IMG/VR virus record: IMGVR_UViG_3300042261_002385 | Location: 186,001 to 250,000 of that record | Length of the DNA: 64,000 nt | Reading direction: 5' to 3' (one strand) | In this document: one piece after another, positions 1 to 64,000 of the stretch | Layout: each line of letters begins with the position of its first letter | Numbering within the stretch: position 1 is the stretch's first letter | Made by a program: the position numbers and the translations under genes | The notes under the pieces: model-generated | Database searches by the model: none | What the model was told of the DNA's origin: nothing | The model's input: only the letters and a program-made list of their open reading frames with translations

Positions 1-25
1 TCTACAATTTAATATATAAATATAA

Positions 26-811
26 ATGAAGAAAATTATGTTATCTGTTTATAACATACTCAAAGACTTGATTTTTTCTCAGAAGAAAATTGATAAATCA
101 AAACTTCCATCTCAAGGACTTTTTTATAAAGATGACCTTAATATATTTATTAAAAGGGCAAAAGAAGAGGATATAAACGAGTATGAAAGAAATTTCGTAA
201 AGAATAATTTAGGTCTAATAATTCAAAAAGTAAAACAGATAGTTGAAAATAATATTATTTTATCTAAAGGTTATTTATTTGAAGACCTAAAAAGTATAGA
301 CGTTGTTTTCATTTTTCTTGAAATTGTAAAATATACTAAAAACCAAAGCATTGTCATAAATTATGTTGATGAAATTAATAACAAACTAGACGATATTGAG
401 TTTAATCAAACTACATTTAACTATCATAAATTAAGTGACGAAGTTATGAAAAACTATAACCGTGAAGAAAAAAACTTTAAACTTAATGGATACACATACA
501 CATTACCTTCAATTGGAGTAGAAAATAGTTTAACCTTCTTTTTGTTCCACAAATCAACATCACAAGATTCTCACGTTTATCAGAATCTTTTCTATGACTT
601 CACATATTTTGTTGGAGATAAAAACTTTTTGACTTTTCAAGAGATTGAAAATCTGATACAAATTTTCAATCAAGATATTGAAAAAGAAGAATTAGAGAAA
701 GTTAAAAAAACCTTAGAAGTCTTTATTCCGCTACAAAAATATTCTCTAATAAAAGACGGCAAAGAAATAGATATAAATTCTAAAATAGATTTAGAAAATA
801 TCTGGAAATAA
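26..811 (+). CDS. Baseplate hub assembly protein-like (T4 gp26-like), paralog of 49235..50173
   Basis: LPSQGLFY motif parallels LPCGQFYP in 49235..50173; NGYTYTLPSIG parallels NGKFFELTPPNIG; AATATATA at 11-18 upstream. Confidence 0.5.
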   Translation: MKKIMLSVYNILKDLIFSQKKIDKSKLPSQGLFYKDDLNIFIKRAKEEDINEYERNFVKNNLGLIIQKVKQIVENNIILSKGYLFEDLKSIDVVFIFLEIVKYTKNQSIVINYVDEINNKLDDIEFNQTTFNYHKLSDEVMKNYNREEKNFKLNGYTYTLPSIGVENSLTFFLFHKSTSQDSHVYQNLFYDFTYFVGDKNFLTFQEIENLIQIFNQDIEKEELEKVKKTLEVFIPLQKYSLIKDGKEIDINSKIDLENIWK

Positions 812-836
812 AAAAACCTCCCAATATGAGAGGTTT
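809..836 (-). terminator. Intrinsic terminator after the TROVE gene
   Basis: Stem AAACCTC/GAGGTTT next to an A-run (U-tract on the minus strand) between convergent genes. Confidence 0.6.
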
Positions 837-840
837 GAAG

Positions 841-2295
841 TTAAACGAGTGATATAGATTTAATATCATTATATAAAGCCATTTTATCAGTCTCCATAAG
901 TTTCATAATATCAAAAACTTTATCAGAAAAACCAGCTAAACAAAAAACATTACTTTCAGGTAACTGTAAAGTTCCATAACCAGCCAAGTCCCAAGAGTAA
1001 ACAAACGGATTAGCATCAAATCTTTTCTTGTAAGCTTTGAACTCAGAAGAAGGACTAGTATAACCCACCCAACCTTGCATATCACTTAAAATAATAACTC
1101 GGTCATATTTTTTGTTTGCTTTTTGAAAAATTGATTTAAAGTTAGTTCCACCACCAGAATACTTGAAGCTGTTTCTGATAGACATAACAGAATCTAATGG
1201 ATTATATGATTTATAATTAGCATTTGTTGCAAAAGTCATAACATCACAGTTATTAACTTTAGCTAAAATAGCACCAAATAGTGACGCTATTTCAGATGCT
1301 CTACCCATCATAGAACCAGAAACATCCATAACTACTAGTGTTTCACCATCAAATTTAGGAACGTTCTGAACAGAAATTTCCAACGCTTGGTTGATAGCAA
1401 CTAAGACCTCTCTAACTTCTTTTGATTGACCAACTTTTTCAATCTCATCAAAAGCTGTAGTGAAACGAAAAGGTAAAACTCGTGATTTTTTAATTAAATT
1501 CTCATCAACTAACATCTCACAAGCAGCCTTAACAGATTGAGGAGACTGAGTAATTATGTTTCTTAGATTTCTAAGAAGAGCAAAATATCCAATCTTTCTA
1601 GTTTCAATCAACTCAGACCAAGCATTTGATTTTAAATCAGCTAATTCTTCTTCAGACTCAGCAACTTGACCAACTTTAGACAATTTAGCTTCCCAAGTGT
1701 CTGTATTTTTAAGTTCACCTTTAATAAGTAACTCAAGTGCCTCTTTATTTCTAAATGTAGGAACCGGGTGAACTAAATTTACAATATCCACAAGTTTAAC
1801 TTCTTTATTCTCACCTTTATACTTAGCTAATTGATAACCATCAAATTTATCAAAAGCCTTAGCAAATCCTTTTTTCAAAGCATTTGGAAACTTTGGATTG
1901 TCTTTTTCGGTTTTATAAGCCAAATAATAAGAAAGAATTTCGGTCATATCATCAACTCTAACGACAACTTTGTTGTAAAAATCTTTACCCCAATCAGCCC
2001 CAGATAACTGTGAAGTTAATTCAGCGGCTAAAGCGTGAGTCACACTACGCATTCCAAACTTATCACGAGCAAAGATAGCAGATTTAGCGACAAACTCTTT
2101 GTCTTTAACTTTCTCTGATAGTTTTTTCAACTCAACTAAAGTGGATTGAGCACCTCGGTAAAACTGGTCATTAACAAATGATGTTAATAACAAAGATACA
2201 AGAGCCATCTCAGATGACTGTGAGTATGCTTGACCACCAGCTAAGTTTTCAGTTAGTGTTTTTTGTTTTGGCATTGTTGCGTTAAATTTCGACAT
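841..2295 (-). CDS. rsr: Ro60/Rsr-like TROVE domain RNA-binding protein with C-terminal vWA domain
   Basis: N-terminal NLAGGQAY; helical TROVE region (ARDKFGMRS, TWEAKLS, GYFALLRNLRNI, RVLPFRF); vWA MIDAS motif DVSGSM, GGTN and ILSDMQ. Confidence 0.93.
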   Translation of the reverse strand: MSKFNATMPKQKTLTENLAGGQAYSQSSEMALVSLLLTSFVNDQFYRGAQSTLVELKKLSEKVKDKEFVAKSAIFARDKFGMRSVTHALAAELTSQLSGADWGKDFYNKVVVRVDDMTEILSYYLAYKTEKDNPKFPNALKKGFAKAFDKFDGYQLAKYKGENKEVKLVDIVNLVHPVPTFRNKEALELLIKGELKNTDTWEAKLSKVGQVAESEEELADLKSNAWSELIETRKIGYFALLRNLRNIITQSPQSVKAACEMLVDENLIKKSRVLPFRFTTAFDEIEKVGQSKEVREVLVAINQALEISVQNVPKFDGETLVVMDVSGSMMGRASEIASLFGAILAKVNNCDVMTFATNANYKSYNPLDSVMSIRNSFKYSGGGTNFKSIFQKANKKYDRVIILSDMQGWVGYTSPSSEFKAYKKRFDANPFVYSWDLAGYGTLQLPESNVFCLAGFSDKVFDIMKLMETDKMALYNDIKSISLV

Positions 2296-2323
2296 GACTT
2301 TTATTTTTTTTAATTTTTTCTAC

Positions 2324-2364
2324 AAAAAAAAGACCAGACTATCCGAAGATAAATCTGGTCTTTT
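2324..2364 (-). terminator. Intrinsic terminator between the structured RNAs and the TROVE start codon
   Basis: Minus strand AAAAGACCAGATTTATC-TTCG-GATAGTCTGGTC followed by 8 T. Confidence 0.85.
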
Positions 2365-2374
2365 ATATAATGTT

Positions 2375-2600
2375 GCAAACAAGATAATTTAGCCTGAGCG
2401 TTACAAAGAATTCTCCCGAAACTCTGCCGATAGTTGTAGTGACCATCTCACTTAACCCTTTACGTGGAATCATCCGGACTTTTTCACCTCAGCCATCTTT
2501 CAGGACTTGTTGGTAGTCTTAGCTGTCGCCATTAGACACTTTTCGATCGTTCTTAATTGAAATTGTATCTCGAAGTATCTCAAACTATCGCTATGTTTGC
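2375..2600 (-). ncRNA. Ro60-associated structured RNA 1 (Y-RNA-like, about 226 nt)
   Basis: Ends pair (GCAAACA/UGUUUGC; GAU/AUC; AGUUUGAG/CUCAGGCU with two G-U pairs that work only on the minus strand); GC visibly above background; internal hairpins; non-coding; next to TROVE. Confidence 0.72.
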
Positions 2601-2613
2601 TTTTAAACTATAT

Positions 2614-2695
2614 AATTGACCAGAGTAAATTGTCAAAGAGTGTTTTTTCATAATCCAAATTTCGAAGTAACTCTCTAACTCACTACTGGGTAATT
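2614..2695 (-). ncRNA. Ro60-associated structured RNA 2 (about 80 nt), same core fold as RNA 1
   Basis: CCA/UGG, UAGU bulge, GAGU/ACUC, AAUUU bulge, UAGAGAG/CUCUUUG; shares UAGYGA...GAGnUACUUCGA with RNA 1. Confidence 0.7.
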
Positions 2696-2818
2696 GTCAG
2701 TTAAACTTTTATTTCAAAAAATTAAAAAGTTTAAAAGGTTTTAATTTTTTTTCTTAAAAGTATGTTATATATCAACCTTAGAAATTTCGTTTTTTTCGAA
2801 GGTGGATTTTTTATAGCA

Positions 2819-2852
2819 TAAAAAAAGGAGAAAGTTTTAATTTTTCTCCTTT
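2819..2852 (-). terminator. Intrinsic terminator after nrdA
   Basis: Stem AAGGAGAAA/TTTCTCCTT with A-run on the plus strand. Confidence 0.75.
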
Positions 2853-2876
2853 AAGTATTTTTTATTAGAATCCTTA

Positions 2877-5429
2877 TCAGGAACCACATGAGAGGCAATC
2901 CTCTGGTGAATCCAAGCTACACGAGATTTCAGCCATTTGGTCTTCAACTGTTTTAACTTCTTTTTCTTCTTGAATAGTGAACTTAACTGCATCTGATGCA
3001 GATTTGTTTCTTAAGTAATACATACCAGTTTTAAGATTGTTTTTCTTTTCTCTATAGAATCTTGGACTACCGTCTTTATCATAAACAACTTGACAGTTTT
3101 CATCCTGTGGCAAAATTACTTGTCCCATATCATCTTTAAGTAGACTTCTTCTACCCCAACCATAAAAATGCATTGAAGTCAATTTTGCAAAGTTTGGAGA
3201 ATCCATAAAGATATTCATAGACTGTGTTTGGTCAATGAAAGCACCTCTCTCAGCCGCCATATCAATAACGTCTCTTTGTTTAATCTCATAAACTGTTTTG
3301 AAAATTTCCTTTATATTAGTAGGAATCTGTGGAACATTTTGAACTGAACCATTTTCTGAAATAATTCTTTTTCTTAAATTATCATCCCATATACCTAACT
3401 TAACTAATTCTTTCACTAAATATTTGTTAACTAAGATAAAAGTTCCTGATAGAACACCTCTTGTATACATATTTGAAGTTTGAGCCTCACAAGATGCTTC
3501 ATTTCCTAAGATAGAAGCAGTAGATGCCGTTGGCATAATACAAGTCGTAAGTGAGTTTCTAACTCCATATTTTTTAACTTCTTCTCTAAGTTTTTCCCAG
3601 TCCCATCTCTTAGTAGGTTTTGCTCCCCATAAGTCAAATTGAAATTTACCTTCAGACATTGGCGAACCTTTATAAGTAGCATAGTAACCGTCAACTTTAG
3701 CTAAATCACAAGATGCTTTAATCGAAGCGTAATAAATAGTTTCAAAAATCTCTTTATTGATTTGTTTTGCTTCATCTGAATCATAAGGTAATCCTAATAC
3801 GAAAAATACATCAGCTAGACCCTGAACACCTAAACCAACTGGTCTGTGTAATAGATTTGAAAATTTAGCAGCCTTAGAAGGATAGAAATTCACATCAATT
3901 ACATTGTTAAGATTAATAATAGCTTGATAAGCTACTTCATAAAGTTTATTGAAATTATAAGTCTTGTTTTTGTTAACAAATTTAGGAAGAGCTATTGAAG
4001 CTAAGTTACAAACAGCAGTTTCATTAACTGATTCTTCACCAATGAACTCAGATAACCCTAACTTATTTAAAAGTTCTGTGTCCTTTAATACGTCACTTTG
4101 AACTTTAGTAACACCAGTTGCTTCAACAATTTCAGCACAAAGATTAGAACTTCTAACAATTCCAATATTAGATTGATTTGATTTCTCGTTAATTGAATCT
4201 TTATAAAGAATATAAGGAGTTCCTGTTTCGATTTGAGATTCTAAAATTTTATTCCAAACTTCTCTTGCTTTAACAGTTTTTTTAGCTTTTCCTTCACTTT
4301 CATATTTCAAATATAATTGTCTAAATTCATCACCAAAAGTTTCATTAAGACCTTCACACTCGTTTGGACACATTAATGACCAATCCTCATCTAAATCTAC
4401 TCTTTCCATAAATAAATCATTAACCCACATAGCCAAGAAAAGGTCACGTGCTCTGATTTCATCTTTACCTTGATTCTTACGAAGGTCTAAGAACTCCATA
4501 ATATCACCGTGCCAAGGTTCCATATAGATAGCGATTGAACCTTTACGTTTACCACCACCCTGGTCAACCGCTCTTGCAGTTTCGTTGAAGATTTTTAAGA
4601 AAGGAATAATTCCATTTGATGTTCCGTTAGTTCCAGCAATGTAAGTTCCTTTAGCTCTAACTTTATTAAATGAAATACCAATACCACCTGCGTTTTTTGA
4701 AATTTGAGCAGACTCTTTAAGAGTGTTAAAAATTCCTTCAATTGAGTCAGTTTCTGTATCAAGTAAGAAACAAGAAGACAATTGTGGTCTAGTTGTTCCT
4801 GAGTTAAATAATGTAGGAGTAGCGTGTGTATAGTAACCTTCGGAAAGAGTGTTATAGGTTTCAATTACTCTGTCTAAGTTTTCTCCCCAAATTTGAAGAG
4901 CTGTTCTCATATACATATATTGAGGTCTTTCAGCAACTTCACCGTTTATTTTAAGCAAATATGATTTTTCTAATGTTTTATATCCAAAATAATCAAAATT
5001 ATGGTCTCTTGAGTGAACAATTGCAGAATCTAATTCATCAGCATATTTTTTTACTATTTTAAAAAAACTTTCAGAAACAATTGGAGAATGTTTACCTGTT
5101 TTTGGATTTATATAGTTGTAAAGATCTTTAACTGTTTCAGAAAAACTTTTCTTTGTTTCTTTATGTAGTGCAGTAATAGCTAGTCTAGCAGCTAAGACTG
5201 AATAATCCGGATGTTTTGTTGTAAGTGAAGCCGCAGTTTCCATTGCTAATTGGTCTAGTGTAGAAGTCTTGATATCAGGTGTCACACCAGCGATAACTTT
5301 CTGAGCTACATCAAATGGTGATATCCATTTTGAATCTAATCCATAAGTCTGTTGATTTATTCTTTCTAAGATTTTATCCAGCATTACTGGTTCTTTTTTA
5401 CCATTTCTTTTCGTTACTTTAATATTCAT
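2877..5429 (-). CDS. nrdA: Class Ia ribonucleotide reductase large subunit with ATP cone
   Basis: ATP cone (VTKRNG), ATPTLFN, QLSSCF, SNLCAEI, VCNLAS, MPTAST, KTGMYY and C-terminal CLSCGS. Confidence 0.97.
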   Translation of the reverse strand: MNIKVTKRNGKKEPVMLDKILERINQQTYGLDSKWISPFDVAQKVIAGVTPDIKTSTLDQLAMETAASLTTKHPDYSVLAARLAITALHKETKKSFSETVKDLYNYINPKTGKHSPIVSESFFKIVKKYADELDSAIVHSRDHNFDYFGYKTLEKSYLLKINGEVAERPQYMYMRTALQIWGENLDRVIETYNTLSEGYYTHATPTLFNSGTTRPQLSSCFLLDTETDSIEGIFNTLKESAQISKNAGGIGISFNKVRAKGTYIAGTNGTSNGIIPFLKIFNETARAVDQGGGKRKGSIAIYMEPWHGDIMEFLDLRKNQGKDEIRARDLFLAMWVNDLFMERVDLDEDWSLMCPNECEGLNETFGDEFRQLYLKYESEGKAKKTVKAREVWNKILESQIETGTPYILYKDSINEKSNQSNIGIVRSSNLCAEIVEATGVTKVQSDVLKDTELLNKLGLSEFIGEESVNETAVCNLASIALPKFVNKNKTYNFNKLYEVAYQAIINLNNVIDVNFYPSKAAKFSNLLHRPVGLGVQGLADVFFVLGLPYDSDEAKQINKEIFETIYYASIKASCDLAKVDGYYATYKGSPMSEGKFQFDLWGAKPTKRWDWEKLREEVKKYGVRNSLTTCIMPTASTASILGNEASCEAQTSNMYTRGVLSGTFILVNKYLVKELVKLGIWDDNLRKRIISENGSVQNVPQIPTNIKEIFKTVYEIKQRDVIDMAAERGAFIDQTQSMNIFMDSPNFAKLTSMHFYGWGRRSLLKDDMGQVILPQDENCQVVYDKDGSPRFYREKKNNLKTGMYYLRNKSASDAVKFTIQEEKEVKTVEDQMAEISCSLDSPEDCLSCGS

Positions 5430-5545
5430 ATTTGCCTTATAATTTTTTTGTTAGTTATATATTGAACCACTTTTTAAATCAAAATATCAATTTTGAATTT
5501 TTTCGAGGTTTTTTATATCATTATTTTTATTTTTTTCACATTTTT

Positions 5546-6499
5546 TTACAAAAAGTCTATGTTGTTTAATTTATTTAGGTTGTACTTAAATTTAGTATTA
5601 TTTAAAATTTTTGTTATATCTAAAATCTCTACCCAATATATTTTTTCAAATGAATCAACTTTGAAAATTGAGTCTTCATAATTTGTTTCCAATACAACTC
5701 CAGTAATTAATTTATCTTCTTCTAACATATCATCAAACCAAACAAATTCAATTTCAGTTCCTTCGTAGATATTTCTGTTTGTCACATCTTTGGAGTTTTG
5801 GTTTTTACCAATATGATCTTGAAGTTCATTAATTATCAAATTTCTCCAGCTATTATCTAAAAGTTTAAACATATTAAACAGATTATCAGAGAAATAGACC
5901 GCTAATTCATTAAATAATTCGACATTTGTAAAACTTTCATCTTTTAAATTCATTCTTAATAATGAATAATATTGATTAAAATCATTACGAGAAGGTTTTC
6001 TTCTGTTATTTAAGAAATTTATTGTTGTATTTTCTTTTAGGACATCGTAGACTCTCTCTTTTACAAGTTTTGCTCTAATGTAGGATTCATTATCCATAGA
6101 CTCTGTGTGATAAGCTGAAGACTTATCAACTTCAATAGTTTCTTTGAAGTAGTGTGAAAATCCATCTAGTGAGTCTTCATCGACAGGTTCTTCTTTTTTA
6201 CCTTTAAAAATTGAGTCATATTTTAATGAGTGTTTTCCTTCAATTTTATGTTTTGATAAGATAATCTCATCTTCTGAACTTTCTACTTCTGTAGTAGATT
6301 CCGGTTCATCAAGTTTTAAATCATCTTCATCTATTTCGATAATAATTTCTAAATCAGAATCATCATCATCTAATGACAATTCACTATCAGAATCTTCGTC
6401 TTCTGTTTCTTCTACTTCTTCTTGAAATGAATCTGTATCATCATCATTTTCAATGTCGTTTTCAAAGTCGTCATCTTCATCTACTCGCTTCTTAGCCAT
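5546..6499 (-). CDS. Hypothetical protein with highly acidic N-terminus
   Basis: 317-aa ORF in line with the helicase; first ~80 aa very D/E-rich. Confidence 0.75.
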   Translation of the reverse strand: MAKKRVDEDDDFENDIENDDDTDSFQEEVEETEDEDSDSELSLDDDDSDLEIIIEIDEDDLKLDEPESTTEVESSEDEIILSKHKIEGKHSLKYDSIFKGKKEEPVDEDSLDGFSHYFKETIEVDKSSAYHTESMDNESYIRAKLVKERVYDVLKENTTINFLNNRRKPSRNDFNQYYSLLRMNLKDESFTNVELFNELAVYFSDNLFNMFKLLDNSWRNLIINELQDHIGKNQNSKDVTNRNIYEGTEIEFVWFDDMLEEDKLITGVVLETNYEDSIFKVDSFEKIYWVEILDITKILNNTKFKYNLNKLNNIDFL

Positions 6500-6539
6500 A
6501 GAATTATTTTTATTTTTATATAATCAAATATTAATTTGT

Positions 6540-7871
6540 TTATTGGTCTAAAAACTGGTCATTTTCCAGTGTCAAATAGGTTGGATTCAAGTTCAACCTA
6601 ATCTGTGATTTAAGAAAATCACCGTCTCTTTGTTTCAATAGCTTGAAACGATATAAATTCTGTCTTTTCATTTCTTCAGTTCTAATGATTGCAAAGAAAG
6701 TGTCAGCAGTCTCGGCAATCGCCTTTGACTCAGGAACACTTTCTAATGTAATATCAGATGAATTCCAAGCATCCTTTGCAACCTGAACTCCAGTTATGAC
6801 AGGGCATTTATACTTAGCACCAAGAGCTCTCAAACCCTCAGCCAAAGCTTTTCCTTTAGTATAAAGATTGTCAGCACCAACACCTTTTGGAGCAGCTACT
6901 AATGTGATATAATCAACAATAATTAAATCAATCTTTATATCTTTTTTATCTTTTAGTTTTTGTAAGTAGTAATCAAAGTCAGATATAGTAGCAGTTCCAG
7001 CAGCCCAGAATTTACTATAAATTTTTCCAACTTTTTTCTCAAAGATATCCCCACCCTCTTTTATATTACCTAGAGCTTTGATTCTTTTCTTAATCATATC
7101 AGTATCTTTGGACACCGAATCATAATCATTGATAGGTATTTTAAGTCTCATAGCTCCAAGTCTTTTCATCACTTTTCTCTCAGACATTTCAAGCGTTATA
7201 TAAAGAACATTGTATCCAGCATCCGCTGATTTTACTGCGAAATTTTGCATCCAGAGTGATTTACCATTATTAGTTTCAGCCATTATACAATTTAGTGTCT
7301 GTATATCCCAGCCACCACCTAACATATGGTCTAATGTTTCTAAGCCAGATTTAATTTTGAATTTAGATGAGTCTTGGACGTGATTTTCTGGGTCATCAAA
7401 GTCTGAACCTAAATCATCATCTTGAACAAAATTGGTTGACGACATTTCATCTACAATTATTTTGATTCTTTCAGCGGCTTCAATTGCTTTATCAAAATCA
7501 GAAATTTGGTCTAAATTTCTAGTTTCATCAATAATGTCAACGGTTCCAGTTTTAAGACGATTTGAAAGAACCCATGCATTGAACTTTGGTTCAATAAAGT
7601 TTTTTTCGTCATATTCTTTGAGGTCGACTTGTAGGATAGATTTTAATATTTCTTTAGTAATAACTCCTTCTTTATCCTCTAAAGAAATCATGTCTAAGAT
7701 TTGTCTCGGTGTGGGTATTTTACTATCTGTAGAATTAATCATATAATTTCTTACTACACCATAGACAAACTGTATTTCTGAATTTCTAAAGAAAAACGGC
7801 TTTACTATTTCAAAGTATTTTTTATAAGATAGTATATAATTGAAAAATACCTTCTCTAATTGAGGAGTCAT
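6540..7871 (-). CDS. gp41: T4 gp41-like replicative helicase (DnaB family)
   Basis: Walker A AETNNGKS, YITLEMSE, IIVDYI, ESKAIAETAD, LKQRDG. Confidence 0.92.
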   Translation of the reverse strand: MTPQLEKVFFNYILSYKKYFEIVKPFFFRNSEIQFVYGVVRNYMINSTDSKIPTPRQILDMISLEDKEGVITKEILKSILQVDLKEYDEKNFIEPKFNAWVLSNRLKTGTVDIIDETRNLDQISDFDKAIEAAERIKIIVDEMSSTNFVQDDDLGSDFDDPENHVQDSSKFKIKSGLETLDHMLGGGWDIQTLNCIMAETNNGKSLWMQNFAVKSADAGYNVLYITLEMSERKVMKRLGAMRLKIPINDYDSVSKDTDMIKKRIKALGNIKEGGDIFEKKVGKIYSKFWAAGTATISDFDYYLQKLKDKKDIKIDLIIVDYITLVAAPKGVGADNLYTKGKALAEGLRALGAKYKCPVITGVQVAKDAWNSSDITLESVPESKAIAETADTFFAIIRTEEMKRQNLYRFKLLKQRDGDFLKSQIRLNLNPTYLTLENDQFLDQ

Positions 7872-7920
7872 TAAATTAAAATCATTTTTTATTTATATGA
7901 CATTTAAGCAACATGGTTTA

Positions 7921-8877
7921 TTATTGCTCCTTAATTAAATCACCTTCCTGTTCTGAGTCTGTGTCGCCGTGTGTAAAATCACCAAATTTTTGTATTACTG
8001 GTGTCTCAATTTCATCCAGAATATCTCTTTTACTTTTTGGTGAAATAAATTTTCTCAATCTATCAAGAATCTCAACTAATCCGTGTTTAGCGATTCTAGT
8101 AGCTACTCCAACAGATAGCATAAAAAAGTTTGCTATAACATCATCAACTGACATCTTATGAAGTCCTATAACAGTCATAATAGCATTCATTATAGGAATT
8201 AATATAGACGTATAAGCAAACATATCAATAATTCCACCAACAGCGGCTCCTAAATGTTTTGCTATAGTAGAAAAGATGTTATTGATTCCACTAAGTGCTT
8301 TGATAACTTTTTTAACTATACCATCACCTATACCCTGCATTCTTAACTCTTCAAGCATTGACTTAGAATCTTTAGTTAATATTTCTTCCTCTTCTGGTTT
8401 TGCTTTTTTCTCTTCTAAATAAACAATTGTAATTGAAGCTATCGTCAGTAATACAACTGTTTGTTTTGAGATTTCAACACCTAATGACATATTTTGCATC
8501 ATTTGAGAAACAACTGGATAAAGTGCTCCGATTCCAGCTCCAAAAGTCAATACCAATTTCGAATCAAGTTTTAAATCAGATATTACCTTTTTTTCGATAG
8601 ATTTATAAGTTGAGAGGTCTTCTTCTATATCATCTTCTTCTTTTGGTATAAAATCATCTAAGACTTGAAATATTTCATCACTATCAAATCCCTCACTTCT
8701 AAGTTTATGATAAAACTCAGCAAATTGAGTAGTATTTGGCATAGTTTTTCCAAACTCTTGCTCAAATCTTTTTAAGATTTCATTTTTTTCACCATCATCG
8801 GATTCATTCAGAAAATTCAAGAAATCATCTACAATAACTTCTTGCCTATAATAATCATCAAATCTTTGAATTTTCAT
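7921..8877 (-). CDS. Putative packaged protein with hydrophobic segments
   Basis: N-terminus MKIQRFDDY...FLNFLNES; several hydrophobic helices; AATATATA upstream. Confidence 0.65.
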   Translation of the reverse strand: MKIQRFDDYYRQEVIVDDFLNFLNESDDGEKNEILKRFEQEFGKTMPNTTQFAEFYHKLRSEGFDSDEIFQVLDDFIPKEEDDIEEDLSTYKSIEKKVISDLKLDSKLVLTFGAGIGALYPVVSQMMQNMSLGVEISKQTVVLLTIASITIVYLEEKKAKPEEEEILTKDSKSMLEELRMQGIGDGIVKKVIKALSGINNIFSTIAKHLGAAVGGIIDMFAYTSILIPIMNAIMTVIGLHKMSVDDVIANFFMLSVGVATRIAKHGLVEILDRLRKFISPKSKRDILDEIETPVIQKFGDFTHGDTDSEQEGDLIKEQ

Positions 8878-8914
8878 AATTGTATATATTAAAATCTAAA
8901 ATTAATCTTTGGAT

Positions 8915-9910
8915 TCAATCGTAGTCATAAACATCGTAAGTTCCATCAGTATTCATAAACCTCCAATATGTTCCTTTTGGCTCATAGTTGTAAGCAACGT
9001 CTTTATGAACATAGCTAAAAGTGTCCATATATGGATATTCTTCATCTGGAAATTCAAAAACATCTAAAATTTTTACAGCTGTAAGAATTGTTTCTTCTTT
9101 TCCTCTTTTTATAAACTTAGTCAGACCTGTATTCATTTTTTTATAATAAAAATCGTTCTCATCAGCCCATCTTGTAAATTTATAATAGTCTTTATCATAC
9201 ACAAAATAAACTCTATCCATAATATTCCTACCTTCTAAGTCTGTCCAAAGAAGAGCTCTTCCCAATATAGCACCTTCTTCATCAAGTAAAACAAGAAGTT
9301 TGACACTTGGACAATATTGATAAAAACTGACATATGGAACATCATTCATACAAGAGTTCATAAGTGGATTCATACCATTATCATAATCATTAAAATGATA
9401 CAGTCTTGATGAATATCCTTTACCTATTTCACTTTTTTCCCAAATTTCAAATGTTGACTGACCACTTAGTGATTTCCATTGGTTTACAAATTTTTCTATC
9501 TGAAAATCGGTATACTTGTCACCAAAAAAGGACCTAATGAATCTACCGATATTCATTTCAGTTCTTGCAAATTGTAACAAGCTATTGTCAAGTGATGGAA
9601 AATTGATTTTTTTTATAAAGTTTATGATTTCTTCTTGGTCATCAATTTGATAAGTATCGGATACATACTTGCTTACTTTAGCAGAATCGGTGTAGACTAT
9701 CTTATCATCTGATTCAGATACAGAAATAAAAGTCCACTTACTTAAAACTTTATATTGAGAACTACCATAAGTTGCCATTAATTGAAAATCTTTAGAAATC
9801 GGAGAATCAATACTTTCAACTCTTTTAATAAAATCTTTACTAAAAAGAGTAGGTAATTTGACATCAGTCTTAGATTCTAAAATAAACTCAAAGTATCTGA
9901 ATAACTTCAT
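8915..9910 (-). CDS. Hypothetical protein with CTS-like N-terminus
   Basis: MKLFRYFEFILES; C-terminal SCMND...GRALLW...MDRVY...YPYMDTF region looks like a conserved phage domain of unknown function. Confidence 0.7.
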   Translation of the reverse strand: MKLFRYFEFILESKTDVKLPTLFSKDFIKRVESIDSPISKDFQLMATYGSSQYKVLSKWTFISVSESDDKIVYTDSAKVSKYVSDTYQIDDQEEIINFIKKINFPSLDNSLLQFARTEMNIGRFIRSFFGDKYTDFQIEKFVNQWKSLSGQSTFEIWEKSEIGKGYSSRLYHFNDYDNGMNPLMNSCMNDVPYVSFYQYCPSVKLLVLLDEEGAILGRALLWTDLEGRNIMDRVYFVYDKDYYKFTRWADENDFYYKKMNTGLTKFIKRGKEETILTAVKILDVFEFPDEEYPYMDTFSYVHKDVAYNYEPKGTYWRFMNTDGTYDVYDYD

Positions 9911-9981
9911 ATACTATATATAAAAAGTTAGAAAATGAAATAAAATTATTAATATATAACTTAAAATAAAACCTTTTATAT

Positions 9982-10572
9982 ATGAAACATCTTAGAAGAT
10001 TTGAAAACTTTGACTTAGGTCATAGATTTTCTGATGAACAAGAACAAATTCAACCAATTGAATTAGACAAACCATCTCACGAAGAAGAAGACATTTACTC
10101 AGAGGATCCTAAAGAAGAAGAAGGTGATGAATATTGTGAACCATGTGATTCTGAAGAAGGTGATGAAACTGGAGATACAAGAAACTGGGGCGATGAAAAC
10201 ATTGCACTAGAATCTATTGCGAGTTTTAAAAACTTCCTTAATGAGAAAAAAGCTACGCCAGCTCAATTAGCTGCTAGAAAAGCTTTTGCTGAAAAAGCAA
10301 AAGAAAAGGCTGATAAGAAAGACGATAAAAAAGACGATAAGTCAAAAAAAGAGGTTTCATATAAAAAATCAGGTTTAAAAAATCCAGAGAAGGCAGACTT
10401 AGATAAAAACAAAAAAATCTCTGGTTATGAAAAGGCTAGAGGTAAGGCAGTCCAAGATGCAATTGAAGACGAAAAAGAAGAAAAAGGGAGTAAAGGTTTG
10501 ACTGCGGCTCAAAAGAAACTTCCAGAAGGTCCGAGAAAAGCTATTGAAGCTAAAAATAAAAATAAAAAATAA
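9982..10572 (+). CDS. Charged putative internal head protein
   Basis: MKHLRRFENF tag; internal SFKNFLNEK; acidic half then Lys-rich half; DLDKNKKISGYE EF-hand-like loop. Confidence 0.7.
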   Translation: MKHLRRFENFDLGHRFSDEQEQIQPIELDKPSHEEEDIYSEDPKEEEGDEYCEPCDSEEGDETGDTRNWGDENIALESIASFKNFLNEKKATPAQLAARKAFAEKAKEKADKKDDKKDDKSKKEVSYKKSGLKNPEKADLDKNKKISGYEKARGKAVQDAIEDEKEEKGSKGLTAAQKKLPEGPRKAIEAKNKNKK

Positions 10573-10576
10573 AAAA

Positions 10577-11254
10577 ATGAAGTACGTAAAAACATACGAA
10601 AACTTTAGTTCTCAAATAAACGAAGAAGAAGAAATCTTAAAATCTATAAGAAAAGCATTTGGAAAAGAATCAGAGGCTGATTTAGCTCCATTAAAAGAAA
10701 AGTTTGATGCTGAATTAGAGAATATGGAAAAACAAATTTTAGCTAATATGGAAAATCCTAATTCACCTATCAAAGTTCATTTGAATATACTCGATGAAGA
10801 TGAAGCAGAAGCTAAAAAAGAAACCACTTTCAAAGGGGTTGTTGCTCCTCTCTCAGCAGAAGCCTATAAGTCAAAAGACTATCAAGAAAGATGGGGTAGT
10901 AAATCATACTTACAACTTCTACAAGTTCAATACATTCAAGAAAATGGATGGTTTGATTACACGACTGGAAAATACTCTACACCTGAAGAAATGAAAGGAA
11001 AAGAGTTAGAGATTTGTAAAAATACCTGGGCCTTAATAAAACCTAAGATTCAAGAAAAAGCAAAAGAAATAAAATACAACGGACAGTTCCAAAAATACTC
11101 ATTTTGGAAGTTACTTTTTATGAGTAAAAAAGGAGCTTATCCTCAAGAAGGATTAGATAAAGAAGGCAAAGTTTATTTATGCCTATCGAATGAACTTTTT
11201 GATAAAACTGCCGAAGCGAAAGGAACTTATGCCTCTGGTGGCTTTCACAGATAA
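10577..11254 (+). CDS. Hypothetical protein with CTS-like N-terminus
   Basis: Start moved to the ATG at 10577: MKYVKTYENFSSQINEEEE. Confidence 0.75.
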   Translation: MKYVKTYENFSSQINEEEEILKSIRKAFGKESEADLAPLKEKFDAELENMEKQILANMENPNSPIKVHLNILDEDEAEAKKETTFKGVVAPLSAEAYKSKDYQERWGSKSYLQLLQVQYIQENGWFDYTTGKYSTPEEMKGKELEICKNTWALIKPKIQEKAKEIKYNGQFQKYSFWKLLFMSKKGAYPQEGLDKEGKVYLCLSNELFDKTAEAKGTYASGGFHR

Positions 11255-11262
11255 TTGATATC

Positions 11263-11841
11263 ATGAAACATCTAAAAAAATTTGAGTCTTTTTCAACATT
11301 AAACATAGATTTTTCAGATAACACGGAAATTGATGAGTTTAAATATGTGTATGAGGAAAACTTCATGGACAATGATGACTTTTATTTACTAAGAGAATAT
11401 ACATCTAAGTATGAAAAATATTTGTTAGACTCAAAAGATTCTCGTGATGGTGTTGTAAGATATAATTTACCGATAGATTCAGAAATTTTGACAGGAATGC
11501 TAAAAAAATATGAATCTAAAATTAGAGAATTAACAGACAATAATTTAATTTATCTATCAGACTATCCGATAGAATTAAGAAAATATGTTAAGGGTTGTTT
11601 TATGAGCCCACATAAAGACACACAAATTTATAAAATCCCACAGTATGAGTGTGTTTTTACCATTTCAAACACAACAGATTCTGTTACTAATGTAGATGGT
11701 GATGAAATTAGAACAATTCCAAACTCACTAATAATACTTAAAGCATGTGGTGCTACACATCATGTGACCGAAGTAAGTAGTGGAGAAAGAAACTTTTTGA
11801 AATTTATTTTCACAGAAACTGATGAACTATTAGAAGATTAA
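11263..11841 (+). CDS. 2OG-Fe(II) dioxygenase with CTS-like N-terminus
   Basis: HxD (PHKD), distal H (ATHHVTEV) and R (SGER) as in prolyl-hydroxylase-like enzymes; begins MKHLKKFESF. Confidence 0.8.
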   Translation: MKHLKKFESFSTLNIDFSDNTEIDEFKYVYEENFMDNDDFYLLREYTSKYEKYLLDSKDSRDGVVRYNLPIDSEILTGMLKKYESKIRELTDNNLIYLSDYPIELRKYVKGCFMSPHKDTQIYKIPQYECVFTISNTTDSVTNVDGDEIRTIPNSLIILKACGATHHVTEVSSGERNFLKFIFTETDELLED

Positions 11842-13508
11842 GAAGGTGAAATATTGACATTCACTCTTTTTATAGCTTCTTGAATCCAATCTGGTAAGTA
11901 TTGAGAAGAATGTTTGATTACATCTCCGAACCCACCATCTATAATAATAGTGTCAGCATAGTCTATTTCAGACCTTACAGGTCGACCAGTCATCTGAATT
12001 AGACCAGAAACGGTTTTCCAAGAATACCAATCAGGATTATTCATTTGTCTCATTTTATTCTTTTGAGAAGCAAGACTAGGATAAGGAACTTTTGCAATAA
12101 TTTGAAAACGAGCAGAGTCATTATCAAAACTAACACCTGTATCCATAGAAGGACTCACAATGACCGTTGGTTCATCAGATTCCATATGCATTCTTAAAAC
12201 TTCGTCTTTATTTGATGAATCGTGAAAAACCAATCTTGGGTCATTTATTGAATTTTCAATCCATTTTGCCAATTCAAAAGAGTTAGTGTGAATAATTCCT
12301 TTTTTCTTTTTATACTTATCAAGTAATTTCTGAATATAAGGAACATATCTTTTAAAAGTATCATCTTTGGATTTAAAAGACATTTTACCTAATGGCATAT
12401 AATATATTGGTCTATTTTTTAAAGGAAAAGGAGATCCTATCGAATAGTAAACAGCCTTAGTTACATCTAAACCATTCAATTGACAGAATAGATTCTTATC
12501 TAAAATGGTTCCAGACATAAGAAATACCATATCATAATTTGAAAATACATACTTATCTAAGTAATCATAAGCCCAAATTGGTTCAAGTGATAATTCTTTA
12601 CTTTTCATTTTTTCATTCCAATTAGATTCCAATACCCAGTTGTTAGGATTATCTTTATATTCTTTAAGAAATACTTCAATTTTAAGTTGATACTGCTTCA
12701 AATCTGTTACAAGATTCATCACTTTCACATCTGAGTTTTTAGTTTTGAGAACTTTTGAGATTTTTAAATCTCTTTTGTCGGACTTAACATTTCTTGGAGC
12801 ACTTGACATACCTCTTTCCATATCTTCGATTGTAGATACAATTTCACCGTTCAAATATCTCAAAAAATCAACATAGTCAGATATAGAATTAACAGACTTT
12901 AATTTTTTTAAAACATCATATTCATTTGAGAATTTGAATTTTTTGACAACATTGTCAGTAATCTTGATTGATATAAAATCAGACATTACATCATCAAACT
13001 CATGAGCCTCGTCGACAATAAGAACTCGTGCTCCTCTATTTTCCATAAGTTTTGGATTGTAGATTGCATAAAGTATATAAAGATAAAAGTTAGTCAATGA
13101 GATACCTCCAGAGATATAGTTTTCTCTAGCAAAAGAGTAAGGGCAACTCTCACAACTTGTTTTATTTAATCTATTGAACTCAGCACCCTGAGCACAAGAA
13201 CAAGAATAAGACTCACACTCATAATTTTCTTTTCCCTTCAAATCCGATATTGACTCATAGGTATCAGCATACTGGTCTTGAAGAATTTTACTATTAGTGA
13301 TAATGTCAACTCTTGACATCTTAGTTACATTTTTTCTATACCAATCAGCAATCATAAGTGCTAAGTGACTTTTACCTGAACCAACTGGTAAGTTAAGTAA
13401 GAAAAATTTATTCAATTTATTCTTTTGATATTCAGAATCAATGAAACTTAAAGCCTCTTTTTGTTCCTTTCGAGGCTTATATTTTGACAGGTCATTTTTT
13501 AACGACAT
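11838..13508 (-). CDS. DinG/XPD-like SF2 helicase
   Basis: PVGSGKS, Cys cluster (CESYSCSC...CESCPY), VDEAH, MSGT, TGVSF, QMTGRPVR. Confidence 0.88.
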   Translation of the reverse strand: MSLKNDLSKYKPRKEQKEALSFIDSEYQKNKLNKFFLLNLPVGSGKSHLALMIADWYRKNVTKMSRVDIITNSKILQDQYADTYESISDLKGKENYECESYSCSCAQGAEFNRLNKTSCESCPYSFARENYISGGISLTNFYLYILYAIYNPKLMENRGARVLIVDEAHEFDDVMSDFISIKITDNVVKKFKFSNEYDVLKKLKSVNSISDYVDFLRYLNGEIVSTIEDMERGMSSAPRNVKSDKRDLKISKVLKTKNSDVKVMNLVTDLKQYQLKIEVFLKEYKDNPNNWVLESNWNEKMKSKELSLEPIWAYDYLDKYVFSNYDMVFLMSGTILDKNLFCQLNGLDVTKAVYYSIGSPFPLKNRPIYYMPLGKMSFKSKDDTFKRYVPYIQKLLDKYKKKKGIIHTNSFELAKWIENSINDPRLVFHDSSNKDEVLRMHMESDEPTVIVSPSMDTGVSFDNDSARFQIIAKVPYPSLASQKNKMRQMNNPDWYSWKTVSGLIQMTGRPVRSEIDYADTIIIDGGFGDVIKHSSQYLPDWIQEAIKRVNVNISPS

Positions 13509-13617
13509 TAAGAAATTATTATTTTGTAAAAATTATATCAGAATTTTAGTTTTTAGTTTAAAAAATGAGGTTTTTTAAAGATTATGATTAATATATAAGA
13601 AAAAATCAGTTTTCTTT

Positions 13618-13803
13618 ATGCAAGTTCTACCTCATTACGATGAATTCGGAATCTACACAACAGTAGATGATGTTAAAAACTTTGTCAATTCACTTTTTGA
13701 CCAGGGCATTTCATCAGAGGAAGAGGTTTTTTCAAGTTGTATTACCGAATTTGGAAGAGCCAATTTTGATCTGATAGAGACAGCTCTTTATGGTGAAGAT
13801 TGA
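13618..13803 (+). CDS. Small hypothetical protein
   Basis: AATATATA upstream; overlaps next start; weak CTS-like VLPHYDEF. Confidence 0.55.
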   Translation: MQVLPHYDEFGIYTTVDDVKNFVNSLFDQGISSEEEVFSSCITEFGRANFDLIETALYGED

Positions 13804-14443
13804 TAAATTTAATGAATTCAGTATAGAGAATAAAACTCTATATGTATTTGACTTTGACGACACTCTTATGGTGACGCCAAGATATGAAGATATTACCGTA
13901 AAATACCTAACTGAAAACCTCACAGTAAAAGAACTTTTAGATAGAGCAATCAAAAGAATTGGAGTTACTAAAGACCAATTAAAAGTTCAAGATAGAAGAA
14001 TATTTATAGAAGATCCAGATAAACGATTTAAAGAAGAAAAAGAGTGGGCAAGAAAAGGCAATCGACTTTACTTAGTTCAACCAGATGAATTTTGTTATTT
14101 AGATGAAAGTCTACCAACACAGGTAAAAGAACTAGTTGAACTTTATAAGTCAGTTCAAGACAAGTGTATTGTGACAGCTAGACCTCAAAGTATGAGAAAT
14201 AAAATAGAATCAGTTCTCAAACAGTTTGGATTAGATAATCCAAAATGGGGGGTTCATATGTGTCCTAATAGTAGAATGAATGCTGGTAAATGGAAAGGAG
14301 AAAAGATTGTCGAACTCGTTAAGTTGACCGGTTTCAATAATGTAATCTTCTACGATGATAATTCAAAATATATTAGAGGAGCAAAACAGGTAGTCTCTGA
14401 GAAACTACCGGATTTAAATTTTAAATGTATTAAGGTAGTTTAG
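13790..14443 (+). CDS. HAD-superfamily phosphatase (RNA-repair/PNKP-like HAD)
   Basis: Motif I VFDFDDTL, motif II VTAR, K, motif IV FYDD; N-terminus MVKIDKFNEF. Confidence 0.8.
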   Translation: MVKIDKFNEFSIENKTLYVFDFDDTLMVTPRYEDITVKYLTENLTVKELLDRAIKRIGVTKDQLKVQDRRIFIEDPDKRFKEEKEWARKGNRLYLVQPDEFCYLDESLPTQVKELVELYKSVQDKCIVTARPQSMRNKIESVLKQFGLDNPKWGVHMCPNSRMNAGKWKGEKIVELVKLTGFNNVIFYDDNSKYIRGAKQVVSEKLPDLNFKCIKVV

Positions 14444-15014
14444 ATTTACAATCACTACAAAAAATTGGTTTATCATTTTGACTATCCCAATATTCAAAGG
14501 ACTCATTATTCATAATACAAGTGTTTTTACAATGTTGTAGCCCAAAACTATGAGCAACTTCGTGTATAGCATTAACTTTAATTAAATCAATAGATGATTG
14601 TCTATCATAAACAATATTTGACTTTAGATAAATTTGGTTTCCATAACACAAACCTTGCACTGAATTATTTGAAGTTGTTGATGCGCCAAGTGGGTCGTAT
14701 AGGTCCTGATTAGTAGCATAAATTACAATTTTTTCACCCTCTACATAATCAAAATAATCTTTTTGACCAAGTTCATATTGAGCCGTTTCACAACTACTTA
14801 GATTTAGACTCACTGGTTCAGAAATTTTACATTCAAATCCGTAGAAATTTTCTAACGTAGACTTTATAATTTCTAAATCTTCTTCACAGTAATCATTAAG
14901 ACCTACAATCTCAACAATTACTTCTGATTTTTGAACTGATTTGTTTTTTGAAAAATCTAATTCACAAGAATATAGTGAAAAAATAATTGACAATAAGATG
15001 ATGATACTTTTCAT
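14430..15014 (-). CDS. Lipoprotein zinc metalloprotease (archaemetzincin-like)
   Basis: Start moved to ATG 15014: MKSIIILLSIIFSLYSC lipobox; HEVAHSFGLQHC...CIM; C-terminal FCSDC. Confidence 0.82.
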   Translation of the reverse strand: MKSIIILLSIIFSLYSCELDFSKNKSVQKSEVIVEIVGLNDYCEEDLEIIKSTLENFYGFECKISEPVSLNLSSCETAQYELGQKDYFDYVEGEKIVIYATNQDLYDPLGASTTSNNSVQGLCYGNQIYLKSNIVYDRQSSIDLIKVNAIHEVAHSFGLQHCKNTCIMNNESFEYWDSQNDKPIFCSDCKSKLP

Positions 15015-15030
15015 AGTGGATTTATTTACA

Positions 15031-15038
15031 CAAATATA
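15031..15038 (-). promoter_or_regulatory. Bacteroidota-type -7 element
   Basis: TATATTTG 16 nt before the lipoprotein ATG; no clear -33 element. Confidence 0.55.
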
Positions 15039-15046
15039 CAAAAAAA

Positions 15047-15069
15047 CCTCTAATAATTTATATTAGAGG
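15047..15069. terminator. Intrinsic terminator hairpin
   Basis: CCTCTAATA/TATTAGAGG stem flanked by A- and T-rich runs. Confidence 0.7.
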
Positions 15070-15094
15070 CTAATTTTTTTTATAAAAATTTATC

Positions 15095-15739
15095 TTAGTC
15101 TTTGATCCAAACTTTTGTTCCAGCTGGCCAATCCAACAAGTCACCTGCTGTTTTTCCAGTTCCAGACCAATCACCTGAGAAAATATCACCAAGTGTATCA
15201 CCTTTACCATGAGGATCACTTCCGATAGTTTTTAAAGTTGTAATGATTTCTGATTTATCTGGACCCTGAACTCCTTTTGTTAAAAATTCAACTCCTTTAT
15301 CATAATCACCTCCACCAAAATCCTTAACAGCTTTTACAAAATCTTCTGGTGAGGACTTTGGATTTAAATCACTACCTGTGTATTTATTCAAAGTTCCTGT
15401 AATTCCTCCTTTATCTGCCGGTAAAAACTTACCATCAGTGTGCGGTGGTGGCGGTGGCTCAACATTTGCTGCTTTGTAAATCATAGCAGCTCCAGCAATT
15501 GTCAATGCTAATCCAAGTCCAAACTGGCTATTTTTTTCTTTGATTATAATACTTCTAAGATATTTAGCAGCTTCATTAGGATCTTGCTTATATAAATCTA
15601 AAAGTTTCTGCTGTTGAGACTCTGGTAGTTTTTGAATTTCATCACCAGCTGATTGACCAGTTACGGTTCTTCTCATTTTAGCTGCTAACTCTTTCAAACC
15701 CTCATTAGTAAACTCTCCGAATTTTTCAATTTTACTCAT
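15095..15739 (-). CDS. Putative packaged membrane protein
   Basis: MSKIEKFGEFTNEG tag; one TM segment (FGLGLALTIAGAAMIY); PPPPP linker; Gly-rich C-domain. Confidence 0.75.
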   Translation of the reverse strand: MSKIEKFGEFTNEGLKELAAKMRRTVTGQSAGDEIQKLPESQQQKLLDLYKQDPNEAAKYLRSIIIKEKNSQFGLGLALTIAGAAMIYKAANVEPPPPPHTDGKFLPADKGGITGTLNKYTGSDLNPKSSPEDFVKAVKDFGGGDYDKGVEFLTKGVQGPDKSEIITTLKTIGSDPHGKGDTLGDIFSGDWSGTGKTAGDLLDWPAGTKVWIKD

Positions 15740-15748
15740 AGTTTATTA

Positions 15749-17464
15749 TTATTTATTGTTGTAGTTTTTAAAAGTGTAAACTTGACTTTCTTTCAATTCT
15801 GCCTGAAAGGATGTCATAATCTCTTTCAACGTCGTATTAAAGTCTCTCATATCAGCTCCGAATTCACCAAGTGAAGCATACATATTTTCACCTTCGAATT
15901 GTAAAGTTCTTTTAGCTAATCTTGCAATTTTCTCAGCAACAACTTTTCTTTTGTTTTTATCAGATATAACTTCAATACTCTCATTATATAATGGTCCGAA
16001 ATCAGACATAGTTTTTGAATATTTACCATAAAGATGCTCATAAACTTCTTCATAAAGAGCCTTTATTGATTTTTTAGCATCTACGTCCATTTTCTTGTCT
16101 AAGATATTTTTGATAAATTCGTCAGTGATTCCGATTCCTTTATCTTTTTCATCTTTTAATACTTTAAGTGATTTCTGAGCATTTTTAAATGCTTGTGTTA
16201 AATGTTCTTCAGCTGAAGTAATTTCTACATTTCTTGGTTGTTTAGAAAACTCTTTAGAAAATTCTTTTTCAAAAATTGAATAAGTTAAAATAGACTCTCT
16301 TACTTTTTGTCTTTGGACTCTTGCTACTTCTTCAGCATTCTTTTTTCTAATTCTTTCTTCATCTTCTGTTGAACCAGATTCACCGGCCAACCTAACTCCT
16401 TCAAAAGAAATAATCATACTTTGAAGAGCTTGAAGATTTTTAATCATAGTAGGGTAAAGAGATTTAAGTGGTTTAGCATTTTTTTCTTCTTCAGCTGAAA
16501 TTGCTATTTGGTCACCTTCTTTTTCACCAGAACTAGAAGTTACTACAGTGATGTCTGTGTTTTCAACATAAGTGATATCTATATCCTGAATAAAGATATT
16601 TACCACACCATTTCCTTCTAAGTTACCACCAAAAGCCATATGTAAATAAGCCAAACAGTCTTCTACAGTTGGATAAGGTTTACAAACCCAGATTGCTAAA
16701 ATAATTAGACCAGCCATAAGTAACATACCACCAATAGCAGCCATAGCTACAGGTCCTAAACCTAAAGTTAAACCAGCTAAACTAATACCAGCCACTTTTA
16801 AAACTCCTATAATAATTAAACCGATTGTTGTCTTTTTCATGATTTGAGAAACGACACCGTTAAATCTAGCATTTTTAATACCTAAAGCATGAGCTATTTT
16901 TTCAAATACACCATAATATTTTACTTCATCATCACCAATAGCGTATGGACTATCAGCTTCATTTAATTTAACTTGATTACCAACTGATTGTAATTTATCA
17001 GGAGTCACACCTGCTTCTTGCCAGTTTACAGCGGACTTAGCTTTTTGACACAAAATCTGCCAAATTCTTTGAAAATTAGGTCTATTATTTTCATCACATA
17101 AACCGTTTGAAACAATAAAGTCCTTGAAACCACTCAACATATCTTTGATTTTAGTCCAAGTTTTTGTTCCGATTTCTTTTATTTTATTGAAAATTGATCC
17201 TGCTAACTTACTTAAGGAAAAGTTTTTAAAGAAATTTACAACTCCGGTAAAAAATTTACTAATTGCATCTTTAACATTAGTATAAACATTTGATACTGCT
17301 TGTTTTCCTTTTTGGATAAGATTTCCGATAAACTCTTCAGTTATTAGCGATTCTAATGGATTTATTATATCTTCAGCCGTGATGTTTTGATCAGTCAAAA
17401 ACTGACATTCCATCAATTTAGCCTCGTATAGTTTGGAGTAATTTGTGAAACTTTGAACTCTCAT
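15749..17464 (-). CDS. Putative packaged protein with TM hairpin; C-terminal domain shared with 54912..57809
   Basis: MRVQSFTNYSKLYEA; long hydrophobic stretch TTIGLIIIG...ILAIWV; DKGIG and VVAEKIAR shared with the 966-aa ORF. Confidence 0.78.
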   Translation of the reverse strand: MRVQSFTNYSKLYEAKLMECQFLTDQNITAEDIINPLESLITEEFIGNLIQKGKQAVSNVYTNVKDAISKFFTGVVNFFKNFSLSKLAGSIFNKIKEIGTKTWTKIKDMLSGFKDFIVSNGLCDENNRPNFQRIWQILCQKAKSAVNWQEAGVTPDKLQSVGNQVKLNEADSPYAIGDDEVKYYGVFEKIAHALGIKNARFNGVVSQIMKKTTIGLIIIGVLKVAGISLAGLTLGLGPVAMAAIGGMLLMAGLIILAIWVCKPYPTVEDCLAYLHMAFGGNLEGNGVVNIFIQDIDITYVENTDITVVTSSSGEKEGDQIAISAEEEKNAKPLKSLYPTMIKNLQALQSMIISFEGVRLAGESGSTEDEERIRKKNAEEVARVQRQKVRESILTYSIFEKEFSKEFSKQPRNVEITSAEEHLTQAFKNAQKSLKVLKDEKDKGIGITDEFIKNILDKKMDVDAKKSIKALYEEVYEHLYGKYSKTMSDFGPLYNESIEVISDKNKRKVVAEKIARLAKRTLQFEGENMYASLGEFGADMRDFNTTLKEIMTSFQAELKESQVYTFKNYNNK

Positions 17465-17520
17465 ATAAAATTTTTTAATTTTTAGGTAAATTATATATTA
17501 AATTCAAAAATTGAGTTTTT

Positions 17521-19047
17521 TTAGATTTCCGCTTCTAATCTTTTAATTTCATCCATAACTTCTTTTAACTCTTCCTTTTTTTGCATCATAATTTTCTTAT
17601 TCTTCTTTCTATCTGCATAGACATCTTCCAACATTAGAAGTGTAGGTGACTTTCTTTTTTCAAAAACAACACCATTCACACAAAGAACATGTTTTTCTAA
17701 GTCAATAGGTCGACCATTTGTGCATTTAGATTTGTCTTTTTCATCTTGAAGACCAACAAAAGTTTCAGGAGCTATAAAGAATTGTCTTTGAGTAGTAGGA
17801 TATAGTGAAGCAAAGTCATAAGTAACACACCACTGGTTCATTCCAACTACAGGGTCTTTTACCCAACCACCAGCAATCGTTGATTCAGCATCACCTTTTT
17901 CATCTCTGAAAAGTACTATGTTATCCATTTCTCTAAAACGGTTTCTTAAAACTCCTTCTGTGATGGCTAGTGAACCAAGTGCGTTGTTCATTTGAGAAAC
18001 AACATCTACGATTCTGATTTGAGCAAGTGATGAAATCGCATAGATGATAGAGATATAATTTCTAGCTTCGTGAATTTTTTGAACCAGAACACTATCGACA
18101 GCGTTATAATACATAAAAGTCTCAAAATCATCTTCATATAGTTTTTGAAGAGATCCGGTATATTTAATCTTTTCAACACCAACGAGTTTATGAGAAACAA
18201 AATCTAGTGAAGAAGACTCTTTTACCTTAATTGAAGTGTCACAGATTTCATAAAGTTGCATGTAATCAAAAATCATTCTGTGAGCAGGCACTTCATATTC
18301 AGTTCCCCAAGCTTTTGTTATTCTTTTAGTCAGTGAAGAAACAGCTGGATCAATTTTGTATTCTCTACCATTAGCCCATTTACTAATTTTACGAGAACGG
18401 TTTACTAAATATAACCAGTCATATTGTAAGAAGTTCCAACCTGTAAGCAGTGGCATTTTTGGAACCATTTTGTAGAAGAAAGCATATAACATATCAAACT
18501 CATCTTCATATTTAATATATTTGAACTTATATTCTGTTCCAAATTTTTCAAAATATTTATTAGTATTATTTAATATACGTTCTTGCATGTCTTCTGGCAT
18601 GTCTTTCAGACCCAAAAGAATGATTTTATCATCATAGACTATTGAAATAGAAAGAATTTGAGTAATAGCTCCTTCTTTTACAACGTTTCCGGCAGCATCT
18701 TTAACATCGGCTGCTTCAGGAAAACCATCAATAATCTCAGTCTCAATATCTATAAAGTATATCTTTGGTAGATTGAATTCAAATATCTCTTGTTTTTCTT
18801 TTTCCGGTAGTGAGTCTAAAAATTCATAAGTAGCATATCTATCTGGTTGGTTTACTTCTATTTGCTTAACGGATTTTCCATCCCAAGATCGAAACGAGGG
18901 GTGTCGTTGTGGATCTGTATCCTCACAAGCAACATATTTCATAGGATTATCCCAGTTATAATATTTGAGTTTTATATCACCTGTCTTATCAACATAGCTG
19001 ACTACAAGTTTTTTACTATTTGATAGATATTGAGTTTCTACAAGCAC
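17521..19047 (-). CDS. gp43: Family B DNA polymerase, N-terminal half (gp43A-like split polymerase)
   Basis: ExoI DIETE, ExoII GWNFLQYD, ExoIII YNAVD, motif A DFASLYP; stops in the fingers, lacking KxxxNSxYG and YGDTDS. Confidence 0.9.
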   Translation of the reverse strand: MLVETQYLSNSKKLVVSYVDKTGDIKLKYYNWDNPMKYVACEDTDPQRHPSFRSWDGKSVKQIEVNQPDRYATYEFLDSLPEKEKQEIFEFNLPKIYFIDIETEIIDGFPEAADVKDAAGNVVKEGAITQILSISIVYDDKIILLGLKDMPEDMQERILNNTNKYFEKFGTEYKFKYIKYEDEFDMLYAFFYKMVPKMPLLTGWNFLQYDWLYLVNRSRKISKWANGREYKIDPAVSSLTKRITKAWGTEYEVPAHRMIFDYMQLYEICDTSIKVKESSSLDFVSHKLVGVEKIKYTGSLQKLYEDDFETFMYYNAVDSVLVQKIHEARNYISIIYAISSLAQIRIVDVVSQMNNALGSLAITEGVLRNRFREMDNIVLFRDEKGDAESTIAGGWVKDPVVGMNQWCVTYDFASLYPTTQRQFFIAPETFVGLQDEKDKSKCTNGRPIDLEKHVLCVNGVVFEKRKSPTLLMLEDVYADRKKNKKIMMQKKEELKEVMDEIKRLEAEI

Positions 19048-19109
19048 GTAATTAATTTTTTATTTTATATGACTAAATATCTTAAATGTTATTTTTTTTT
19101 CAAATAAAT

Positions 19110-19140
19110 TTTGTTTATCAAATAAAAATAATTATATTTG
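19110..19140 (+). promoter_or_regulatory. Bacteroidota housekeeping-sigma promoter (-33/-7)
   Basis: TTTG (19110-19113), 19-nt spacer, TATATTTG (19133-19140). Confidence 0.7.
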
Positions 19141-19170
19141 TAGAAATTAATCTTTCTAAAAAATAAAACT

Positions 19171-19446
19171 ATGAAAACACTACTTAAATTTTACCTTAAA
19201 AACTTCAAATTTATTCATCATCTCTTTTTTATTGTTTTGGTTTTTTCAACACTAAAATTACTATCATTTGCGCCATTTTTAGGATGGATTTTTGATGTGA
19301 TTTTTCAACCAGGATTAATTGGTCTGTTTTTTCAAATTGGTATTTTAGCTTATTGTTTTAAAGTGAATCCAATTATTTTAGAACAAGCTGGTCTTACAGA
19401 CGACTACATGAAAGAAGAACTCGAAAATTTAGACAAAAAAAAATAG
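19171..19446 (+). CDS. Small 2-TM membrane protein, copy 1
   Basis: MKTLLKFYLKNFK; hydrophobic core; C-terminal AGLTDDYMKEELENLDKKK. Confidence 0.85.
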   Translation: MKTLLKFYLKNFKFIHHLFFIVLVFSTLKLLSFAPFLGWIFDVIFQPGLIGLFFQIGILAYCFKVNPIILEQAGLTDDYMKEELENLDKKK

Positions 19447-19472
19447 TAAGTGAATAACTTACTATTTTTTTT
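19432..19472. terminator. Bidirectional terminator, copy 1
   Basis: A-run-TAGTAAGT-gaata-ACTTACTA-T-run between convergent genes. Confidence 0.8.
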
Positions 19473-19490
19473 TATTGAAAATAATTTTAA

Positions 19491-20144
19491 TTATTTACCA
19501 GTCACTGCACCATAACCGACTCTTCCACATAAAAGTGTCGCTGCAGTAGCTACAGCGGTTGACCAACAAGCCACAAATATACTAAAACCAGTTCCAGCAG
19601 CAGCTGCAACTGCTATTGCGCCTGCAGCAATCTTAATTAGAGCTCCAAGAGCTACAAGAACAATAACTAAAGCAACTATTATCGCCAAAAATTTACCAGC
19701 TAATCCTAAAGCTTTCAAAATCTTTTGTCCCAAAGTTTGAGCATTTTCATTTATTGCAATAAGTCTAGATTCGTATAACGGTGTTCCGTATTTTGTTCTA
19801 GAAATACTTACAGAATCTTGAATCAATTCTTTTAATTCTTCTTCAGTTCCTTCTGGAGCTTGAGCAGCAGCTGTATCTGGATTAAAAGTTTCCATTTTTT
19901 GTTTCAATTCCTCAAGATCTCCTTCTGGTAAGGCATTTATTAGTTCTTGAGCTTTAGCAAATTTTCCACTATTAGCCGCGTCTTCTACAACTTTTTTGGT
20001 AGCCTCAGCCATTTCTACAGCTTTTTTATTTTTCCAACCAGAATACCACTTACTGATTTTTGAAAAGATGTTACCTTCTCCCCATAACCAACCTTCATTG
20101 GTTGTATTATAGTTAAAACTTTCGAATGTTTTTACGTATTTCAT
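19491..20144 (-). CDS. CTS-tagged protein with hydrophobic C-terminus, copy 1
   Basis: MKYVKTFESFNYNTTNEG; KYGTPLYES...INE before a ~65-aa hydrophobic tail. Confidence 0.82.
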   Translation of the reverse strand: MKYVKTFESFNYNTTNEGWLWGEGNIFSKISKWYSGWKNKKAVEMAEATKKVVEDAANSGKFAKAQELINALPEGDLEELKQKMETFNPDTAAAQAPEGTEEELKELIQDSVSISRTKYGTPLYESRLIAINENAQTLGQKILKALGLAGKFLAIIVALVIVLVALGALIKIAAGAIAVAAAAGTGFSIFVACWSTAVATAATLLCGRVGYGAVTGK

Positions 20145-20214
20145 AATTTTTTTTTTTTTTTATAATGTATATATTCTATTTAAAAAATCATTTTTTGTAT
20201 TTTTATCAAATATT

Positions 20215-20244
20215 TTTGAATTAATAGAAATTTGTTTATGTTTG
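20215..20244 (+). promoter_or_regulatory. Bacteroidota housekeeping-sigma promoter (-33/-7)
   Basis: TTTG (20215-20218), 18-nt spacer, TATGTTTG (20237-20244). Confidence 0.65.
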
Positions 20245-20274
20245 TAGAAATTAATCTTTTTTAAAAATCAGACT

Positions 20275-20553
20275 ATGAAAACATTACTTAAATTTTACCT
20301 CAAAAACTTTAAAGTTATACATCACTCTTTTTTTATACTACTAGTCTTTTCGACTTTTAAATTGTTTACTTTTGTTCCAGGTTTTTTTGGACAAACATTT
20401 CAGATGATTCTAAGTCATAATATATTAGGATTTTGTTTTCAGATTGCAATTTTAGTTTATTGTTTTAAAGTAAATCCAATTATGTTAGAAAGAGCTGGTC
20501 TTACTGACGACTACATGAAAGAACAACTAGAAAATTTAGACAAAAAAAAATAG
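20275..20553 (+). CDS. Small 2-TM membrane protein, copy 2
   Basis: Clear paralog of 19171..19446 with a diverged central loop. Confidence 0.85.
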   Translation: MKTLLKFYLKNFKVIHHSFFILLVFSTFKLFTFVPGFFGQTFQMILSHNILGFCFQIAILVYCFKVNPIMLERAGLTDDYMKEQLENLDKKK

Positions 20554-20578
20554 TAAGTGAGAACTTACTATTTTTTTT
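20543..20578. terminator. Bidirectional terminator, copy 2
   Basis: A-run-TAGTAAGT-gaga-ACTTACTA-T-run. Confidence 0.8.
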
Positions 20579-20613
20579 ATTTGAAATAATTTTAATTATT
20601 CGACTAATTATGC

Positions 20614-21237
20614 TTATTTATTATCAAAAGCTGTATTCGTTCCAGAGCCCACTTCAAGTTCGGAACCATGCATAGACCTAACGACAAGGAAAGCTAAACC
20701 AGCAACAATTAAAGACCCAAAAACAACAAATCCAATCACGGCTGATGCAGCAACCACAGCGAGTATCGACGAAATAGAGACGATTAAAATTGTAATCAAT
20801 GTTAAATACTCAAAATTTAAACCAAGCCATTTAAGAACTCTTTTAGCTAAACTTTCAGAGGATTCATTAAGCGACATTTGATAAGATTCGTAAAGTGCGC
20901 TTCCGTATTTTGTCATTCTCATCTCATTAGCCGTTCCAATAGTTGCTTCAACCTCCGCTGCGCCTTCTTTGTCTTCTACCTTACCATCTGGTGTCCATTT
21001 TGCTACCCAATCTTTAAGATATAATTGTGACTTTTCAGGTAATTTCTTAAACACATCAACAGCCTTTTGAACTATCCCCGGGTTCTTTTCCAATTTTTGT
21101 GTTAGCATATCTGCTGCTTTTTTAGCCTGTTGATTTTTCCAGTTGTTCCACTTGTCTCTAACAGATCTGAAAAAATCCATTAATCCCTCATTTGTTGGGT
21201 CGTAGTTGAAACTTTCGAATGTTTTTACGTATTTCAT
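20614..21237 (-). CDS. CTS-tagged protein with hydrophobic C-terminus, copy 2
   Basis: MKYVKTFESFNYDPTNEG; KYGSALYES...LNE before a hydrophobic hairpin. Confidence 0.82.
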   Translation of the reverse strand: MKYVKTFESFNYDPTNEGLMDFFRSVRDKWNNWKNQQAKKAADMLTQKLEKNPGIVQKAVDVFKKLPEKSQLYLKDWVAKWTPDGKVEDKEGAAEVEATIGTANEMRMTKYGSALYESYQMSLNESSESLAKRVLKWLGLNFEYLTLITILIVSISSILAVVAASAVIGFVVFGSLIVAGLAFLVVRSMHGSELEVGSGTNTAFDNK

Positions 21238-21362
21238 AAATTTTTTTTTTTTATAATGTATATATTTATATTAAAAACTCATTTTTTGTATTTTTTGAAA
21301 ACTGTAAAAAATTATTTTTTTAAAATATAACATATATAAAAAATTTAAAAAACTATTTTTTA

Positions 21363-21884
21363 TCAAAAGTCACAATCATAGTAATCTAAAATAATACCAT
21401 TTCTTTTGTTAATGAAAAGCAATTCATCTCTTCTTACTAATTGATATTCATAGTGTCTACCTGTTTTGAAAAGCGTTCTAATAAAGTCAATACCCTGACC
21501 GAAGTTGACAACTCTTTCATCAACCATCAAACATAGTATCTTAGTATCATCTTCATTTGAATAGTTTACTACTTCATTATCATGATCTTTTTCTAAACCT
21601 TTTTTCCCGTAACAGATGAATTTTGTAGTCAATTCCTCAGTATAGTCCGATATAATCTCTTTCGACAAATAAGCATTTGGTTTGTAAGTTATTACAATAT
21701 CATCACCGGCTTGAACATTTAAATCTTGTTCTTTTAGATAAAGTCTTATCCAGAAATAAATTTTTTGTTCTTCAACAATTTTCGAAGACGACACCTGTTC
21801 AACCTCATCAGGTAAACCGTCCGTGTCAATTTTTCTAATAGATTCTAAAAGTTGTTCTCTATAGTCTGTTTTTGCTATGTTCAT
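21363..21884 (-). CDS. Hypothetical protein
   Basis: 173-aa ORF directly downstream of thyA. Confidence 0.7.
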   Translation of the reverse strand: MNIAKTDYREQLLESIRKIDTDGLPDEVEQVSSSKIVEEQKIYFWIRLYLKEQDLNVQAGDDIVITYKPNAYLSKEIISDYTEELTTKFICYGKKGLEKDHDNEVVNYSNEDDTKILCLMVDERVVNFGQGIDFIRTLFKTGRHYEYQLVRRDELLFINKRNGIILDYYDCDF

Positions 21885-21899
21885 TTTTTTAATTATTTT

Positions 21900-22931
21900 T
21901 TAATTAGATAATGGAAATTTTATTGTATCACAAGATTTATAATCAAATATTTCAATATCTTCATATTTTAAGTCAAAAATTGATTTGTTGTTTAATTTTA
22001 AATTAGGTAATTTATATGTTTCTCTTTTCAACTGTTCTTTCACACCTTTTATTTGATTAGAATAAATATGACAATCTCCACCTGAAAAAATTAAATCATT
22101 AGGTATCATATTAACTTCTTTTGCTAAGAGATGAAGTAAAATAGCATACGATGCTATATTGAATGGTATACCTAAAGGAACATCACAGGATCTTTGAGTC
22201 CACATCAAATCTAACTTTCTATCAGGAACTCCAATTTCGTCTAATTTATCTTTAGTCATATCATCAGCGAATGTTATACTTCTTCCTCTTGAATCACACC
22301 ACCATTTTACTCTTTCATCAAAAGTCAATAAAGTAGTGTAACATTGAAATCCATAATGACAAGGAGGTAGAGTCATCTGACTTAATTGTCCGACGTTCCA
22401 AGCAGAAACCATTAATCTTCTAGAATCTGGATTTGTTTTAAGATCGTTGATAAGATTAGATATCTGGTCTAATGGTTTATGGTAAACATACTCAGTTCCA
22501 TTATGATATTCCTGTTCACCTCTCCACCTTCTCCATTGAGCCCCATACACAGGTCCGAGTTCACCCCACTTTTTAGAAAACTCATCATCAGTTTTTATTT
22601 TATCAATAAATTCTTCTTTTGATAAATATGAAGAATTAGATGGATGATTAGTATAGGCTTTATACGCATCACCATCCCAAATATGAACACCGTTTTCAAC
22701 TAAATATTTAATATTAGTATCACCTCTTAAAAACCAAATCAATTCATGAATTACGGCTTTAGTAAATATTTTTTTTGAAGTTAGAAGTGGAAATCCCCAA
22801 TTCATATTAAATCTCATATTATATCCAAAGACTGAAATTGTTCCAGTGCCAGTTCTATCTTTTTTTTCAACACCATTTTCTAAAATATATTCTAAAAAAC
22901 TAAGGTATTGTTTATCTACTTTATTTTTCAT
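21900..22931 (-). CDS. thyA: Thymidylate synthase
   Basis: DRTGTGT, LGPVYGAQWR, PDSRR, LPPCH, QRSCD, PFNIASY, HIYSN. Confidence 0.97.
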   Translation of the reverse strand: MKNKVDKQYLSFLEYILENGVEKKDRTGTGTISVFGYNMRFNMNWGFPLLTSKKIFTKAVIHELIWFLRGDTNIKYLVENGVHIWDGDAYKAYTNHPSNSSYLSKEEFIDKIKTDDEFSKKWGELGPVYGAQWRRWRGEQEYHNGTEYVYHKPLDQISNLINDLKTNPDSRRLMVSAWNVGQLSQMTLPPCHYGFQCYTTLLTFDERVKWWCDSRGRSITFADDMTKDKLDEIGVPDRKLDLMWTQRSCDVPLGIPFNIASYAILLHLLAKEVNMIPNDLIFSGGDCHIYSNQIKGVKEQLKRETYKLPNLKLNNKSIFDLKYEDIEIFDYKSCDTIKFPLSN

Positions 22932-23749
22932 ACAGTAATTTTATTGATTTTTTTCTGAATAGTTGGATAAGGACAATAATCTATCCATTTTGGATCGAAC
23001 CAAAAAGTTCTACCAGTCTTATCTTTACAAGAGATGCCTTTTTGATAATATACCCACTTTTGAAATTCCTCATAGTCAGTGTCAAATGGATTTTTCCAAT
23101 CTGACAATTGACCTCCATTCAAGTGGTAAGCCTTAATTGGAATATCTCTACACATAGATAATATTTTAGAATTATCTTTTATAACTTTTCTGGCCTGTTC
23201 AAATGGATTTACATCTAAATAATATAGTATAGTGCTTCTAAGATAGTTGCCTATACCATTAAAGTATTCTTGGTTAAGAAGTGCTTCACAAATTGGTTTA
23301 TCAAATGCCTTTTTATCGATGTTGTTCATAACATTGTCGTAAAAATCACTAAAAAATTTAGATGGATCTGGTCCACGTTTTATACCAGTAAATCCACCAA
23401 TTCGATATTTTGGTCCCATATAGGAACCATATAGTAAAAGAGACCAACCATCAATAGTGTCTACTCTCATTCTACAATATTTAGTATCGTTCCAGACTCC
23501 AGTGGGAACCCACTTCCAATTACCAGACATTCCCATAAACACTGAGATTTTATGTGTTTCAGTTTTGTTGAAGAATCTTATGACCAATTCTTTACCTAAA
23601 GACTCAGCATCTATTTGAAATTCATCTAATAAATGAAACTGTTCTGGATTATTTCCCTTTAAAACATGAAAAGATTTATTAAAGACTTTTCTTTTAACAT
23701 TCTGATTTATATAATCAGCCATTATTTTGAGTTCAGCTAGTTCCGGCAT
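22928..23749 (-). CDS. nei: Fpg/Nei-family DNA glycosylase, NEIL1-like
   Basis: Catalytic N-terminal PE; GKEL; GMSG; H2TH KAFDKPICEALLNQEYFNGIGNYLR; zincless-finger-like DKTGRTFWF. Confidence 0.92.
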   Translation of the reverse strand: MPELAELKIMADYINQNVKRKVFNKSFHVLKGNNPEQFHLLDEFQIDAESLGKELVIRFFNKTETHKISVFMGMSGNWKWVPTGVWNDTKYCRMRVDTIDGWSLLLYGSYMGPKYRIGGFTGIKRGPDPSKFFSDFYDNVMNNIDKKAFDKPICEALLNQEYFNGIGNYLRSTILYYLDVNPFEQARKVIKDNSKILSMCRDIPIKAYHLNGGQLSDWKNPFDTDYEEFQKWVYYQKGISCKDKTGRTFWFDPKWIDYCPYPTIQKKINKITV

Positions 23750-23796
23750 AATTTAAGTTTTCGGATATTCTATCAAATTATATAAAATTTGTTGAG

Positions 23797-24150
23797 CTAT
23801 ACACACATCTTTTTAACCCATTTAACTAAGATGTCACCGTGACAAGATTTTCCACCTCCACCCAGATTTTTACACCAACAACCAAGTGTCTTATCTTTGA
23901 GTTCACAAAGAGAATCCATCAATTCTTTATTACTGAGTAGATATTCTTCATAAGCATTTACAATTATTTTACGAGGTGTTCCCTTTGGAAAGCTGTTTCT
24001 TAATTCTTTAGGATAAGCCCACTTGTTAAATTTACCACCAGGTAGACGACCAATATAAATATCAAATGGTTCTTTTTTGAAATGAACTACTTTTACTAAA
24101 TGTTTGTGACCACTATCAGACTTCTTAAAACTATCAAAAAAATCTTCCAT
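23797..24150 (-). CDS. DUF4326-like protein
   Basis: DIYIGR...NKWAYP...LKDKTLGCWC...CHGDIL. Confidence 0.8.
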   Translation of the reverse strand: MEDFFDSFKKSDSGHKHLVKVVHFKKEPFDIYIGRLPGGKFNKWAYPKELRNSFPKGTPRKIIVNAYEEYLLSNKELMDSLCELKDKTLGCWCKNLGGGGKSCHGDILVKWVKKMCV

Positions 24151-24239
24151 AAATATTATATCAAAATATTTCTAGATGTTACTTGTTAATATTTTAAATT
24201 AGTCGTATATTTATAGTATAAACAATAAAAAAATAAGTT

Positions 24240-24674
24240 ATGTTGAAATTTGTTAAAGTTGTAGTAAATAACTCAGCGATTTTTTTGGACACATTATTCG
24301 AACAAAGAGCCAAAAGTTTAGATATGTATAAATTGAAAATCATTTCAAATGTAGAGTCTGTTGAGTTTGAGGTAGATGGTAAACAACAAGTATACTGTAT
24401 AGCAAATGATATTGATATAGATTGTTTTAAATACTTGATTGAAAATCTTGACTCAAAAATAACAGAAGTTGAAGACTTGTCTAAAGATGTTCTTTTTGAC
24501 AATGACATTAAGACTGATTTTGTATCAAAAACCGGAGACAGTTTAGAAAAAGACATCAAAGACCTTATTATGTCGTTTAAACTTCAAGCAACTGACTGTG
24601 ATGTTGTTTTAGACAAAATCATTGAGAAAGGAATTGATTCATTGACAGATTTTGATAAAAATTATCTTAAATAA
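24240..24674 (+). CDS. Hypothetical protein with C-terminal DUF6576-like motif
   Basis: Ends VLDKIIEKGIDSLTDFDKNYL. Confidence 0.65.
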   Translation: MLKFVKVVVNNSAIFLDTLFEQRAKSLDMYKLKIISNVESVEFEVDGKQQVYCIANDIDIDCFKYLIENLDSKITEVEDLSKDVLFDNDIKTDFVSKTGDSLEKDIKDLIMSFKLQATDCDVVLDKIIEKGIDSLTDFDKNYLK

Positions 24675-24731
24675 GGTAAAAAAATGGCTTTTTATTTTAA
24701 ATATATAATAAGTAAAAAAAATAAAAAGTCT

Positions 24732-25091
24732 ATGAAATACTTAAAGACATTTGAATCTTTTTCTCCTATAAACGAAGAAGAGGAATTTATTTCAGCAGTA
24801 AAAGACATGATATCTGGTAAATCTGCTTATAAAACAACTATTAAATACTTAGAAAGTAAATCTAAAGAGGCTGAAGAGGCTATTAAGATTTATAAGGAAA
24901 TTCAAGATTCCGGTAAACCAGCAAAGCAACAATTAGACAAAGTTGATAGAATAAACAGACTTGGTAGAATGTGGGCAGAAGCAAATAAAATGGAAGGTAA
25001 TGACTATGATTACAATCACGTAGACACAGTTATGAAAGGCGAATGGGGTAGAAAATACCACGGTGGAACAAATGTGACTGTTGGAGAATAA
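24732..25091 (+). CDS. Small CTS-tagged protein
   Basis: Start moved to ATG 24732: MKYLKTFESFSPINEEEE; AATATATA at 24700-24707. Confidence 0.78.
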   Translation: MKYLKTFESFSPINEEEEFISAVKDMISGKSAYKTTIKYLESKSKEAEEAIKIYKEIQDSGKPAKQQLDKVDRINRLGRMWAEANKMEGNDYDYNHVDTVMKGEWGRKYHGGTNVTVGE

Positions 25092-25097
25092 TAATTG

Positions 25098-25127
25098 AAA
25101 AAAGAGACTTTTAAAGTCTCTTTTTTT
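25098..25127. terminator. Bidirectional terminator
   Basis: AAAAAGAGACT/AGTCTCTTTTT. Confidence 0.85.
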
Positions 25128-25131
25128 ATGC

Positions 25132-25599
25132 CTATAAATTAAATTTTATACATTGGTCAGTAATATACTTAGAATGTTCTAATTGTAAGTGAGTAGCCAA
25201 ACCAACAGTAATGTGATATCCAAAATAAGGATCTCCTAAACCCATAGCAGTTCTGATATTTTGACAATCCAGTGAATCAGCCTTCAACCACCAGTGTCCT
25301 TTTTTATTGGACCTGATAAGACTTGGATCATACTGTATTGTAACTTCTTTTCCATCAAAAATTTCTTTAGCTTGTAGATAGACACCATCACTAACAATAT
25401 CATTGATAAAAGTTAAGTGAGTTCCTCTTAGTGGTTTATTTAAAAATAAATTAAATCTTTTTTGTAGAAACCAAGAGTAGTAAGCGTATATATCACAATC
25501 AAATTTTACAATAGCAACTTTTTTCCACACAGCTTGAGAATTGTGTTTCTTAGTCACATTGATTGGATCAAATACTATTTTACCTTTTATGCTAAACAT
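25132..25599 (-). CDS. 2H phosphoesterase superfamily protein
   Basis: Two HxT motifs (GTHLTF, GYHITV) about 68 aa apart in a 155-aa protein. Confidence 0.7.
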   Translation of the reverse strand: MFSIKGKIVFDPINVTKKHNSQAVWKKVAIVKFDCDIYAYYSWFLQKRFNLFLNKPLRGTHLTFINDIVSDGVYLQAKEIFDGKEVTIQYDPSLIRSNKKGHWWLKADSLDCQNIRTAMGLGDPYFGYHITVGLATHLQLEHSKYITDQCIKFNL

Positions 25600-25603
25600 A
25601 TAA

Positions 25604-25611
25604 CAAAGATA
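25604..25611 (-). promoter_or_regulatory. Bacteroidota-type -7 element, possibly giving a leaderless mRNA
   Basis: TATCTTTG only 4 nt before the ATG at 25599. Confidence 0.5.
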
Positions 25612-25635
25612 AACAATTTATTTAATATATACTTT

Positions 25636-25791
25636 ATGAACTCAAAGAAAAACAGCAAATTATTTAAAAGTTTAGTCAAAGAAAGAATTATGACTAAACT
25701 TTGTAAAGAAAGAGGTTGGAATATTAACGAACTGACAGTAAGACAAATGTTGTTTATAACCAATCACCCAGATGTAAAAAATTCTAAATGA
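25636..25791 (+). CDS. Small basic hypothetical protein
   Basis: ATG 25636 follows AATATATA (25624-25631); 51 aa. Confidence 0.55.
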   Translation: MNSKKNSKLFKSLVKERIMTKLCKERGWNINELTVRQMLFITNHPDVKNSK

Positions 25792-26863
25792 AACCTTTTA
25801 AATGTTCAGCGGGAATCTGTTTCAAATCCTCAATATAATCAATTAATTCAGCTCTTGTTGCTATAAAATGATACTCACCTGATTGACTTGCGCCATGTAA
25901 ACTCTGTCCATCCCAAGTGAAGTCCATAAAACCAGTAGAAAGACCAGTAGAATTCATATATCCAACAATCGTTTCCCTCTCAACTTCAATTTGTTCATCT
26001 GATATCATCATTTTTTTAGTCTTACCATCCCAACTTATCCAAGTAAAATTGTGTGTCTGAAAATTTTGGTTCAAATCAGACCAATTTTCATCTTCATCTT
26101 CATCATACCATAGGTCATTTTTATGGTCATAACCAGGAGTTTTGACGACAGGAAGTGATTCCCAATCTATCTTACAAACTGCGTCACATAATTTTTCTAA
26201 GTGTCTAATATCTTGTCTTTCAGAGTGAGAGTGCTCATTATAGTAACCAACTGAGATATTAGTACATTCTGAAATTAAATTAGTAAACTGAGCAGAATCT
26301 GTGTATATTCCAGTTGGATCTGGTCTATAGTTAAATGAGCTTTCAACAACATTCAAATTATTAGACAACTCTTTAGCGAATTCTAGAGAACAACAAACAC
26401 CATATAATTGTTCAGTTATTACCGAATCAGTTCCTCTCCTGTCAAATGAAATACATTTTGTGATGTAATTTGATTCAGGTCTTTTAGACCAAACTTTTGC
26501 CAGTCTACTTGAACCAACACAACCTCTTTCTTCACCAATAAAAAAATAATAGAGACCAGGAATATTTTTTTCAATCATATAAAGCAAAACAACCATTCCG
26601 GCTTTATCATCAGCGCCTAAAATTGAGGTTCCGTCTGTTCTAATAATATTACCATCTAATACATGTTTTACTTTCTCTTGTTTACGGTCTGCAGTATCAA
26701 GGTGGCAAGTAAACATAGTAGAAGGATTGTTACCGATTTCAATAAAATAATTACCATTTCCATCTTCTTTAAAACCGTTTGGTAAATGATTTTTTAGCTC
26801 GGTCTCTGTTCCGTGTGGATACGTTTTTGAAGTAAGTTTTAAAAACTTCTTTTTTACATTCAT
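25784..26863 (-). CDS. M28/M20-family zinc peptidase
   Basis: CHLDT, GADDKAG, GEERGCVGS, FDRRG, TDSA, EH. Confidence 0.85.
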   Translation of the reverse strand: MNVKKKFLKLTSKTYPHGTETELKNHLPNGFKEDGNGNYFIEIGNNPSTMFTCHLDTADRKQEKVKHVLDGNIIRTDGTSILGADDKAGMVVLLYMIEKNIPGLYYFFIGEERGCVGSSRLAKVWSKRPESNYITKCISFDRRGTDSVITEQLYGVCCSLEFAKELSNNLNVVESSFNYRPDPTGIYTDSAQFTNLISECTNISVGYYNEHSHSERQDIRHLEKLCDAVCKIDWESLPVVKTPGYDHKNDLWYDEDEDENWSDLNQNFQTHNFTWISWDGKTKKMMISDEQIEVERETIVGYMNSTGLSTGFMDFTWDGQSLHGASQSGEYHFIATRAELIDYIEDLKQIPAEHLKGFI

Positions 26864-26895
26864 TTTTATAGATTTTTATAAATTTAACAAATAAT

Positions 26896-27429
26896 TTACT
26901 CATTACCAAATAAATACTCAAGTTTCTTATCTCTTATATACGATTTCTTCAAAGAATCAAGAGTAGTAGTTACATTTTTTACTTTATCATTAATCCAGAT
27001 TTCACTTTTCTGTAAATCTTTATATTCTTTTCTTATATGAAAGTCATTAACATCATCGCCTGTTTTATATTGAAACTCTCTAGCGACAATTATTGAGTCT
27101 AAATTAAATTTAGAAATTTCAGAAGTATACATCCAAAGATTATTTTTAGAAATATTCCAAAAATCAAAAACTAGCAAATCAACTCTAAACAAGTTTGATT
27201 TGTTATTTAATTTTTCAGAAAACTCATTGAAATCTCTAAATTCTATTTTATTATCTAAATAATGAAATAGACATAGGTCATGATATTTACTTGAAGAACT
27301 CGGTTTATTTGGAGTAAATAGAACATAATTACGACCAGCTAAATCAAAAAAGTTTACTATCTGACTTACCCCAGAAGCGACTTCACTGATATCACCGGTA
27401 AAATAATTATATTTTTTTAGGTCTACCAT
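26896..27429 (-). CDS. Hypothetical protein
   Basis: 177-aa ORF ending IRDKKLEYLF. Confidence 0.7.
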   Translation of the reverse strand: MVDLKKYNYFTGDISEVASGVSQIVNFFDLAGRNYVLFTPNKPSSSSKYHDLCLFHYLDNKIEFRDFNEFSEKLNNKSNLFRVDLLVFDFWNISKNNLWMYTSEISKFNLDSIIVAREFQYKTGDDVNDFHIRKEYKDLQKSEIWINDKVKNVTTTLDSLKKSYIRDKKLEYLFGNE

Positions 27430-27805
27430 AAATATTTTTTTTACTTACATCTACAATAAAATTGTTTGTATGTAGAAACTTTCTACCAATTAATATAGGG
27501 AATTTCATGTTCTTCCTATTAGTAAGAGAGACAAATATTTTGAACTTTCTTTTTCCGATTTGAATTTTTAAATTGATACCAAATCTTTTTTGAGTTTTTC
27601 CATTTGAGCTTTTTACCTCAATCTCAGACCATTTATGAAAAATATACGTATTAGTTTTTATTCTGACTTGAAGTCCAGAGTCAATAATCTTTACCTCATC
27701 AACGTGTAGTGCGGCATTAAAAGCACCAGTGTCTATTTTAGCAGGCATTACTCCTTCATTTAAAGAAGTAAAAATTATTTTTTCATATCTACCAATTTTT
27801 TTCAA
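27407..27805 (-). CDS. RimK-associated retropepsin-like protease
   Basis: AKIDTGA catalytic motif, VKSSNG, SLTNRKNMKFPILIGRKFL. Confidence 0.85.
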   Translation of the reverse strand: MKKIGRYEKIIFTSLNEGVMPAKIDTGAFNAALHVDEVKIIDSGLQVRIKTNTYIFHKWSEIEVKSSNGKTQKRFGINLKIQIGKRKFKIFVSLTNRKNMKFPILIGRKFLHTNNFIVDVSKKNIYGRPKKI

Positions 27806-27857
27806 TTAGAGAGCTTTTATGCTTATATATATCTAAGTAATAAAAAGTTTAAAAGTG

Positions 27858-30482
27858 ATGAGTCGAGGAAACACCATTTTTGGTCATAAATATAAAAGCA
27901 ATTCTAGGCCAAAAATTCAACCTAAAATTTTGAAAAGTTCGGCTGTATCACAATCGATTTCACAAAGTATTATAGCTCCAAAAAAAAAATTAGATGTTAT
28001 TATTGTATCAGTAGATTATAACGATTTTCTGATACTCACTCTAGAACACAATAAAAAAATATTTGATAATATAACAGTTGTCACAACACATGATGACATG
28101 ATGTGTCAAAATATTTGTCGGAAATACAACACAAGATGCATTACGACTGATATTTTTTATGAGAATGATTATAAATTCAACAAAGGAGCGGCAATAAACA
28201 AAGCTATAGAATCACTAAATAATCCGGAACTAATTCTATTATTAGATGCGGATATAATTGTCACTAGTCCAATAAATTTAGAAGAAATAGAAGATGATGT
28301 ATTATACACTTCGGATAGATGGATATGTTACAATTATTTTCAATATGAGAGATGGCAAAAGAATGAAATTTCTGTCGTAAATCTTCCAAAATATGAAAAG
28401 GATAATAATTATGGATTTTTTCAACTATTCAGTTGTAAAAATCCATTTGGTATTGAGTGGTATCCTAGTGATCTAGAAAATTCAAGTCACCCTGACCTAA
28501 AATTTAGTAGCCTTTTTCCGACTAAAAAAACAATAAAATCAGATATTATACATTTAGGAGATGTTAAAAAAAACTGGGATGGCAGAACATCTGAGAAATT
28601 TATTACAGATGAAACTTTCTATGAACTTTATGATAGTAATATCGATCTTGATAAAAATGAAATTAATGTTTATGACACAAAAACAGAAATTTCCAAATAT
28701 GGCAAATTTCGTATTCAAAATCAGATAAGCTTTGAGCATCACAATGGAGGTTGGTCATATGCACTAAAATCAATGAATAAAATCAATGGCATAAACGGTA
28801 TACGATTAGAGTGTTTTTTAGACATGAATTTCTGTTGGATTAATTCAAATAAAGAACAAATAAAAGAAAATTGGGTTGGGATTTTACATAATCCAATTGA
28901 AGCACCGACGTGGTATTTAAATCAAGTCAGAAATAGACAAATATTAAAATCATCGTCTTTTATTAAAAGTCTCGAATGCTGCAAAGGATTATATGTCTTT
29001 AGTCAACATGAAAAAAATATATTATCTGAACAAATTCTTAAATTTGGACACGAAACAAAAATAAATGTTTTAAGACATCCAACGACAGAGTCTGACAAAA
29101 AATGGTCAATAGAAAAATTCTACTCAGACAAAAAAATTATACACATAGGCTGGTGGTTAAGAGACATTCAATCTTTCTACAGGTTAGATGTAAATCTAAG
29201 AAAACTTAGAATAAAGCTCAATCAAAGTATAGAAAATAAAATAAACCAGATTTTTAATTTAAAATCAGATTCAGTTATTGAAATAGAAAATTTGAACGAA
29301 AAGGAATATGATGACATTCTTTGTAGTTCAGTAGTTTTCATAAATCTAATCGATTCGGTTGTGAACAACACCGTTTTAGAATGTATAGAAAGAAATACGC
29401 CAATAATAGTAAACAGAAATCCATCAATTGAAGAATATATTGGCAAAGACTATCCTCTATTCTTTGATGAGATATCAGATGTCTCAGAACTATTGACTTA
29501 TGATAAATTAACACAAGCGAATTCTCATCTAAAAAAAATTAATTTAGATAGAGATTTAGGTTTACAAATCCAAAACTCAGAAATTTATAAATCAATCGAA
29601 TCAGACTTAGACGTGACAGATATGCTCAAACCAGGTGATTTAGAGGACTCAGAAGGTGGAATTTATAATCCAGGATTCTGTGAATTTAGGGGAAAAAACT
29701 ATATGATAGTAAGAGTTGAAAAAAACACGGAAAAGGAAAGAGGTATTCGTGACCTTTGGCTAAGAACTACTTCAGTTCCATATATAGTAGAACTTGACTC
29801 AAAATTTGAGATTATTAATAAATTTCCATTAAGAGTAGTTGGAGATTTCATAAGAGTCGAAGATTTTAGGTTATTTACATTTAACAATAAACTTTATTCA
29901 AATCATGTTGTAGTAGATAAATCTAAAAAAATATATCCGGTCATTTCAGAAGTTGACCTACATAATCAAACTTTGAAAATTCTCGGAACAATCGAACTAG
30001 ACATATCTAAGAGGGAAGTTGAAAAGAATTGGTCTTTCTTTACTCACAATGATGAATTATTTTTAATATACTCGGTTTCACCATGGGTTATTTTCAAAAT
30101 TGACTTAGAACAACTTACAGGAGTCAATATCAAAAATTATGAGACAAAGTTTGATTGGATTGAGTCTGGTTTTATATCAAACAGCACTAATCCTATAAAA
30201 TTAGACACAAATACAAACATTATGGGGTTTCATAGCAGAGATAATAAGTTTATCTATCATCAAGGTTTTTTAATATTTGATGACAATTTAAATTACATAA
30301 ACTCATCAAAAGAGCCATATCTATCAGGTGGGGATTACGACACAATACATCCAAATGTTATTTATACATCATCAATATCTTTAAGTAGTGAAAAAAGACT
30401 AGTGGTGTTTGCAGGTGATGGTGACACTAAGACAATTAAAATAGAATTTAAAAAAGATAAAATATGGAAAGAATTATTATAA
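27858..30482 (+). CDS. Multidomain glycosyltransferase: GT-A, central GT-like domain and C-terminal GH130-like beta-propeller
   Basis: VSVDYNDFL...FNKG...LLLDADI; central HIGWWLR...NNTVLECI; C-terminal YNPG...EDFRL...EKNWSFF. Confidence 0.75.
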   Translation: MSRGNTIFGHKYKSNSRPKIQPKILKSSAVSQSISQSIIAPKKKLDVIIVSVDYNDFLILTLEHNKKIFDNITVVTTHDDMMCQNICRKYNTRCITTDIFYENDYKFNKGAAINKAIESLNNPELILLLDADIIVTSPINLEEIEDDVLYTSDRWICYNYFQYERWQKNEISVVNLPKYEKDNNYGFFQLFSCKNPFGIEWYPSDLENSSHPDLKFSSLFPTKKTIKSDIIHLGDVKKNWDGRTSEKFITDETFYELYDSNIDLDKNEINVYDTKTEISKYGKFRIQNQISFEHHNGGWSYALKSMNKINGINGIRLECFLDMNFCWINSNKEQIKENWVGILHNPIEAPTWYLNQVRNRQILKSSSFIKSLECCKGLYVFSQHEKNILSEQILKFGHETKINVLRHPTTESDKKWSIEKFYSDKKIIHIGWWLRDIQSFYRLDVNLRKLRIKLNQSIENKINQIFNLKSDSVIEIENLNEKEYDDILCSSVVFINLIDSVVNNTVLECIERNTPIIVNRNPSIEEYIGKDYPLFFDEISDVSELLTYDKLTQANSHLKKINLDRDLGLQIQNSEIYKSIESDLDVTDMLKPGDLEDSEGGIYNPGFCEFRGKNYMIVRVEKNTEKERGIRDLWLRTTSVPYIVELDSKFEIINKFPLRVVGDFIRVEDFRLFTFNNKLYSNHVVVDKSKKIYPVISEVDLHNQTLKILGTIELDISKREVEKNWSFFTHNDELFLIYSVSPWVIFKIDLEQLTGVNIKNYETKFDWIESGFISNSTNPIKLDTNTNIMGFHSRDNKFIYHQGFLIFDDNLNYINSSKEPYLSGGDYDTIHPNVIYTSSISLSSEKRLVVFAGDGDTKTIKIEFKKDKIWKELL

Positions 30483-31522
30483 ACGGTTTTTTCGGAAAAG
30501 GTAACTGTGGAGATGAAGCCATATTACACACCTGGTATGAAAAATTATCACCAGAATTTAGAATAGTGGCTTCAGTTGACTCTGATTTGTTTGAAAGACC
30601 TGGAAATTTTGAAAATAATAAAATTTATCATTCAATAGATTTGATACACAATAGAAGATTAGATATTTTCTGCCGAGAAGATATAAAAGCGTATATAATA
30701 GGTGGAGGTGGATTAGGTTTAGGATTTGGCATTGAACAGTGGCTACATGCATCAATTAGAAATAAAAAAATGTTTTACTTAGGCACAATTGTTCATGAGG
30801 AATTTCTGATAGGCGATGAACACATGTATCAAATTAATAAAAACTTTTTTAAATCTTTCAATTATATAATGGTCAGAGACCACATTTCTAAAAAAAATCT
30901 TAAAGAAAAATTCGGTGTTGATTCAGATAATTATCCTGATATAGCCTTTGCGTTGACTCCAGAAAAAACAAATTTTTCCTTACCAAAAAAATTTATGACT
31001 GTCACCGTAAGAGACAATGGAAATAATGACAAAGACTCTATTATGAAATGGTTAGAAAAAATTAAAAAATTTGCAAAAGAAAGAAATTGTGAAATTATAT
31101 ACCTACCATTTGATAAAACAGATAAGTTTCTGTTAAAGTCAATTGGTATAGAAATTCCAGAGGAGTATCAACAAATATATTGGCAGCCAAAAATGGTCAA
31201 ATACATTATGTCTAAAGCAGAAATGGTTTTTTCATTAGGAAGATTCCATCCATTAGTATTTTCACTTTCGACTGGAGTTACCTGTTATTACATTCAATGT
31301 CAAGAGACTGACTATAGTTGGAGATATGATAAAAATACTCAAGATAAAAGTTTCAATATATTAAATGATTGGGGCTTAAGCAAACATTATTTAACAAATG
31401 ATGATATAGATTGTAAATTCAGAAAAAATAGTAAATTCTACGCAGTAGCGGTAGAAAGTCAAAAAAGAATTATTGAATTTTTTGAGGTTCTGAAACAAAA
31501 ACTAACTACAAACTATGATTAA
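30464..31522 (+). CDS. Polysaccharide pyruvyl transferase family protein
   Basis: GFFGKGNCGDEAI, IIGGGGL, VRDHIS, PDIAF, RFHPLV. Confidence 0.85.
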   Translation: MERIIINGFFGKGNCGDEAILHTWYEKLSPEFRIVASVDSDLFERPGNFENNKIYHSIDLIHNRRLDIFCREDIKAYIIGGGGLGLGFGIEQWLHASIRNKKMFYLGTIVHEEFLIGDEHMYQINKNFFKSFNYIMVRDHISKKNLKEKFGVDSDNYPDIAFALTPEKTNFSLPKKFMTVTVRDNGNNDKDSIMKWLEKIKKFAKERNCEIIYLPFDKTDKFLLKSIGIEIPEEYQQIYWQPKMVKYIMSKAEMVFSLGRFHPLVFSLSTGVTCYYIQCQETDYSWRYDKNTQDKSFNILNDWGLSKHYLTNDDIDCKFRKNSKFYAVAVESQKRIIEFFEVLKQKLTTNYD

Positions 31523-32699
31523 TCACCATAAAATTGAATATCCAAAATTTTCATTTGTGATGGCACCGTTTTATTTTATAGGTGATGATGAGCTACTTAA
31601 ATCACAACTTTTAAACTTAAATAATCAAACAGTTATAGATTTCGAATTGATAGTTCCTGATCCACATTATAAAAAAAGAGAATGGCTAAAAAATTTTGTC
31701 GAATGTCTAAAATATAATGTTATACACTTTGAATATGTTCCAAACAAAGAAACCCCTAAGTCTTTCGACTACGGTATATTAAATACCGCAGTTCTAATGT
31801 CAAATAGTAATAAAATAGTTACATTTCAAGATTGGAGATTTTGTAACAGAGATTTAGTAAAAAAATTATTAAAATTTAGAAAATACAAATTCATAGGACT
31901 GAGGTGGCAGGTTCTTTATAAAGACGACTCATCAATTTCAACTCACTGGGGAAAAAGCACAATAGATTTAAACATCAATCAAGCGAATGAGTTATATTCG
32001 ACAGGTAACTTTCCTGAAATAAATATAAATTACGAATTTGTAAACACTTTCCATAATTCTTGCTGGGGTCATTACTGTATTGATAAAGATTTGTGGTTAG
32101 AAGTCAATGGTATAGATGAGGTTGTGACAAATACTAGACACTATGCAGACTTAGATATTAATACGAGATTAGAATATTATCACAAACTCAATGGTCTTAA
32201 AATTGAAATACCAATGTTAGAAAACGCGATGGTTAGAATTATGCACTCAAAGGGAAACTTCTTCGGTGGTTCTAATATAGAGTTGGAACATAATTACAAT
32301 GTCGAACACATAACCTGTTGTTTTTCAAACACAGGCTCTATGAATGATAAAGTTTTTACTGAATATGTTGTTGAAAAAATAACTAAGAATGAATACTCTA
32401 AAATTTATGAAATACCATACTCAACAAACTTCGTAAAAAATAATACAAATAGCTCACTCGACTCTCAATATGCAGTAATTGGTTTTGAATGTAATAATTG
32501 TGGACTTATCGGTGAGACACCTCACTGGTATGAGAAATCACCAAATTCAAGATATATTGCAACAATTGGAGCTGGGTTGAAAAATAAAAAAATAGGAAGA
32601 AATCTAAAAAAAATTCAAATAGATCTAGACAACTGTAATTTTGAGGAAAAGGTGAAGCTTTTAGAAAAATCCTGGTATGATACAAAATATTTACAATAA
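31515..32699 (+). CDS. GT2-like glycosyltransferase
   Basis: N-terminal SFVM...QTVIDFELIVPD; LEVNGIDE. Confidence 0.6.
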   Translation: MINHHKIEYPKFSFVMAPFYFIGDDELLKSQLLNLNNQTVIDFELIVPDPHYKKREWLKNFVECLKYNVIHFEYVPNKETPKSFDYGILNTAVLMSNSNKIVTFQDWRFCNRDLVKKLLKFRKYKFIGLRWQVLYKDDSSISTHWGKSTIDLNINQANELYSTGNFPEININYEFVNTFHNSCWGHYCIDKDLWLEVNGIDEVVTNTRHYADLDINTRLEYYHKLNGLKIEIPMLENAMVRIMHSKGNFFGGSNIELEHNYNVEHITCCFSNTGSMNDKVFTEYVVEKITKNEYSKIYEIPYSTNFVKNNTNSSLDSQYAVIGFECNNCGLIGETPHWYEKSPNSRYIATIGAGLKNKKIGRNLKKIQIDLDNCNFEEKVKLLEKSWYDTKYLQ

Positions 32700-33331
32700 T
32701 GAAGAAAAACAAATACAAATTTACAGCTAATTGGTTCGGAAGTGAAGAACAAATCGAAGATTTGAAATCAGTTCTACCAAATTCATCCTCGGAACTGCAT
32801 ATGTTAGAAATTGGTTCATATGAAGGAAGAAGTACAGTTTGGTTTTTAGAAAATTTACTTTTGAATGAAAAATCGACTATTACTTGTGTAGATCCTTGGC
32901 TAGATTACTCACAAGACAAAAAAAGTTTAGACTCTTACAATTCCCCAGAGGCAGACTGGAAATTTGGAACAAATAAAATTGTAGAAACTTTTTTGTTCAA
33001 TATTGAATCCTCAGGTTTTAGAAACAAAGTGTCTGTCGAAAGAGGTCTATCAACAGAAATTTTACCAAAATTACTACTGAATTCAAATAAATATGATATA
33101 ATATTCATAGACGGTAACCACGTTGCACCATTTGTTCTTATAGATGCGGTTTTATCTTGGTCCTTATTAAAAAATGGTGGAATTTTAATATTTGATGACT
33201 ATCTATGGATGCCGGATTTGTATAAGACACTTTCACCTAAACTAGCTATCGATTCATTTGTAGAAGTTTTTGAAGATTACATTGATGTAATTTTAGACAA
33301 ATATCGAAAAGTTTTAAAAAAAAATAGCTAA
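32699..33331 (+). CDS. Class I SAM-dependent methyltransferase (Methyltransf_24-like)
   Basis: LEIGSYEGRS, VDPW, YDIIFIDGNH, LKNGGILIFDDY. Confidence 0.9.
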   Translation: MKKNKYKFTANWFGSEEQIEDLKSVLPNSSSELHMLEIGSYEGRSTVWFLENLLLNEKSTITCVDPWLDYSQDKKSLDSYNSPEADWKFGTNKIVETFLFNIESSGFRNKVSVERGLSTEILPKLLLNSNKYDIIFIDGNHVAPFVLIDAVLSWSLLKNGGILIFDDYLWMPDLYKTLSPKLAIDSFVEVFEDYIDVILDKYRKVLKKNS

Positions 33332-33333
33332 TT

Positions 33334-33963
33334 ATGGCAAACGGAATTTATAAAATAACTGAAGATTTTGAAAAAGCTTTGTCGGAATATACAGGAGCAC
33401 CACATGTCATTACAGTAGATAATCAAAGTAATGCTCTTTTTTTAGCACTAATGTATGAAAAAGTGAGTGGTAAAGAAATTACAATACCATCACGGACTTA
33501 TCCATCTGTTCCCTGTGAAATAATTCATGCAGGCGCAAAAGTCAAATTTAGAAAAGTAAAGGGTAAAACCTTAAAAGGTTCTTATCAACTTGAGCCAACA
33601 AACGTTTGGGATTCAGCTCTAAGCTTTACGGCTGATATGTATAAACCCGGAACTCATATGTGTATCTCATTCACTGGACCATATAAACATTTTAAATTAT
33701 CAAAAGGAGGAGCAATTTTAACTGATAACTACGAAGCTTATTTGTGGTTTAAAAGAGCTAGATATTCGGGTAGAAGAGAGTGTTCATATCACGACGACCA
33801 TTTTGACATGATTGGTTGGAACTTCTACATGATGCCAGAATTAGCTACACGAGGTCTATTACTTATGAATCAATTCTATAACGTTGATGGAACAAAAAAA
33901 CACAATGAAGATCTTGAACTACCTTATCCAGATCTGTCAAAATTTGAGATATACACAAGATGA
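33334..33963 (+). CDS. DegT/DnrJ/EryC1-like PLP aminotransferase (short form)
   Basis: FEKALSEYTGA, WDSA, SFTGPYKHFKLSKGGAI, GWNFYM; only 209 aa. Confidence 0.8.
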   Translation: MANGIYKITEDFEKALSEYTGAPHVITVDNQSNALFLALMYEKVSGKEITIPSRTYPSVPCEIIHAGAKVKFRKVKGKTLKGSYQLEPTNVWDSALSFTADMYKPGTHMCISFTGPYKHFKLSKGGAILTDNYEAYLWFKRARYSGRRECSYHDDHFDMIGWNFYMMPELATRGLLLMNQFYNVDGTKKHNEDLELPYPDLSKFEIYTR

Positions 33964-34547
33964 TTAAAGCTCTGATTGGCAATGGTGGACATGCTAGGGA
34001 AGTGATGTCTCAGATGTCTTGTGATTTAGTCAGGTTTATAGATGATATTTACTGGACACCAGGTGATAGTATGGTTTTACCACTTTCAGAATTCGATGAA
34101 ACAAAATATATAGTCATGATTGCGATAGGTGGTTCTCAACAAAGACATGATGTTCACAAAAGACTACCGAGAAAAACTCAGTTTTTTTCATTTGTTCATC
34201 CATCTTCGTTGATATTTGGTAAAGACGTAGAAATAGGTGAGGGTTCTTTCATTGGAGCATATTCACAAATAACAACTAATATAATACTTGGTAAACATGC
34301 CATTCTAAATAGATCGAACCATATTGGACATGACTCTATTATAGGTGATTTTTTCTCAGCACATCCTGGTTCAATAGTTTCTGGTAATTGTAGAATAGGA
34401 AATAGAGTATATCTAGGAACCAACTCATCAATAAAAGAAAAGACAATCATTTGTGATGATGTTGTAATAGGTCTAAACTCAGGCGTTGTATGTGACATAA
34501 AAGAACCAGGTATCTACGGAGGTGTTCCTGTTAAAAAATTGAAATAG
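33960..34547 (+). CDS. NeuD/PglD-type sugar acetyltransferase
   Basis: GNGGHAREV, IAIG, HPS, hexapeptide repeats, HIGHD, YGGVPVK. Confidence 0.9.
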   Translation: MIKALIGNGGHAREVMSQMSCDLVRFIDDIYWTPGDSMVLPLSEFDETKYIVMIAIGGSQQRHDVHKRLPRKTQFFSFVHPSSLIFGKDVEIGEGSFIGAYSQITTNIILGKHAILNRSNHIGHDSIIGDFFSAHPGSIVSGNCRIGNRVYLGTNSSIKEKTIICDDVVIGLNSGVVCDIKEPGIYGGVPVKKLK

Positions 34548-34548
34548 T

Positions 34549-35280
34549 ATGAAATTAAGTGTAATCATATCTTGTTATAATTTTGAAAATTATATACAAC
34601 AAGCCATTCTATCAGTGTTAGCTCAAAGGACAAACTTTGAATTTGAGATTTTAGTAAGAGACGACAACTCAACCGATAAGTCATATGAAAATATATTACC
34701 TCTTTCAGGGTATATCAAACTTTTAGACTCCACAAAAAACTTAGGACCATATGGTAATATCAAAACATTGATAGACAATTGTCAAGGAGAATATATTGCT
34801 TATCTCGATGGTGACGACTATTGGACAGAAATAAACAAACTTCAAAAACAAGTTGATTACATGGAACAAAATAAAGACTGTTCTATGACTTTTACTGGAT
34901 TTTGGCAACATGATCAAGATGGATTTACACCACCAATACAAATTGGATGGCTTTCAATACCGAGTATGTATGAAAATCAAAAACTTAAAATAGAGAATTT
35001 GGTACAGACCAATCCAGGAACCTTCGGAAGAGTTTTTAGAAATATACCAGGTCTTTTCAAAGACTGGATGTCTCAAATAAGATTTTTAGACTGGGTTACA
35101 AACTATGAACTATCAAAATATGGTAGAGTAAAATATTTAGATTTTCCAGGAGGCGTATATAGAGCCGATGGAAATGGACTACTTTCATCCATGAAACAGG
35201 AAAAAATTAATGAAGAGATGTCTGAAATGAGAGAAATTATAAAAGCAGACTACATAGAATGGAAAAACAAAACACAATAA
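34549..35280 (+). CDS. GT2 glycosyltransferase
   Basis: SVIISCYN...DDNSTD...GEYIAYLDGDDYW...KLQKQ. Confidence 0.9.
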   Translation: MKLSVIISCYNFENYIQQAILSVLAQRTNFEFEILVRDDNSTDKSYENILPLSGYIKLLDSTKNLGPYGNIKTLIDNCQGEYIAYLDGDDYWTEINKLQKQVDYMEQNKDCSMTFTGFWQHDQDGFTPPIQIGWLSIPSMYENQKLKIENLVQTNPGTFGRVFRNIPGLFKDWMSQIRFLDWVTNYELSKYGRVKYLDFPGGVYRADGNGLLSSMKQEKINEEMSEMREIIKADYIEWKNKTQ

Positions 35281-35311
35281 ATATACTATAAAATAAAAAA
35301 TAATTATTTAA

Positions 35312-36070
35312 ATGAATAATGGACATTCTTTCACTTACATAATCGGATATAGACACAAAATCGACCGATTACAAAATCTCAGAAGAGTTTTAGACTGGAT
35401 AAACGGTTTTCAAGGAGTTGATGTAATTGTCGTTGAACAAGATACTCACTCTAAAATTTCACATCTAAGCCTCAGATGTCGTCATCTATTTCTTAAATCT
35501 GACAAACCATATAATAAATCCTGGTCATTCAACTACGCCACAAAAATGGCTAAGTCAAACATAATTGTTTTCGCAGACTCGGATTTAATAATGCACCCAA
35601 ATCAACTAATTGAAGGTTTAAAAGAAATTGAAAATTATGAAATGGTAAATCCATATAAATCAGTCATTGATTTAGAACCACAAGAAACAAATCTTCAACT
35701 TGAACAAATTATACAAATTAACAGACCTGGACGTGGTGAGACGGACCATCAAAAAGTTCCAATCTGTGGTGGAATATGTATATTCAGAAGAGAAACAATA
35801 AATAAAATTGGAGGTTGGAATGAAAATTTCATAGGTTGGGGAGCAGAAGATGATTTTGTATCGGTGAAAGTTCAACATTTTTTAAATTGGAAACAAATGG
35901 ACTATAGATGTTATCATTTGTTTCACACAAGAGAACAACCTAATATGAATGAATATCAAAAAAACTTAAACTTACTTCAACAGTTAGCAAAACTACCTAA
36001 GGAAGAACTTTGGAAAATCAGTCACAGAGATGTTCCAAAAAACGGTATGAAAAATAAGTATGAAGGATAA
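35312..36070 (+). CDS. GT2/GT7-type glycosyltransferase
   Basis: VEQD, YNKSW, FADSD, IGGWNENFIGWGAEDD, HLFH. Confidence 0.88.
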   Translation: MNNGHSFTYIIGYRHKIDRLQNLRRVLDWINGFQGVDVIVVEQDTHSKISHLSLRCRHLFLKSDKPYNKSWSFNYATKMAKSNIIVFADSDLIMHPNQLIEGLKEIENYEMVNPYKSVIDLEPQETNLQLEQIIQINRPGRGETDHQKVPICGGICIFRRETINKIGGWNENFIGWGAEDDFVSVKVQHFLNWKQMDYRCYHLFHTREQPNMNEYQKNLNLLQQLAKLPKEELWKISHRDVPKNGMKNKYEG

Positions 36071-36503
36071 GAAAGATTTACTAGATAAATGGTCATCTAT
36101 TTTAGGTTCAGTAGGACTGACTGGTTCACAATTTTCAGAAAACCAATCTAATAAAATATTAGAGCAGAATAATAAAGTATCTGAATTTCCAACAATTTTA
36201 CCAATGGCTATGAAAGTATCTGCTCAAACAATTGGTCAAAATTTAGTCACTGTTAAGCCAATGCCTCATTCTGGAATGTCTCAAGAAGAAATTGATAGAA
36301 TTAATGCTGAAATTAAAAAAGAAAACCGTGATGGTAAAATTGACGCTATCGTAGAAGGAAAAAATTATAAAGAATTAAAACCTGAAGAACATCCTGATTG
36401 GAATTTAGGTCCAATTGGTAGTATATTTTATTTAGATTATAAATACAGTCACAAAAAAACTCGAAGAGCTGGTAAAAAACATAAAAAGAAATCAAATGAA
36501 TAA
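36060..36503 (+). CDS. Short protein carrying the N-terminal segment of a T4 gp23-like major capsid protein
   Basis: KWSSIL...PTILPMAMKVSAQTIGQNLVTVKPM...GPIGSIFYLDYKY resembles the gp23 V-x-PM-x-GP-x-G segment, split by a charged insert. Confidence 0.6.
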   Translation: MKDKKDLLDKWSSILGSVGLTGSQFSENQSNKILEQNNKVSEFPTILPMAMKVSAQTIGQNLVTVKPMPHSGMSQEEIDRINAEIKKENRDGKIDAIVEGKNYKELKPEEHPDWNLGPIGSIFYLDYKYSHKKTRRAGKKHKKKSNE

Positions 36504-36624
36504 GTATGTATCACCTGGTGTTTATGTTAAAGAAGTAGATATTTCTACTACATACTACCCTCCAAAAAAATGGACGAGGAATAAGAAAATTGCTAGAATT
36601 TTTTGTTCAGAAAACAAATGTTAA
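36496..36624 (+). CDS. 42-aa ORF carrying a tail-sheath N-terminal motif (not in the ORF track)
   Basis: Translated by hand: MNKYVSPGVYVKEVDISTTYYPPKKWTRNKKIARIFCSENKC; ATG overlaps the previous stop by 8 nt. Confidence 0.6.
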   Translation: MNKYVSPGVYVKEVDISTTYYPPKKWTRNKKIARIFCSENKC

Positions 36625-36643
36625 GATATATAATATAATAATT

Positions 36644-37057
36644 ATGTTGAAGAAGTTAAGACTTTTTTATTTATGGAAAAAGACTATAAAAGAGTCAAAA
36701 TTTGAGTTGCAACAAAAATTTAATTTAAGAATTGATAGAGCTCAAAGGCTATATACAGTAATTAATGTTCCCGAAGAATTAGTAGGAGAAGCTTATGCTC
36801 TTAAAAAATCAGATATTGATAGAATATCTGAAAATTACATCAGAAGCTATAGTGGTGAATTATCACAGGTATTAAATGATAGAGGTCTACAAGAACTCTT
36901 CAGAGTCTATGAAATAACTAAGGTTGACAAATACTCTTATTTAATAGTAATTGGTTTTTCTTTATTTAAAAGTCAAAAATACTATAACATACTTTACTAC
37001 GTTTTAACACCAATATTAGTGATTAGTTCAATTATATTTTCTATAATATTGTTTTAA
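36644..37057 (+). CDS. Hypothetical protein with C-terminal TM helix
   Basis: ATG 36644 after GATATATAA; hydrophobic C-terminus. Confidence 0.7.
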   Translation: MLKKLRLFYLWKKTIKESKFELQQKFNLRIDRAQRLYTVINVPEELVGEAYALKKSDIDRISENYIRSYSGELSQVLNDRGLQELFRVYEITKVDKYSYLIVIGFSLFKSQKYYNILYYVLTPILVISSIIFSIILF

Positions 37058-37103
37058 GTTAAACTTTTACAATATTTTTGTTTATAAAATAAAAAAATAA
37101 AAT

Positions 37104-37532
37104 ATGGATAGATTTTACGAGTTGTCACAAGACACAATTGATGATTTTTTTGCAGTTTTTAATAAAAAATCATTTCCAATCGCTATCAAATTTCAATTTA
37201 TTGGTGATTCAAAACAAAAAAATTTAGTCAAGATTGCTAAAGTTGCAGACGATATGGCTTTCATTCTTCAGAAAGAACTTAAAGTTACAATAAATGAAGA
37301 CTTATTGAACGTATATGATGAAGAATCAGCAACAATTCTTTTTGAACAAGAAATTGACAAAATCAACATTAACCTTGACTCAGGAAAAATTAAGCTTGTA
37401 AAAACAGATTTAAATACTTTTTCTTCTTTAGTTAATAAATACGGGGTTGAAAAAGTAGCAAGAGCTAACAAAGTAGAAGAACTTTATCAAGAACAACAAA
37501 AAGACGCAAAAGACGAAGAATTTATTATATAA
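37104..37532 (+). CDS. Possible degenerate phage metallopeptidase homolog
   Basis: EQEIDKI...SGKIKLVKTDLNTFSSLVNKYG parallels the HELxHI...GK...HD...YG pattern but lacks the His ligands. Confidence 0.45.
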   Translation: MDRFYELSQDTIDDFFAVFNKKSFPIAIKFQFIGDSKQKNLVKIAKVADDMAFILQKELKVTINEDLLNVYDEESATILFEQEIDKININLDSGKIKLVKTDLNTFSSLVNKYGVEKVARANKVEELYQEQQKDAKDEEFII

Positions 37533-37535
37533 CTT

Positions 37536-37772
37536 ATGGAAACAACAAAACTAGGACAAAATTACATCACAGCTTTAAGAAAAAAATATGAAGCTGAAAT
37601 GGCAGAAGCAGAAGCTAATTTAGCACTTTATGTCAATCAATTGGTAGCCATCGGAGAACACTCTGATTTGATGGATGAACACGACAAGTGGATTGAAAAA
37701 TACACTAATGCAAAAGATAAATTAGAATCATTAAACCATCTTTTTGATTCTCAACAAATAATTAAAGGATAA
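37536..37772 (+). CDS. Small coiled-coil protein
   Basis: 78 aa helical ORF (IGEHSD motif) in the operon. Confidence 0.7.
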   Translation: METTKLGQNYITALRKKYEAEMAEAEANLALYVNQLVAIGEHSDLMDEHDKWIEKYTNAKDKLESLNHLFDSQQIIKG

Positions 37773-37790
37773 AAAATAAAACAAATAAAA

Positions 37791-38444
37791 ATGGCAAGAA
37801 AAATTGAAACTAATGTAGTGAAACCAGAAACTAAATTTGAATATTTAGGAAAAGAGTATTTACACATCGATAGTGAACAAGAACTTTTACTAGACTCAAA
37901 AATTGATTCAGTAAATCAATTCATGAAAAATAATTCAGGTAAAGGGAAAGAGTCTAAAGAACAAGATGCTCTTTATGGAGAGTCTCAAAAACTTTGGCAG
38001 AACTTCATAGCAACTTTAGAATCTACTAAATATAATTTCTACTTAAACAAAGACCAGTGGAAATTTTTAACAGATTTAATCTATTCTAAATTAGAGTATG
38101 ATGTAAATACAGTTTTCTTTGCACTAGAACTAAATCAGTTATTAACTGATATCAAATCTTCAAAATATACAGGAAATGAAATTATTCCTTTTCCAGTTAC
38201 TGCCACAGAAGTAACTTATATTTACCACTTGATTCAAAATCATAAAGTCAAAGGTTTAGGTAAAGACTCTTTACTGTTCTCACAAATTCTTTTGACTATA
38301 GGTGCAATTAGTAAGATTTTCAATTATTATGACGCAACTGGTAAAAATATGTCAAACGATATTCAAGACTGGGTTCTTACATTTGAAGAAGGAGTTTATA
38401 TGGAAGGAACCGTTCCAGCACATGTTCCGCAAATCACAGGATAG
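37791..38444 (+). CDS. Hypothetical protein
   Basis: 217-aa ORF followed by a terminator. Confidence 0.75.
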   Translation: MARKIETNVVKPETKFEYLGKEYLHIDSEQELLLDSKIDSVNQFMKNNSGKGKESKEQDALYGESQKLWQNFIATLESTKYNFYLNKDQWKFLTDLIYSKLEYDVNTVFFALELNQLLTDIKSSKYTGNEIIPFPVTATEVTYIYHLIQNHKVKGLGKDSLLFSQILLTIGAISKIFNYYDATGKNMSNDIQDWVLTFEEGVYMEGTVPAHVPQITG

Positions 38445-38462
38445 ACAAATAAATAAAATTCG

Positions 38463-38488
38463 AAACCCTCTTTTAAAGAGGGTTTTTT
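38463..38488. terminator. Bidirectional terminator
   Basis: AAACCCTCTT/AAGAGGGTTT plus T-run. Confidence 0.85.
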
Positions 38489-38492
38489 TATG

Positions 38493-41400
38493 CTAGTAAA
38501 CTGGAGTAATCGGAGTAAATGGACCCAATTTATCTATTGGTCTATAAGGTTCCGTAATATCTTTAGTTCCTTTCAAATAATAATTTTTATTATCAGCAAA
38601 TACAGCACCATAACCACTGTGAGATGTAACTTCAATTGTTATAAATGGATCAATATTCGAGTCAACAGTAAAATTAAATGGAAGTAAATTTGTCCCTTTT
38701 CTTTGCTCACTTATTATTTGAACCGGTTCATAATCTAATAGTTTCCACTCGGTAATCCTTAACCAACTTTGTGGATAGAATGATGGTGCAGTCGTTGACT
38801 GACCACCTAAACCAGAGAATACGTAAAACTCTCTTTGATACTCAACTACATCAGAGACTTTATATTTAGAACTTGGCTGCCAAGTCAAAACATTTTCATA
38901 CTTTCTTGGATTATTAAGCTTATTATTTGTCTTAGTAGACTCATAAAGTTTATCGAAGTAGATTACTTTATCTCCAACATCATACGTCACATAAGGAGCC
39001 CACTCTTTATATGTTTTATAAGTTCTGATTTTTATATCAAAGATATCAGGAGAAACAAGTTTGTTTGAAAACTCATAATATGGTTTTGGTTTATCAAGCA
39101 GTTCACCGTTACCATCAAGAATCTGATTTGGATTATAGTTAGCTCCTAAGTTTTCGATAATACTGTAAAACTCAATAACACAGTTATATACAGTAGAACC
39201 ACTATTTACTGGTGACAAATAAACTTCATTCATCTTAAATGTCACTGGTGTCATTTGTTCTTTTAATTTAAACATTTGACAATCATACATATTATGAGTA
39301 AGGTGATTTCCAGTTTCTACGTATGCATTACCCGTAATGTCTAATATTTTATGTGTTAAAGGAATAATATTTTTCTTAAGCCAATACTTAAGACCTTGTA
39401 ATTTTATTATAATTTCTTCTAAAGAATAATTTAGTATGTAGTTTCCTTCTTTGTCTGTTATGAAATAAGTTAGATTAAATGAATTAGTTGCTCTAAATTT
39501 ATCACTTGTTAAGTATTCACTTGTAATATAGTCTTTTTCGGTCCAACCTTTGACTGTATTGTCGAATATATCCGGTATTTCAATTTTAAACAATTGTCTA
39601 CCTCTATTCGTAAATATAGTTCTACCACTTGATAAAACTCTACCACCAGTTGAAACTGTTAGACTTCTATCTTGTAGTCCTTCGACTTGCTCATAATACT
39701 CATTTAATTGAAGATCATTATATCCAAAGTAGTTTATTGCATTTATTATCGATTTATAAGCACCGATATATGGATATATTACGTCTTTGGTCATCAACAT
39801 TTCTTTTCTCTTCATATTGAGATAAGTCCAATCGATACCGCCTTCGTTTATGTCATATTCTTTAAAAATGAAAACTTCATCTGGATTTATTAACTTTCCA
39901 ACATTTCCTAATTCAATTTTAAATCTTATATCTTCATCTTCTGTCTCACCGTAGGTTATAAATCGACCAATTTCTCTATCTCTCACAGTAAAAGTAGATT
40001 TTAGATAAGTCGTCTTTGTAACTTTCGGATAATCTACAAGTTTTGTATTTTCAGTAGCTAATGAGTCGAAAGCTGGACTAAAGAAATCAACAATTAATTG
40101 TTTACTGTAAACTTCTCTAATTTTTACAAAAAGTCCGTTATTTTCAGAAATGTATTGATTAAACTGATTAGTATTGTCTTTGATATAAATTGTTAGATGT
40201 TGACCAGCTTTTAGACCTCTTCCAGTGAAATTTTCGGTCGAAGTCTCATTAATCATGATTCTACCTCTCTTATCACCTTCTGGATCTAGCGTTTCAAATG
40301 TAACATTAGTAACAGAAGATGAAATTATATCAAATGATATTTCTTCTTTTTTATAAAGTTGCAAAACTGATCTTATAGCGCCCTCTTGTTCCGACCTAAA
40401 TCCTAAAAATAACTCTAAAGACTGAGCTTCAACTGAAACATCATCTGAATCATCTATATAACTTAGAGTGTATTCTATTTTATTGAAAACTGTCTGTTGT
40501 TCTTCTGGTAAATGTGTTCTATTTAAATCTCTATTAGGATTTTTGTTCAAATAAATCGTTGATAACGGTTTCTCACCTGTATATGCGTATGGACCTGTAG
40601 ATTCTAGTTGTTCACCAGAAAAGTCATACATAAAGAATTCCGGTGTTTGGTCTGTTAACCACTTCCAGTAATATTTTACGGCAATCTCACTTTCAAAGTT
40701 TTCTCTTGGTCTTCTAAAATAATCTCGAGTTTTTAGCCAGACACTTTCTTTAGGTTGATAATTTGCATCTAATGTTCCATAATTATTCTCAGCAATTTGC
40801 GAAAAAGTGCTAGCGACTTGAGTTATTATTTGATTAATCTCTACTTCTATTTCAACAAATGTATTAGAAGAGGCTTGATAAGTCCACATTGATTTTCTCT
40901 CTGGATTGTAAATAATTCTACCAGTTTGTGAAGATAAAGTCAACTCGTCTTTAATTTGTCCAGTTTCAGATGATATAATTACTATTTTTGTAATACCAGG
41001 ACTTTGAACACTCATGTAAACATCATTATCAAACTGACTGACTCCTAAATAACCATACTTATTAGTATAACCCAGTGTAGTATATGATGTCGTTCCTAAA
41101 TTTAGTATAGTGTAGTCACTATTAGAATCTGAAATATTTAACTGTGTGTAGTGATTGTTAAAGATCATATCTACAAAAGGTCTCGTGACTATTCCAGATA
41201 TTTGTTCATAAGCGTCGTTATCAATTTTCCAAAGACTAGCCGATCCATAAACATATATAGCCTCATAAACAGGGTCATAAAAGATACTATGAGTAAGACC
41301 AGGTATATCATAGCTTGTATTTTGAATAGTTTGATTAGGGTTGGTCAAGAAATTCTGAACAACTCCACCATTTACTCTAATTACTTCATTAAGCCCGGAA

Positions 41401-44390
41401 GGATTACCTTCAGTCGTAATATACATATCCCCCTCAAATTCATTGAAAACCATTGCACCTGTTCTGGTCGCTAGAGGAGGAAAGTTAGAAGTACTTGTGT
41501 TCAGTGTCACTGATGGAGATGAAGTTAAATTATCAAATTCCCAAATATCAACTCGAGCGGCGTTCTGATATGATACATAAACGTCTCCATTTACCGGATT
41601 AATTTCCATATCAAATGCATCATATGAAACACTACTAAATGTTATAGTTGTGATTAAAGTATTACTAGTAGGATCTACAACATATAGTTTCTTTTTAGAT
41701 AAACAATATAAGTAACTGTTAGTTGTATTTAATTCCATCTCTATACTCTGAGTGTTACCTGGTAAAGAAATAGTTGCGTTCAGTGTTCCAAAGTAAGCAT
41801 CAATTGACACTAAATAATCACCAAAACCAAATATCGAATTTGTAAGTTCAACATATTCGATATCAACAAGTCCTGGATATCCCTGATAGTAATTAGTTGT
41901 GTAAACATTAAATGTGCTTATGTAAATACTAAAACTTGGATCAAACATCGGTGGGTAATAAGGACCCATAACACTAGATGTTGGTGTTATAGGAACGATA
42001 CAAACTGATTGACTAAATCCAGAATCAAAACCGGTAACTTGATACGGCGAAACTAAACATGGATTAGCGGTTAATCCCCAAAAAGGACCTTGGTAACTTA
42101 AATTCATTGTATGAGGCTCAAGATATTGAATTACAAAGTCTTGATTTACGTAAGTATAAAAAGTGTTGTTTATTGTAAGAGCCATTCCTGTTGAAAAACC
42201 AGCATTTTCAAAACTAAAAGTTGAAGATGACGGTAATATAATCTCATTAGATGCGACCAGAACTCCTGGATTACCAGATAAATTTGTCTGTATAGTATAA
42301 TCCGGTAAACCAGGTAAAGTTGTTCTACCAGTTGTGATTGTGTAGTCTAAATTCAAACCAGCTGCTGAAAGTCTTGGACCCGGATCCAATAAATCAAATT
42401 TTAGTAATGTGTTATATGCTTTGACTTGAACAGAGTGAAGTTCAGCCACTGTCGATGAATATCTATCTTCCCAATCAGCAAGCGCAGTAGATATTGATAG
42501 AGTAGCACCTACTGTTGATACAGTAAAACCATAATCCTCACCATCAATATTGATGTTGAGATAAGTTCCCATATTTGAAAAAAGAACTTTTGAGTGCTCT
42601 AAATAATAAAAAGCAGTAGTTCCAACTTGTATGTCATTAAGTTGAACCTCGACATTTGGATATTCAGATTTGATAACAATTGAATTATAGAAAACAGATG
42701 TGAAACTTCCAGTATACTTTAACTCGACTAAAACACCTAATGCCATCAAATCCACATACCAACGTTTCAACCAGTTTCTAAGAGTTTTATCAATGGTTCT
42801 TTCCATATCTATGTAAGCACCAGAATAGATTAGAACAGCCTCTTCATCGTAAATTTGATTATTAATGACAAGCTTTATACCGAATTCATCTATATCGGTA
42901 AAAACTACTACATATTTCTGATTCTCAGAATAATTGTAGTTCAATTCGGTATTCAATTTTTCAGTAACTTCTACTATCCTTTCAACTGTTTCATTTACAG
43001 TTCCAATCGAATAAGTTGGACCAATATTAGTATGATAAAAATTGACAATTGCGTACTTAGACGGATATTTTAGATCAGCTTTAAGTTTTTTATTGGCATA
43101 ATACAAATCTATGTTAAAAATTTCTAAGTTTGATTTATATTTCTGAGCAAAAGAAGCCAAAGTTGTTTCTGCTGAGTAGGTCCATCCATAAGTATAATAA
43201 TATCTATCAGATGTCAGGAATATTTGAGCACTTAGAAGATCTTCATAAGCAAAACTGTTTTCTACACCAACATATGTTGGATTTGACCAATAGTCAGTAT
43301 TTTCAGGAGTTATATTAGAAGTAGCCAAATTACTTATGCTTTGTGTATAAGACGTGATACATTGATAAATTTTACCATTCCAAATTACTTGGTCTTCAAC
43401 ATTAAAAGCTGTAGTAGTGGTTATATTTCTAAAATCTCGAATAGAGGCTACTCTATAAAAATTAGTAGCGGAAGACTGACTTGCTACGATTTTGAACTCT
43501 ATACCAGGCTTAAGTGTCTGAGGATATCTCAATAATTCTTTGATTTCTATCCTATTACCAGTAAGTGTCATACCACCTTGATACACTAGTGGTACATCAG
43601 TTCTTGTGAGAACCTCCATCACCAAATTTGTGCCTTGTGGAAGAGAGGTTCTATCTAATGAGTATTCAAAATGAGTCAGGTCATTAAATGTAGAATTAGT
43701 GACTGTTATTATACCATCATTATGTTCACTACCAATTACATTAATTTTTCTACCGACGTAGTATTCATCAAAAAATTCTCTTTCGTTCCATAAAGATAGC
43801 TTTGGCATATAATTAGCATCTCTGTAGTCATAAACACCAAACGCATTTACGCCAGAAATTGTCACGTCCAAATAGCTATCTACTTCTACATATTGAGGTT
43901 GATATTGTGCTTCAAATGTAGCATTATCAATAAATGAAACAATCATTATTTTACTTGGTCCTGTTGAAATTACAGTGAAAGCTTGATTAGGATTATTAAA
44001 TTCTAAGAATGGTGTATTAAATTTTATTAAAGACCCGACAGGATATTTTCTGTCAAAATTATCACCATATATCCACTTAGTATAGAAATTAGGATCGTTG
44101 TTTACTGGTTCCATTTTTGTGACCGGGTCTTCAGCTTTGTAGCCGGTGCCATAAAAATGAAAACCTTTCTCATTAAATAGTTGAAACTTTTTAGTCGATA
44201 ATTCCCCAGGAATTTCATACTCAAAAGAAGGTATGTTTTCTAAGGTATAGATAGCAGCTGTTTTATATGTATCGGTAGAATTTTTATGAAAAAGTATGTC
44301 TCCTTCAAAACGGTCTGTAGATTCATTATATTTAAAATTTAAATAATCACCCTCTTTATTGAAGAAGAACAATTTTTTGTGATTTGACAT
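38493..44390 (-). CDS. Large baseplate/tail structural protein with beta-propeller and carbohydrate-binding-like repeats
   Basis: 1965 aa; YVTN-like blades (LYVVDPTSNTLITTI); CBM5/12-like repeats (WAPYVTYDVGDKV, WQPSSKYKVSDVV); YIGAYKSIINAINYFG wedge-like segment. Confidence 0.7.
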   Translation of the reverse strand: MSNHKKLFFFNKEGDYLNFKYNESTDRFEGDILFHKNSTDTYKTAAIYTLENIPSFEYEIPGELSTKKFQLFNEKGFHFYGTGYKAEDPVTKMEPVNNDPNFYTKWIYGDNFDRKYPVGSLIKFNTPFLEFNNPNQAFTVISTGPSKIMIVSFIDNATFEAQYQPQYVEVDSYLDVTISGVNAFGVYDYRDANYMPKLSLWNEREFFDEYYVGRKINVIGSEHNDGIITVTNSTFNDLTHFEYSLDRTSLPQGTNLVMEVLTRTDVPLVYQGGMTLTGNRIEIKELLRYPQTLKPGIEFKIVASQSSATNFYRVASIRDFRNITTTTAFNVEDQVIWNGKIYQCITSYTQSISNLATSNITPENTDYWSNPTYVGVENSFAYEDLLSAQIFLTSDRYYYTYGWTYSAETTLASFAQKYKSNLEIFNIDLYYANKKLKADLKYPSKYAIVNFYHTNIGPTYSIGTVNETVERIVEVTEKLNTELNYNYSENQKYVVVFTDIDEFGIKLVINNQIYDEEAVLIYSGAYIDMERTIDKTLRNWLKRWYVDLMALGVLVELKYTGSFTSVFYNSIVIKSEYPNVEVQLNDIQVGTTAFYYLEHSKVLFSNMGTYLNINIDGEDYGFTVSTVGATLSISTALADWEDRYSSTVAELHSVQVKAYNTLLKFDLLDPGPRLSAAGLNLDYTITTGRTTLPGLPDYTIQTNLSGNPGVLVASNEIILPSSSTFSFENAGFSTGMALTINNTFYTYVNQDFVIQYLEPHTMNLSYQGPFWGLTANPCLVSPYQVTGFDSGFSQSVCIVPITPTSSVMGPYYPPMFDPSFSIYISTFNVYTTNYYQGYPGLVDIEYVELTNSIFGFGDYLVSIDAYFGTLNATISLPGNTQSIEMELNTTNSYLYCLSKKKLYVVDPTSNTLITTITFSSVSYDAFDMEINPVNGDVYVSYQNAARVDIWEFDNLTSSPSVTLNTSTSNFPPLATRTGAMVFNEFEGDMYITTEGNPSGLNEVIRVNGGVVQNFLTNPNQTIQNTSYDIPGLTHSIFYDPVYEAIYVYGSASLWKIDNDAYEQISGIVTRPFVDMIFNNHYTQLNISDSNSDYTILNLGTTSYTTLGYTNKYGYLGVSQFDNDVYMSVQSPGITKIVIISSETGQIKDELTLSSQTGRIIYNPERKSMWTYQASSNTFVEIEVEINQIITQVASTFSQIAENNYGTLDANYQPKESVWLKTRDYFRRPRENFESEIAVKYYWKWLTDQTPEFFMYDFSGEQLESTGPYAYTGEKPLSTIYLNKNPNRDLNRTHLPEEQQTVFNKIEYTLSYIDDSDDVSVEAQSLELFLGFRSEQEGAIRSVLQLYKKEEISFDIISSSVTNVTFETLDPEGDKRGRIMINETSTENFTGRGLKAGQHLTIYIKDNTNQFNQYISENNGLFVKIREVYSKQLIVDFFSPAFDSLATENTKLVDYPKVTKTTYLKSTFTVRDREIGRFITYGETEDEDIRFKIELGNVGKLINPDEVFIFKEYDINEGGIDWTYLNMKRKEMLMTKDVIYPYIGAYKSIINAINYFGYNDLQLNEYYEQVEGLQDRSLTVSTGGRVLSSGRTIFTNRGRQLFKIEIPDIFDNTVKGWTEKDYITSEYLTSDKFRATNSFNLTYFITDKEGNYILNYSLEEIIIKLQGLKYWLKKNIIPLTHKILDITGNAYVETGNHLTHNMYDCQMFKLKEQMTPVTFKMNEVYLSPVNSGSTVYNCVIEFYSIIENLGANYNPNQILDGNGELLDKPKPYYEFSNKLVSPDIFDIKIRTYKTYKEWAPYVTYDVGDKVIYFDKLYESTKTNNKLNNPRKYENVLTWQPSSKYKVSDVVEYQREFYVFSGLGGQSTTAPSFYPQSWLRITEWKLLDYEPVQIISEQRKGTNLLPFNFTVDSNIDPFITIEVTSHSGYGAVFADNKNYYLKGTKDITEPYRPIDKLGPFTPITPVY

Positions 44391-44458
44391 CTAATATTAT
44401 GACTTTTGATTATATATTAATTTTACATTTCTCAATCAAATAAAATAATATATAAGGT

Positions 44459-44824
44459 ATGAGTAAAATTCATAATTATGATGATTTTCTAAATGAAGAG
44501 TTTTTTAGAAAAATATTTAAAAGTGGCAAAAAAGCATCACAAAAGTCTAAAATAGATTCTTGTGTTGAAGAAATTATGAATTTTCTTAATGAAAATGGAA
44601 TCTATACTTGGGATGACTTTCTTTACTCTAAGAAGGCTGATAAATATATCATAAACAAAATAATTGACGGATCAACGTCAAATATGAAAGAGTTAGAAGA
44701 AGTTAGATTTAAATTAAGACTTGAATTATCAAGCAGACAACAATTAAAAGATTATCTTAAAGAATTAGAATCAAATGAAGAGTATGAAAAATGTGCTCTC
44801 ATAGTAAAAAAACTAAGTAATTAG
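44459..44824 (+). CDS. CTS-tagged protein with C-terminal UVR-like motif
   Basis: MSKIHNYDDFLNEE; ESNEEYEKCALI. Confidence 0.7.
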   Translation: MSKIHNYDDFLNEEFFRKIFKSGKKASQKSKIDSCVEEIMNFLNENGIYTWDDFLYSKKADKYIINKIIDGSTSNMKELEEVRFKLRLELSSRQQLKDYLKELESNEEYEKCALIVKKLSN

Positions 44825-44861
44825 TGACCATAATCAATATTTAAAAAAAATAACTCAATAT

Positions 44862-45815
44862 ATGAAAGTTAAAAAATTTAGTAAAGAAAATAAAAAGAAA
44901 GAAGCAGAAGAAATTGTTTTTAAAGCTAAATCTTTAGAAAAGGATAAAGAAGAAAAGCCAGGTTTTAAAACATCTGTAGATGACCAAGAAAAAACCGAAA
45001 AAGAATTTAAAAAACAATTAGACAAAATAGAAAAGTTTGAGTCTTTCATTACTATAAATATAGACCATGTGGACAATATTGACTGTGAAAACGAATATGA
45101 ATTTTCAGATGACGATGAATCAGAAGAAGATGATAGCGAAGAAAGTGAAACTTCAGGATGTGGATGTTGTAATGACTGCACAGGTGAAGAAGATTGCTAC
45201 TGTGGATGTGAAGATTGTAAATGTGGTGATGAGAATATACAAAAAGCCTCTGATTTTGTAAATGTTATATTTTCAGAAAGCCTTAAATACCACTTAGAGA
45301 ATAATAAACCGATAACCGAAAACATTTATAGACCAGGATCTAAAGCGTTTTATGATGTAATTAAAGAAACTCGTCACTTTTTTGAATTAGGTAAAATTAA
45401 ACTTTGTGATATAGATAAACAAATCTTTGAATCAACTGATATTGGTAAATTCGGATGGTTTAATGGTGAACTAGTTCCATTAGACCTACCTATGGAAAAT
45501 ATCATTGAAGTAAATGAGGCTGAATATCATGGAAAAAAAGTGAAACTAAATCATCCGATGAGAAATACAGGTTCTGGCAAGAAATACTATGTATATGTTA
45601 AAAATCCTAAAACTAAGAAAATAATCCGTGTGAATTTTGGTGACGTAAAAGGTGGTCTGACTGCTAAAGTAAGTGACGCCGAAGCAAGAAGAAACTTTGC
45701 TTCAAGACATAAATGTTCAACTAAGAAAGATAAGACTAAACCAGGATATTGGGCATGTAGAATCAACAAATATGGACATTTGTTTGGAGGTAAAACTTAT
45801 CCTGGATTCTGGTAA
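44862..45815 (+). CDS. Modular protein: charged N-terminus, Cys-rich cluster, conserved basic C-terminal phage domain
   Basis: KIEKFESFI; CGCCNDC...CYCGCEDCKC; EAEYHGKKVKLN...VNFGD...RHKC...PGYWAC. Confidence 0.75.
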   Translation: MKVKKFSKENKKKEAEEIVFKAKSLEKDKEEKPGFKTSVDDQEKTEKEFKKQLDKIEKFESFITINIDHVDNIDCENEYEFSDDDESEEDDSEESETSGCGCCNDCTGEEDCYCGCEDCKCGDENIQKASDFVNVIFSESLKYHLENNKPITENIYRPGSKAFYDVIKETRHFFELGKIKLCDIDKQIFESTDIGKFGWFNGELVPLDLPMENIIEVNEAEYHGKKVKLNHPMRNTGSGKKYYVYVKNPKTKKIIRVNFGDVKGGLTAKVSDAEARRNFASRHKCSTKKDKTKPGYWACRINKYGHLFGGKTYPGFW

Positions 45816-45817
45816 TT

Positions 45818-46231
45818 ATGAAACACTTAAAATCATATGAATTATTTGAATCCGTTGATAAGACTTTTGTTAAAGACTTTTTAACAGATTTCGGTACTCT
45901 TATCTCACTAAACTTTAGTCAAATTACAAAAATGGGTAAGGATGAAAATTCAACAAAAGAACTTACTCTTATGATGCAACAACTTAGAAAGCCTATAATA
46001 AATGGACAAACTTATTTTGATTTCCTGAAAGATAATATTAATACAATTCCAAACAATCCTAAATTACTTTCATCTCTTTTAGGTATTATTAGAGATTTTT
46101 TAATTTATATCGAACCAAGAATTAAACAATTTGTAACTGATGAACCAGTGAAAAATGGCATAAATTACAAAGAAGCTTGGTTAAAAAGGATAGATAAAAT
46201 TAAAAATGACTATAAATTGATAATTAATTAA
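45818..46231 (+). CDS. CTS-tagged hypothetical protein
   Basis: MKHLKSYELFES. Confidence 0.75.
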   Translation: MKHLKSYELFESVDKTFVKDFLTDFGTLISLNFSQITKMGKDENSTKELTLMMQQLRKPIINGQTYFDFLKDNINTIPNNPKLLSSLLGIIRDFLIYIEPRIKQFVTDEPVKNGINYKEAWLKRIDKIKNDYKLIIN

Positions 46232-46232
46232 T

Positions 46233-46502
46233 ATGTTACCATTTCAAGAAACTAAATTAAGCGATAATAAGTTTATCAGAGTCTTCAGTCAATATACTGA
46301 CTCTGGAGAGTTCATGTGGCACAGAGATTATGAAGATAGAATAATTGAATCAATTAATGAAACTGATTGGAAAATTCAGATTGATAATGAACTTCCAATT
46401 AAAATAGATGGTAAAGTCTTTATCCCGAAAGGAGTTTACCACAGATTAATAAAAGGAAATGGTGATTTGAAAATTAATCTAACAAAGCTGAACTTAAGTT
46501 AA
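46233..46502 (+). CDS. Small cupin-like protein
   Basis: WHRDYEDR...FIPKGVYHRLIKG cupin motifs. Confidence 0.7.
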   Translation: MLPFQETKLSDNKFIRVFSQYTDSGEFMWHRDYEDRIIESINETDWKIQIDNELPIKIDGKVFIPKGVYHRLIKGNGDLKINLTKLNLS

Positions 46503-46665
46503 ATCTTTTTTCAATAAACTTATTCAACTCTATACACTTTTCAAATTCATCTAATTCTGCTAATTTTTCAACTACTTTATTTAGATATTTTTTGGTATAA
46601 ATTTTAAGTTCTTTAGAATATGGTTTTCCAGATATACACCGGTCATAGACTTCAATAGGATTCAT
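46474..46665 (-). CDS. Small hypothetical protein with UVR-like motif
   Basis: ELDEFEKCIEL; directly follows the gp47-like gene. Confidence 0.6.
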   Translation of the reverse strand: MNPIEVYDRCISGKPYSKELKIYTKKYLNKVVEKLAELDEFEKCIELNKFIEKRFNLSSALLD

Positions 46666-46666
46666 T

Positions 46667-47794
46667 TTAATCGTTTTGTGCGTTATAGTTGTCTTTAAAA
46701 ATTTTAATTATTTCATCAAATTCAGAAATTAATCCCGATTTGAACTTCTCGTTATCATATTTTTGTTTCAAAATATATTCTTTTACATAATCCTCATAAT
46801 CAAGAGAAATTGAAATATCCATAGTCTCTTCGTCTATTTCAACAGACTCGTTGAGTTCTTCATCATCTTGTAATTCTTTTGTAATATCATCAATATATTC
46901 AACAGAAGCAAAATTACTCTTTTCTAAGATTATTTCCAATTTTCTACGTAGTTTTCTATTAGAAATTAATAAATTATTAGATATAGCAATATCTATATAA
47001 TCTTTTGAATCCTTCAAAGATTCTAGTAATTGAACACCATCTTCATCAACAACTCTGACTTTTTTGAAAACAGGAGATATCATATTAGCAATAAACTCTG
47101 TTTCTCCTGTCTCGGTATCAAGAACTGTGATACCTTTCTGGTCTCCGAAATCATTCCTATCCATTTGAAAATTAGAACCAATAAATTCAAAGTTTTTATT
47201 TACCTGTCGAATATGAATGTGTCCGGAAAATACTCTTTTAAATGATGTGAAGTCTTCGATATCAATTTTATCAGAATTTCTATGACTTACTGATGTTAAG
47301 TGCATACGACAACCATTCAAATCAGAGTGACAGAAAAGATAGTCACTATCTTTATTTTGATTAATTAGTTTAATTTGTTCTAATCTTTTTTCAATGAAAG
47401 GCATCAAACAAAGTTTCAATCCACTAAATTCAATCTGAGTAGTTTTATCATAGATATAGACATTCGGAATCCATTTAAATGGCCTTACTGTATTAATTTC
47501 ATCAGAACTCTTACTCCAACAATCATGATTTCCAATGATTATGTGTAGAGGTGCTATTTTTGAAATCTCTTCAACTACATCCATACCATAGTTTAGAAGG
47601 TTGATTGGAATTACATTTCTATTATCAAAAAGGTCTCCGAGGTGTAAAATCATATCACCTGGTTTTACTCTATCTTTTAACAGAGGAATTAGGAACTGTG
47701 AGAAGTATTGTTGATGAACTTTATACCACTTATCCACTGAATTAGGATAACCTAATCCTATATGAGAGTCACCAATTAGGTATATTTTTGCCAT
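46667..47794 (-). CDS. gp47: T4 gp47/SbcD/Mre11-like recombination nuclease
   Basis: GDSH, LGDLFD, GNHD, CHSD, SGHIH metallophosphoesterase motifs. Confidence 0.92.
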   Translation of the reverse strand: MAKIYLIGDSHIGLGYPNSVDKWYKVHQQYFSQFLIPLLKDRVKPGDMILHLGDLFDNRNVIPINLLNYGMDVVEEISKIAPLHIIIGNHDCWSKSSDEINTVRPFKWIPNVYIYDKTTQIEFSGLKLCLMPFIEKRLEQIKLINQNKDSDYLFCHSDLNGCRMHLTSVSHRNSDKIDIEDFTSFKRVFSGHIHIRQVNKNFEFIGSNFQMDRNDFGDQKGITVLDTETGETEFIANMISPVFKKVRVVDEDGVQLLESLKDSKDYIDIAISNNLLISNRKLRRKLEIILEKSNFASVEYIDDITKELQDDEELNESVEIDEETMDISISLDYEDYVKEYILKQKYDNEKFKSGLISEFDEIIKIFKDNYNAQND

Positions 47795-47846
47795 ATAAAT
47801 AAAACTATTTTTGCTTAGTATATATAGTCACAATTATTAAAATAGT

Positions 47847-48194
47847 TTACTCTACAGTCGTGTCTTTTCTTCGTGCCTCTCTAGCACATTTTTCACATCC
47901 TCTACCAGAATAAAGATGAGCATCCGGAGTTTGTTCAAATTCACCGTGAATAGGACATATTATCTTAACTTTTGTTCTACAGTTTTCATATAAAACTAAG
48001 TCATAATTATATTTATCTTTATGTTTTTCTTTTGATCTATTTATAAAATCTCTACTTTTTTTGCTCTTTCTTTTAAGAGCAGCAAGTTCTCTTGATATAG
48101 CCTTTTCTTTAGATTTACAATTCTTATTACAGAATCTTCTATCAGGTCTACCATACTTAATTTCTTTACCACAATATCTGTAATTACAGTTCAT
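47847..48194 (-). CDS. Zinc-finger protein with DUF723-like module (homing-endonuclease accessory type, no nuclease domain seen)
   Basis: CNYRYC...FCNKNC; KVKIICPIHGEFEQTPDAHLYSGRGCEKC. Confidence 0.7.
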   Translation of the reverse strand: MNCNYRYCGKEIKYGRPDRRFCNKNCKSKEKAISRELAALKRKSKKSRDFINRSKEKHKDKYNYDLVLYENCRTKVKIICPIHGEFEQTPDAHLYSGRGCEKCAREARRKDTTVE

Positions 48195-48318
48195 AATAAA
48201 TATCTATTAAATCTAAAAAGTGGAAAAGGCAATTTTGACAACATAATTGTCAATAATAGAACTAAAGAGACTTCAGAGAAAAATATATAAATTATAACAA
48301 AAAATAATTTAAAAAAAT

Positions 48319-48939
48319 ATGCCGTTGCCACATTTTACCCAAGTAACAAATGCCGGATCACCAGGTGGACCAGGAACTCTACCAGATGAAGTAGTGTATC
48401 TAAACTTGTTTGAGATAACTTTTATCTTACCAGTTATCCTACAAGCTCAGGGAAGAGACCCTATCTTATTGCTTCAAAACGCAACTAAAATTGACTTAAA
48501 CTTAACAGAATTTGACGTCGCTGAGAAAACTCAAAGATTTAAATACTCTACGAGATTATTTATGGCTCCTCCTACAAAAACTGACGGAGCTCTATCTATT
48601 CCTCTACAAGTGAATGTGAATCAAGCAGGTTCGATGGAAACATGGAATACTATGAAAGCTTGGTATGACTTAGTATTTAACTCTCAGAACGGAGCTCTTC
48701 ACTATAAGTCTGATATTATCGGAACTATCATTGTAAATCAACATGATAAAAAAGGTGTTGTATTGAGAAGAGTTACCTTCCAGAACGTTCAATTAAAGAA
48801 AATCGGAGGTTACTCACTTGACTGGTCTTCCGCCAACATCATTGAAAACACAACTTTAGATTTTGTCTATGACTACTTCATCGATGAGTATATTGACCAA
48901 AGCTTTAGAATCGAACCACCATTGGTTTCAGGATATTAA
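48319..48939 (+). CDS. gp19: Tail tube protein (T4 gp19-like)
   Basis: Near the sheath; NLFEITF, TMKAWYDL, YKSDIIGTIIVNQHD, LDWS, FVYDY. Confidence 0.75.
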   Translation: MPLPHFTQVTNAGSPGGPGTLPDEVVYLNLFEITFILPVILQAQGRDPILLLQNATKIDLNLTEFDVAEKTQRFKYSTRLFMAPPTKTDGALSIPLQVNVNQAGSMETWNTMKAWYDLVFNSQNGALHYKSDIIGTIIVNQHDKKGVVLRRVTFQNVQLKKIGGYSLDWSSANIIENTTLDFVYDYFIDEYIDQSFRIEPPLVSGY

Positions 48940-48956
48940 TATTATCTTTAATAAAC

Positions 48957-48984
48957 AAAAAACCCATCAATTGATGGGTTTTTT
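48957..48984. terminator. Bidirectional terminator
   Basis: AAAACCCATCAA/TTGATGGGTTTT. Confidence 0.88.
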
Positions 48985-49008
48985 TATTTTGTAAAGTTTT
49001 TTATTTAT

Positions 49009-49263
49009 TTAGAAGCTTGGCATACTAAAGTTTCCAAAATTAGGAGTGCTCATATTCTTCATCATACCGTCGTAGTTTGGCATTCCTTTAGATTGTTCTC
49101 CTTCTTGTTTCTTACGATTTGTTTCTTCTTCTTCGGAAAGTTCATTAACAAGTTTGATATTTTCTTCTAAAAGCCAGAATGGCCACTCATCTATTGCCCA
49201 TTCCTGTAATCTCCAGTGTTTTTGTAAAAGAAGTTTATTCTTTAATATATGCATCAAAGGCAT
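49009..49263 (-). CDS. Baseplate hub assembly catalyst-like (T4 gp51-like)
   Basis: LLLQKHWRLQEWAIDEWPFWLLEENIKLV; ATG at 49263 or 49254 overlaps the upstream stop. Confidence 0.55.
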   Translation of the reverse strand: MPLMHILKNKLLLQKHWRLQEWAIDEWPFWLLEENIKLVNELSEEEETNRKKQEGEQSKGMPNYDGMMKNMSTPNFGNFSMPSF

Positions 49264-50173
49264 CTGGAACAACGAAAATACTTGAGGCTCCGTTGGGAAA
49301 TTGCATATCAGTGCGGACCTCCTCACCGCACTCACAAGTCGTCTTTAATTCAGAAATACCAATAGTCATTTTACCAACAGCAGCATTAAGGAATTGGAAT
49401 GAAATGTCATCCATTTCTTCAAACTCTTTAACTTTAGCCTTAACACCATCAATAGTGATTGAAGTTCTTCCAGCCATCATAAAAGGAATAATTTTCAAGA
49501 AAGCCAAATTAGGAGTTCTTTTCTCTTGATTTTCTCTAACGATATAGTCTGTGAAAGCTTTCTGAAGACCAATATTCGGTGGGGTCAATTCAAAGAATTT
49601 ACCATTAACTGTCTTAAATTGAAAAGTTTTAGTCGCGATGTTAAAATACTTTTCTAATTTTTCATCAGTTTCGTGAAATACAAAGTTCTTTCTAGTAAGC
49701 TCAAGTTTGTTTTCAGTTCCGCAACCACACTTAACGTTTACGGCTAAAGCGTTTCCTTGTTGAAAAGTCAACTCTCTAATTAAGAAAATTAAAAATAATC
49801 TGTCCTGGTCTTTAATCTCTAAGTATGAACCCATTTTTCCATCTGGATATTTAATTCTCACACAAGCTTGAAGCATGTCATTCATTTTTTCAACAATATC
49901 ATAGAAATTGTTATCATCGACCATTGCATAAGCTTGAATTTCTCTAACCTGTGCTGGTCTGACCATAAATAGAGTTCCGGTTGGATAGAACTGACCACAA
50001 GGTAGTTCTCTAATATCCATATTAAAGTATTGAAGATCTGAAGTTCTGTTTACTTGAGGACCTTCAACAAATGGTAACTCACCAGAAGCCTCTTTTTGAC
50101 CCTGTTCTAAGTCTTGTAAGTGTCTTTTCAGATAGTCTTCTTCAGACATTTCATTCTTTTTATTATTTGACAT
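49235..50173 (-). CDS. Baseplate hub subunit (T4 gp26-like)
   Basis: LPCGQFY, VRPAQVREI, DRLFLIFLIR, CGCG and CECG zinc knuckles. Confidence 0.6.
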   Translation of the reverse strand: MSNNKKNEMSEEDYLKRHLQDLEQGQKEASGELPFVEGPQVNRTSDLQYFNMDIRELPCGQFYPTGTLFMVRPAQVREIQAYAMVDDNNFYDIVEKMNDMLQACVRIKYPDGKMGSYLEIKDQDRLFLIFLIRELTFQQGNALAVNVKCGCGTENKLELTRKNFVFHETDEKLEKYFNIATKTFQFKTVNGKFFELTPPNIGLQKAFTDYIVRENQEKRTPNLAFLKIIPFMMAGRTSITIDGVKAKVKEFEEMDDISFQFLNAAVGKMTIGISELKTTCECGEEVRTDMQFPNGASSIFVVPDAFDAYIKE

Positions 50174-50257
50174 ATAATTTAGATTATTTTTTTTATATAT
50201 TACATATTTTGTCTCCTCTATTATAATGACTCAATACTAAAAAGTTTGATTTAAAAC

Positions 50258-50288
50258 AAAAAACCCTCAATTTTTTAATTGAGGGTTT
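50258..50288. terminator. Terminator after the tail sheath gene
   Basis: AAACCCTCAATT/AATTGAGGGTTT. Confidence 0.85.
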
Positions 50289-50310
50289 AATTAATTTTCT
50301 TTTTTAAGAA

Positions 50311-53300
50311 TTATCCATTGATAAATCCACCGGCTGCGATAGCTCCTGTTCTAAGTATTGTCACATTGTTTACAATGATACCCATACCTTTGATTGGTTC
50401 TACATAAGTATCAAGAACACCAATTTGGTTATCAATAATTTCTGGAGTATTATTTTCTTCATCCATTTTATTGAAGTAATTGTATAAACCATTCTTACTT
50501 ACATATGTTTCACAGATAACATCCGCTCTTAATTTAATATCAGCTCTTACATCAGCTGTGTTGAATTTCCACTGGAAGTCTAACAACATTCTTGATAATT
50601 CTCTTTCAAGCTCAATCAATACCTCTCTTACGTGGATGTAAGATAGTGCTGATTTTACAAGTGTCTGAGCTGTATTTTCAGTCTCAATAATGAATCCTCT
50701 GTTTCTTTTGAACACAAGTGGGTTCATTTGAGCTTGATTCAAGAATTCAATATCTTCTGGAGTGAAGTCTTGTTCAATAGAATTGATACCTGTAATTCTA
50801 CCATTCGTAACACCAGCTGCAATAGTCCATGGAGTTACATTTCCTACATTTGAAATATGTTTAGCCATGTAAGTTGTTGCAACAAACGGTGCTGGTGGAT
50901 GGTCTAACGGTCTACCATTATCATTAATATTAACATAAGGGAAGAAGTAACCTACACAAGTAGTTCCTGCTCCATCACCAAATGAGTAAAGGAATGCTGG
51001 ATTACTTTCTGGATCTCCTCCTTTAGCAACGTATTCCATCTGTAAAACACCTTCAGTATTTACGAAAGTAGGTGAAGAAGAATTTTTAAACATTCTCGCA
51101 GATGGCATGTTGATAAATCCAAAAGCATCTAATCTATCACCACAAATATCTAGTAACTGTTGTTTGCTTCTTTCTGTTAAACCTAATCCAAAAGAGTCAA
51201 CTAAGTATCTGAAGTCAATTGCCTCTTTGTTTGTCAATGCCTTAAATAGTGGAGTTCCTTTAGCAACTAAATTCAAAATTGAATTTTGTCTTGCTTCAGT
51301 TCCATCAGGCATCGAAGCGTTTCTAATTCTAAATCCTTTCAACGAAAGTGCTTTATAAGTAGTTGCGTATTGATCTACTGTAGTATATCTTTGAGTCTGT
51401 AATTCACCACCTGAGAATCTTGTTGCGATTCTAGAATCACAAGTCACCTCAGTCAATGAAGCATCACCCGAATATTGTCTTTTTGACAAAATTCTTGTTA
51501 ATTTTCTTGGATATTGACCAGTCTGAAGAGCAGTTGAATCATAGTATGCCTCTAAGAAATCTCCAACTTTTACCTCAGAATATCTCTCACCATTTATAAG
51601 AATCTTATTTGGAACTTGAACATACCCAGCTGGAATCTCAATCTCAATAGTTTGTTTGTAGTTTGATTTTTCAGATTTGATATAGAATGTATTGTTAGCC
51701 AACGCAGCAACATCAACATCTGTTGTCAAATCTGAGTCTTTAAACTCCACATACAATGTAGAGCTGCTATCCGTATACATTCTTAAATAATGTTTTACTA
51801 AATAGTCGTATACTCTATTCACATCAGTAAGTTGTTCAAAAACTACTTCTTCCGAAACAGTGTAAGCGTAATACTCAGATGAGTTAGAACCATTTCCATA
51901 TCCCAGAAGTCCAGCAATTTGTTGAGGTGTTTTACCATTGAAAGCTGTTACTTGATTTGTTGCAAGTGTAAATGAACCAGTATTTAACGTTGAATCGGGG
52001 AAATATAGTTGCTCAAAAGTAGCTAAATTTATTTCAGTGTCCCAGTTTGGCACATCTGATTGAAATACTATATAATCATATCCTGCCCACGACTGGGTAG
52101 TTCCACCGTTTGTTGCCTCCTCTCCATCTACGAATAATACACTAACAGTAGTTCCAAGTAAAGTTGCGTTACTGGCAGATGCTCCAGAATCACCTAAGAA
52201 TAATCTGTTACTGTAAAAGTAGTCTTTTGTATTAATTTGACCATCATAATTTTTAGTGTAGAAGTTTGAATATTTACCCACAACACCTATGTTGTTGAAA
52301 TCAGCAGTGTCCGATTTAGTCTGAACACCTTCACTTCCAAGTATAAATTCATTATCTTCAGTATAAATTACTAAATAACCATTTAGAATATCAGCCAATT
52401 GAGCTGTAGTCAATCCAGTATCCAACCTAAATGACTTATTAAGAACTGAACTTTGAACAATGTCAGAAATAGTTATATTTTCAAAACTATATTTTTCATA
52501 AGTAACTGGATTAAGGACTATTGACATTCTGTTTTTGTTTGGACTGTCAATCAAGTTTACTAATCTATTAAACATTTTGAATTTTCTCCACTGTTTATAG
52601 TTTGTAACAGATGGTGTTTCATTTGTGCCTGGAAACTCAATTTTGATGATGCCAGAACCAGCTGTTACTTCGGAAATATAATAATCACTTGATGAATAAG
52701 TTCCAAAGTCATAATCAATATACTCGGACGTTCCAACCGTAACATCTTCAACATTAAATGACAGTGGTGATACAAACGATTGAGAAGCTACTCCAAGTTC
52801 GATGTATCCTAAAACTATGTCAGTAGCCCCAACTGCTGGATTGACACCAACTGTCAAACTGTTTACCACTGAAATCTCACCAGTATTATCTAATACAAAT
52901 GCTGAAGAGTAAGTAGCTAAAGTAGTACTAAAAGGATAATCGGTAGCATTCATAGTCAAAGTAGCAGTAGCAGCGATAGGAACATAAGTATTTCCTATGA
53001 CTGCATAAGCACCAGGACCAACACTATATGTTACACAAATAGAAGTTGTAGCTGTAACAATTCCAGGAGTAGATGAAACTAAATCAACGTTGTAAACCGA
53101 TCCTTCACCAAACCAAGCTGTTCTCTCTGAGTTTTCCACAATACCACTTGTTAACATAGATTCAGCAAACTCGTTACCGGGAGTCAAATCGAATCCGTAA
53201 GCGTGAGGTGTTTGTGATACATAAGAGTAAGAACCATAAGATGGACCCAAATCACCTAACATCGCAGTCACATTACCAGGTAAGTCAAGTGGAGTAGATA

Positions 53301-54309
53301 CTATTTTGATATCTTCTGTGATTGTCTCTCTGTATGATAGAAAATCAATTGTGTTTTCACCACCATCAGCAATTGTATTACCTAATAAGTCTAACACACC
53401 GTTGTAGTAGTCAGCCTCAACTAAGTCATTGTTGAATGCACAGAAAACACCAGTTCTATCAGTATCTCTATTGATAGTAGTTTCAATAAAGATGTTTCTA
53501 CCATTTAAATCTCTAAAATATGGAATCAAAGAAAGACCTTCGTAGTAAGCCAATGTTGTTACATTTCTATCGTTTGCGAAGTTTCTAATCTGAGCTTTTC
53601 TCAAACCGGATGCGTTGAAGTATGAACTCCATCTTGGATCAACAGCTAACTCTTGGTAGTTAGACCAATCACCTGCAACAATAACAACATCTACAAGATA
53701 ATCAGAAGCGAAGTCTTGAGGATTAACATAAGATGGCATTTTCTCAATTGAACCATACCATTCTAACAATGTTCTATCAAAACCAGTCAAAGTTGATTTA
53801 AAAATAAATACTGAAACATATCTGTCTGAAAGATTCGTAATGTTGAATGCTCTTTCAGTATATCCAGAATTATTTTTAGTAAGATTAATAAATGAATCAG
53901 TATCTCTCTTCCAGAAACCTGTTGTATCAAAGAATCTTCTGTAAGGTCCTTCTCTTTCGATATCATTATTATATCCTGCTGAAGAAGAAAGTGATTGATA
54001 TTCAATTTTATCTAAAGTATCATCAGTTAATAATAGGTTCATAGCGAAAACTGGCGCCGTTTCTACCATTTTAGAAACTGTTCTATGAAAGAATGAACCT
54101 TTTCTTTCTAATCCTCTATCTAATTGACCGAAAATAGACTCCAACTCATTAGTTGTAGTTATTCTAATCGGTGTATTAACAGGCCCTTTTCTTGAAACAC
54201 CAATAACGAGGTTTGTGATACCTTCAACTACTGGGCTTGTGATTACAGACTTGTCAAATTCTTCTAAGAAGATTCCTGGTCTCTTGTATTTTCCAATTTG
54301 AATTGCCAT
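50311..54309 (-). CDS. gp18: Tail sheath protein with large central insertion
   Basis: N-terminal RPGIFLEEFD, GVSRKGPVNTP, FGQ; C-terminal NPL, TAQTLVKSALSYIHVREVLI, DEENNTPEIIDN, VEPIKG. Confidence 0.93.
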   Translation of the reverse strand: MAIQIGKYKRPGIFLEEFDKSVITSPVVEGITNLVIGVSRKGPVNTPIRITTTNELESIFGQLDRGLERKGSFFHRTVSKMVETAPVFAMNLLLTDDTLDKIEYQSLSSSAGYNNDIEREGPYRRFFDTTGFWKRDTDSFINLTKNNSGYTERAFNITNLSDRYVSVFIFKSTLTGFDRTLLEWYGSIEKMPSYVNPQDFASDYLVDVVIVAGDWSNYQELAVDPRWSSYFNASGLRKAQIRNFANDRNVTTLAYYEGLSLIPYFRDLNGRNIFIETTINRDTDRTGVFCAFNNDLVEADYYNGVLDLLGNTIADGGENTIDFLSYRETITEDIKIVSTPLDLPGNVTAMLGDLGPSYGSYSYVSQTPHAYGFDLTPGNEFAESMLTSGIVENSERTAWFGEGSVYNVDLVSSTPGIVTATTSICVTYSVGPGAYAVIGNTYVPIAATATLTMNATDYPFSTTLATYSSAFVLDNTGEISVVNSLTVGVNPAVGATDIVLGYIELGVASQSFVSPLSFNVEDVTVGTSEYIDYDFGTYSSSDYYISEVTAGSGIIKIEFPGTNETPSVTNYKQWRKFKMFNRLVNLIDSPNKNRMSIVLNPVTYEKYSFENITISDIVQSSVLNKSFRLDTGLTTAQLADILNGYLVIYTEDNEFILGSEGVQTKSDTADFNNIGVVGKYSNFYTKNYDGQINTKDYFYSNRLFLGDSGASASNATLLGTTVSVLFVDGEEATNGGTTQSWAGYDYIVFQSDVPNWDTEINLATFEQLYFPDSTLNTGSFTLATNQVTAFNGKTPQQIAGLLGYGNGSNSSEYYAYTVSEEVVFEQLTDVNRVYDYLVKHYLRMYTDSSSTLYVEFKDSDLTTDVDVAALANNTFYIKSEKSNYKQTIEIEIPAGYVQVPNKILINGERYSEVKVGDFLEAYYDSTALQTGQYPRKLTRILSKRQYSGDASLTEVTCDSRIATRFSGGELQTQRYTTVDQYATTYKALSLKGFRIRNASMPDGTEARQNSILNLVAKGTPLFKALTNKEAIDFRYLVDSFGLGLTERSKQQLLDICGDRLDAFGFINMPSARMFKNSSSPTFVNTEGVLQMEYVAKGGDPESNPAFLYSFGDGAGTTCVGYFFPYVNINDNGRPLDHPPAPFVATTYMAKHISNVGNVTPWTIAAGVTNGRITGINSIEQDFTPEDIEFLNQAQMNPLVFKRNRGFIIETENTAQTLVKSALSYIHVREVLIELERELSRMLLDFQWKFNTADVRADIKLRADVICETYVSKNGLYNYFNKMDEENNTPEIIDNQIGVLDTYVEPIKGMGIIVNNVTILRTGAIAAGGFING

Positions 54310-54375
54310 ATTGTTTTATATTTTTTTTAATTTTAAAGTATATATAAAAAAGAAAAAACGATATTTTTTCTTTTT

Positions 54376-54915
54376 TTACTTTTTCATTTGAATTTCTTGA
54401 GTGTCTTTTTTCAATTCCTTCTCAGTATCAATCATAAGTTTTTTGTGTTCAGCCATCAGTTTTTGAAGTTCCTTTGACTTTTCTGCTAAAATCTTTTGCA
54501 AATCACCTAGTTTTACGTCAATTTCTTTTAATTGAGTATCTAATTTTTTAATACTCGCTGGATCTTTTGTCAATCCCTTCTCCTGAACATATTTATCTTT
54601 ATTAATATTAGCATCAACTCTTGCTTGGCTATTTCCGTTGATTTCATTTTGAATTCTACAAATTTTAAGATATTCTACTAAGAATCTATTTTTATTCTCT
54701 TTTTCAGGAAACATTTTCTTTAACTCTTGTTCTATTTCTAAATCATTCTTTGTAGAGTTATAAAGCTGGTCTATTTTAGGTTTTTTTTCTCGATACTCTT
54801 TTAAATCAGATTCTACATCATTCAAGCTTTGTTTAGCCAATTTTTCATCTGGTCTATCGGTTGTTGATATAGCTAATACTTCTTTAAAAAAATCATATTT
54901 TCTTAGATATTTCAT
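54376..54915 (-). CDS. CTS-tagged coiled-coil protein
   Basis: MKYLRKYDFFKE; long coiled coil. Confidence 0.75.
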   Translation of the reverse strand: MKYLRKYDFFKEVLAISTTDRPDEKLAKQSLNDVESDLKEYREKKPKIDQLYNSTKNDLEIEQELKKMFPEKENKNRFLVEYLKICRIQNEINGNSQARVDANINKDKYVQEKGLTKDPASIKKLDTQLKEIDVKLGDLQKILAEKSKELQKLMAEHKKLMIDTEKELKKDTQEIQMKK

Positions 54916-57809
54916 TTTGAAATCACCCCAGGGGTAAATTTACCCTCATCATATTTTTTATCAACAACTTCTCTATAATTGATAAACGCTGGTTTCACAG
55001 CTTTCAAAGCAGTAGCAACTGAATCTTTAGACTCAAGTTTCAATATATTTTGTCCTTTGAACTTATTATCTTCCATTTGTCTCATCACCAACCAATTTAC
55101 AGAAGTAATCTTAATTGTTTCAGTTCTTGTTTTTGGCTTATCCTCTTCTTTAACAATTCCTTTGATTTCTATTTCCTTAGCTCTGTTGTTTCCAACATTT
55201 TCCAAAGCCTTTTTAGTCATAACAGTGTGAATAACAGGATAAGGACCACTGCCTAATCTATCTCTTAATTCAGGATTAATATCTGAGTCGCCTTTACCAA
55301 TCTCAGTAGAGGGATGCTCGCTTTGTATTAGATTTCTGAAGTAAGCCATAGTTTTAGACATCATCACATAATATTTATCGTTGGCAATTTCATTAACAAA
55401 GACATACCAGTGGACAATTTTACCTTCAGTATCCTTACCATTTATTTGAAAAGTTGTAAATCTAAATTTACTTTCTTTTAAAACTTCATCAGCGGTCAAA
55501 GATGATGATTTAGCAAATTGTAAGTTTGATACGGTAATAGAGTCAGCATTTTGATTATTAATTTCAATATCGTTTTTACCAGTTTTCTTATCTTTCATAC
55601 CCAATTGAACATCTGAATTTTTCTCAAAAAATTCATTTGCAGTTTCACCAAAGTATTTTTCAATAGCTTTCTTTTGAGCCCCAGCTGAATCACCACCACT
55701 ACCTGATTTATAAAGATTATCACCATCTAAAAGGTCTGTCATAAGTTGTCTAAGTGCGACTCCTGCTCCTTCTCTAACATTTCCAGCACCATCATCTAAA
55801 ACAGTTTCTTTTGCAAATATTGGAGAAAATCTTGTATCAGCAAGAACATCCATCACTGCATCTTCCCAAATATTGAATGTCTTTTTATGTCTATATGGTC
55901 CGTGTTCAGTAGCACTAGGCTCACCAGAACCACCACCAAAAGCAGTATATTCATTATATGTTAATCTATCGACTGCACCACCTGATCTATTACCAGGGAT
56001 TACATCCGTGGTATGTAGCTTATAGGCTCTATTAAATAATCTTACGATTTCAATAATAGGGTTCATACCATTGATAACGATTGATTTTCCTTGTTTCTTA
56101 GCAGCATCTTCTACTTTTGTCTCAACTTCTTTAACTTCTTCTTCTGAAAGTAAAAAAGCCTCAAAGTCTAAGTTTTCATCAAAATATTCCTTTATTTCTT
56201 TAGAAATCTCAGCAGATTTATCTTCTTTGTTTTCTTTATCATCATCACCCTCTGCTTCTCTAATTAAAGTTAAGTAAGAACCATATTTTAATAACTTTTG
56301 TGAAACTGATTCTTCTTTCTTTTCAACTTTTTCTTCCTTAGCTAACTCATCAGGGTTAATCTTTTTGAGTTCTTTCATAGTATCAACGAACTCTTTAAGA
56401 GGTTTTCCTAATTCACCCAATGGTCCATAAAGATTCTGACCATCAAATTGGATAGCTCTCATCGTAAATCTTGCTATCTTTTCAGCGACAACAATTTTTT
56501 TGTTTTTATCTTTGATTACATCAAGACTTTCTTTGAAGAGAGCATCTGTAGGGGCGTTTAGTGTAGCCTTTTTATCACCAATCAAATATCTTAATACTTC
56601 TTTATACAAAGACTTAACTTGAATTTTAGTTTGTTCATCAACTGATTTTTCGGTGATTGCCTTTAGAAAATCAAAAGTGACTCCGATGCCTTTGTCCTTA
56701 GGATCTTCCAATACTTCACAGGCTTTTTTCAATTTGTTATAAGCCTGAGTGACATGATCTTCTTTCTTAGTTCCGACATTTCTATTTACACCACCACCAG
56801 TTCCTATACCTGTAGGACTTCCACCTTGTCCAATAGCAATTGGGCCTTCTTCAAAAAGATAACCTTCTTTAACTAAAGACAATTTAATTTTTAGGTCCTT
56901 TGTTAATTGAAGTTTATTTTTGTCCATTTTAGACTTTTCAGCCTTTATGGTATAAGGCTCTAATGTTTTTGAATTAGAAGACCAAATCTGATCAGTAGTT
57001 AATTTGTTTTTGTTAATTTTAACATCTTTTTGAATTACTTCAATAGTCTCACCACCTTTTGTGATATAAACATAATCCTCAGGTGCTGACGCAATTGCAT
57101 TTGGTGTAAATTTTTTGTAGTTTGCTAATACCAATGACAGTGATCTTAAGTTCTTTATCATAACTGGATATCCAGACTTTATGGAAATCTTTCCACCTGT
57201 TGATTCTTCAGAGTCGGAATCTTCTTCTTCATCATCGGTTGTTTTCTCTGCATCTTCTGAAAGAGGACCACCTTTACCATCAGTATCTTTAAACTTATTA
57301 AGAAATTCTAAAAACTCTTCCAGAGCTTTCAATATAACTTGCTTTGATTCTTCCGACTTCTCACTTACCTCGAGTGCCTCTAAATTATCAATAGTATTCT
57401 GTGTAATGTCTTTAATTTTTCCAACTTTTTCACCATCATCAACTGCTTTTTTAAGAACTCCTAAAATAGATGATATTTGAACTTTAGAAATATCTTCTTG
57501 GTCTTCTTTCGATAAGGTTCTAATTGCTGATTCACTAACTAATCTTTCGAATTGTGACTTCATTTGTTTAGCAACTAACGATATTCTACCCATATCAACT
57601 CCGACCCCAATCTTACGTATTACAAAATTTATAAATCTACCCAAAAGAGAGTCACCCCATCTTACGTTATTACCGAATGCTCCAGATCCAGGGGCATTTT
57701 CTTCTAAAATCAACTTTGTAGTCAAGTCTTCCAACAATTTATCTTGTTGAACTTTTTTTCTTTCACTTATATTCTTTAGGTAATTATCTCTTGAGTGTAA
57801 ATATTTCAT
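54912..57809 (-). CDS. Large putative packaged polyprotein-like protein
   Basis: ATG 57809 MKYLHSRDNYLKNISE; internal LILEE, YLFEE, KLLKYGSYLTLIREAE; domain shared with 15749..17464. Confidence 0.8.
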   Translation of the reverse strand: MKYLHSRDNYLKNISERKKVQQDKLLEDLTTKLILEENAPGSGAFGNNVRWGDSLLGRFINFVIRKIGVGVDMGRISLVAKQMKSQFERLVSESAIRTLSKEDQEDISKVQISSILGVLKKAVDDGEKVGKIKDITQNTIDNLEALEVSEKSEESKQVILKALEEFLEFLNKFKDTDGKGGPLSEDAEKTTDDEEEDSDSEESTGGKISIKSGYPVMIKNLRSLSLVLANYKKFTPNAIASAPEDYVYITKGGETIEVIQKDVKINKNKLTTDQIWSSNSKTLEPYTIKAEKSKMDKNKLQLTKDLKIKLSLVKEGYLFEEGPIAIGQGGSPTGIGTGGGVNRNVGTKKEDHVTQAYNKLKKACEVLEDPKDKGIGVTFDFLKAITEKSVDEQTKIQVKSLYKEVLRYLIGDKKATLNAPTDALFKESLDVIKDKNKKIVVAEKIARFTMRAIQFDGQNLYGPLGELGKPLKEFVDTMKELKKINPDELAKEEKVEKKEESVSQKLLKYGSYLTLIREAEGDDDKENKEDKSAEISKEIKEYFDENLDFEAFLLSEEEVKEVETKVEDAAKKQGKSIVINGMNPIIEIVRLFNRAYKLHTTDVIPGNRSGGAVDRLTYNEYTAFGGGSGEPSATEHGPYRHKKTFNIWEDAVMDVLADTRFSPIFAKETVLDDGAGNVREGAGVALRQLMTDLLDGDNLYKSGSGGDSAGAQKKAIEKYFGETANEFFEKNSDVQLGMKDKKTGKNDIEINNQNADSITVSNLQFAKSSSLTADEVLKESKFRFTTFQINGKDTEGKIVHWYVFVNEIANDKYYVMMSKTMAYFRNLIQSEHPSTEIGKGDSDINPELRDRLGSGPYPVIHTVMTKKALENVGNNRAKEIEIKGIVKEEDKPKTRTETIKITSVNWLVMRQMEDNKFKGQNILKLESKDSVATALKAVKPAFINYREVVDKKYDEGKFTPGVISK

Positions 57810-57910
57810 CAAAATGATTTAATTTTTTTGTATATATTATTTTCTTTACTCCGAAATTTGTATATTTACAGATATGATTGTCAATTCTAAAAATAAAATA
57901 TCTAAAAATG

Positions 57911-57941
57911 TTTGGCAAACAAAATAAAATCCTTATATTTG
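57911..57941 (+). promoter_or_regulatory. Bacteroidota housekeeping-sigma promoter (-33/-7)
   Basis: TTTG (57911-57914), 19-nt spacer, TATATTTG (57934-57941). Confidence 0.7.
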
Positions 57942-57957
57942 TATAAATAACACTACG

Positions 57958-58419
57958 ATGAACTGGTCTAATATAATCTGTATTGAAATCAAAAAATATA
58001 ACAATCAACAACTTGATGTTATCTGTGAACAACTAAACCTACAACCTGGTGTCCTTAAAGAGTTTAAAGAATCTGGCTCGACACGTCTATACTGGGAAAA
58101 AGATAAACCATACGTTATTGGTGGTCTGAAGAAAGAAGATTTGAGAGAAAAATTTAGTAAACCACTCTACAAAGGTCTATATCTAAATACCAACTACTCA
58201 CATTTGACACAAAAAGAAAAAGATAAACTTCTTAAGATTAAACCAACTGAGTTTCAAACAAAGAAAAATAGTAAAATTCTCAATGTCGTTGAACAAAAGA
58301 AGGAAAAATCACAATTAGTATTAGACTTAGATTCAATACTTGACAAGATTTCAGAATTTGGTATGAATTCTTTGACTAAACTTGAAAAGAAATTCTTGGA
58401 TGATTTATCAAAATCTTAA
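57958..58419 (+). CDS. Hypothetical early protein with C-terminal DUF6576-like motif
   Basis: Ends LDSILDKISEFGMNSLTKLEKKFL. Confidence 0.7.
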   Translation: MNWSNIICIEIKKYNNQQLDVICEQLNLQPGVLKEFKESGSTRLYWEKDKPYVIGGLKKEDLREKFSKPLYKGLYLNTNYSHLTQKEKDKLLKIKPTEFQTKKNSKILNVVEQKKEKSQLVLDLDSILDKISEFGMNSLTKLEKKFLDDLSKS

Positions 58420-58430
58420 CAAAAATTATA

Positions 58431-58456
58431 AAAAACCGAACAAAATGTTCGGTTTT
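58431..58456. terminator. Intrinsic terminator
   Basis: AAAACCGAAC/GTTCGGTTTT. Confidence 0.85.
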
Positions 58457-58566
58457 ATTTTTTTGTAATTTTTTTTATTGTCTTTTTTTTTCAAAATCTT
58501 AAAAAATCCATGCTTTGATAAATATTCCATAAAAAAGGCTGAATATATATCTTAACAAACAATTTT

Positions 58567-58884
58567 TTGACTATGAACTTTATAGGCAAAGCTTACGCTA
58601 AACCACCAAAAGAACTTATTTTTGGTGACAAAACATTTACTAATCCAAAACAAATTTTGGATATTTTAGAATCTCAAAATTTTTATTGGCTGATTGATTC
58701 TACTACGAGCGATGCTGTAGTCGAGATTAAAAAAAACACAATAATTTGGCACGATGGTAATTTCTTATCAGGAAATTGGCATTATGGTATATTTAAAAAA
58801 GGAGAATTTTACGGAATATGGGAAAACGGTATATGGGAAGGTGGACAATTTAACGGCAATTGGATAAGCGGTATCAAAAAATAA
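58567..58884 (+). CDS. Hypothetical protein with Trp/Gly repeats
   Basis: WHDG, WHYG, WENG, WEGG, WISG repeats. Confidence 0.7.
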   Translation: MTMNFIGKAYAKPPKELIFGDKTFTNPKQILDILESQNFYWLIDSTTSDAVVEIKKNTIIWHDGNFLSGNWHYGIFKKGEFYGIWENGIWEGGQFNGNWISGIKK

Positions 58885-58894
58885 TTTTCATACT

Positions 58895-59341
58895 ATGAAA
58901 AAACGAAAATTAGTTATTGAAAACATATCAGAGCTAATATTCTCTGACGAAAAAATTAAAATTAACAAACAAGGAAAAACTTTTATTTTTGAAATTGGTA
59001 AAGAAATAACTTCAGACTTAGGTGAAGCAGTCGCCATAATGATGAACACATTAGATGATGAACATAAAATATGGAATTTTGAGCTCGAAATCACCGAAGA
59101 AATAACACCAGAAAAATCATTATACTGGTTGACTGGAGGTGACATAGAGTGGAAAACGTTAGAAAACTATGAAAACACTTGGTCAGAAAGTTATTTATAC
59201 TTTCAAGAAGAATTTGGATTATCAATCGTAAGTATACTAAAAAAAGCAAAAAAACTTAATGATATCAAAGAAGGATTCAGAAAAAATATAAATTTACCGA
59301 TAGTATATGAATTCGCACTAAGTAAAAACTTAGTCAAATAA
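58895..59341 (+). CDS. Hypothetical protein
   Basis: 148-aa ORF followed by a terminator. Confidence 0.7.
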   Translation: MKKRKLVIENISELIFSDEKIKINKQGKTFIFEIGKEITSDLGEAVAIMMNTLDDEHKIWNFELEITEEITPEKSLYWLTGGDIEWKTLENYENTWSESYLYFQEEFGLSIVSILKKAKKLNDIKEGFRKNINLPIVYEFALSKNLVK

Positions 59342-59345
59342 ATTG

Positions 59346-59373
59346 AAAAAAACCCATCAAATTGATGGGTTTT
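59346..59373. terminator. Intrinsic terminator
   Basis: AAAACCCATCAA/TTGATGGGTTTT, same stem as at 48957. Confidence 0.85.
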
Positions 59374-59392
59374 CTTTTTTAATATATAGTGT

Positions 59393-59629
59393 ATGGAAAC
59401 TTTTAATTCAGTATGTTCAAATCCGTGGTGTAAAGCTCACTTTTCATATACAGAACTTAATTTTATTAAAACAGATGACGGAATGATTCATCCCAAGCAA
59501 TGTCAAAAGTGTAGAAGTTTCGATAAAGAACTTAGTGGCGGTGTTGAATGGAAAGATAGAACTTATGAAGGTTCTATAGACACTGGACCACATGAAATAA
59601 AGTATAAAGTAACTAATTATAAACTATGA
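59393..59629 (+). CDS. Small zinc-binding protein
   Basis: CSNPWC...CQKC; AATATATA at 59381. Confidence 0.7.
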   Translation: METFNSVCSNPWCKAHFSYTELNFIKTDDGMIHPKQCQKCRSFDKELSGGVEWKDRTYEGSIDTGPHEIKYKVTNYKL

Positions 59630-60477
59630 ATGCTCACTTCTTTGATTTAAATACAGCCATTGTAGTGGAAAGTGAAGTTTGGATTGTATCTAAAAAAAAT
59701 CCAAATCAACCATTGGTCAAAATCTCACAATCAGATTTTAATCTTATTAGAAAGTCAATTTTTAGAAATAAAGGTGAATCAATTAAAATAGATGACGTAG
59801 AATATTGGATTGAAAGTGAATTATTTGAGAAGATAAAAAACAGATGTAAGTCTCTAAAGGTTGAAATAACGGAATTGGCATTTTCTATGCAAGAATTTAT
59901 GAAACCGGAACTAATCAAATCACTTGATTATAAAATATGGAAAGAACATTTTATAAACTTAAAAAATTCTGACGATGACATCTACTTTATTTGTTCAAAA
60001 AACACAAAATCCAATTATGAATATCTAATTGAAAAATTAGAAACCTATCTCAGAGACGAACTTGGACTCAAAATTAAAAACTACTACTTTATTTCCGAGA
60101 CATTTTATAATAGAGATGAAGATAGAACTGCTCATAAAAAAGTTAGATTACTTTTACAACATCTTACAGGATACAAAACAGATGGTGATTTATTTACAAG
60201 CGAAGAATTACCCAAGTATCAAAAGATATATTTCTATGATGATGAAGTTAAAACATTGAATTTGGCTTCATCAATAAATGATGTATTAAGATTTTTGTTA
60301 TCTAACACAGAAACTGAATTGAAAAAGAATATAGAATCATTTATAAAATCAAATAAAATAACTTTAGAGATAAAATCAGTTACTTATAACAAAGTAAATA
60401 TGTTCAGTAAAAAAGAAGTAGTTCTGAGTTTAGATAGAATTATGAAAACTTATGAAAGGTTTATTAACAGGTTTTAA
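59626..60477 (+). CDS. Degenerate HAD-fold protein
   Basis: HFFDLNT (motif I with second Asp replaced), FICSK, FYDDE. Confidence 0.55.
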   Translation: MNAHFFDLNTAIVVESEVWIVSKKNPNQPLVKISQSDFNLIRKSIFRNKGESIKIDDVEYWIESELFEKIKNRCKSLKVEITELAFSMQEFMKPELIKSLDYKIWKEHFINLKNSDDDIYFICSKNTKSNYEYLIEKLETYLRDELGLKIKNYYFISETFYNRDEDRTAHKKVRLLLQHLTGYKTDGDLFTSEELPKYQKIYFYDDEVKTLNLASSINDVLRFLLSNTETELKKNIESFIKSNKITLEIKSVTYNKVNMFSKKEVVLSLDRIMKTYERFINRF

Positions 60478-61109
60478 GATTTTTTATCACTATCTTTATT
60501 AATCATAGCTTGTTTTATCAACTCATTCAAAGATCGATTATCCATAATGGATCCATCTTTATTTTCAGATTCAGAATCGCTTATGTGCTCAGTTTGTTTA
60601 ATTTCAGGATTATCAATCTCATTATAACCTAAGTCTTTACGTAGATTCTTATAGAATTTTTCGAGATCTGTTCTTTGAGTTGACAAAAATTTAGCATTTT
60701 CTCTAATCTGACCTATTGTCTGATTGACTACTTCATGCATTCGAGCAGAGTTATCACCATTATCAACTTGTCTCAATTGAGACAAAAAGTTTTTTCTAGT
60801 CATTTTAGTCAAAAATATAGCTTCAGCATAAACCGTGGCATCTTCTTTCATTTTATTCTTTATATAAGGATGTTCCTTCAATTGAGGAATGTCACTCAAA
60901 TATAAATCGACCAATGATTCCAATACATCCATAGATTGCTGAGATGAAACTGTCAAATCAGAATCATAATCATAAATTTCTATTTCACCTAAATCAGGCA
61001 AATCTTCTGGTTTGGCTAAGTGTTTTGAAATATCAAATTCACCTCCTTCTGATTGAATTTGGTCAAATTCATCTTTTAATCTGTTTCTTTCATCTTCTGA
61101 CTTCGACAT
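60474..61109 (-). CDS. Probable terminase small subunit (gp16-like)
   Basis: Divergent from the large terminase; SARMHEVVNQTIGQI resembles the gp16 PRAFEV helix. Confidence 0.5.
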   Translation of the reverse strand: MSKSEDERNRLKDEFDQIQSEGGEFDISKHLAKPEDLPDLGEIEIYDYDSDLTVSSQQSMDVLESLVDLYLSDIPQLKEHPYIKNKMKEDATVYAEAIFLTKMTRKNFLSQLRQVDNGDNSARMHEVVNQTIGQIRENAKFLSTQRTDLEKFYKNLRKDLGYNEIDNPEIKQTEHISDSESENKDGSIMDNRSLNELIKQAMINKDSDKKS

Positions 61110-61156
61110 AGAAAGTGGTTTTTTACAATATATATAAAAAATCGAGAGTCTACCCT

Positions 61157-63292
61157 ATGGCGGTTGCAAATGAAAATGAAAAACAAATGGTCTTCACCAC
61201 AAAACTTGTGGATGAGTCTACAGATAAAATAAATGATGGTATTGTAATAAAACGATATCAAAATCCCTGGCTTAAGAGTGAGGTTGGCTTAAGGAGAGCA
61301 GGTGTTACTTTCAAAATGTCATCCGATGAACAACAAGAGTATATCAGATGTGCTTTAGACGTTCATTACTTCGTAGAAAAATATTGTAAAGTAAAAAGAG
61401 AAGACGGTTCAATTGGTAATATTTTATTGAGAGATTACCAGAAAGAAATACTTGATAACTTTGTTAATAGTAGGTTTAATATACTTATGGCCTCACGTCA
61501 GGTTGGAAAAACTATTTCATCTGCAATTTTTATGCTACATAAAATACTTTTTGATAACGATAAAAATATAATGATTGTTGCTAACAAAGGAGACACCGCT
61601 GTAGAGATTGTAGATAAGATTAAATCTATCTATACTTTACTTCCATTCTTTTTGAAACCCGGTATTAAAACTTGGAATCAAAAGTCTCTAACATTTGAGA
61701 ATGGTTGTAGGATTAAGACCTCAGCTAGAACAAAAACACCAGCAATTGGTTTTACCATAGACGTTCTTTACTTAGATGAGTTTGCTCACATACCATCAAA
61801 CATTATAGAGCCTTACTATACCGCTGCTTTTCCAACCACTGCAGCTGTTCAAAACTCAAAAATTATAATCACTTCAACTCCGAATGGTATGAATCTATTT
61901 CATAAACTTCTAACTGATGCCGAAAGACCCGAAGGTGATCCACAGAAAAATAATTACAAAGCGATGAGAGTCTATTGGTATCAAGTTCCCGGTCGTTTTG
62001 TGACTTACTTACGACTGAATTCTCATAAATTATATGAACACGGACTTACAAAAGAAGACGTTCTTAAGATATGTCAAGAAAGATGGGGCTCAAAAACAAA
62101 AATAGAAATTGGTTGGAATTCTGATTTACAGAAGGATATTTTGCATATTTTCAATAATGAAAATTGCTCTGATGAAGAGGTGAAAAGACTGACAATTGAA
62201 GACAACAGAGGGTTTGAAGTTCCAATAAGAACATTAGCTGACGTTACGACTTGGAAAGAAGAAGCAATAAAAGATATTGGTGGAGAAGACGCTTTCAATC
62301 AAGAGTATGGACTAAGATTTATCAATGCATCCAAATCACTTTTGAATGAAGCAATTATTGATGAACTACTCAAAAGTAAGAAAAACTATGTTTTTGAAGA
62401 AATATCAGAATTTGATAAAAAGATTAAATTTAGTTACTCTGATTTAAAATTTGTCGATGATGATGAAATATTTATACCACTAAAAAGAAAAGAATACAAA
62501 ATTGTTGTTTCTATTGATATTGCTGAAGGATTAGGACAGGATTATTCCGTTATTAATATTTTTAGAATAAGTAATAAACCTAAAGAGGTTATTGAAAGTC
62601 AAAAAAATAACTACAAATCACTAGTTGACTTCTTTAGACTCGAACAAATAGGTATTTTCAGAAATAACATGATTTCAATTAAACAACTAGCTGAGATCCT
62701 TTATTTAATTTGCTTTGAATATTTCAATCCAGAGAATGTCAAAGTTGTATTAGAGTTGAATAATTATGGAAATACTTTACTGGCTGAAATGCCACACGTA
62801 TTTGACGGAAAAAACGACTATGGTTCATCCATCTTTGTAAGATACAAACACAGAGTAGATTCTACAGAAGAAAAAGTAGGTCTGAAAGTAGGAGAAAACA
62901 AAAATCTTTTAGTAAAAGATTATCAAGATCTTATGTATTCTAGAGGATTTGCTATTAATAATGAAGACACAATTAGAGAAATAACAACCTTTGTGAAGCA
63001 TATTACTTCAGCCGGTAACACTAGATACGCAGCTGACGTCGGGCATGATGATTGTGTAATGACTATTGTGAATACAACTTCAATCTTTCAAAAAACAGAA
63101 TTTAAAGAGATGATTGATGAGTGGTCAAGCAAACACACAGATAAGGAAATGCTACAATTTATTAATCAGTGTATGAATAGTATTGATTTTGTAGAAGGTG
63201 TTGATTACGGTTCATTTTTAAGAGCAAAAAATTTAGCAAAACCTAAAACTGGAAAAACTGGCTTGGGAAATAATTGGTTTGGTATAGGTTAA
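61157..63292 (+). CDS. gp17: Terminase large subunit (T4 gp17-like)
   Basis: LRDYQ, SRQVGKT, LDEFAH, TSTPNGMN, DIAEGLGQDYS, ELNNYG, HDDCVM. Confidence 0.96.
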   Translation: MAVANENEKQMVFTTKLVDESTDKINDGIVIKRYQNPWLKSEVGLRRAGVTFKMSSDEQQEYIRCALDVHYFVEKYCKVKREDGSIGNILLRDYQKEILDNFVNSRFNILMASRQVGKTISSAIFMLHKILFDNDKNIMIVANKGDTAVEIVDKIKSIYTLLPFFLKPGIKTWNQKSLTFENGCRIKTSARTKTPAIGFTIDVLYLDEFAHIPSNIIEPYYTAAFPTTAAVQNSKIIITSTPNGMNLFHKLLTDAERPEGDPQKNNYKAMRVYWYQVPGRFVTYLRLNSHKLYEHGLTKEDVLKICQERWGSKTKIEIGWNSDLQKDILHIFNNENCSDEEVKRLTIEDNRGFEVPIRTLADVTTWKEEAIKDIGGEDAFNQEYGLRFINASKSLLNEAIIDELLKSKKNYVFEEISEFDKKIKFSYSDLKFVDDDEIFIPLKRKEYKIVVSIDIAEGLGQDYSVINIFRISNKPKEVIESQKNNYKSLVDFFRLEQIGIFRNNMISIKQLAEILYLICFEYFNPENVKVVLELNNYGNTLLAEMPHVFDGKNDYGSSIFVRYKHRVDSTEEKVGLKVGENKNLLVKDYQDLMYSRGFAINNEDTIREITTFVKHITSAGNTRYAADVGHDDCVMTIVNTTSIFQKTEFKEMIDEWSSKHTDKEMLQFINQCMNSIDFVEGVDYGSFLRAKNLAKPKTGKTGLGNNWFGIG

Positions 63293-63573
63293 GAATTCTC
63301 TTCCATGGTAACTGACAGACCAGCATTCTGAAGTTTTTCCTTCATAGTAGAAATAGTCTCGAAATCACCATACTTGACGTCACATTTTCCTTTAAAGTGA
63401 ACAATATGTGCACACTGATTAGCTTGTTCATATTCATGCCCGCAAACTTTCATCAAACAAGAGATAACCCAGTCAAAGGAGTTGAAATCATCATTATGTA
63501 AATCCAATCTATAAGGTTTTGAAAGAATTTCTTTTGCTTTACTTTGTGTTTTCTTTTTTGTAATAGTCGCCAT
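63289..63573 (-). CDS. clpS: ClpS-like Clp protease adaptor
   Basis: LHNDDFNSFDWVISCL...EQANQCAHIVHFKGKCDVK. Confidence 0.88.
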   Translation of the reverse strand: MATITKKKTQSKAKEILSKPYRLDLHNDDFNSFDWVISCLMKVCGHEYEQANQCAHIVHFKGKCDVKYGDFETISTMKEKLQNAGLSVTMEENS

Positions 63574-63594
63574 ATAACTTATATTTTATTTTAA

Positions 63595-64000
63595 TTAGAA
63601 AGTTTTTAAAGTCTTGTTTACTACATCAACAACAGTTACGGCACAGGATTGATTTTTTGCCCACTCTTCGAAATGTGGAAGATGGTCTTTTCTATCATCA
63701 TACATAACAAAATGTCTACAACCTGTTTTAATTATCATTTTCTCAAATAATTGTGTTTTAAATTTAAAAGTATCTCCTCCCCAGTTTAGATAGATTTCAT
63801 CAAATTCAAATCCATAATTTTTGAGAATTTTAATTACACCATCTCTCATACCTGGAACTGTATCTAACCTACCAGTGGCCAATATCAAATAACCAGTGGG
63901 GTCAGATTTTGCATCAATATATTTTTTATAAGTCCATTCGTTTTTAGGAGTATCAAATATGTTCATATCTAAAGTTTCTACTTTAGACCACCAACCTCTG
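63595..64000 (-). CDS. HAD-family (Swiss-army-knife RNA-repair-type) protein, 5' end beyond the window
   Basis: Frame stays open to the window edge (RGWWSKVETLD-MNIF); LATGR, KFKTQ, MYDDRKDH. Confidence 0.7.
   Translation of the reverse strand, partial: RGWWSKVETLDMNIFDTPKNEWTYKKYIDAKSDPTGYLILATGRLDTVPGMRDGVIKILKNYGFEFDEIYLNWGGDTFKFKTQLFEKMIIKTGCRHFVMYDDRKDHLPHFEEWAKNQSCAVTVVDVVNKTLKTF

What the first reader, a model, noticed from the sequence alone, without database searches (positions are those of the whole stretch)
841..2700. Phage Ro60/TROVE gene preceded by two related non-canonical structured RNAs
Seen: two non-coding elements upstream of TROVE share one fold (terminal helix, UAGY bulge, short helix, opposite AAUU bulge, 7-8 bp helix, loop starting UACUUCGA). 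Helix sequences differ while pairing is kept (AGUUUGAG/CUCAGGCU versus UAGAGAG/CUCUUUG), and the G-U pairs favour the TROVE strand. Established: Ro60 proteins bind Y RNAs encoded beside rsr, including in some phages. Inference: these are a distinct Y-RNA class, since I see neither the classic GGUCCGA/bulged-C Ro site nor a clean YrlA cloverleaf.
Basis: partly seen in the sequence, partly recalled or inferred. Interest (0 to 1): 0.85.

Follow-up and report, generated by a model that had tools for sequence, protein, structure and literature searches.

The report
Phage Ro60 gene with two Y RNAs
Just upstream of a giant freshwater phage's Ro60 gene lie two real, conserved structured RNAs of the bacterial Y-RNA kind; the longer one carries a large new domain in place of the usual tRNA-like one and turns up on its own in many lake and river RNA samples.

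Summary
Two elements lie upstream of the TROVE/Ro60 ORF (841-2295, minus strand): E1 (2689..2620, 70 nt) and E2 (2600..2375, 226 nt). Both have a closing helix P1, a 6-nt UAGYGA strand opposite an 8-nt AAUUNNCU strand, a 9-10 bp helix P2, then UACUUCG. Covariation is strong for this stem in the short elements and positive for E2's inner helices. The composite motif occurs only twice in 64 kb.

These are Y-RNA-like partners of the phage Ro60, but the stem is not a phage novelty. The same stem lies upstream of TROVE in related phages and in 45 of 72 bacterial loci, mostly Bacteroidota. There it often encloses the T and D arms typical of YrlA.

What is new is E2's ~180-nt multi-helix module. It matches no tRNA or Rfam family and was found only in this megaphage clade. 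In four metatranscriptomes RNA contigs cover E2, and in one also E1, but not the flanking genes.

One RNA contig is cyclic, joining E2's 3' end to its 5' end. No such junction was found in DNA collections. This is a lead for circularisation, not proof. Ro60 binding is inferred, not shown.

The parts
841..2295 (-). Ro60/TROVE protein gene (484 aa) with a C-terminal vWA domain carrying the DxSxS metal-site motif
   Evidence: ORF. Pfam TROVE at E 1.4e-19, plus VWA_CoxE and vWA_Ro60 below their curated cut-offs. The closest solved structure is Thermus phage phiLo Ro60 (9KOP/9L5Y), E 2e-24 over residues 12-477; human and Xenopus Ro60 and Deinococcus Rsr also match. D324, S326 and S328 are invariant in 8 homologues.
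2324..2360 (-). Intrinsic terminator between E2 and the TROVE start codon. Stem 2360-2348 with 2343-2332, UUCG loop, U run 2331-2324.
   Evidence: Sequence. Terminator-type partial Rfam alignments. Folded as a hairpin. A GACCAG...CUGGUC hairpin plus U run follows E2 in nearly all related loci.
2375..2600 (-). E2, the long Y-RNA-like RNA (226 nt). P1 is 2600-2594 with 2381-2375. The 5' loop strand UAGCGA is 2593-2588. P2 is 2587-2579 with 2398-2390. UACUUCG is 2577-2571. The 3' loop strand AAUUAUCU is 2389-2382. The inner module (about 2570-2400) has at least five further helices.
   Evidence: Parse. Alignments A2 and A3. RNAalifold. Pair counts (helices here called P4, P6, P9 and P10 show changes on both sides). 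RNA contigs 2394-2585, 2373-2590 and 2359-2589 in four metatranscriptomes, with no contig laid on the flanking genes. Held at a share of 0.67 or more in 20 RNA runs.
2356..2371 (-). 3' strand of a helix (P0) that encloses E2. 2371-2363 pairs with 2607-2615. 2360-2356 (GACCA, also the terminator's 5' arm) pairs with 2618-2622.
   Evidence: RNAduplex on 30 distinct flank pairs gives a mean of -13.8 kcal/mol against -3.5 for shuffles. The inner helix is part of the unconstrained minimum-energy fold. Own flank pairs beat permuted pairs (1 of 5000), but relatedness inflates this.
2607..2622 (-). 5' strand of the enclosing helix P0. It overlaps the last three bases of E1's closing helix (UGG, 2622-2620) and a sigma-70-like -10 box (TATAGT, 2612-2607).
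   Evidence: Promoter-like site TTGACA-18-TATAGT at 2636..2607, matching 11 of 12.
2620..2689 (-). E1, the short Y-RNA-like RNA (70 nt). P1 is 2689-2686 with 2623-2620. UAGUGA is 2685-2680. P2 is 2679-2670 with 2641-2632. The loop 2669-2642 starts with UACUUCGA and ends with AAAAAAC. AAUUUACU is 2631-2624.
   Evidence: Fold (z -2.44). Alignment A1 and pair counts. Model R1 scores 82.6 bits. An RNA contig of a close variant covers 2589-2736 in one of four runs.
2753..2820 (-). Conserved upstream element, an imperfect hairpin or inverted repeat ending in GAUAUAUAAC. It may be the promoter or operator of the E1-E2(-TROVE) unit.
   Evidence: Found in 41 distinct loci at a nearly fixed distance, with co-varying arms seen by eye. 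The exact 14-mer is unique in the window. Its function was not tested.
2824..2852 (-). Terminator hairpin of the upstream RNR gene. It marks the start of the non-coding unit.

Best explanation
E1 and E2 are two phage-encoded Y-RNA-like (Yrl) non-coding RNAs that partner the Ro60/TROVE protein encoded just downstream.

Shared stem. Both carry the same module: closing helix P1, a conserved asymmetric internal loop (UAGYGA opposite AAUUNNCU), helix P2, then UUAC/AUAC-UUCG. By analogy with characterised Y RNAs, this is where the Ro60 ring binds (inferred).

E1 is the minimal form, a stem plus a small loop. It is YrlB-like and may act as a gate or competitor.

E2 carries a ~180-nt multi-helix module where YrlA RNAs carry a tRNA-like domain. 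By analogy with Yrn1 and YrlA, it would tether Ro60 to an unknown host or phage effector, such as an exoribonuclease or an RNA repair or decay factor. This is inferred.

Expression. The unit is transcribed from upstream of E1. E2 is released and accumulates as a stable RNA. A terminator between E2 and the ORF keeps TROVE mRNA far scarcer than the RNAs. Contigs show the RNAs accumulate; the way they are processed is inferred.
For: Protein. The gene is a Ro60 homologue closest to phiLo Ro60, which binds two upstream Yrl RNAs in vitro (PMC12135203).

Linkage. Same-stem elements lie on the TROVE strand upstream of TROVE in nearly all of 30 viral loci. In 72 bacterial loci the model gives 63 matches, in 45 of the loci; all are on the TROVE strand and 62 lie upstream. 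In 869 kb of control viral DNA the model hits 10 places, 7 of them in TROVE loci.

Structure. Covariation supports the stem and E2's inner helices.

Link to YrlA. The same stem encloses T, acceptor-like and D arms that match Rfam YrlA at E about 1e-8 in relatives. The layout of P1, a 5-6 x 8 internal loop, P2 and YUAY matches the YrlA consensus and the description in PMC4201824.

Expression. Contigs of four metatranscriptomes from four studies cover E2 (and 2589-2736, which includes E1, in one). None was laid on about 1,450 nt of TROVE or about 900 nt of RNR. Twenty RNA runs hold at least 0.67 of E2's sampled words.

Strand. G-U pairs fix it.
Against: No binding data exist for this Ro60.

The published GNCGAAN0-1G motif is met only loosely. 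E2 has AGCGAUAG and E1 has AGUGAGUU; the nearly invariant UACUUCG has U in place of the first G.

Neither element passes any Rfam Y RNA model. The stem model does not match the validated phiLo Yrl region.

E2 at 226 nt, and up to about 290 nt in relatives, is far larger than the 80-130 nt of known Y RNAs.

Contigs give neither strand nor exact ends.

One related locus (L101) keeps the RNAs without a TROVE gene in the 5 kb held downstream of them.
Confidence: 0.8

Rival explanations
1. E1 and E2 with the terminator form a cis-acting leader that controls TROVE transcription (attenuator or riboswitch-like), and are not trans-acting RNP RNAs. The 3' strand of E1's closing helix and the spacer can pair with the spacer and the terminator's 5' arm. 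That pairing would act as an antiterminator enclosing E2. Ro60 binding to E1 would free the terminator and shut off its own gene. This could also coexist with the Y RNA role.
For: A terminator sits 28 nt before the ATG with no room for a separate promoter. The flank complementarity is conserved in 30 distinct loci. Transcripts truncated before the terminator's 3' arm fold with the CUGGUC/GACCAG helix at the expense of E1's 4-bp closing helix. TROVE mRNA is absent from RNA contigs while E2 is present.
Against: E2 accumulates as a discrete RNA. The same stem in bacteria is followed by tRNAs or further Y RNAs, not by a terminator plus ORF. The full-length fold favours the terminator by 7.4 kcal/mol, and a local hairpin should win kinetically. 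The outer helix does not vary, so there is no covariation for it. No known riboswitch or T-box model matches.
Confidence: 0.1
2. E2 is a stable phage small RNA with a function unrelated to Ro60, for example a decoy or scaffold for another host factor. Its stem resembles E1 only through local duplication.
For: E2's module matches nothing known. It is much larger than known Y RNAs. In relatives Rfam YrlA matches only the tRNA-like core and aligns the stem poorly.
Against: The E2 stem motifs (UAGCGA, the P2 geometry, UACUUCG, AAUUNNCU) are those of elements linked to TROVE across phages and several bacterial phyla. In all 45 metagenome loci that could be parsed, E2 is single-copy and followed by the terminator, and E1 lies upstream in 43 of them.
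Confidence: 0.06
3. These are chance hairpins or ordinary promoter and terminator signals in an AT-rich intergenic region.
For: Single-sequence fold z-scores are modest (-2.44 and -1.98). A sigma-70-like promoter overlaps E1's 3' half.
Against: Motif statistics, model specificity, covariation and RNA contigs all speak against it.
Confidence: 0.01

Closest known systems
YrlA RNAs of bacteria and mycobacteriophages (Rfam RF02553; Chen et al. 2014, PMC4201824; structure preprint 10.1101/312249)
   Same: Encoded next to, and on the strand of, a Ro60 gene. The 5' and 3' ends pair. The layout is P1, an asymmetric internal loop (5-6 nt opposite 8 nt), P2 and then YUAY (here UUAC or AUAC). Close relatives of these phage RNAs carry the YrlA T, acceptor-like and D arms inside the same stem.
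   Different: The window's E2 has no T or D arm and no YrlA or tRNA match at E<=10. Its module is about 180 nt, with different helices. The GNCGAAN0-1G motif is only approximated. The nearly invariant UACUUCG and YAGYGA are not part of the published description. Even the tRNA-like relatives stay below Rfam's gathering score (42-44 bits against 69).
YrlB / Yrn2-type short Y RNAs (PMC4201824)
   Same: E1 is a second, small Ro60-linked RNA beside the long one. It is a long hairpin without a tRNA-like module and is probably made from the same transcript. In M. smegmatis YrlA and YrlB are processed from one precursor.
   Different: E1's loop is A-rich, not pyrimidine-rich. No sequence similarity could be tested because no YrlB model is in Rfam.
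Yrl1 and Yrl2 of Thermus phage phiLo (PMC12135203)
   Same: Two Y-RNA-like RNAs lie just upstream of a phage Ro60 gene. That Ro60 is this protein's closest solved relative. Both bind the protein in EMSA and form complexes with host PNPase. E1 holds a CGAA.
   Different: The stem model R1 finds nothing in the phiLo upstream region (best 5.7 bits). E2 has CGAG and CGAU rather than CGAA. The phiLo RNAs are compact hairpins.
Metazoan Y RNAs (Rfam RF00019) and Deinococcus Yrn1
   Same: The general logic is the same: a Ro60-binding stem plus a variable effector module that tethers Ro60 to a partner (PNPase for Yrn1).
   Different: There is no GGUCCGA/bulged-C helix and no Rfam match.

Membership tests
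Bacterial/phage Y-RNA-like (Yrl) RNAs in the broad sense (Chen et al. 2014) | Encoded within about 4 kb of a Ro60/TROVE gene and on the same strand | tested here: met
   E1 and E2 lie 80-395 nt upstream of the TROVE ATG on the minus strand. The same holds in related viral loci and in 62 of 63 bacterial model hits.
Bacterial/phage Y-RNA-like (Yrl) RNAs in the broad sense (Chen et al. 2014) | The 5' and 3' ends pair into a long stem interrupted by an internal loop | tested here: met
   P1 and P2 have compensatory changes.
Bacterial/phage Y-RNA-like (Yrl) RNAs in the broad sense (Chen et al. 2014) | GNCGAAN0-1G motif near the 5' end | tested here: inconclusive
   By eye, E2 has AGCGAUAG (5 of 7 specified positions) and E1 has AGUGAGUU. 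Relatives have GGCGAUG, AGCGAAAUG and GACGAG. UACUUCGA(A) is a second CGA-containing candidate, and cmscan aligned it to the motif in L020.
Bacterial/phage Y-RNA-like (Yrl) RNAs in the broad sense (Chen et al. 2014) | Bound and stabilised by the Ro60 protein | not testable with these tools
   Needs RIP or EMSA.
YrlA (Rfam RF02553) | tRNA-like core with conserved T and D arms around an acceptor-like stem | tested here: not met
   No YrlA or tRNA match in 2200-2950 at E<=10. ARAGORN finds none. RNAalifold and manual helices of E2 do not give this layout. The feature is met in related loci L016, L018, L020, L027 and in many bacterial loci.
YrlA (Rfam RF02553) | Score at or above the Rfam gathering threshold (69 bits) | tested here: not met
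   Zero matches in the window. None in 18 viral loci or in 20 bacterial loci. The best sub-threshold scores are 42-44 bits.
YrlA (Rfam RF02553) | Conserved YUAY directly after the stem's 5' strand | tested here: met
   UUAC in E1 and AUAC in E2. It is nearly invariant in alignments A1 and A3.
Metazoan Y RNA (Rfam RF00019) | Conserved GGUCCGA 5' strand in a helix with a bulged C | tested here: not met
   No match at E<=10. An inner GUCCG in E2 (2479-2475) varies among relatives (GUUCG, GUUUG, GUCCA), so it is not a fixed sequence site.
phiLo-type phage Yrl RNAs (PMC12135203) | Sequence and structure similarity to the validated Yrl1/Yrl2 region; CGAA in an internal bulge | tested here: not met
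   R1 scores at most 10 bits anywhere in the phiLo locus and 5.7 bits upstream of the gene. CGAA is present only in E1's apical loop.
Known cis-regulatory leaders (riboswitches, T-box) | Match to a curated aptamer or leader model | tested here: not met
   No such match at E<=10.

The most novel reading that the evidence does not exclude
E2 is a new kind of Y RNA. Its Ro60-type stem carries a large non-tRNA effector domain found only in Bacteroidota-infecting megaphages. It is cut out of the E1-E2 precursor at the base of a flanking processing helix and joined end to end into a circle. The same flanking helix doubles as an antiterminator, which lets Ro60 occupancy of E1 set the level of Ro60 mRNA.
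Probability: 0.2. Interest if true: 0.8.

Novelty: new variant of a known kind. Interest (0 to 1): 0.6.

Why it matters
Y RNAs are modular: a Ro60-binding stem plus a module that chooses the partner. Described bacterial and phage long Y RNAs carry a tRNA-like module, or a partly tRNA-like one in Deinococcus Yrn1. Here a whole clade of giant freshwater phages keeps the stem but has swapped that module for a larger, covariation-supported domain. This implies a different, unknown partner for phage Ro60.

The RNA is assembled from at least 20 environmental metatranscriptomes. It is therefore an abundant and easily tracked marker of these infections.

The work also shows that a widespread stem type falls below Rfam's YrlA threshold, so it goes unannotated by that model. 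It occurs in Bacteroidota, Sericytochromatia, Chloroflexota and Verrucomicrobia and in their phages.

If the end-to-end junction is real, it would be the first circular Y RNA I am aware of; none is reported in the papers searched here.

Tried and rejected
Rfam at gathering score on the window, on 18 viral loci and on 20 bacterial loci gave no Y RNA family.

A 14-base pattern scan of viral contigs (TAGCGA-N9-10-TACTTCGA) returned mostly chance matches. Only about a dozen of 120 loci formed a stem by my parse; seven of those and two loci without a parsed stem carry TROVE.

A tandem DNA copy as the source of the cyclic RNA contig was rejected. The 24-nt junction is absent from viral and metagenome contigs. 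The E2 5' 23-mer occurs once in each of 51 metagenome loci, and all 45 that could be parsed are linear.

An 8-bp alternative pairing of CGAUAGUU (E2's loop strand and P2) with AACUAUCG (2439-2432) was rejected by eye. Changes in relatives are not compensated.

Helix P7 of E2 (CG...CG around 2476/2463) reached only 30% pairing in alignment A3, probably because a large insertion disturbs the alignment. It is left open.

A 10-codon ORF inside E2 (AUG at 2530) is absent from most relatives.

RtcB or another RNA ligase was looked for among 23 ORFs of the window, and none was seen. The rest of the 436-kb genome was not examined.

The supplement of Chen et al. 2014 and two Wolin reviews are not held. 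I could therefore not check whether Bacteroidota Y RNAs of this stem type were already listed there.
Full report
WHAT IS THERE

The window is part of IMG/VR contig UViG_3300042261_002385, which is 436 kb long. Its nearest GenBank relative is the unannotated 634,780-bp 'uncultured phage' LR745206.1, with 81% identity for this protein. Al-Shayeb et al. 2020 (PMC7162821) describe a curated 634-kb genome. They predict that their largest genomes belong to the Mahaphage clade and replicate in Bacteroidetes. That LR745206.1 is that genome is my inference from its size.

The minus-strand ORF 841..2295 is a Ro60 homologue. Pfam gives TROVE at E 1.4e-19 plus a vWA domain. The best solved relative is Thermus phage phiLo Ro60, at E 2e-24. 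Upstream on the same strand lies the RNR large subunit gene, 2877..5429. The genes examined elsewhere in the window are for replication and nucleotide metabolism: DnaB, a helicase, PolB, ThyA and an Fpg-like protein.

ANATOMY OF THE 581-NT GAP, READ ON THE MINUS STRAND

The order of features is as follows.
- RNR terminator: 2852..2824.
- Conserved hairpin-like element: 2820..2753.
- E1: 2689..2620.
- A 19-nt spacer.
- E2: 2600..2375.
- A 14-nt spacer.
- An intrinsic terminator: 2360..2324.
- The TROVE ATG, 28 nt further on, at 2295.

E1 and E2 share one stem design.
- A closing helix P1: 4 bp in E1 and 7 bp in E2.
- A 6-nt 5' strand: UAGUGA in E1 and UAGCGA in E2.
- Helix P2: 10 bp in E1 and 9 bp in E2.
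- UACUUCGA directly after P2.
- On the way back, the P2 3' strand, an 8-nt strand (AAUUUACU in E1, AAUUAUCU in E2) and the P1 3' strand.

The composite motif occurs only at these two places in 64 kb, against 0.05 expected.

IS THE STRUCTURE REAL?

Thirty related viral loci carry a TROVE homologue of 49-100% identity. Nearly all have two or three ACUUCG-containing elements 100-500 nt upstream of it.

For 19 short elements, the P1 and P2 model gives 94.2% paired cells. Twelve of 14 pairs have changes on both sides. The covariation score is 0.647, against 0.206 for shuffles (0/500) and at most 0.168 when partners are slid.

A covariance model of the short element (R1) finds only E1 in the window: 82.6 bits, with 16 bits for the next best place.

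As a control I used 869 kb of viral DNA fetched by a loose 14-base pattern. R1 hits 10 places there, and 7 are in loci that encode TROVE.

For E2, 39 homologues of 214-292 nt were aligned. P1, P2 and six inner helices that I wrote by hand give 95.3% pairing, against at most 43.7% slid. Thirteen pairs show double changes (0/500). Helices P4, P6, P9 and P10 each have compensatory changes. P7 is not supported.

Frequent G-U pairs place the RNA on the TROVE strand.

WHAT FAMILY IS IT?

Rfam finds nothing in the window at gathering score. It finds no Y RNA, YrlA or tRNA even at E<=10, and ARAGORN finds nothing.

In the more distant viral loci (L016, L018, L020, L027; TROVE identity 49-60%), however, the same stem encloses GGUUCGAAUCC-type T arms and UAGCUCAGUGGUAGAGC-type D arms. 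Rfam YrlA matches these cores at E 6e-8 to 7e-9, with 42-44 bits against a gathering score of 69.

The YrlA consensus printed has the same layout. It shows a 6-bp P1, an internal loop of 5 nt opposite 8 nt, a 7-bp P2, a CUA bulge and then the tRNA-like core.

Chen et al. 2014 describe a GNCGAAN0-1G motif near the 5' end and a conserved YUAY that starts the variable loop. Here UUAC or AUAC fits YUAY. The loop strand UAGCGA(U/A) only approximates GNCGAA.

A profile of eight TROVE proteins retrieved 72 bacterial loci. Most are Saprospiraceae and other Bacteroidota; others are Sericytochromatia, Chloroflexota and Verrucomicrobia. R1 hits 63 places in 45 of these loci at E<=0.1. All are on the TROVE strand and 62 are upstream. 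They show the same YAGYGA, UUACUUCG and UUUUCUC signatures, in both short and tRNA-like long forms. Rfam reports none of them as YrlA at gathering score. It finds only the many tRNA genes interleaved with them.

So the stem is a widespread, divergent branch of the Yrl family and not a phage invention. E1 is its minimal form.

WHAT IS NEW

E2's inner module has no T or D arm. It consists of:
- a helix formed by ACUU of the conserved motif with a downstream AAGU;
- a covarying hairpin with a GC-GACA-GC tip;
- a UACC/GGUG stem capped by a hairpin of variable length;
- a 5-bp hairpin, AGUGA/UCACU;
- a two-part hairpin around UUUCGGGAGAA.

Longer relatives insert a further AAGGAA/UUCCUU hairpin. 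Its loop covaries with a downstream stretch, which suggests a pseudoknot; I saw this by eye and did not count it.

A 20-nt core of this module (up to 3 mismatches allowed) occurs in 12 viral and 36 metagenome loci of the megaphage clade, and in none of the 72 bacterial loci.

EXPRESSION

Four metatranscriptomes from four studies were laid on 801-3800. Contigs cover 2394-2585, 2373-2590 and 2359-2589, which is E2. In one run a contig also covers 2589-2736, which is E1 with its flanks, from a close variant. Depth is zero on TROVE and on RNR. Silent flanks argue against DNA carry-over.

Twenty RNA runs from freshwater, river and aquaculture samples hold at least 0.67 of E2's sampled words.

Contigs give no strand and no sharp ends.

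Two readings of how E2 is made remain open. The contig that bridges E1 and the first 12 nt of E2 favours a common precursor. The TTGACA-18-TATAGT site inside E1's 3' half would instead start E2 at about 2600.

AN UNEXPLAINED JUNCTION

In run X16 a 259-nt contig of an L003-like variant begins and ends with the same 30 letters. It joins 2605 back to 2369, with 2 nt of ambiguity. In RNA sense, E2's 3' end is joined to its 5' end.

The junction 24-mer is absent from viral and metagenome DNA collections. E2's 5' 23-mer occurs once in each of 51 metagenome loci. All 45 that could be parsed are linear, and 43 of them have E1 upstream. A tandem DNA copy is therefore unlikely.

The joined ends lie exactly at the inner end of a helix formed by E2's flanks. 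In that helix 2615-2607 pairs with 2371-2363. It is extended by UGGUC (2622-2618) pairing with GACCA (2360-2356).

This looks like a processing stem, and a circle is a reasonable reading. It rests on one assembled contig from one run. Template switching by reverse transcriptase cannot be excluded, and I had no further read-laying run.

HOW IT MOST LIKELY WORKS

Shown:
- two conserved, structured RNAs on the Ro60 strand;
- the long one accumulates while the neighbouring genes yield no contigs;
- the stem is shared with YrlA-type RNAs.

Inferred from the characterised systems (Xenopus Ro60-Y RNA, Deinococcus Rsr-Yrn1-PNPase, Salmonella YrlA, phiLo Yrl1/2; PMC4201824, 10.1101/312249, PMC12135203):
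- the stem binds the phage Ro60 ring;
- E2's module recruits a partner, so that Ro60 is directed to particular RNAs during infection;
- E1 competes for or gates the ring.

The outer part of the flanking helix uses the same CUGG as E1's 4-bp closing helix and the same GACCAG as the terminator. Truncated transcripts fold into it. A feedback in which Ro60 bound to E1 favours termination before its own gene is therefore possible, but untested. The full-length fold prefers the terminator by 7.4 kcal/mol.

VERDICT

The finding is real and well placed. It is a Y-RNA system of a known kind. It uses a stem type that current Rfam models miss, and its long member carries a new module. Novelty is 'new variant of a known kind'.

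The circular junction and the possible autoregulatory switch are the parts that would raise the interest if confirmed.

Noticed in passing
window 2753-2820 (minus strand): A conserved element about 65 nt upstream of E1. It reads CUAUAAAAAAUCCACC..., then an A-rich loop, then ...GGUUGAUAUAUAAC, with co-varying arms. It is present at a nearly fixed distance in 41 distinct related loci. It may be the promoter or operator of the RNA unit. The RNA contig in X16 begins at 2736, just downstream.
   Followed up: partly
window 2369-2605; run X16, record 3: A cyclic 259-nt metatranscriptome contig joins E2's 3' end to its 5' end. No such junction was found in the viral or metagenome DNA collections. Possible circular RNA, tandem cDNA or artefact.
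   Followed up: partly
window 2607-2622 with 2356-2371: E2's flanks pair with each other in all 30 distinct flank pairs examined. The outer part competes with E1's closing helix and with the terminator hairpin, so it could be a processing stem and/or an antiterminator.
   Followed up: partly
L023, L024, L028: 3466-4170: In three related phage contigs the TROVE gene is split after residue 160 by about 700 nt. The insert carries a 224-aa ORF with weak NUMOD3 and HNH endonuclease hits, so it looks like a homing-endonuclease-type insertion.
   Followed up: partly
L206, L207, L231, L237, L245, L249 (bacterial TROVE loci), the 3 kb upstream of TROVE: Arrays of up to about 17 tRNA genes are interleaved with Y-RNA-like elements on the TROVE strand. 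Some of these small MAG contigs may themselves be phage or mobile DNA.
   Followed up: no
L101: 5280-5620 (minus strand): A cluster of three Y-RNA-like elements resembling that of L016, but with no TROVE ORF in the 5 kb held downstream of them. The third element looks disrupted.
   Followed up: partly
L016 about 2437-2575; L018 about 2531-2663; L020 about 2539-2663; L101 ending about 5610 (minus strand): A small conserved ORF, ending ...SSF(V/I)R(Y/F)II(I/K)(K/Q)FF(E/K)..., stops just before the first Y RNA in the tRNA-like-type loci. It may be a small DNA-binding regulator. It was not identified; my one Pfam attempt had wrong coordinates.
   Followed up: no
window 15749-19047 (minus strand): The family-B DNA polymerase signal lies in a 508-aa ORF (17521-19047). 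That ORF covers the exonuclease domain and only the start of the polymerase domain. The adjacent 571-aa ORF (15749-17464) has no Pfam hit. The polymerase may be split or very divergent.
   Followed up: no

What the first reader, a model, noticed from the sequence alone, without database searches (positions are those of the whole stretch)
2405..2570. RNA 1 carries a ~165-nt multi-hairpin insert that RNA 2 lacks
Seen: inside the shared stem, RNA 2 has a ~30-nt AU-rich loop, while RNA 1 has a GC-richer domain with hairpins (AGUGA/UCACU, GACU/AGUC, a GGGA-tetraloop hairpin, repeated AAGUCC). Inference: a modular design with a common Ro-binding handle and a variable effector domain, like the PNPase-tethering or tRNA-mimic modules of known Y RNAs.
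Basis: inference. Interest (0 to 1): 0.6.

Follow-up and report, generated by a model that had tools for sequence, protein, structure and literature searches.

The report
Huge-phage Y RNA with pseudoknotted domain
Next to the Ro60 gene of a 436-kb freshwater phage lie two Y-type small RNAs with the same presumed Ro-binding stem, and the larger one carries a conserved, pseudoknot-containing 165-nt domain where related phages carry a tRNA mimic, which widens the known range of Y RNA modules.

Summary
On the minus strand, RNA 1 (window 2600-2374, 227 nt) and RNA 2 (2692-2619, about 72 nt) lie just upstream of a Ro60/TROVE gene (2295-841). They share a two-stem handle around a UAGYGA internal loop. 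RNA 2 closes it with a 29-nt AU-rich loop. RNA 1 carries a 166-nt insert (2570-2405) of about 44% GC.

The insert is conserved in 44 distinct homologues from related huge phages and folds into five helical elements. These include an H-type pseudoknot and two GNRA-capped hairpins. 95% of cells pair, against 37-43% in slid controls, and 18 pairs change on both sides, against 1-4.

Phages whose Ro is 49-61% identical carry YrlA-like tRNA mimics at the same place. Every locus with Ro at 68% identity or more in which the handle scan found an RNA of more than 80 nt carries the large domain there; a few such loci gave no handle or only a minimal RNA. No Rfam family matches it.

Contigs from three metatranscriptome studies lie on RNA 1.

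Some reader details fail. The GACU/AGUC hairpin conflicts with covarying pairs, and the AAGUCC repeat is not conserved. AGUGA/UCACU is stem 1 of the pseudoknot.

Ro binding and an effector role are inferred, not shown. This is a new variant of a known kind.

The parts
841..2295 (-). Ro60/TROVE-type RNA-binding protein gene (484 aa)
   Evidence: It hits phrog_850 'RNA-binding protein' at E 2.6e-44 over the full length. It matches Thermus phage phiLo Ro60 (9KOP/9L5Y) at E 2.1e-24 over residues 12-477. It also matches human and Xenopus Ro60 and D. radiodurans Rsr. The NCBIfam Rsr match is only weak, E 4e-5.
2323..2362 (-). Intrinsic terminator between RNA 1 and the Ro gene (GC stem, UUCG loop, U tract)
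   Evidence: The sequence is and the fold. An equivalent hairpin plus U tract is seen in L001, L016 and L018.
2371..2603 (-). RNA 1 with its likely ends. The paired core is 2374-2600 (227 nt).
   Evidence: The handle was found by duplex search. The covariance model hit scores 255.9 bits and is the only one in the 436-kb genome. RNA-library contigs lie at 2388-2600 in X16, X19 and X20. One X16 contig joins 2603 to 2371.
2594..2600 (-). Handle stem 1, 5' strand GCAAACA. It pairs with 2375-2381.
   Evidence: 100% of cells pair, and 3 of 7 pairs change on both sides in A4.
2375..2381 (-). Handle stem 1, 3' strand UGUUUGC
   Evidence: helix 1.
2588..2593 (-). Internal-loop motif UAGCGA, the clade's version of the YrlA GNCGAA motif and the presumed Ro contact. 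It faces AAUUAUCU at 2382-2389.
   Evidence: The consensus is U(109/112) A(103) G(112) Y(112) R(112) A(112). The motif's meaning is taken from PMC4201824.
2579..2587 (-). Handle stem 2, 5' strand UAGUUUGAG. It pairs with 2390-2398 (CUCAGGCUA).
   Evidence: 99% of cells pair (helix 2). The U.G pairs fix the minus strand as the RNA strand.
2570..2578 (-). Conserved AUACUUCGA at the top of the handle, shared with RNA 2 as UUACUUCGA
   Evidence: G(U/A)UACUUC occurs in all 112 RNAs.
2405..2570 (-).
2516..2537 (-). P-B hairpin: GUCU/AGAC, then UGGC/GCUA, capped by GACA
   Evidence: The basal pairs covary: UCU/AGA, AU/AU, UC/GA, CU/GG, CU/AG, AC/GU and UU/AA, read. The GC/GC closing pairs are invariant.
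2485..2515 (-). P-C: UACC/GGUG enclosing a hypervariable distal hairpin (AGUC/GGCU, 2507-2491)
   Evidence: The pair at 2512/2488 is C-G in 25 sequences and U-A in 19. The distal segment folds better than its own shuffles in 44 of 44 homologues.
2475..2484 (-). Conserved, apparently single-stranded junction AAAAAGUCCG
   Evidence: It is nearly invariant in 44 sequences. No partner was found.
2453..2472 (-). P-D hairpin: UGAU(U)CC/GGGUUA with loop ACGUAAA
   Evidence: The stem sequence changes completely between homologues: UGAC/GUCA, UGAUU/AAUCA, UGACUC/GAGUCA, GUCUUC/GGAGAC. In A3, 3 of 6 pairs change on both sides. Long forms insert further helices here.
2429..2452 (-). H-type pseudoknot. 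S1 is AGUG(2452-2449)/CACU(2441-2438). S2 is GAUGGU(2447-2442)/ACUAUC(2434-2429). L1 is 1 nt and L3 is ACA.
   Evidence: S1 is 98% paired, with A-U in 27, C-G in 11 and G-U in 6 sequences at its first pair. S2 shows G-C 20, U-A 12 and A-U 1 at its outer pair, and U-A 39 and C-G 5 at its third pair. In 6 sequences the cell of the usual G.U pair (2444/2432) is unpaired; in three of them (L009, L017, L047) I read it by eye as A.C. The outer two S2 pairs are lost in an 11-sequence subclade.
2403..2427 (-). P-F hairpin: GCAGAG/CUUUGU, then UUC/GAA, capped by GGGA (a GNRA loop)
   Evidence: 99% of cells pair, and 3 pairs change on both sides (GCGAAG/CUUCGU, AUAGAG/CUCUAU). The loop becomes GACA or UCAC in some homologues.
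2619..2692 (-). RNA 2: a minimal Y RNA with the same handle and a 29-nt AU-rich apical loop
   Evidence: 12 of 18 predicted pairs have compensatory changes in 33 homologues. Model R1 hits it through the handle alone, at 26.4 bits.
2771..2807 (-). Conserved inverted repeat upstream of RNA 2, possibly a promoter or operator for the RNA 2 - RNA 1 unit
   Evidence: It is 82-98% identical in 19 loci. It has only one compensatory pair, so an RNA structure is not shown.

Best explanation
RNA 1 is a phage-encoded Y RNA, the non-coding partner of the Ro60 protein encoded directly downstream.

Its two ends pair into a bipartite stem around a conserved asymmetric internal loop, UAGCGA against AAUUAUCU. 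This stem is the Ro-binding handle, and RNA 2 shares it.

Inside the handle, RNA 1 carries a 166-nt domain that folds on its own. It consists of a GACA-capped hairpin (P-B), a helix with a hypervariable tip (P-C), a hairpin (P-D) that abuts a compact H-type pseudoknot, and a GGGA-capped hairpin (P-F).

This domain sits exactly where related phage Y RNAs carry a tRNA-like domain.

I infer two roles for it. First, it is the module that gives the Ro ribonucleoprotein its specificity by docking a partner. The likeliest partner is a 3'-5' exoribonuclease, as in the Ro-Y RNA-PNPase machine. The host PNPase and the phage's own RNase II/R-family enzyme are both candidates. Second, its compact fold makes the RNA stable.

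Shown here: the anatomy, conservation, covariation, linkage to Ro, replacement of the tRNA-like module, and presence in RNA libraries.

Inferred: Ro binding, tethering, and the identity of the partner.
For: - Ro identity of the neighbouring gene.
- The handle is shared by 112 distinct RNAs upstream of Ro homologues that are 49-100% identical.
- Linkage holds in both directions. Ro-based retrieval finds the RNAs. A scan with the P-F motif finds 10 viral contigs, 9 of which have Ro directly downstream.
- The RNA is single-copy in the genome.
- Structure on 44 sequences: 94.9% of cells pair, against 37-43% when partners are slid. 18 pairs change on both sides, against 1-4. No shuffle of 500 reaches the observed values. 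The 11 short forms give the same picture.
- Insertions in homologues arrive as whole helices, including a second pseudoknot whose 3 pairs all covary.
- G.U pairs and the terminator fix the strand.
- Module type tracks the Ro clade, and the distant clade gives YrlA hits.
- RNA-library contigs from three studies lie within 2388-2600. Their contig depths are 54-161, against 2-3 for contigs on the Ro gene in the same run. A head-to-tail joint sits at 2603/2371.
- A phage Ro60 with two upstream Y-like RNAs that assembles with host PNPase has precedent (PMC12135203).
- The phage encodes an RNase II/R-family enzyme, 488.6 bits, above the cut-off.
Against: - No experiment links this RNA to this Ro.
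- The strict YrlA motif GNCGAAN0-1G is absent from all 112 RNAs.
- Rfam YrlA does not match RNA 1 even at E up to 10.
- Single-sequence folding energy is no better than shuffles for the insert.
- The RNase II/R gene is missing from two near-complete relatives that do have Ro and RNA 1, and it is present in a megaphage whose Ro status I did not check. Co-occurrence therefore does not single it out.
- Depths come from assembled contigs, and the tool warns that these cannot rank expression.
Confidence: 0.8

Rival explanations
1. The domain has no partner of its own. It is only a nuclease-resistant plug: compact helices plus a pseudoknot that protect the Y RNA from exonucleases. This is one of the roles Chen et al. 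proposed for the tRNA-like fold.
For: - A compact pseudoknot and GNRA-capped hairpins are present.
- RNA 1 contigs stand out in RNA libraries while RNA 2 is barely seen.
- The stability hypothesis appears in PMC4201824.
Against: Several unpaired stretches are nearly invariant over 44 sequences: AAAAAGUCCG, the loop of P-B, and ACGUAAA-type loops. A mere plug would not need this. RNA 2 persists in evolution without any such domain.
Confidence: 0.25
2. RNA 1 is mainly a cis-acting leader of the Ro mRNA. It would be a structured 5' region whose fold controls read-through of the terminator at 2362-2323, rather than a trans-acting Y RNA.
For: It lies directly upstream of Ro on the same strand, with an intrinsic terminator in between. 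Contigs on Ro are far shallower than contigs on RNA 1.
Against: - The RNA closes on itself through a handle identical in design to that of RNA 2 and of the tRNA-like Y RNAs.
- I saw no alternative pairing between the domain and the terminator.
- The head-to-tail joint places a 3' end at about 2371, upstream of the terminator.
Confidence: 0.1
3. RNA 1 exists as a circular RNA, with its 3' end joined to its 5' end across the handle, and the circle is the functional form.
For: One contig in metatranscriptome X16 joins 2603 back to 2371 with one extra letter, at depth 14.8. No RNA 1 - RNA 1 tandem was seen in the loci examined.
Against: - It is a single contig in a single run.
- The extra letter is a C on the cDNA-sense strand, placed exactly where reverse transcriptase adds untemplated C before switching to a second copy of an abundant template. 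This reading rests on my knowledge of RT behaviour.
- No RtcB-type ligase was detected in the phage genome.
- 2603 lies 4 nt downstream of the end (2607) of a -10-like TATAGT hexamer, which could make it a primary, triphosphorylated 5' end; but its -35 (TTGACA) is not conserved in relatives.
Confidence: 0.07
4. The domain is a degenerate tRNA mimic, a much-expanded descendant of the YrlA T-arm and D-arm module that still presents a tRNA-like surface.
For: It occupies the same position as the tRNA-like module of relatives. The hairpin AGUG-AGAUGGU-CACU resembles a D-arm, with A, G ... GG in a 7-nt loop.
Against: - The loop nucleotides of that hairpin pair with downstream ACUAUC, with covariation, so it is a pseudoknot and not a free D-loop.
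- The GG becomes AG in several homologues.
- There is no T-loop sequence.
- ARAGORN and the Rfam YrlA and tRNA models find nothing.
Confidence: 0.08

Closest known systems
YrlA (Rfam RF02553), the bacterial and phage Y RNA-like RNAs of Chen et al. 2014
   Same: Both are encoded next to a Ro60 orthologue. In both, the 5' and 3' ends pair into a stem with a conserved purine-rich motif on the 5' strand containing a (C/U)GA core. Both are modular, with an internal domain between the stem strands. Both occur in clusters of 2-5 RNAs.
   Different: There is no T-arm, D-arm or acceptor-like module. The domain is 166 nt here (about 150-260 nt in homologues), with a pseudoknot and GNRA hairpins. The strict GNCGAAN0-1G motif is not met (UAGCGAU here). 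The Rfam model gives no hit at E up to 10.
YrlB / Yrn2-type minimal Y RNAs (S. Typhimurium, M. smegmatis, D. radiodurans)
   Same: [quoted passage not shown]
   Different: RNA 2's loop is A-rich rather than pyrimidine-rich. RNA 1 is not of this type.
D. radiodurans Yrn1 in the Ro-Y RNA-PNPase (RYPER) machine
   Same: It supplies the working model used here: the stem binds Ro, and the distal module contacts the S1/KH domains of a 3'-5' exoribonuclease.
   Different: There is no sequence or structural similarity of the module. The phage has no PNPase gene, only S1-like hits, but it does have an RNase II/R-family gene. The partner is unknown.
Thermus phage phiLo Ro60 with Yrl1 and Yrl2 (PMC12135203)
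   Same: It is the closest solved protein relative of this Ro, at E 2e-24. It also has two Y-like RNAs directly upstream of the phage Ro gene, and it was reported to assemble with host PNPase.
   Different: The phiLo RNAs were described as simple stem-bulge-stem RNAs with a CGAA motif. No large structured domain was reported.
Metazoan Y RNAs (hY1, hY3-5)
   Same: They share the terminal stem with a bulged Ro site and a variable internal loop or module. They are short RNAs that occur in several paralogues.
   Different: The GGUCCGA/UUGAC helix is not present. Metazoan modules are loose loops of 20-60 nt, not pseudoknotted domains.

Membership tests
Y RNA (Ro60-associated ncRNA, broad sense) | Encoded close to, or co-occurring with, a Ro60/TROVE gene | tested here: met
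   RNA 1 ends 78 nt upstream of the Ro start. Linkage was seen in every locus where the RNAs were found, and in 9 of 10 RNA-based hits.
Y RNA (Ro60-associated ncRNA, broad sense) | 5' and 3' ends pair into a long stem interrupted by a conserved bulge or internal loop that serves as the Ro site | tested here: met
   The stem 1 / UAGYRA loop / stem 2 layout is shared by 112 RNAs. The stems covary while the loop sequence stays constant.
Y RNA (Ro60-associated ncRNA, broad sense) | Physical binding to Ro60 | not testable with these tools
   This needs co-purification or EMSA.
YrlA (Rfam RF02553) | GNCGAAN0-1G motif near the 5' end | tested here: not met
   The strict pattern matches 0 of 112 RNAs. 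RNA 1 has AGCGAUAG and RNA 2 has AGUGAGUU.
YrlA (Rfam RF02553) | tRNA-like domain (T-arm, D-arm, acceptor-like stem) | tested here: not met
   There is no T-loop or D-arm by pattern and no tRNA by ARAGORN. The D-arm-like hairpin is part of a pseudoknot.
YrlA (Rfam RF02553) | Match to the Rfam covariance model | tested here: not met
   There is no hit at E up to 10 on 2200-2950 and none at E up to 0.5 in the window. No hit falls on RNA 1 of the relatives. The tRNA-like relatives score 33-44 bits, below the gathering score of 69.
H-type RNA pseudoknot (structural motif) | Loop nucleotides of a hairpin pair with a downstream strand, both stems are supported, and the loop lengths are sterically possible | tested here: met
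   S1 is 98% paired with 2 pairs changing on both sides. S2 is 84% paired with 3 such pairs. L1 is 1 nt across a 6-bp S2, and L3 is 3 nt across a 4-bp S1. The steric judgement rests on general knowledge of pseudoknot geometry.
Any curated RNA family (Rfam 15) | Score at or near a family's gathering threshold | tested here: not met
   There are 0 matches at gathering. Only terminator look-alikes appear at permissive E.

The most novel reading that the evidence does not exclude
The pseudoknotted domain is a previously undescribed class of Y RNA effector module. On this reading it evolved in a clade of freshwater huge phages to replace tRNA mimicry. It would recruit a specific nuclease, for example the phage's own RNase II/R-type enzyme, to phage Ro60. 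The result would be a phage-built RNA-degradation or RNA-surveillance machine used in host takeover or counter-defence. The RNA would be abundant enough to be one of the visible unknown RNAs of lake metatranscriptomes.
Probability: 0.2. Interest if true: 0.8.

Novelty: new variant of a known kind. Interest (0 to 1): 0.6.

Why it matters
Ro60 with Y RNAs is a conserved RNA-surveillance system whose specificity is thought to lie in the Y RNA module. Only a few module types are known: loose loops in animals, the PNPase-contacting end of Yrn1, and tRNA mimics in YrlA.

Chen et al. [quoted passage not shown] This clade of huge phages, with records of up to 634 kb, is an exception. A larger, pseudoknotted, strongly conserved domain stands where the tRNA mimic would be, and in this phage's 436-kb record the handle scan found only RNA 1 and RNA 2.

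This yields a concrete, expressible RNA-protein pair: RNA 1, RNA 2 and a 484-aa Ro. With it one can ask what a Y RNA module recognises and why phages carry Ro. It also yields a covariance model for annotating the RNA in freshwater viromes.

Tried and rejected
- **Rfam.** Searches at gathering and at permissive E-values, on the window and on relatives, found nothing on RNA 1.
- **ARAGORN.** It found no tRNA or tmRNA in the window or in the RNA regions.
- **Single-sequence MFE.** It is not informative: z = -0.52 for the insert. The MFE fold disagrees with the comparative structure.
I rejected it because AGAC pairs with GUCU (P-B) and UACC pairs with GGUG (P-C), both with covariation.
- **My own 3-bp GUC/GGC helix.** I dropped it because its apparent covariation is explained by the first pairs of P-F.
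- **Pairing of the 5' handle (CGAUAGUU) with AACUAUCG.** It is strong in the window but not kept in L008, L060 or L074-type homologues. That stretch is instead stem 2 of the pseudoknot.
- **The D-arm reading of AGUG-AGAUGGU-CACU.** I rejected it for the same reason.
- **Similarity to 16S rRNA** (GUGAGAUG..., GGGUUAAGU). The GGGUUA part is a variable stem strand, so I treat the resemblance as chance. The 16S sequence was recalled from memory.
- **Antisense targets in the phage genome.** Only scattered 11-13-mers turned up, as expected by chance.
- **RtcB ligase.** None was found, and a motif regex also found none.
- **PNPase.** Only S1-like fragments were found.
- **RNase II/R co-occurrence with Ro.** It is not strict.
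- **The predicted sigma-70 promoter of RNA 1.** Its -35 (TTGACA, 2636-2631) lies in RNA 2's stem and varies with that stem in relatives. RNA 1 may instead be processed from an RNA 2 - RNA 1 precursor. One RNA-library contig spans 2570-2677.
- **The upstream inverted repeat.** Its sequence is conserved but only one pair is compensatory, so an RNA structure is not shown.
- **Complex prediction and protein folds.** I ran none, because no protein-protein claim is made.

Full report
**Setting.** The window is bases 186001-250000 of a 436,265-bp virus record, estimated 95% complete and 31.5% GC, with 28 tRNA genes elsewhere. Its nearest named relatives in GenBank are the uncultured megaphages LR745206 (634 kb) and LR756502 (642 kb). 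At least 14 DNA runs from freshwater, lake and drinking-water studies hold most of the stretch.

The genes around the finding are all on the minus strand. They are, in order: a ribonucleotide reductase alpha gene (5429..2877), its terminator, a 581-nt intergenic region, and a 484-aa ORF (2295..841). That ORF is a Ro60 homologue. It hits phrog_850 at E 2.6e-44. It aligns over its full length to the crystal structure of Thermus phage phiLo Ro60 at E 2.1e-24. It also matches human and Xenopus Ro60 and Deinococcus Rsr.

**The observation.** Read on the minus strand, the intergenic region holds two RNAs of one design.

- RNA 1 (2600..2374) has stem 1 GCAAACA/UGUUUGC. Its internal loop is UAGCGA against AAUUAUCU. 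Stem 2 is UAGUUUGAG/CUCAGGCUA, followed by AUACUUCGA.
- RNA 2 (about 2692..2619) has CCCAG/CUGG. Its internal loop is UAGUGA against AAUUUACU. Stem 2 is GUUAGAGAG/CUCUUUGAC, followed by UUACUUCGA.

RNA 2 closes with 29 nt that are 76% A+U. RNA 1 instead holds 2570..2405, at 44-45% GC in a region otherwise at 17-30%. An intrinsic terminator (2362-2323) follows RNA 1.

**Is it more than chance?** Folding energy alone does not say so. The insert has z = -0.52 and the whole RNA has z = -1.95. The comparative data decide the matter.

The Ro protein retrieved 29 viral and 80 metagenomic loci. A scan for the handle found 173 RNAs upstream of these Ro genes, of which 112 are distinct. All share U-A-G-Y-R-A after stem 1 and G(U/A)UACUUC after stem 2.

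Forty-seven distinct RNA 1 homologues of 215-321 nt were found. Forty-four of them align over the whole length.

**Structure of the domain.** I read helices from the alignments and then tested them.

- On 11 short forms, 95.6% of cells pair, against 33-43% when the 3' partners are slid by 1-3 columns. Thirteen pairs change on both sides, against 0-4. None of 500 shuffles reaches the observed values.
- On 44 sequences, 94.9% of cells pair, against 37-43%. Eighteen pairs change on both sides, against 1-4. Again 0 of 500 shuffles reach the observed values.

The elements are as follows.

- **P-B (2537-2516).** A hairpin with a GACA cap.
- **P-C (2515-2485).** Its basal pair switches from C-G to U-A in 19 sequences. 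Its tip is a hairpin of unrelated sequence in each lineage, and it is better than shuffles in 44 of 44.
- **Junction AAAAAGUCCG.** It is nearly invariant and apparently unpaired.
- **P-D (2472-2453).** Its stem sequence is replaced wholesale between lineages.
- **H-type pseudoknot (2452-2429).** The loop of the AGUG/CACU hairpin pairs with ACUAUC three nucleotides downstream. Both stems covary. In 6 sequences the cell of the usual G.U pair of stem 2 is unpaired; in three of them I read it by eye as A.C.
- **P-F (2427-2403).** It has a GGGA cap.

P-D abuts stem 1 of the pseudoknot, and stem 2 lies one nucleotide from P-F, so coaxial stacking is likely. That last point is inference.

Longer homologues differ by insertion of whole helices. 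One insertion is a second pseudoknot: an AAGGAA/UUCCUU stem whose loop pairs with the three nucleotides before the first pseudoknot. All three of those pairs covary and 99% of cells pair.

Frequent U.G and G.U pairs would be A.C on the other strand. This fixes the minus strand as the RNA strand.

GACU/AGUC cannot form alongside P-B and P-C. The two AAGUCC copies are unrelated: one lies in the hypervariable tip and one in the conserved junction. AGUGA/UCACU is not a plain hairpin.

**Modularity.** Sorting loci by Ro identity gives a clean split. Every locus with Ro at 68% identity or more in which an RNA of more than 80 nt was found has one large non-tRNA RNA. Usually there is also one minimal RNA of 64-78 nt. 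In L083-L085 the scan found no handle, and the covariance model found no RNA 1 in them either.

Almost every locus with Ro at 49-61% identity has at least one RNA of 116-159 nt with a GGUUCGAAUCC-type T-arm and an AGCUCAG...GAGC D-arm. The one exception, L030 at 53%, showed only a minimal RNA. These tRNA-like RNAs are often accompanied by minimal RNAs in tandem. They hit Rfam YrlA at 33-44 bits, E 1e-6 to 2e-3, below the gathering score. RNA 1 and its homologues give no YrlA hit at all.

The large domain thus stands where the tRNA mimic stands in the sister clade.

Linkage also holds when approached from the RNA side. A scan for the P-F motif found 10 viral contigs. Nine have Ro directly downstream, and the tenth is cut by the end of the stored piece.

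A covariance model built from the short forms finds one copy in the whole phage genome, at 255.9 bits. It also finds further homologues that the pattern scan had missed.

**Expression.** Contigs of four RNA libraries were laid on 800-6000. In three of them, from three studies, contigs lie on RNA 1: X16 at 2388-2591, X19 at 2394-2677 and X20 at 2398-2600. None of the contigs listed by the tool runs past 2600 except one X19 contig (2570-2677), which bridges into RNA 2; 68 further contigs were not listed.

In X16 the RNA 1 contigs have word depths of 54-161, against 2-3 for contigs on the Ro and reductase genes. The tool warns that contig depth cannot rank expression. I therefore take this only as evidence that the RNA is present well above any DNA background.

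Loose ends at 2453 and 2462 continue into the P-D and insertion hairpins of relatives, so homologues appear in the RNA libraries too.

One X16 contig joins 2603 back to 2371 with one extra C on the plus strand. A reverse transcriptase reaching the 5' end of an abundant RNA adds untemplated C and can jump to the 3' end of another copy. That would give exactly this sequence, so I read the joint as marking the RNA's ends (233 nt). This reading rests on my own knowledge of RT behaviour. A circular RNA is a less likely alternative. No RtcB-type ligase is encoded.

**Mechanism.** The steps shown here are the design, conservation, linkage and presence as RNA described above. The inferred steps follow.

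The UAGCGA loop corresponds in position to the GNCGAA motif, which Chen et al. relate to the GGUCCGA contacted by Xenopus Ro60 (PMC4201824). The handle should therefore seat the RNA on Ro.

By analogy with Yrn1-PNPase and with the phiLo Ro60-Yrl-PNPase complexes (PMC12135203), the domain should dock a partner. The phage has no PNPase. It does encode an RNase II/R-family exoribonuclease outside the window, at 488.6 bits. That gene is present in three of five relatives' records and absent from two near-complete ones, so it is only a candidate.

The invariant single-stranded stretches argue for a specific partner rather than a mere protective fold.

**Comparison and novelty.** Ro plus Y-like RNAs in phages is known: 22 phages in Chen et al. 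2014, jumbo phages in PMC7824862, and phiLo. A Y RNA in which a conserved, pseudoknotted domain of 166-260 nt stands in place of the tRNA mimic did not turn up in my literature searches, and none is in Rfam.

RNA 1 fails the defining tests of YrlA (motif, tRNA-like domain, model match). It passes the broader Y RNA tests that can be run in silico. I class it as a new variant of a known kind.

Ro relatives at 53-61% identity occur mostly in Bacteroidota MAGs. This hints at the host range of the wider group.

Noticed in passing
window 2603 / 2371 (minus-strand RNA 1 ends): One metatranscriptome contig (X16, depth 14.8) joins 2603 back to 2371 with one extra C. This is a head-to-tail junction of RNA 1. 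It could reflect reverse-transcriptase template switching between copies, a circular RNA, or a tandem copy in an unseen relative.
   Followed up: partly
window 2771-2807 (minus strand), core of a conserved block at about 2745-2820: A 9-bp inverted repeat (AUCCACCUU ... AAGGUUGAU) encloses UUCG-A7-CGAA. It is 82-98% identical in 19 related loci but has only one compensatory pair. It looks more like a promoter or operator for the RNA 2 - RNA 1 unit than an RNA structure.
   Followed up: partly
window 2693-2745: A stretch of about 60 nt, very AT-rich (GC 0.17-0.23), lies between the conserved block and RNA 2. It is absent from LR745206.
   Followed up: no
G000:C1:272052-273839 (+), outside the window: The phage encodes a 643-aa RNase II/R-family 3'-5' exoribonuclease (TIGR00358, 488.6 bits, above the cut-off). 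It is also present in three related huge-phage records and in LR756502, and absent from two near-complete relatives.
   Followed up: partly
L027:2966-3670 (likewise L028, L032, L097): In these relatives the Ro gene is split after about residue 160 by an insert of about 700 nt that encodes a 231-aa HNH homing endonuclease (phrog_8446, E 7e-21). It may be an intron or a free-standing mobile insertion.
   Followed up: partly
L001:4443-5017 compared with window 2296-2876: In LR745206 the Ro-RNA unit is not next to the ribonucleotide reductase gene. The RNAs stay with Ro, not with the upstream neighbour.
   Followed up: no
L001, L065 and L109, within RNA 1 (between AUACUUCGA and P-B): These homologues carry a lineage-specific extra hairpin, UUGUUGGUACUUUCGGGUUCCACCAA, with a UUCG-type loop.
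   Followed up: no
L020, L022, L088, L089, L031 (upstream of Ro): Distant relatives carry 3-5 Y-like RNAs in tandem, only 4-10 nt apart, mixing tRNA-like and minimal forms. This suggests processing from one precursor.
   Followed up: no
G000:C1:36956-75560 and 162091-162162, outside the window: ARAGORN finds 28 tRNA genes, one with a 4-base anticodon call, mostly in clusters far from the Ro locus.
   Followed up: no
window 2636-2607 (minus strand): A sigma-70-like promoter (TTGACA-18-TATAGT, 11 of 12 matches) lies before RNA 1. Its -35 is the 3' strand of RNA 2's stem 2 and varies with that stem in relatives, so it may not be a conserved promoter.
   Followed up: partly

What the first reader, a model, noticed from the sequence alone, without database searches (positions are those of the whole stretch)
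7921..57809. About 17 mostly unrelated ORFs share a T4 capsid-targeting-like N-terminal tag: a large packaged cargo
Seen: N-termini of the form M-K/S-[HYK]-[ILV]-x-x-[FY]-[EDN]-x-F, usually followed by [ILT]-N-E or L-x-E, at 7921-, 8915-, 9982+, 10577+, 11263+, 13790+, 15095-, 15749-, 19491-, 20614-, 24732+, 44459+, 45818+, 54376-, 54912-, and weakly 13618+ and 44862+. Downstream domains differ (dioxygenase, HAD, UVR, TM proteins, coiled coils). The tag is absent from the replication enzymes and the sheath/tube. Most have AATATATA upstream of the gene or its operon. Established: T4 IPII/IPIII begin MKTYQEFIAE, are packaged through this sequence and are cut after Glu by gp21. Inference: a genome-wide addressing system loads many effectors into the head for injection.
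Basis: partly seen in the sequence, partly recalled or inferred. Interest (0 to 1): 0.88.

Follow-up and report, generated by a model that had tools for sequence, protein, structure and literature searches.

The report
Cleavable capsid-loading tag in a megaphage
About a sixth of the genes in this piece of a giant uncultured phage start with the same short peptide, probably a removable address label that loads many unrelated proteins into the virus head, as phage T4 does for a few proteins.

Summary
Eleven ORFs in the window start with M-K-[HY]-[LVI]-[KR]-x-[FY]-[EDN]-x-F or its M-[SV]-K-I register. Five or six more match loosely.

The window belongs to a 522-kb metagenomic megaphage contig related to LR745206. 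In that complete 635-kb relative, 106 of 897 ORFs carry the tag, against 4 of 3169 internal Met sites. A strict DNA pattern for the tag finds 110 stretches in IMG/VR, a scrambled control finds 0, and 596 Gb of cellular genomes yield about one real case.

With the tag removed, 218 tagged proteins fall into 160 BLAST clusters. Ser9 uses both serine codon families, so selection acts on the peptide.

The phage has T4-type head genes: a portal, a Gp23 capsid protein, and a gp21-like protease fused to a repeat-rich scaffold. A Φ-x-E or N-E site follows the tag. An invariant I-N-E lies in the capsid propeptide and L-N-E follows the protease domain. Tagged genes are enriched behind the AATATATA motif that also precedes structural genes.

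Best reading (confidence about 0.6): a T4-CTS-like cleavable capsid-targeting propeptide, greatly expanded. Packaging itself is untested, and the T4 peptide does not match the tag profile.

The parts
9982..10572 (+). Tagged ORF, 196 aa, canonical tag MKHLRRFENF. Very acidic and basic cargo. Family conserved in LR745206 and IMG/VR.
   Evidence: (22.0 bits). Promoter-like motif at 9951-9958.
10577..11254 (+). Tagged ORF, 225 aa, MKYVKTYENF followed by Q-I-N-E|EEE. Second gene of the 9982 unit.
   Evidence: (21.7 bits).
11263..11841 (+). Tagged ORF, 192 aa, MKHLKKFESF. Third gene of the 9982 unit.
   Evidence: exact pattern match; 23.7 bits.
19491..20144 (-). Tagged ORF, 217 aa, MKYVKTFESF ... 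T-N-E|G. C-terminal TM-like segments. Paralog of 20614-21237.
   Evidence: (23.2 bits). Motif at 20168-20175.
20614..21237 (-). Tagged ORF, 207 aa, MKYVKTFESF ... T-N-E|G. Paralog of 19491-20144.
   Evidence: Motif at 21259-21266.
24732..25091 (+). Tagged ORF, 119 aa, MKYLKTFESF S-P-I-N-E|EEE. The true start is 24732, not the upstream ATG at 24684.
   Evidence: 23.4 bits. The promoter-like motif at 24700-24707 lies inside the longer ORF.
45818..46231 (+). Tagged ORF, 137 aa, MKHLKSYELFE|S (the Y-x-[IL]-F-E-S variant common in LR745206).
   Evidence: (19.7 bits).
54376..54915 (-). Tagged ORF, 179 aa, MKYLRKYDFFKE|V, immediately upstream of the sheath gene. Its ortholog in LR745206 is also tagged.
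   Evidence: (18.7 bits).
13790..14443 (+). Tagged ORF, 217 aa, second register MVKIDKFNEF S-I-E|N. The tag sits directly before HAD motif I (weak HAD/PNK-phosphatase hits).
   Evidence: (13.2 bits).
15095..15739 (-). Tagged ORF, 214 aa, MSKIEKFGEF T-N-E|G.
   Evidence: 13.9 bits.
44459..44824 (+). Tagged ORF, 121 aa, MSKIHNYDDF L-N-E|E. Its ortholog in LR745206 is tagged.
   Evidence: (13.4 bits). Motif at 44447-44454, 4 nt from the ATG.
7921..8877 (-). Loose member, 318 aa, MKIQRFDDYY, with F-L-N-E|S at residues 22-25. TM-like segments.
   Evidence: (ortholog N-terminus conserved). Motif at 8883-8890, 5 nt from the ATG. Below the PSSM threshold.
8915..9910 (-). Loose member, 331 aa, MKLFRYFEF I-L-E|S.
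   Evidence: 4.3 bits. Motif at 9915-9922, 4 nt from the ATG.
13618..13803 (+). Loose member, 61 aa, MQVLPHYDEF. Heads the unit that contains 13790.
   Evidence: 3.6 bits. Motif at 13590-13597.
15749..17464 (-). Doubtful member, 571 aa, MRVQSFTNYSKLYE|A. Similar to 54912-57809. TM-like segments.
   Evidence: Motif at 17492-17499.
54912..57809 (-). Doubtful member, 965 aa, MKYLHSRDNY. First gene of the sheath operon. The N-terminus is family-specific and conserved in LR745206.
   Evidence: (8.4 bits). Motif at 57831-57838.
44862..45815 (+). Degenerate member, 317 aa, MKVKKFSKEN. Its short LR745206 ortholog has a canonical tag.
50311..54309 (-). Tail sheath. Untagged late structural gene preceded by the same promoter-like motif (54339-54346). 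Reference for 'late'.
61157..63292 (+). Large terminase. Untagged, preceded by the motif (61127-61136).

Best explanation
The shared N-terminus is a short (9-13 residue), amphipathic, cleavable capsid-targeting propeptide.

Proposed mechanism:
1. Late in infection, proteins carrying the tag bind the scaffold core of the assembling prohead. In this phage the core is a gp21-type protease fused to a repeat-rich scaffold.
2. The Gp23-type shell closes around the core and the bound proteins.
3. The protease cuts after the Glu of the Φ-x-E (often [LIV]-N-E) site that ends the tag, as it also cuts the capsid propeptide and the scaffold.
4. The mature cargo stays in the head and enters the host with the DNA.

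Shown here: the tag, its modularity, its restriction to viruses, peptide-level selection, the adjacent Glu site, the link to the promoter-like motif, and the T4-type head genes in the same contig.

Inferred: binding to the core, cleavage, retention in the head, and injection.
For: 1. The tag sits on unrelated proteins. With the first 14 residues removed, 218 tagged proteins form 160 BLAST clusters, 128 of them singletons. Most have no Pfam or PHROG family. In a nucleotidyltransferase (L045), homologs from cultured phages align only from residue 13-24 onward, so the tag is an add-on.

2. It is genome-wide and clade-wide. Counts are 106/897 ORFs in LR745206, 5/99 in a 100-kb sample of LR756500, a weaker variant in LR756501, and none in a 100-kb sample of Lak-A1.

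3. It is specific to viruses. There are 110 IMG/VR stretches against 4 in 596 Gb of cellular genomes, and 3 of those 4 are spurious 12-17-aa ORFs. A scrambled-order control pattern gives 0.

4. Selection is on the peptide. Ser9 is encoded 46 times by AGY and 40 times by TCN, and Leu, Tyr and Phe codons also vary.

5. The phage has T4-type head machinery.
- In LR745206: portal PF07230 at E 2.7e-57 and capsid protein PF07068 at E 1.8e-26.
- In the window's own 522-kb contig: a Gp23-family capsid protein and a 699-aa protease-scaffold with the GEFDHP and VSSR motifs.
- A 134-sequence profile of the protease domain against T4 gp21 gives hhalign probability 96.9%, E 1.7e-10.

6. Cleavage logic is present.
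- An N-E dipeptide occurs in residues 8-18 of 39-53% of tagged proteins against 5% of untagged ones. The residue after the Glu is mostly S, A, E, G or N.
- S-I-N-E|N-A-Y is invariant in the capsid propeptide across 57 distinct sequences.
- L-N-E|S after the protease domain aligns with I-T-E|S of T4 gp21.
- The scaffold has more than 20 conserved Φ-x-E sites in 14-residue repeats.

7. The parallel with T4 is positional. In the T4 CTS, residues 4 and 7 drive targeting and residues 8 and 10 drive processing (PMC9026906). In the tag, position 4 is L/I/V in 100% and position 7 is F/Y in 98% of cases. T4 internal proteins are likewise diverse and share only the CTS (PMC3012670; PMC5694885).

8. Timing fits. 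AATATATA lies within 60 nt upstream of 48/106 tagged against 112/768 untagged ORFs in LR745206 (OR 4.8, p 4e-12). The same motif precedes the portal, protease-scaffold, TerL and sheath genes. A gp55-like sigma factor is present.

9. The tag is amphipathic. The mean helical hydrophobic moment is 0.47 against 0.31 for untagged N-termini.
Against: - There is no virion proteome and no cultured relative, so packaging and cleavage are inferred.
- The T4 IPII/IPIII propeptide scores -14 bits on the tag profile. Homology of the tags themselves cannot be claimed.
- The number of tagged genes (12% of ORFs in LR745206, 16-25% in the window) is far above any known packaged set.
- Some tagged proteins are metabolic enzymes (NMNAT-like, HAD) or have TM-like segments. 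Packaging them is not an obvious need.
- In about 12 IMG/VR loci the tag follows an upstream ORF in frame with no stop codon, so it is not always strictly N-terminal.
- The AATATATA motif also precedes the RNR large-subunit gene, so 'late' is not proven.
- Pfam's own S77 threshold is not reached by the protease (E 0.005).
Confidence: 0.6

Rival explanations
1. The tag is an address label for a destination other than the capsid interior. Candidates are another phage assembly (tail or baseplate), a phage-made compartment, the membrane, or a phage-encoded chaperone or protease (a ClpS gene lies next to TerL).
For: The tag is an amphipathic peptide on unrelated proteins. Several cargo proteins have TM-like segments. 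A ClpS homolog is encoded at 63289-63573. The very large number of tagged proteins is easier to place in a cell-wide destination than in a head.
Against: The tag has no hydrophobic core, unlike the true lipoprotein signal at 14430-15014. The Met-Lys start is not an N-degron for ClpS. The adjacent Glu site matches sites in the capsid propeptide, the protease and the scaffold, which ties the tag to the prohead protease. No other targeting machinery was identified.
Confidence: 0.15
2. The shared start is an expression cassette rather than a targeting signal. In this reading, a promoter plus the first codons is optimised for translating (near-)leaderless late mRNAs, or acts as a recombination module that shuffles gene cassettes, and the peptide has no function of its own.
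For: The promoter-like motif often ends only 4-5 nt before the ATG. The tag residues are mostly encoded by A/T-rich codons. Tagged genes cluster in variable regions.
Against: Ser9 uses both unrelated codon families about equally, and other positions vary synonymously. Many tagged genes lie inside operons with no promoter upstream. Highly expressed late structural genes with the same motif lack the tag. The tag is essentially absent from low-GC cellular genomes. A conserved Glu site follows it.
Confidence: 0.12
3. The N-termini are a relic of descent. One ancestral gene was duplicated many times, the bodies diverged beyond recognition or were replaced, and the first ten residues persist without a common function.
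For: LR745206 contains true paralog groups among the tagged genes (clusters of 6 and 3). The window has one paralog pair (19491/20614).
Against: Of 160 clusters, 128 are singletons. The tag is kept across contigs of 17-44% GC while orthologous bodies are only 30-50% identical. The tag is fused to folds of independent origin: NMNAT-like, HAD, DUF3008 and DUF5824. Purifying selection on a 10-residue relic with no function is unlikely.
Confidence: 0.08

Closest known systems
Capsid targeting sequence (CTS) of phage T4 internal proteins IPI/II/III and Alt
   Same: Both are short N-terminal propeptides (10-20 residues in T4) on otherwise unrelated proteins. Both have key hydrophobic or aromatic residues at positions 4 and 7 and end in a Φ-x-Glu site for a gp21-family prohead protease. 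Both phages have a homologous portal, Gp23 capsid protein (including its propeptide) and protease. In both, the cargo is hypervariable.
   Different: The consensus differs, and the T4 peptide scores -14 bits on the tag profile. P2 is often Asn. The tag length varies (Glu at position 9, 11 or 13). The family is expanded from a handful of proteins to about 100 per genome. The protease is fused to the scaffold. Nothing has been tested experimentally.
Propeptides of inner-body and ejection proteins of phiKZ-like giant phages (phiKZ, SPN3US)
   Same: Many head-internal proteins (about 50 in SPN3US) are processed after Glu by a protease distantly related to gp21. The propeptides are thought to act like a CTS (PMC5694885).
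   Different: Those propeptides are mostly more than 100 residues long, share no consensus peptide, and use S/A/G-x-E motifs. Here the signal is a 9-13-residue consensus tag.
Phage P1 Dar antirestriction proteins with an N-terminal capsid-targeting region
   Same: An N-terminal region directs defence-countering proteins into the head (PMC9024508 is listed for 'capsid targeting sequence'; the details are from my own knowledge).
   Different: P1 uses a longer region and an ordered dependency on other Dar/Hdf proteins. It has no shared short consensus and no T4-type protease site.
Encapsulin cargo-loading peptides
   Same: A short peptide appended to unrelated enzymes directs them into an HK97-fold shell (my own knowledge, not tested here).
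   Different: The encapsulin peptide is usually C-terminal, binds the shell protein directly, is not cleaved, and serves a cellular compartment rather than a virion.

Membership tests
T4-type capsid targeting sequence (CTS) | Short peptide at the extreme N-terminus of otherwise unrelated proteins | tested here: met
   Counts are 11 canonical ORFs in the window and 106/897 in LR745206, against 4/3169 internal Met sites. Trimmed cargo forms 160 clusters from 218 proteins. Caveat: in about 12 IMG/VR loci the tag is in frame with an upstream ORF.
T4-type capsid targeting sequence (CTS) | Targeting determinants at residues 4 and 7 (PMC9026906) | tested here: inconclusive
   The same positions are the most conserved ones. 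Position 4 is L/I/V in 106/106 and position 7 is F/Y in 104/106. Function at these positions cannot be tested in silico.
T4-type capsid targeting sequence (CTS) | Ends in a prohead-protease site (hydrophobic-x-Glu, cut after Glu) | tested here: met
   A Φ-x-E ending at residues 8-16 occurs in 65-81% of tagged against 24-29% of controls. N-E occurs in 39-53% against 5%. The residue after the Glu is small. The motif is present; cleavage itself is not shown.
T4-type capsid targeting sequence (CTS) | Phage has a gp21-family protease, a scaffold core, a gp20 portal and a gp23 shell | tested here: met
   The genes lie in the window's own 522-kb contig, about 18-28 kb beyond the window's right end.
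T4-type capsid targeting sequence (CTS) | Sequence similarity to the T4 IPII/IPIII propeptide | tested here: not met
   The T4 peptide scores -14 bits on the tag PSSM, at the 68th percentile of untagged N-termini. Only K2 and F7 agree.
T4-type capsid targeting sequence (CTS) | Mature protein present in virions, tag removed, cargo delivered to the host | not testable with these tools
   There is no cultured relative and no proteome.
Peptidase S77 (T4 gp21 prohead protease), for the 699-aa protein next to the capsid gene | Family profile match and catalytic His/Ser/Asp motifs | tested here: met
   Pfam alone falls below its cut-off (E 0.005, 16.8 bits vs 27). A 134-sequence profile against T4 gp21 gives hhalign probability 96.9%, E 1.7e-10 over 146 columns. 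GE..HP, SSR and the D of Y-D-I-V align and are invariant. The AlphaFold model was too poor to use.
T4 late promoter / gp55 system | A/T-rich -10-like octamer upstream of late genes, plus a gp55-type sigma factor | tested here: inconclusive
   [AT]ATATATA is enriched upstream of structural and tagged genes. A 121-aa protein is 25% identical to T4 gp55 (pairwise E 4e-4; Pfam Sigma70_r2 E 0.005). The octamer differs from the T4 late-promoter consensus, and no transcript data exist.
Sec / lipoprotein signal peptides | Hydrophobic core after a basic N-region | tested here: not met
   The tag is amphipathic with acidic residues at positions 8-9. A genuine lipoprotein-type signal in the window (14430-15014) looks quite different.
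phiKZ-type long propeptides | Propeptides of about 100 residues or more, without a shared consensus | tested here: not met
   The tag is 9-13 residues long with a strong consensus.

The most novel reading that the evidence does not exclude
Megaphages of this clade use a 9-13-residue cleavable tag to load on the order of a hundred different, mostly orphan proteins (10-20% of their genes) into the capsid. The virion would then deliver a proteome-scale arsenal together with the DNA, and the injected set could be read directly from metagenomic sequence.
Probability: 0.45. Interest if true: 0.88.

Novelty: new variant of a known kind. Interest (0 to 1): 0.72.

Why it matters
Huge phages are known only from metagenomes, and most of their genes are orphans. 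A sequence label that marks packaged proteins would assign a location and a time of action to about a tenth of the proteome without any culturing. It would point to candidate takeover and counter-defence proteins. It would also show that the T4 logic, diverse cargo sharing only a capsid address, is ancient and can be scaled up by two orders of magnitude.

The hypothesis is directly testable by semi-tryptic searches of virus-fraction metaproteomes and by reconstitution with the protease-scaffold and capsid genes.

Tried and rejected
- **Cultured relatives with virion proteomes.** tblastn of a cargo family found nothing in 50,697 phage records. A UvsW gene next to a tagged gene has its best hits only in uncultured megaphages and Lak phages.
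- **Literature.** No paper in the library contains the tag strings. Searches on megaphage plus prohead protease, and on CTS, gave no report of such a tag.
- **Function of the cargo.** Pfam and PHROGs are almost empty for tagged proteins, so the cargo says little about its destination.
- **Protease structure.** A PDB sequence search with a shallow profile found nothing relevant. The AlphaFold model had pLDDT 34.5 and was not used for a fold search.
- **Tag as a mimic of one scaffold repeat.** A repeat PSSM separates tagged from untagged N-termini only weakly (p 0.017, no positive scores). I kept this as speculation only.
- **ORF 26896-27429.** I first counted it as tagged. Its ortholog shows that the N-terminus belongs to a conserved domain, so I dropped it.
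- **Hits in cellular genomes.** Three of four are 12-17-codon chance ORFs. The fourth looks like phage DNA in a Bacteroidetes bin.
- **In-frame upstream ORFs.** Pfam gave only DUF3008 and DUF5824.

Full report
**What the window is.**
The window has 30% GC. Its tail sheath is 68.6% identical to that of the uncultured 635-kb megaphage LR745206, and more distantly related to other 460-735-kb phages and to Lak phages. There is almost no nucleotide-level match to any deposited phage. Exact protein look-ups place the window on JGI metagenome contig Ga0451520_0000008, which is 522,324 bp long. IMG/VR holds the same sequence as a 436-kb contig. Untagged genes in the window include:
- ribonucleotide reductase, a DnaB helicase, an XPD-like helicase, the N-terminal part of a family B polymerase, thymidylate synthase and Fpg;
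- a Ro60/TROVE protein and a glycan-synthesis cluster;
- sheath, tube-like proteins, large terminase and ClpS.

**The observation.**
All coordinates in the finding are real ORF starts.
- Eight ORFs begin M-K-[HY]-[LV]-[KR]-x-[FY]-[ED]-x-F.
- Three begin M-[SV]-K-I-x-x-[FY]-x-[ED]-F.
- Five or six others are looser.

The back-translated strict pattern matches five times in the window at up to two mismatches, against 0.01 expected from shuffles. None of 349 internal Met positions in the window reaches the profile threshold. That profile was seeded from the window, so the independent tests are the ones that count:
- LR745206, fetched in 13 pieces and analysed piece by piece, has 106 of 897 ORF starts above 8 bits against 4 of 3169 internal Met sites.
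- Eighty loci of relatives centred on the capsid gene have 89 of 1664 against 15 of 8713.
- The strict pattern finds 110 stretches in IMG/VR, almost always at an ORF start. A pattern with the same codons in scrambled order finds none.
- In 596 Gb of bacterial and archaeal genomes it finds four. Three are chance ORFs of 12-17 codons. The fourth looks like phage DNA in a Bacteroidetes bin.

**The tag is a module, and it is selected as a peptide.**
- With the first 14 residues removed, 218 tagged proteins (window, LR745206, IMG/VR) form 160 BLAST clusters, 128 of them singletons. In the window only 19491/20614 are paralogs.
- Tagged proteins almost never match Pfam or PHROGs. The HAD call for 13790 is weakly supported.
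- Where a fold is recognisable, the tag sits just in front of it. In a nucleotidyltransferase from L045, homologs from cultured phages align only from residue 13-24. In 13790 the tag and a S-I-E site directly precede HAD motif I.
- Orthologs in LR745206 keep the tag while the protein bodies are 30-55% identical.
- Ser at position 9 is written 46 times with AGY and 40 times with TCN, and Leu, Tyr, Phe and Lys codons vary. This rules out a DNA or RNA element as the selected unit.
- Residues 2-12 have a higher helical hydrophobic moment than other N-termini, 0.47 against 0.31.

**A Glu site follows the tag.**
- Beyond the ten positions fixed by the IMG/VR search, positions 11-13 read [LVI]-N-E in 30 of 94 distinct proteins. 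[ILVMFT]-N-E lies within residues 11-22 in 55 of 94.
- Across all sets an N-E dipeptide occurs in residues 8-18 of 39-53% of tagged proteins against 5% of untagged N-termini or internal controls. The residue after the first hydrophobic-x-Glu is mostly S, A, E, G or N.
- In LR745206 the common forms end F-N-E|S or [IL]-F-E|S. The Glu therefore sits at position 9, 11 or 13 depending on the variant.

**The head machinery is of the T4 type.**
- LR745206 encodes a T4-like portal (PF07230, E 2.7e-57) and a Gp23-family capsid protein (PF07068, E 1.8e-26). Directly upstream of the capsid gene lies a 707-aa protein whose N-terminal 200 residues resemble T4 gp21.
- The window's own contig has the same genes 18-28 kb beyond the right end of the window. 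These are a 590-aa Gp23-family protein and a 699-aa protease-scaffold carrying the GEFDHP and VSSR motifs.
- Pfam alone is below its threshold for S77 (E 0.005). A search of 1.84 billion representatives found 3375 relatives. A 134-sequence profile aligns to T4 gp21 with hhalign probability 96.9% and E 1.7e-10 over 146 columns, with the catalytic His, Ser and Asp positions matched.
- The C-terminal two thirds of this protein hold 11-12 tandem 14-residue repeats (N-I-[AS]-Y-S-E-Y-[IL]-A-E-N-L-D-K) and more than 20 conserved hydrophobic-x-Glu sites. That is what one expects of a scaffold the protease chops up, as T4 gp22 is (PMC5694885).
- The capsid protein has an N-terminal propeptide that resembles that of T4 gp23 near its start.
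- That propeptide contains S-I-N-E|N-A-Y, invariant in 57 distinct sequences and in the window's own phage. By my reading, its place corresponds to the F-L-T-E|A stretch of gp23.
- L-N-E|S after the protease domain aligns with I-T-E|S of gp21.
- The same [LIV]-N-E motif therefore lies in the capsid propeptide, right after the protease domain, and at the end of the tag.

**Comparison with the T4 capsid targeting sequence.**
- According to reviews, the first ten residues of IPIII suffice for packaging. Residues 4 and 7 matter for targeting and residues 8 and 10 for processing. The internal proteins of T-even phages are diverse and share only the CTS. CTS fusions carry foreign proteins into the head (PMC9026906; PMC3012670; PMC5694885).
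- In the megaphage tag, positions 4 (L/I/V, 100%) and 7 (F/Y, 98%) are the most conserved after Met1.
- The resemblance is one of architecture, not of sequence. The T4 peptide scores -14 bits on the tag profile and shares only K2 and F7.
- I therefore file the tag as working like a CTS in a phage with homologous head machinery. I do not file it as a demonstrated homolog of the T4 CTS.

**Timing.**
- [AT]ATATATA lies within 80 nt upstream of 10 of 17 tagged and 11 of 49 untagged genes in the window (p 0.013). Apart from 26896-27429, which was later dropped as not tagged, the tagged genes without the motif all follow a tagged gene that has it, in the same orientation.
- In LR745206 the figures are 48/106 against 112/768 (odds ratio 4.8, p 4e-12).
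- Untagged genes with the motif include the portal, protease-scaffold, terminase, sheath, tube-like and large fibre-like proteins. This fits a late promoter.
- A 121-aa protein is weakly similar to the T4 late sigma factor gp55.
- The motif ends either 4-5 nt or about 19-25 nt before the ATG. The short spacing suggests nearly leaderless transcripts.
- The motif also precedes the RNR gene, so the 'late' label is an inference.

**Distribution.**
- Many tag-bearing IMG/VR contigs of 20-200 kb carry the same capsid gene as LR745206, or T4-like genes such as gp18, gp20, gp32, UvsW and the gp55-like factor. They are probably fragments of related large phages.
- The tag is present in LR756500. It occurs in a weaker form in LR756501. 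It was not seen in 100 kb of Lak-A1.

**Verdict.**
The best explanation is an expanded, CTS-like, cleavable capsid-loading tag (confidence about 0.6). Four points count most against it. There is no proteomic evidence. The number of tagged genes is unprecedented. Some cargo consists of metabolic enzymes or membrane proteins. In some loci the tag follows an upstream ORF in frame. The rivals are a different destination, an expression or recombination cassette, and a relic of gene duplication. Each is less well supported, for the reasons given in its entry.

Noticed in passing
L222:7822-9921 (window's own contig, about 20 kb beyond the right end); also LR745206 198546-200669: The prohead protease is fused to a scaffold-like region made of 11-12 tandem 14-residue repeats, N-I-[AS]-Y-S-E-Y-[IL]-A-E-N-L-D-K. 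Each repeat carries hydrophobic-A-E sites. The representative library holds 3375 relatives, and most of the top hits are 500-900-aa fusions.
   Followed up: partly
IMG/VR loci L016, L028, L034, L058, L084, L086, L089, L108; L002/L023; L003/L056/L091; L008; L079: The strict tag follows an upstream ORF in the same frame with no stop codon. Upstream partners are a DUF3008-type ~105-aa ORF ending in a KKKRKK-like run, a DUF5824 protein, or another tagged ORF. The tag can therefore sit at a junction between modules, through fusion, a polyprotein or re-initiation.
   Followed up: partly
window 17521-18942 (-): The family B DNA polymerase ORF is only 473 aa (exonuclease domain plus the start of the polymerase domain). 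It is followed by a promoter-like motif and an unrelated 571-aa ORF. The polymerase seems split or truncated, and the rest was not located.
   Followed up: no
window 19171-20144 and 20275-21237: A duplicated two-gene cassette. A 91-92-aa hydrophobic protein on the + strand faces a tagged ~210-aa protein with C-terminal TM-like segments on the - strand.
   Followed up: partly
window 24684-25091 (+): The longest ORF starts at 24684, but the promoter-like motif (24700-24707) and the tag show that the real start is 24732. The tag can be used to correct start-codon calls.
   Followed up: yes
window 8883-8890, 9915-9922, 44447-44454 and LR745206 genome-wide: The AATATATA-type motif often ends only 4-5 nt before the ATG (72 of 174 upstream occurrences in LR745206). 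This implies leaderless or nearly leaderless transcripts. At 9915-9922 the palindromic motif serves divergent genes on both strands.
   Followed up: partly
window 841-2295 (-): A Ro60/TROVE-domain protein with a vWA domain is encoded next to the ribonucleotide reductase gene. This is unusual for a phage.
   Followed up: no
window 63289-63573 (-): A ClpS (N-end-rule adaptor) homolog lies directly beside the large terminase gene. It is conserved in LR745206 and is found on contigs from many samples (84 index blocks).
   Followed up: no
window 30464-36070 (+): A cluster of glycan-synthesis genes: pyruvyl transferase, methyltransferase, DegT-type aminotransferase fragment, hexapeptide acetyltransferase and two GT2 glycosyltransferases.
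   Followed up: no
window 14430-15014 (-): A small M54 (archaemetzincin-like) metallopeptidase with a lipoprotein-type signal peptide sits among the tagged genes. It serves as a contrast to the tag.
   Followed up: no
window 15749-17464 (-) and 54912-57809 (-): These two large proteins with loose tags resemble each other beyond the N-terminus (BLAST E below 1e-3). The second heads the sheath operon, so they may be structural paralogs rather than cargo.
   Followed up: partly
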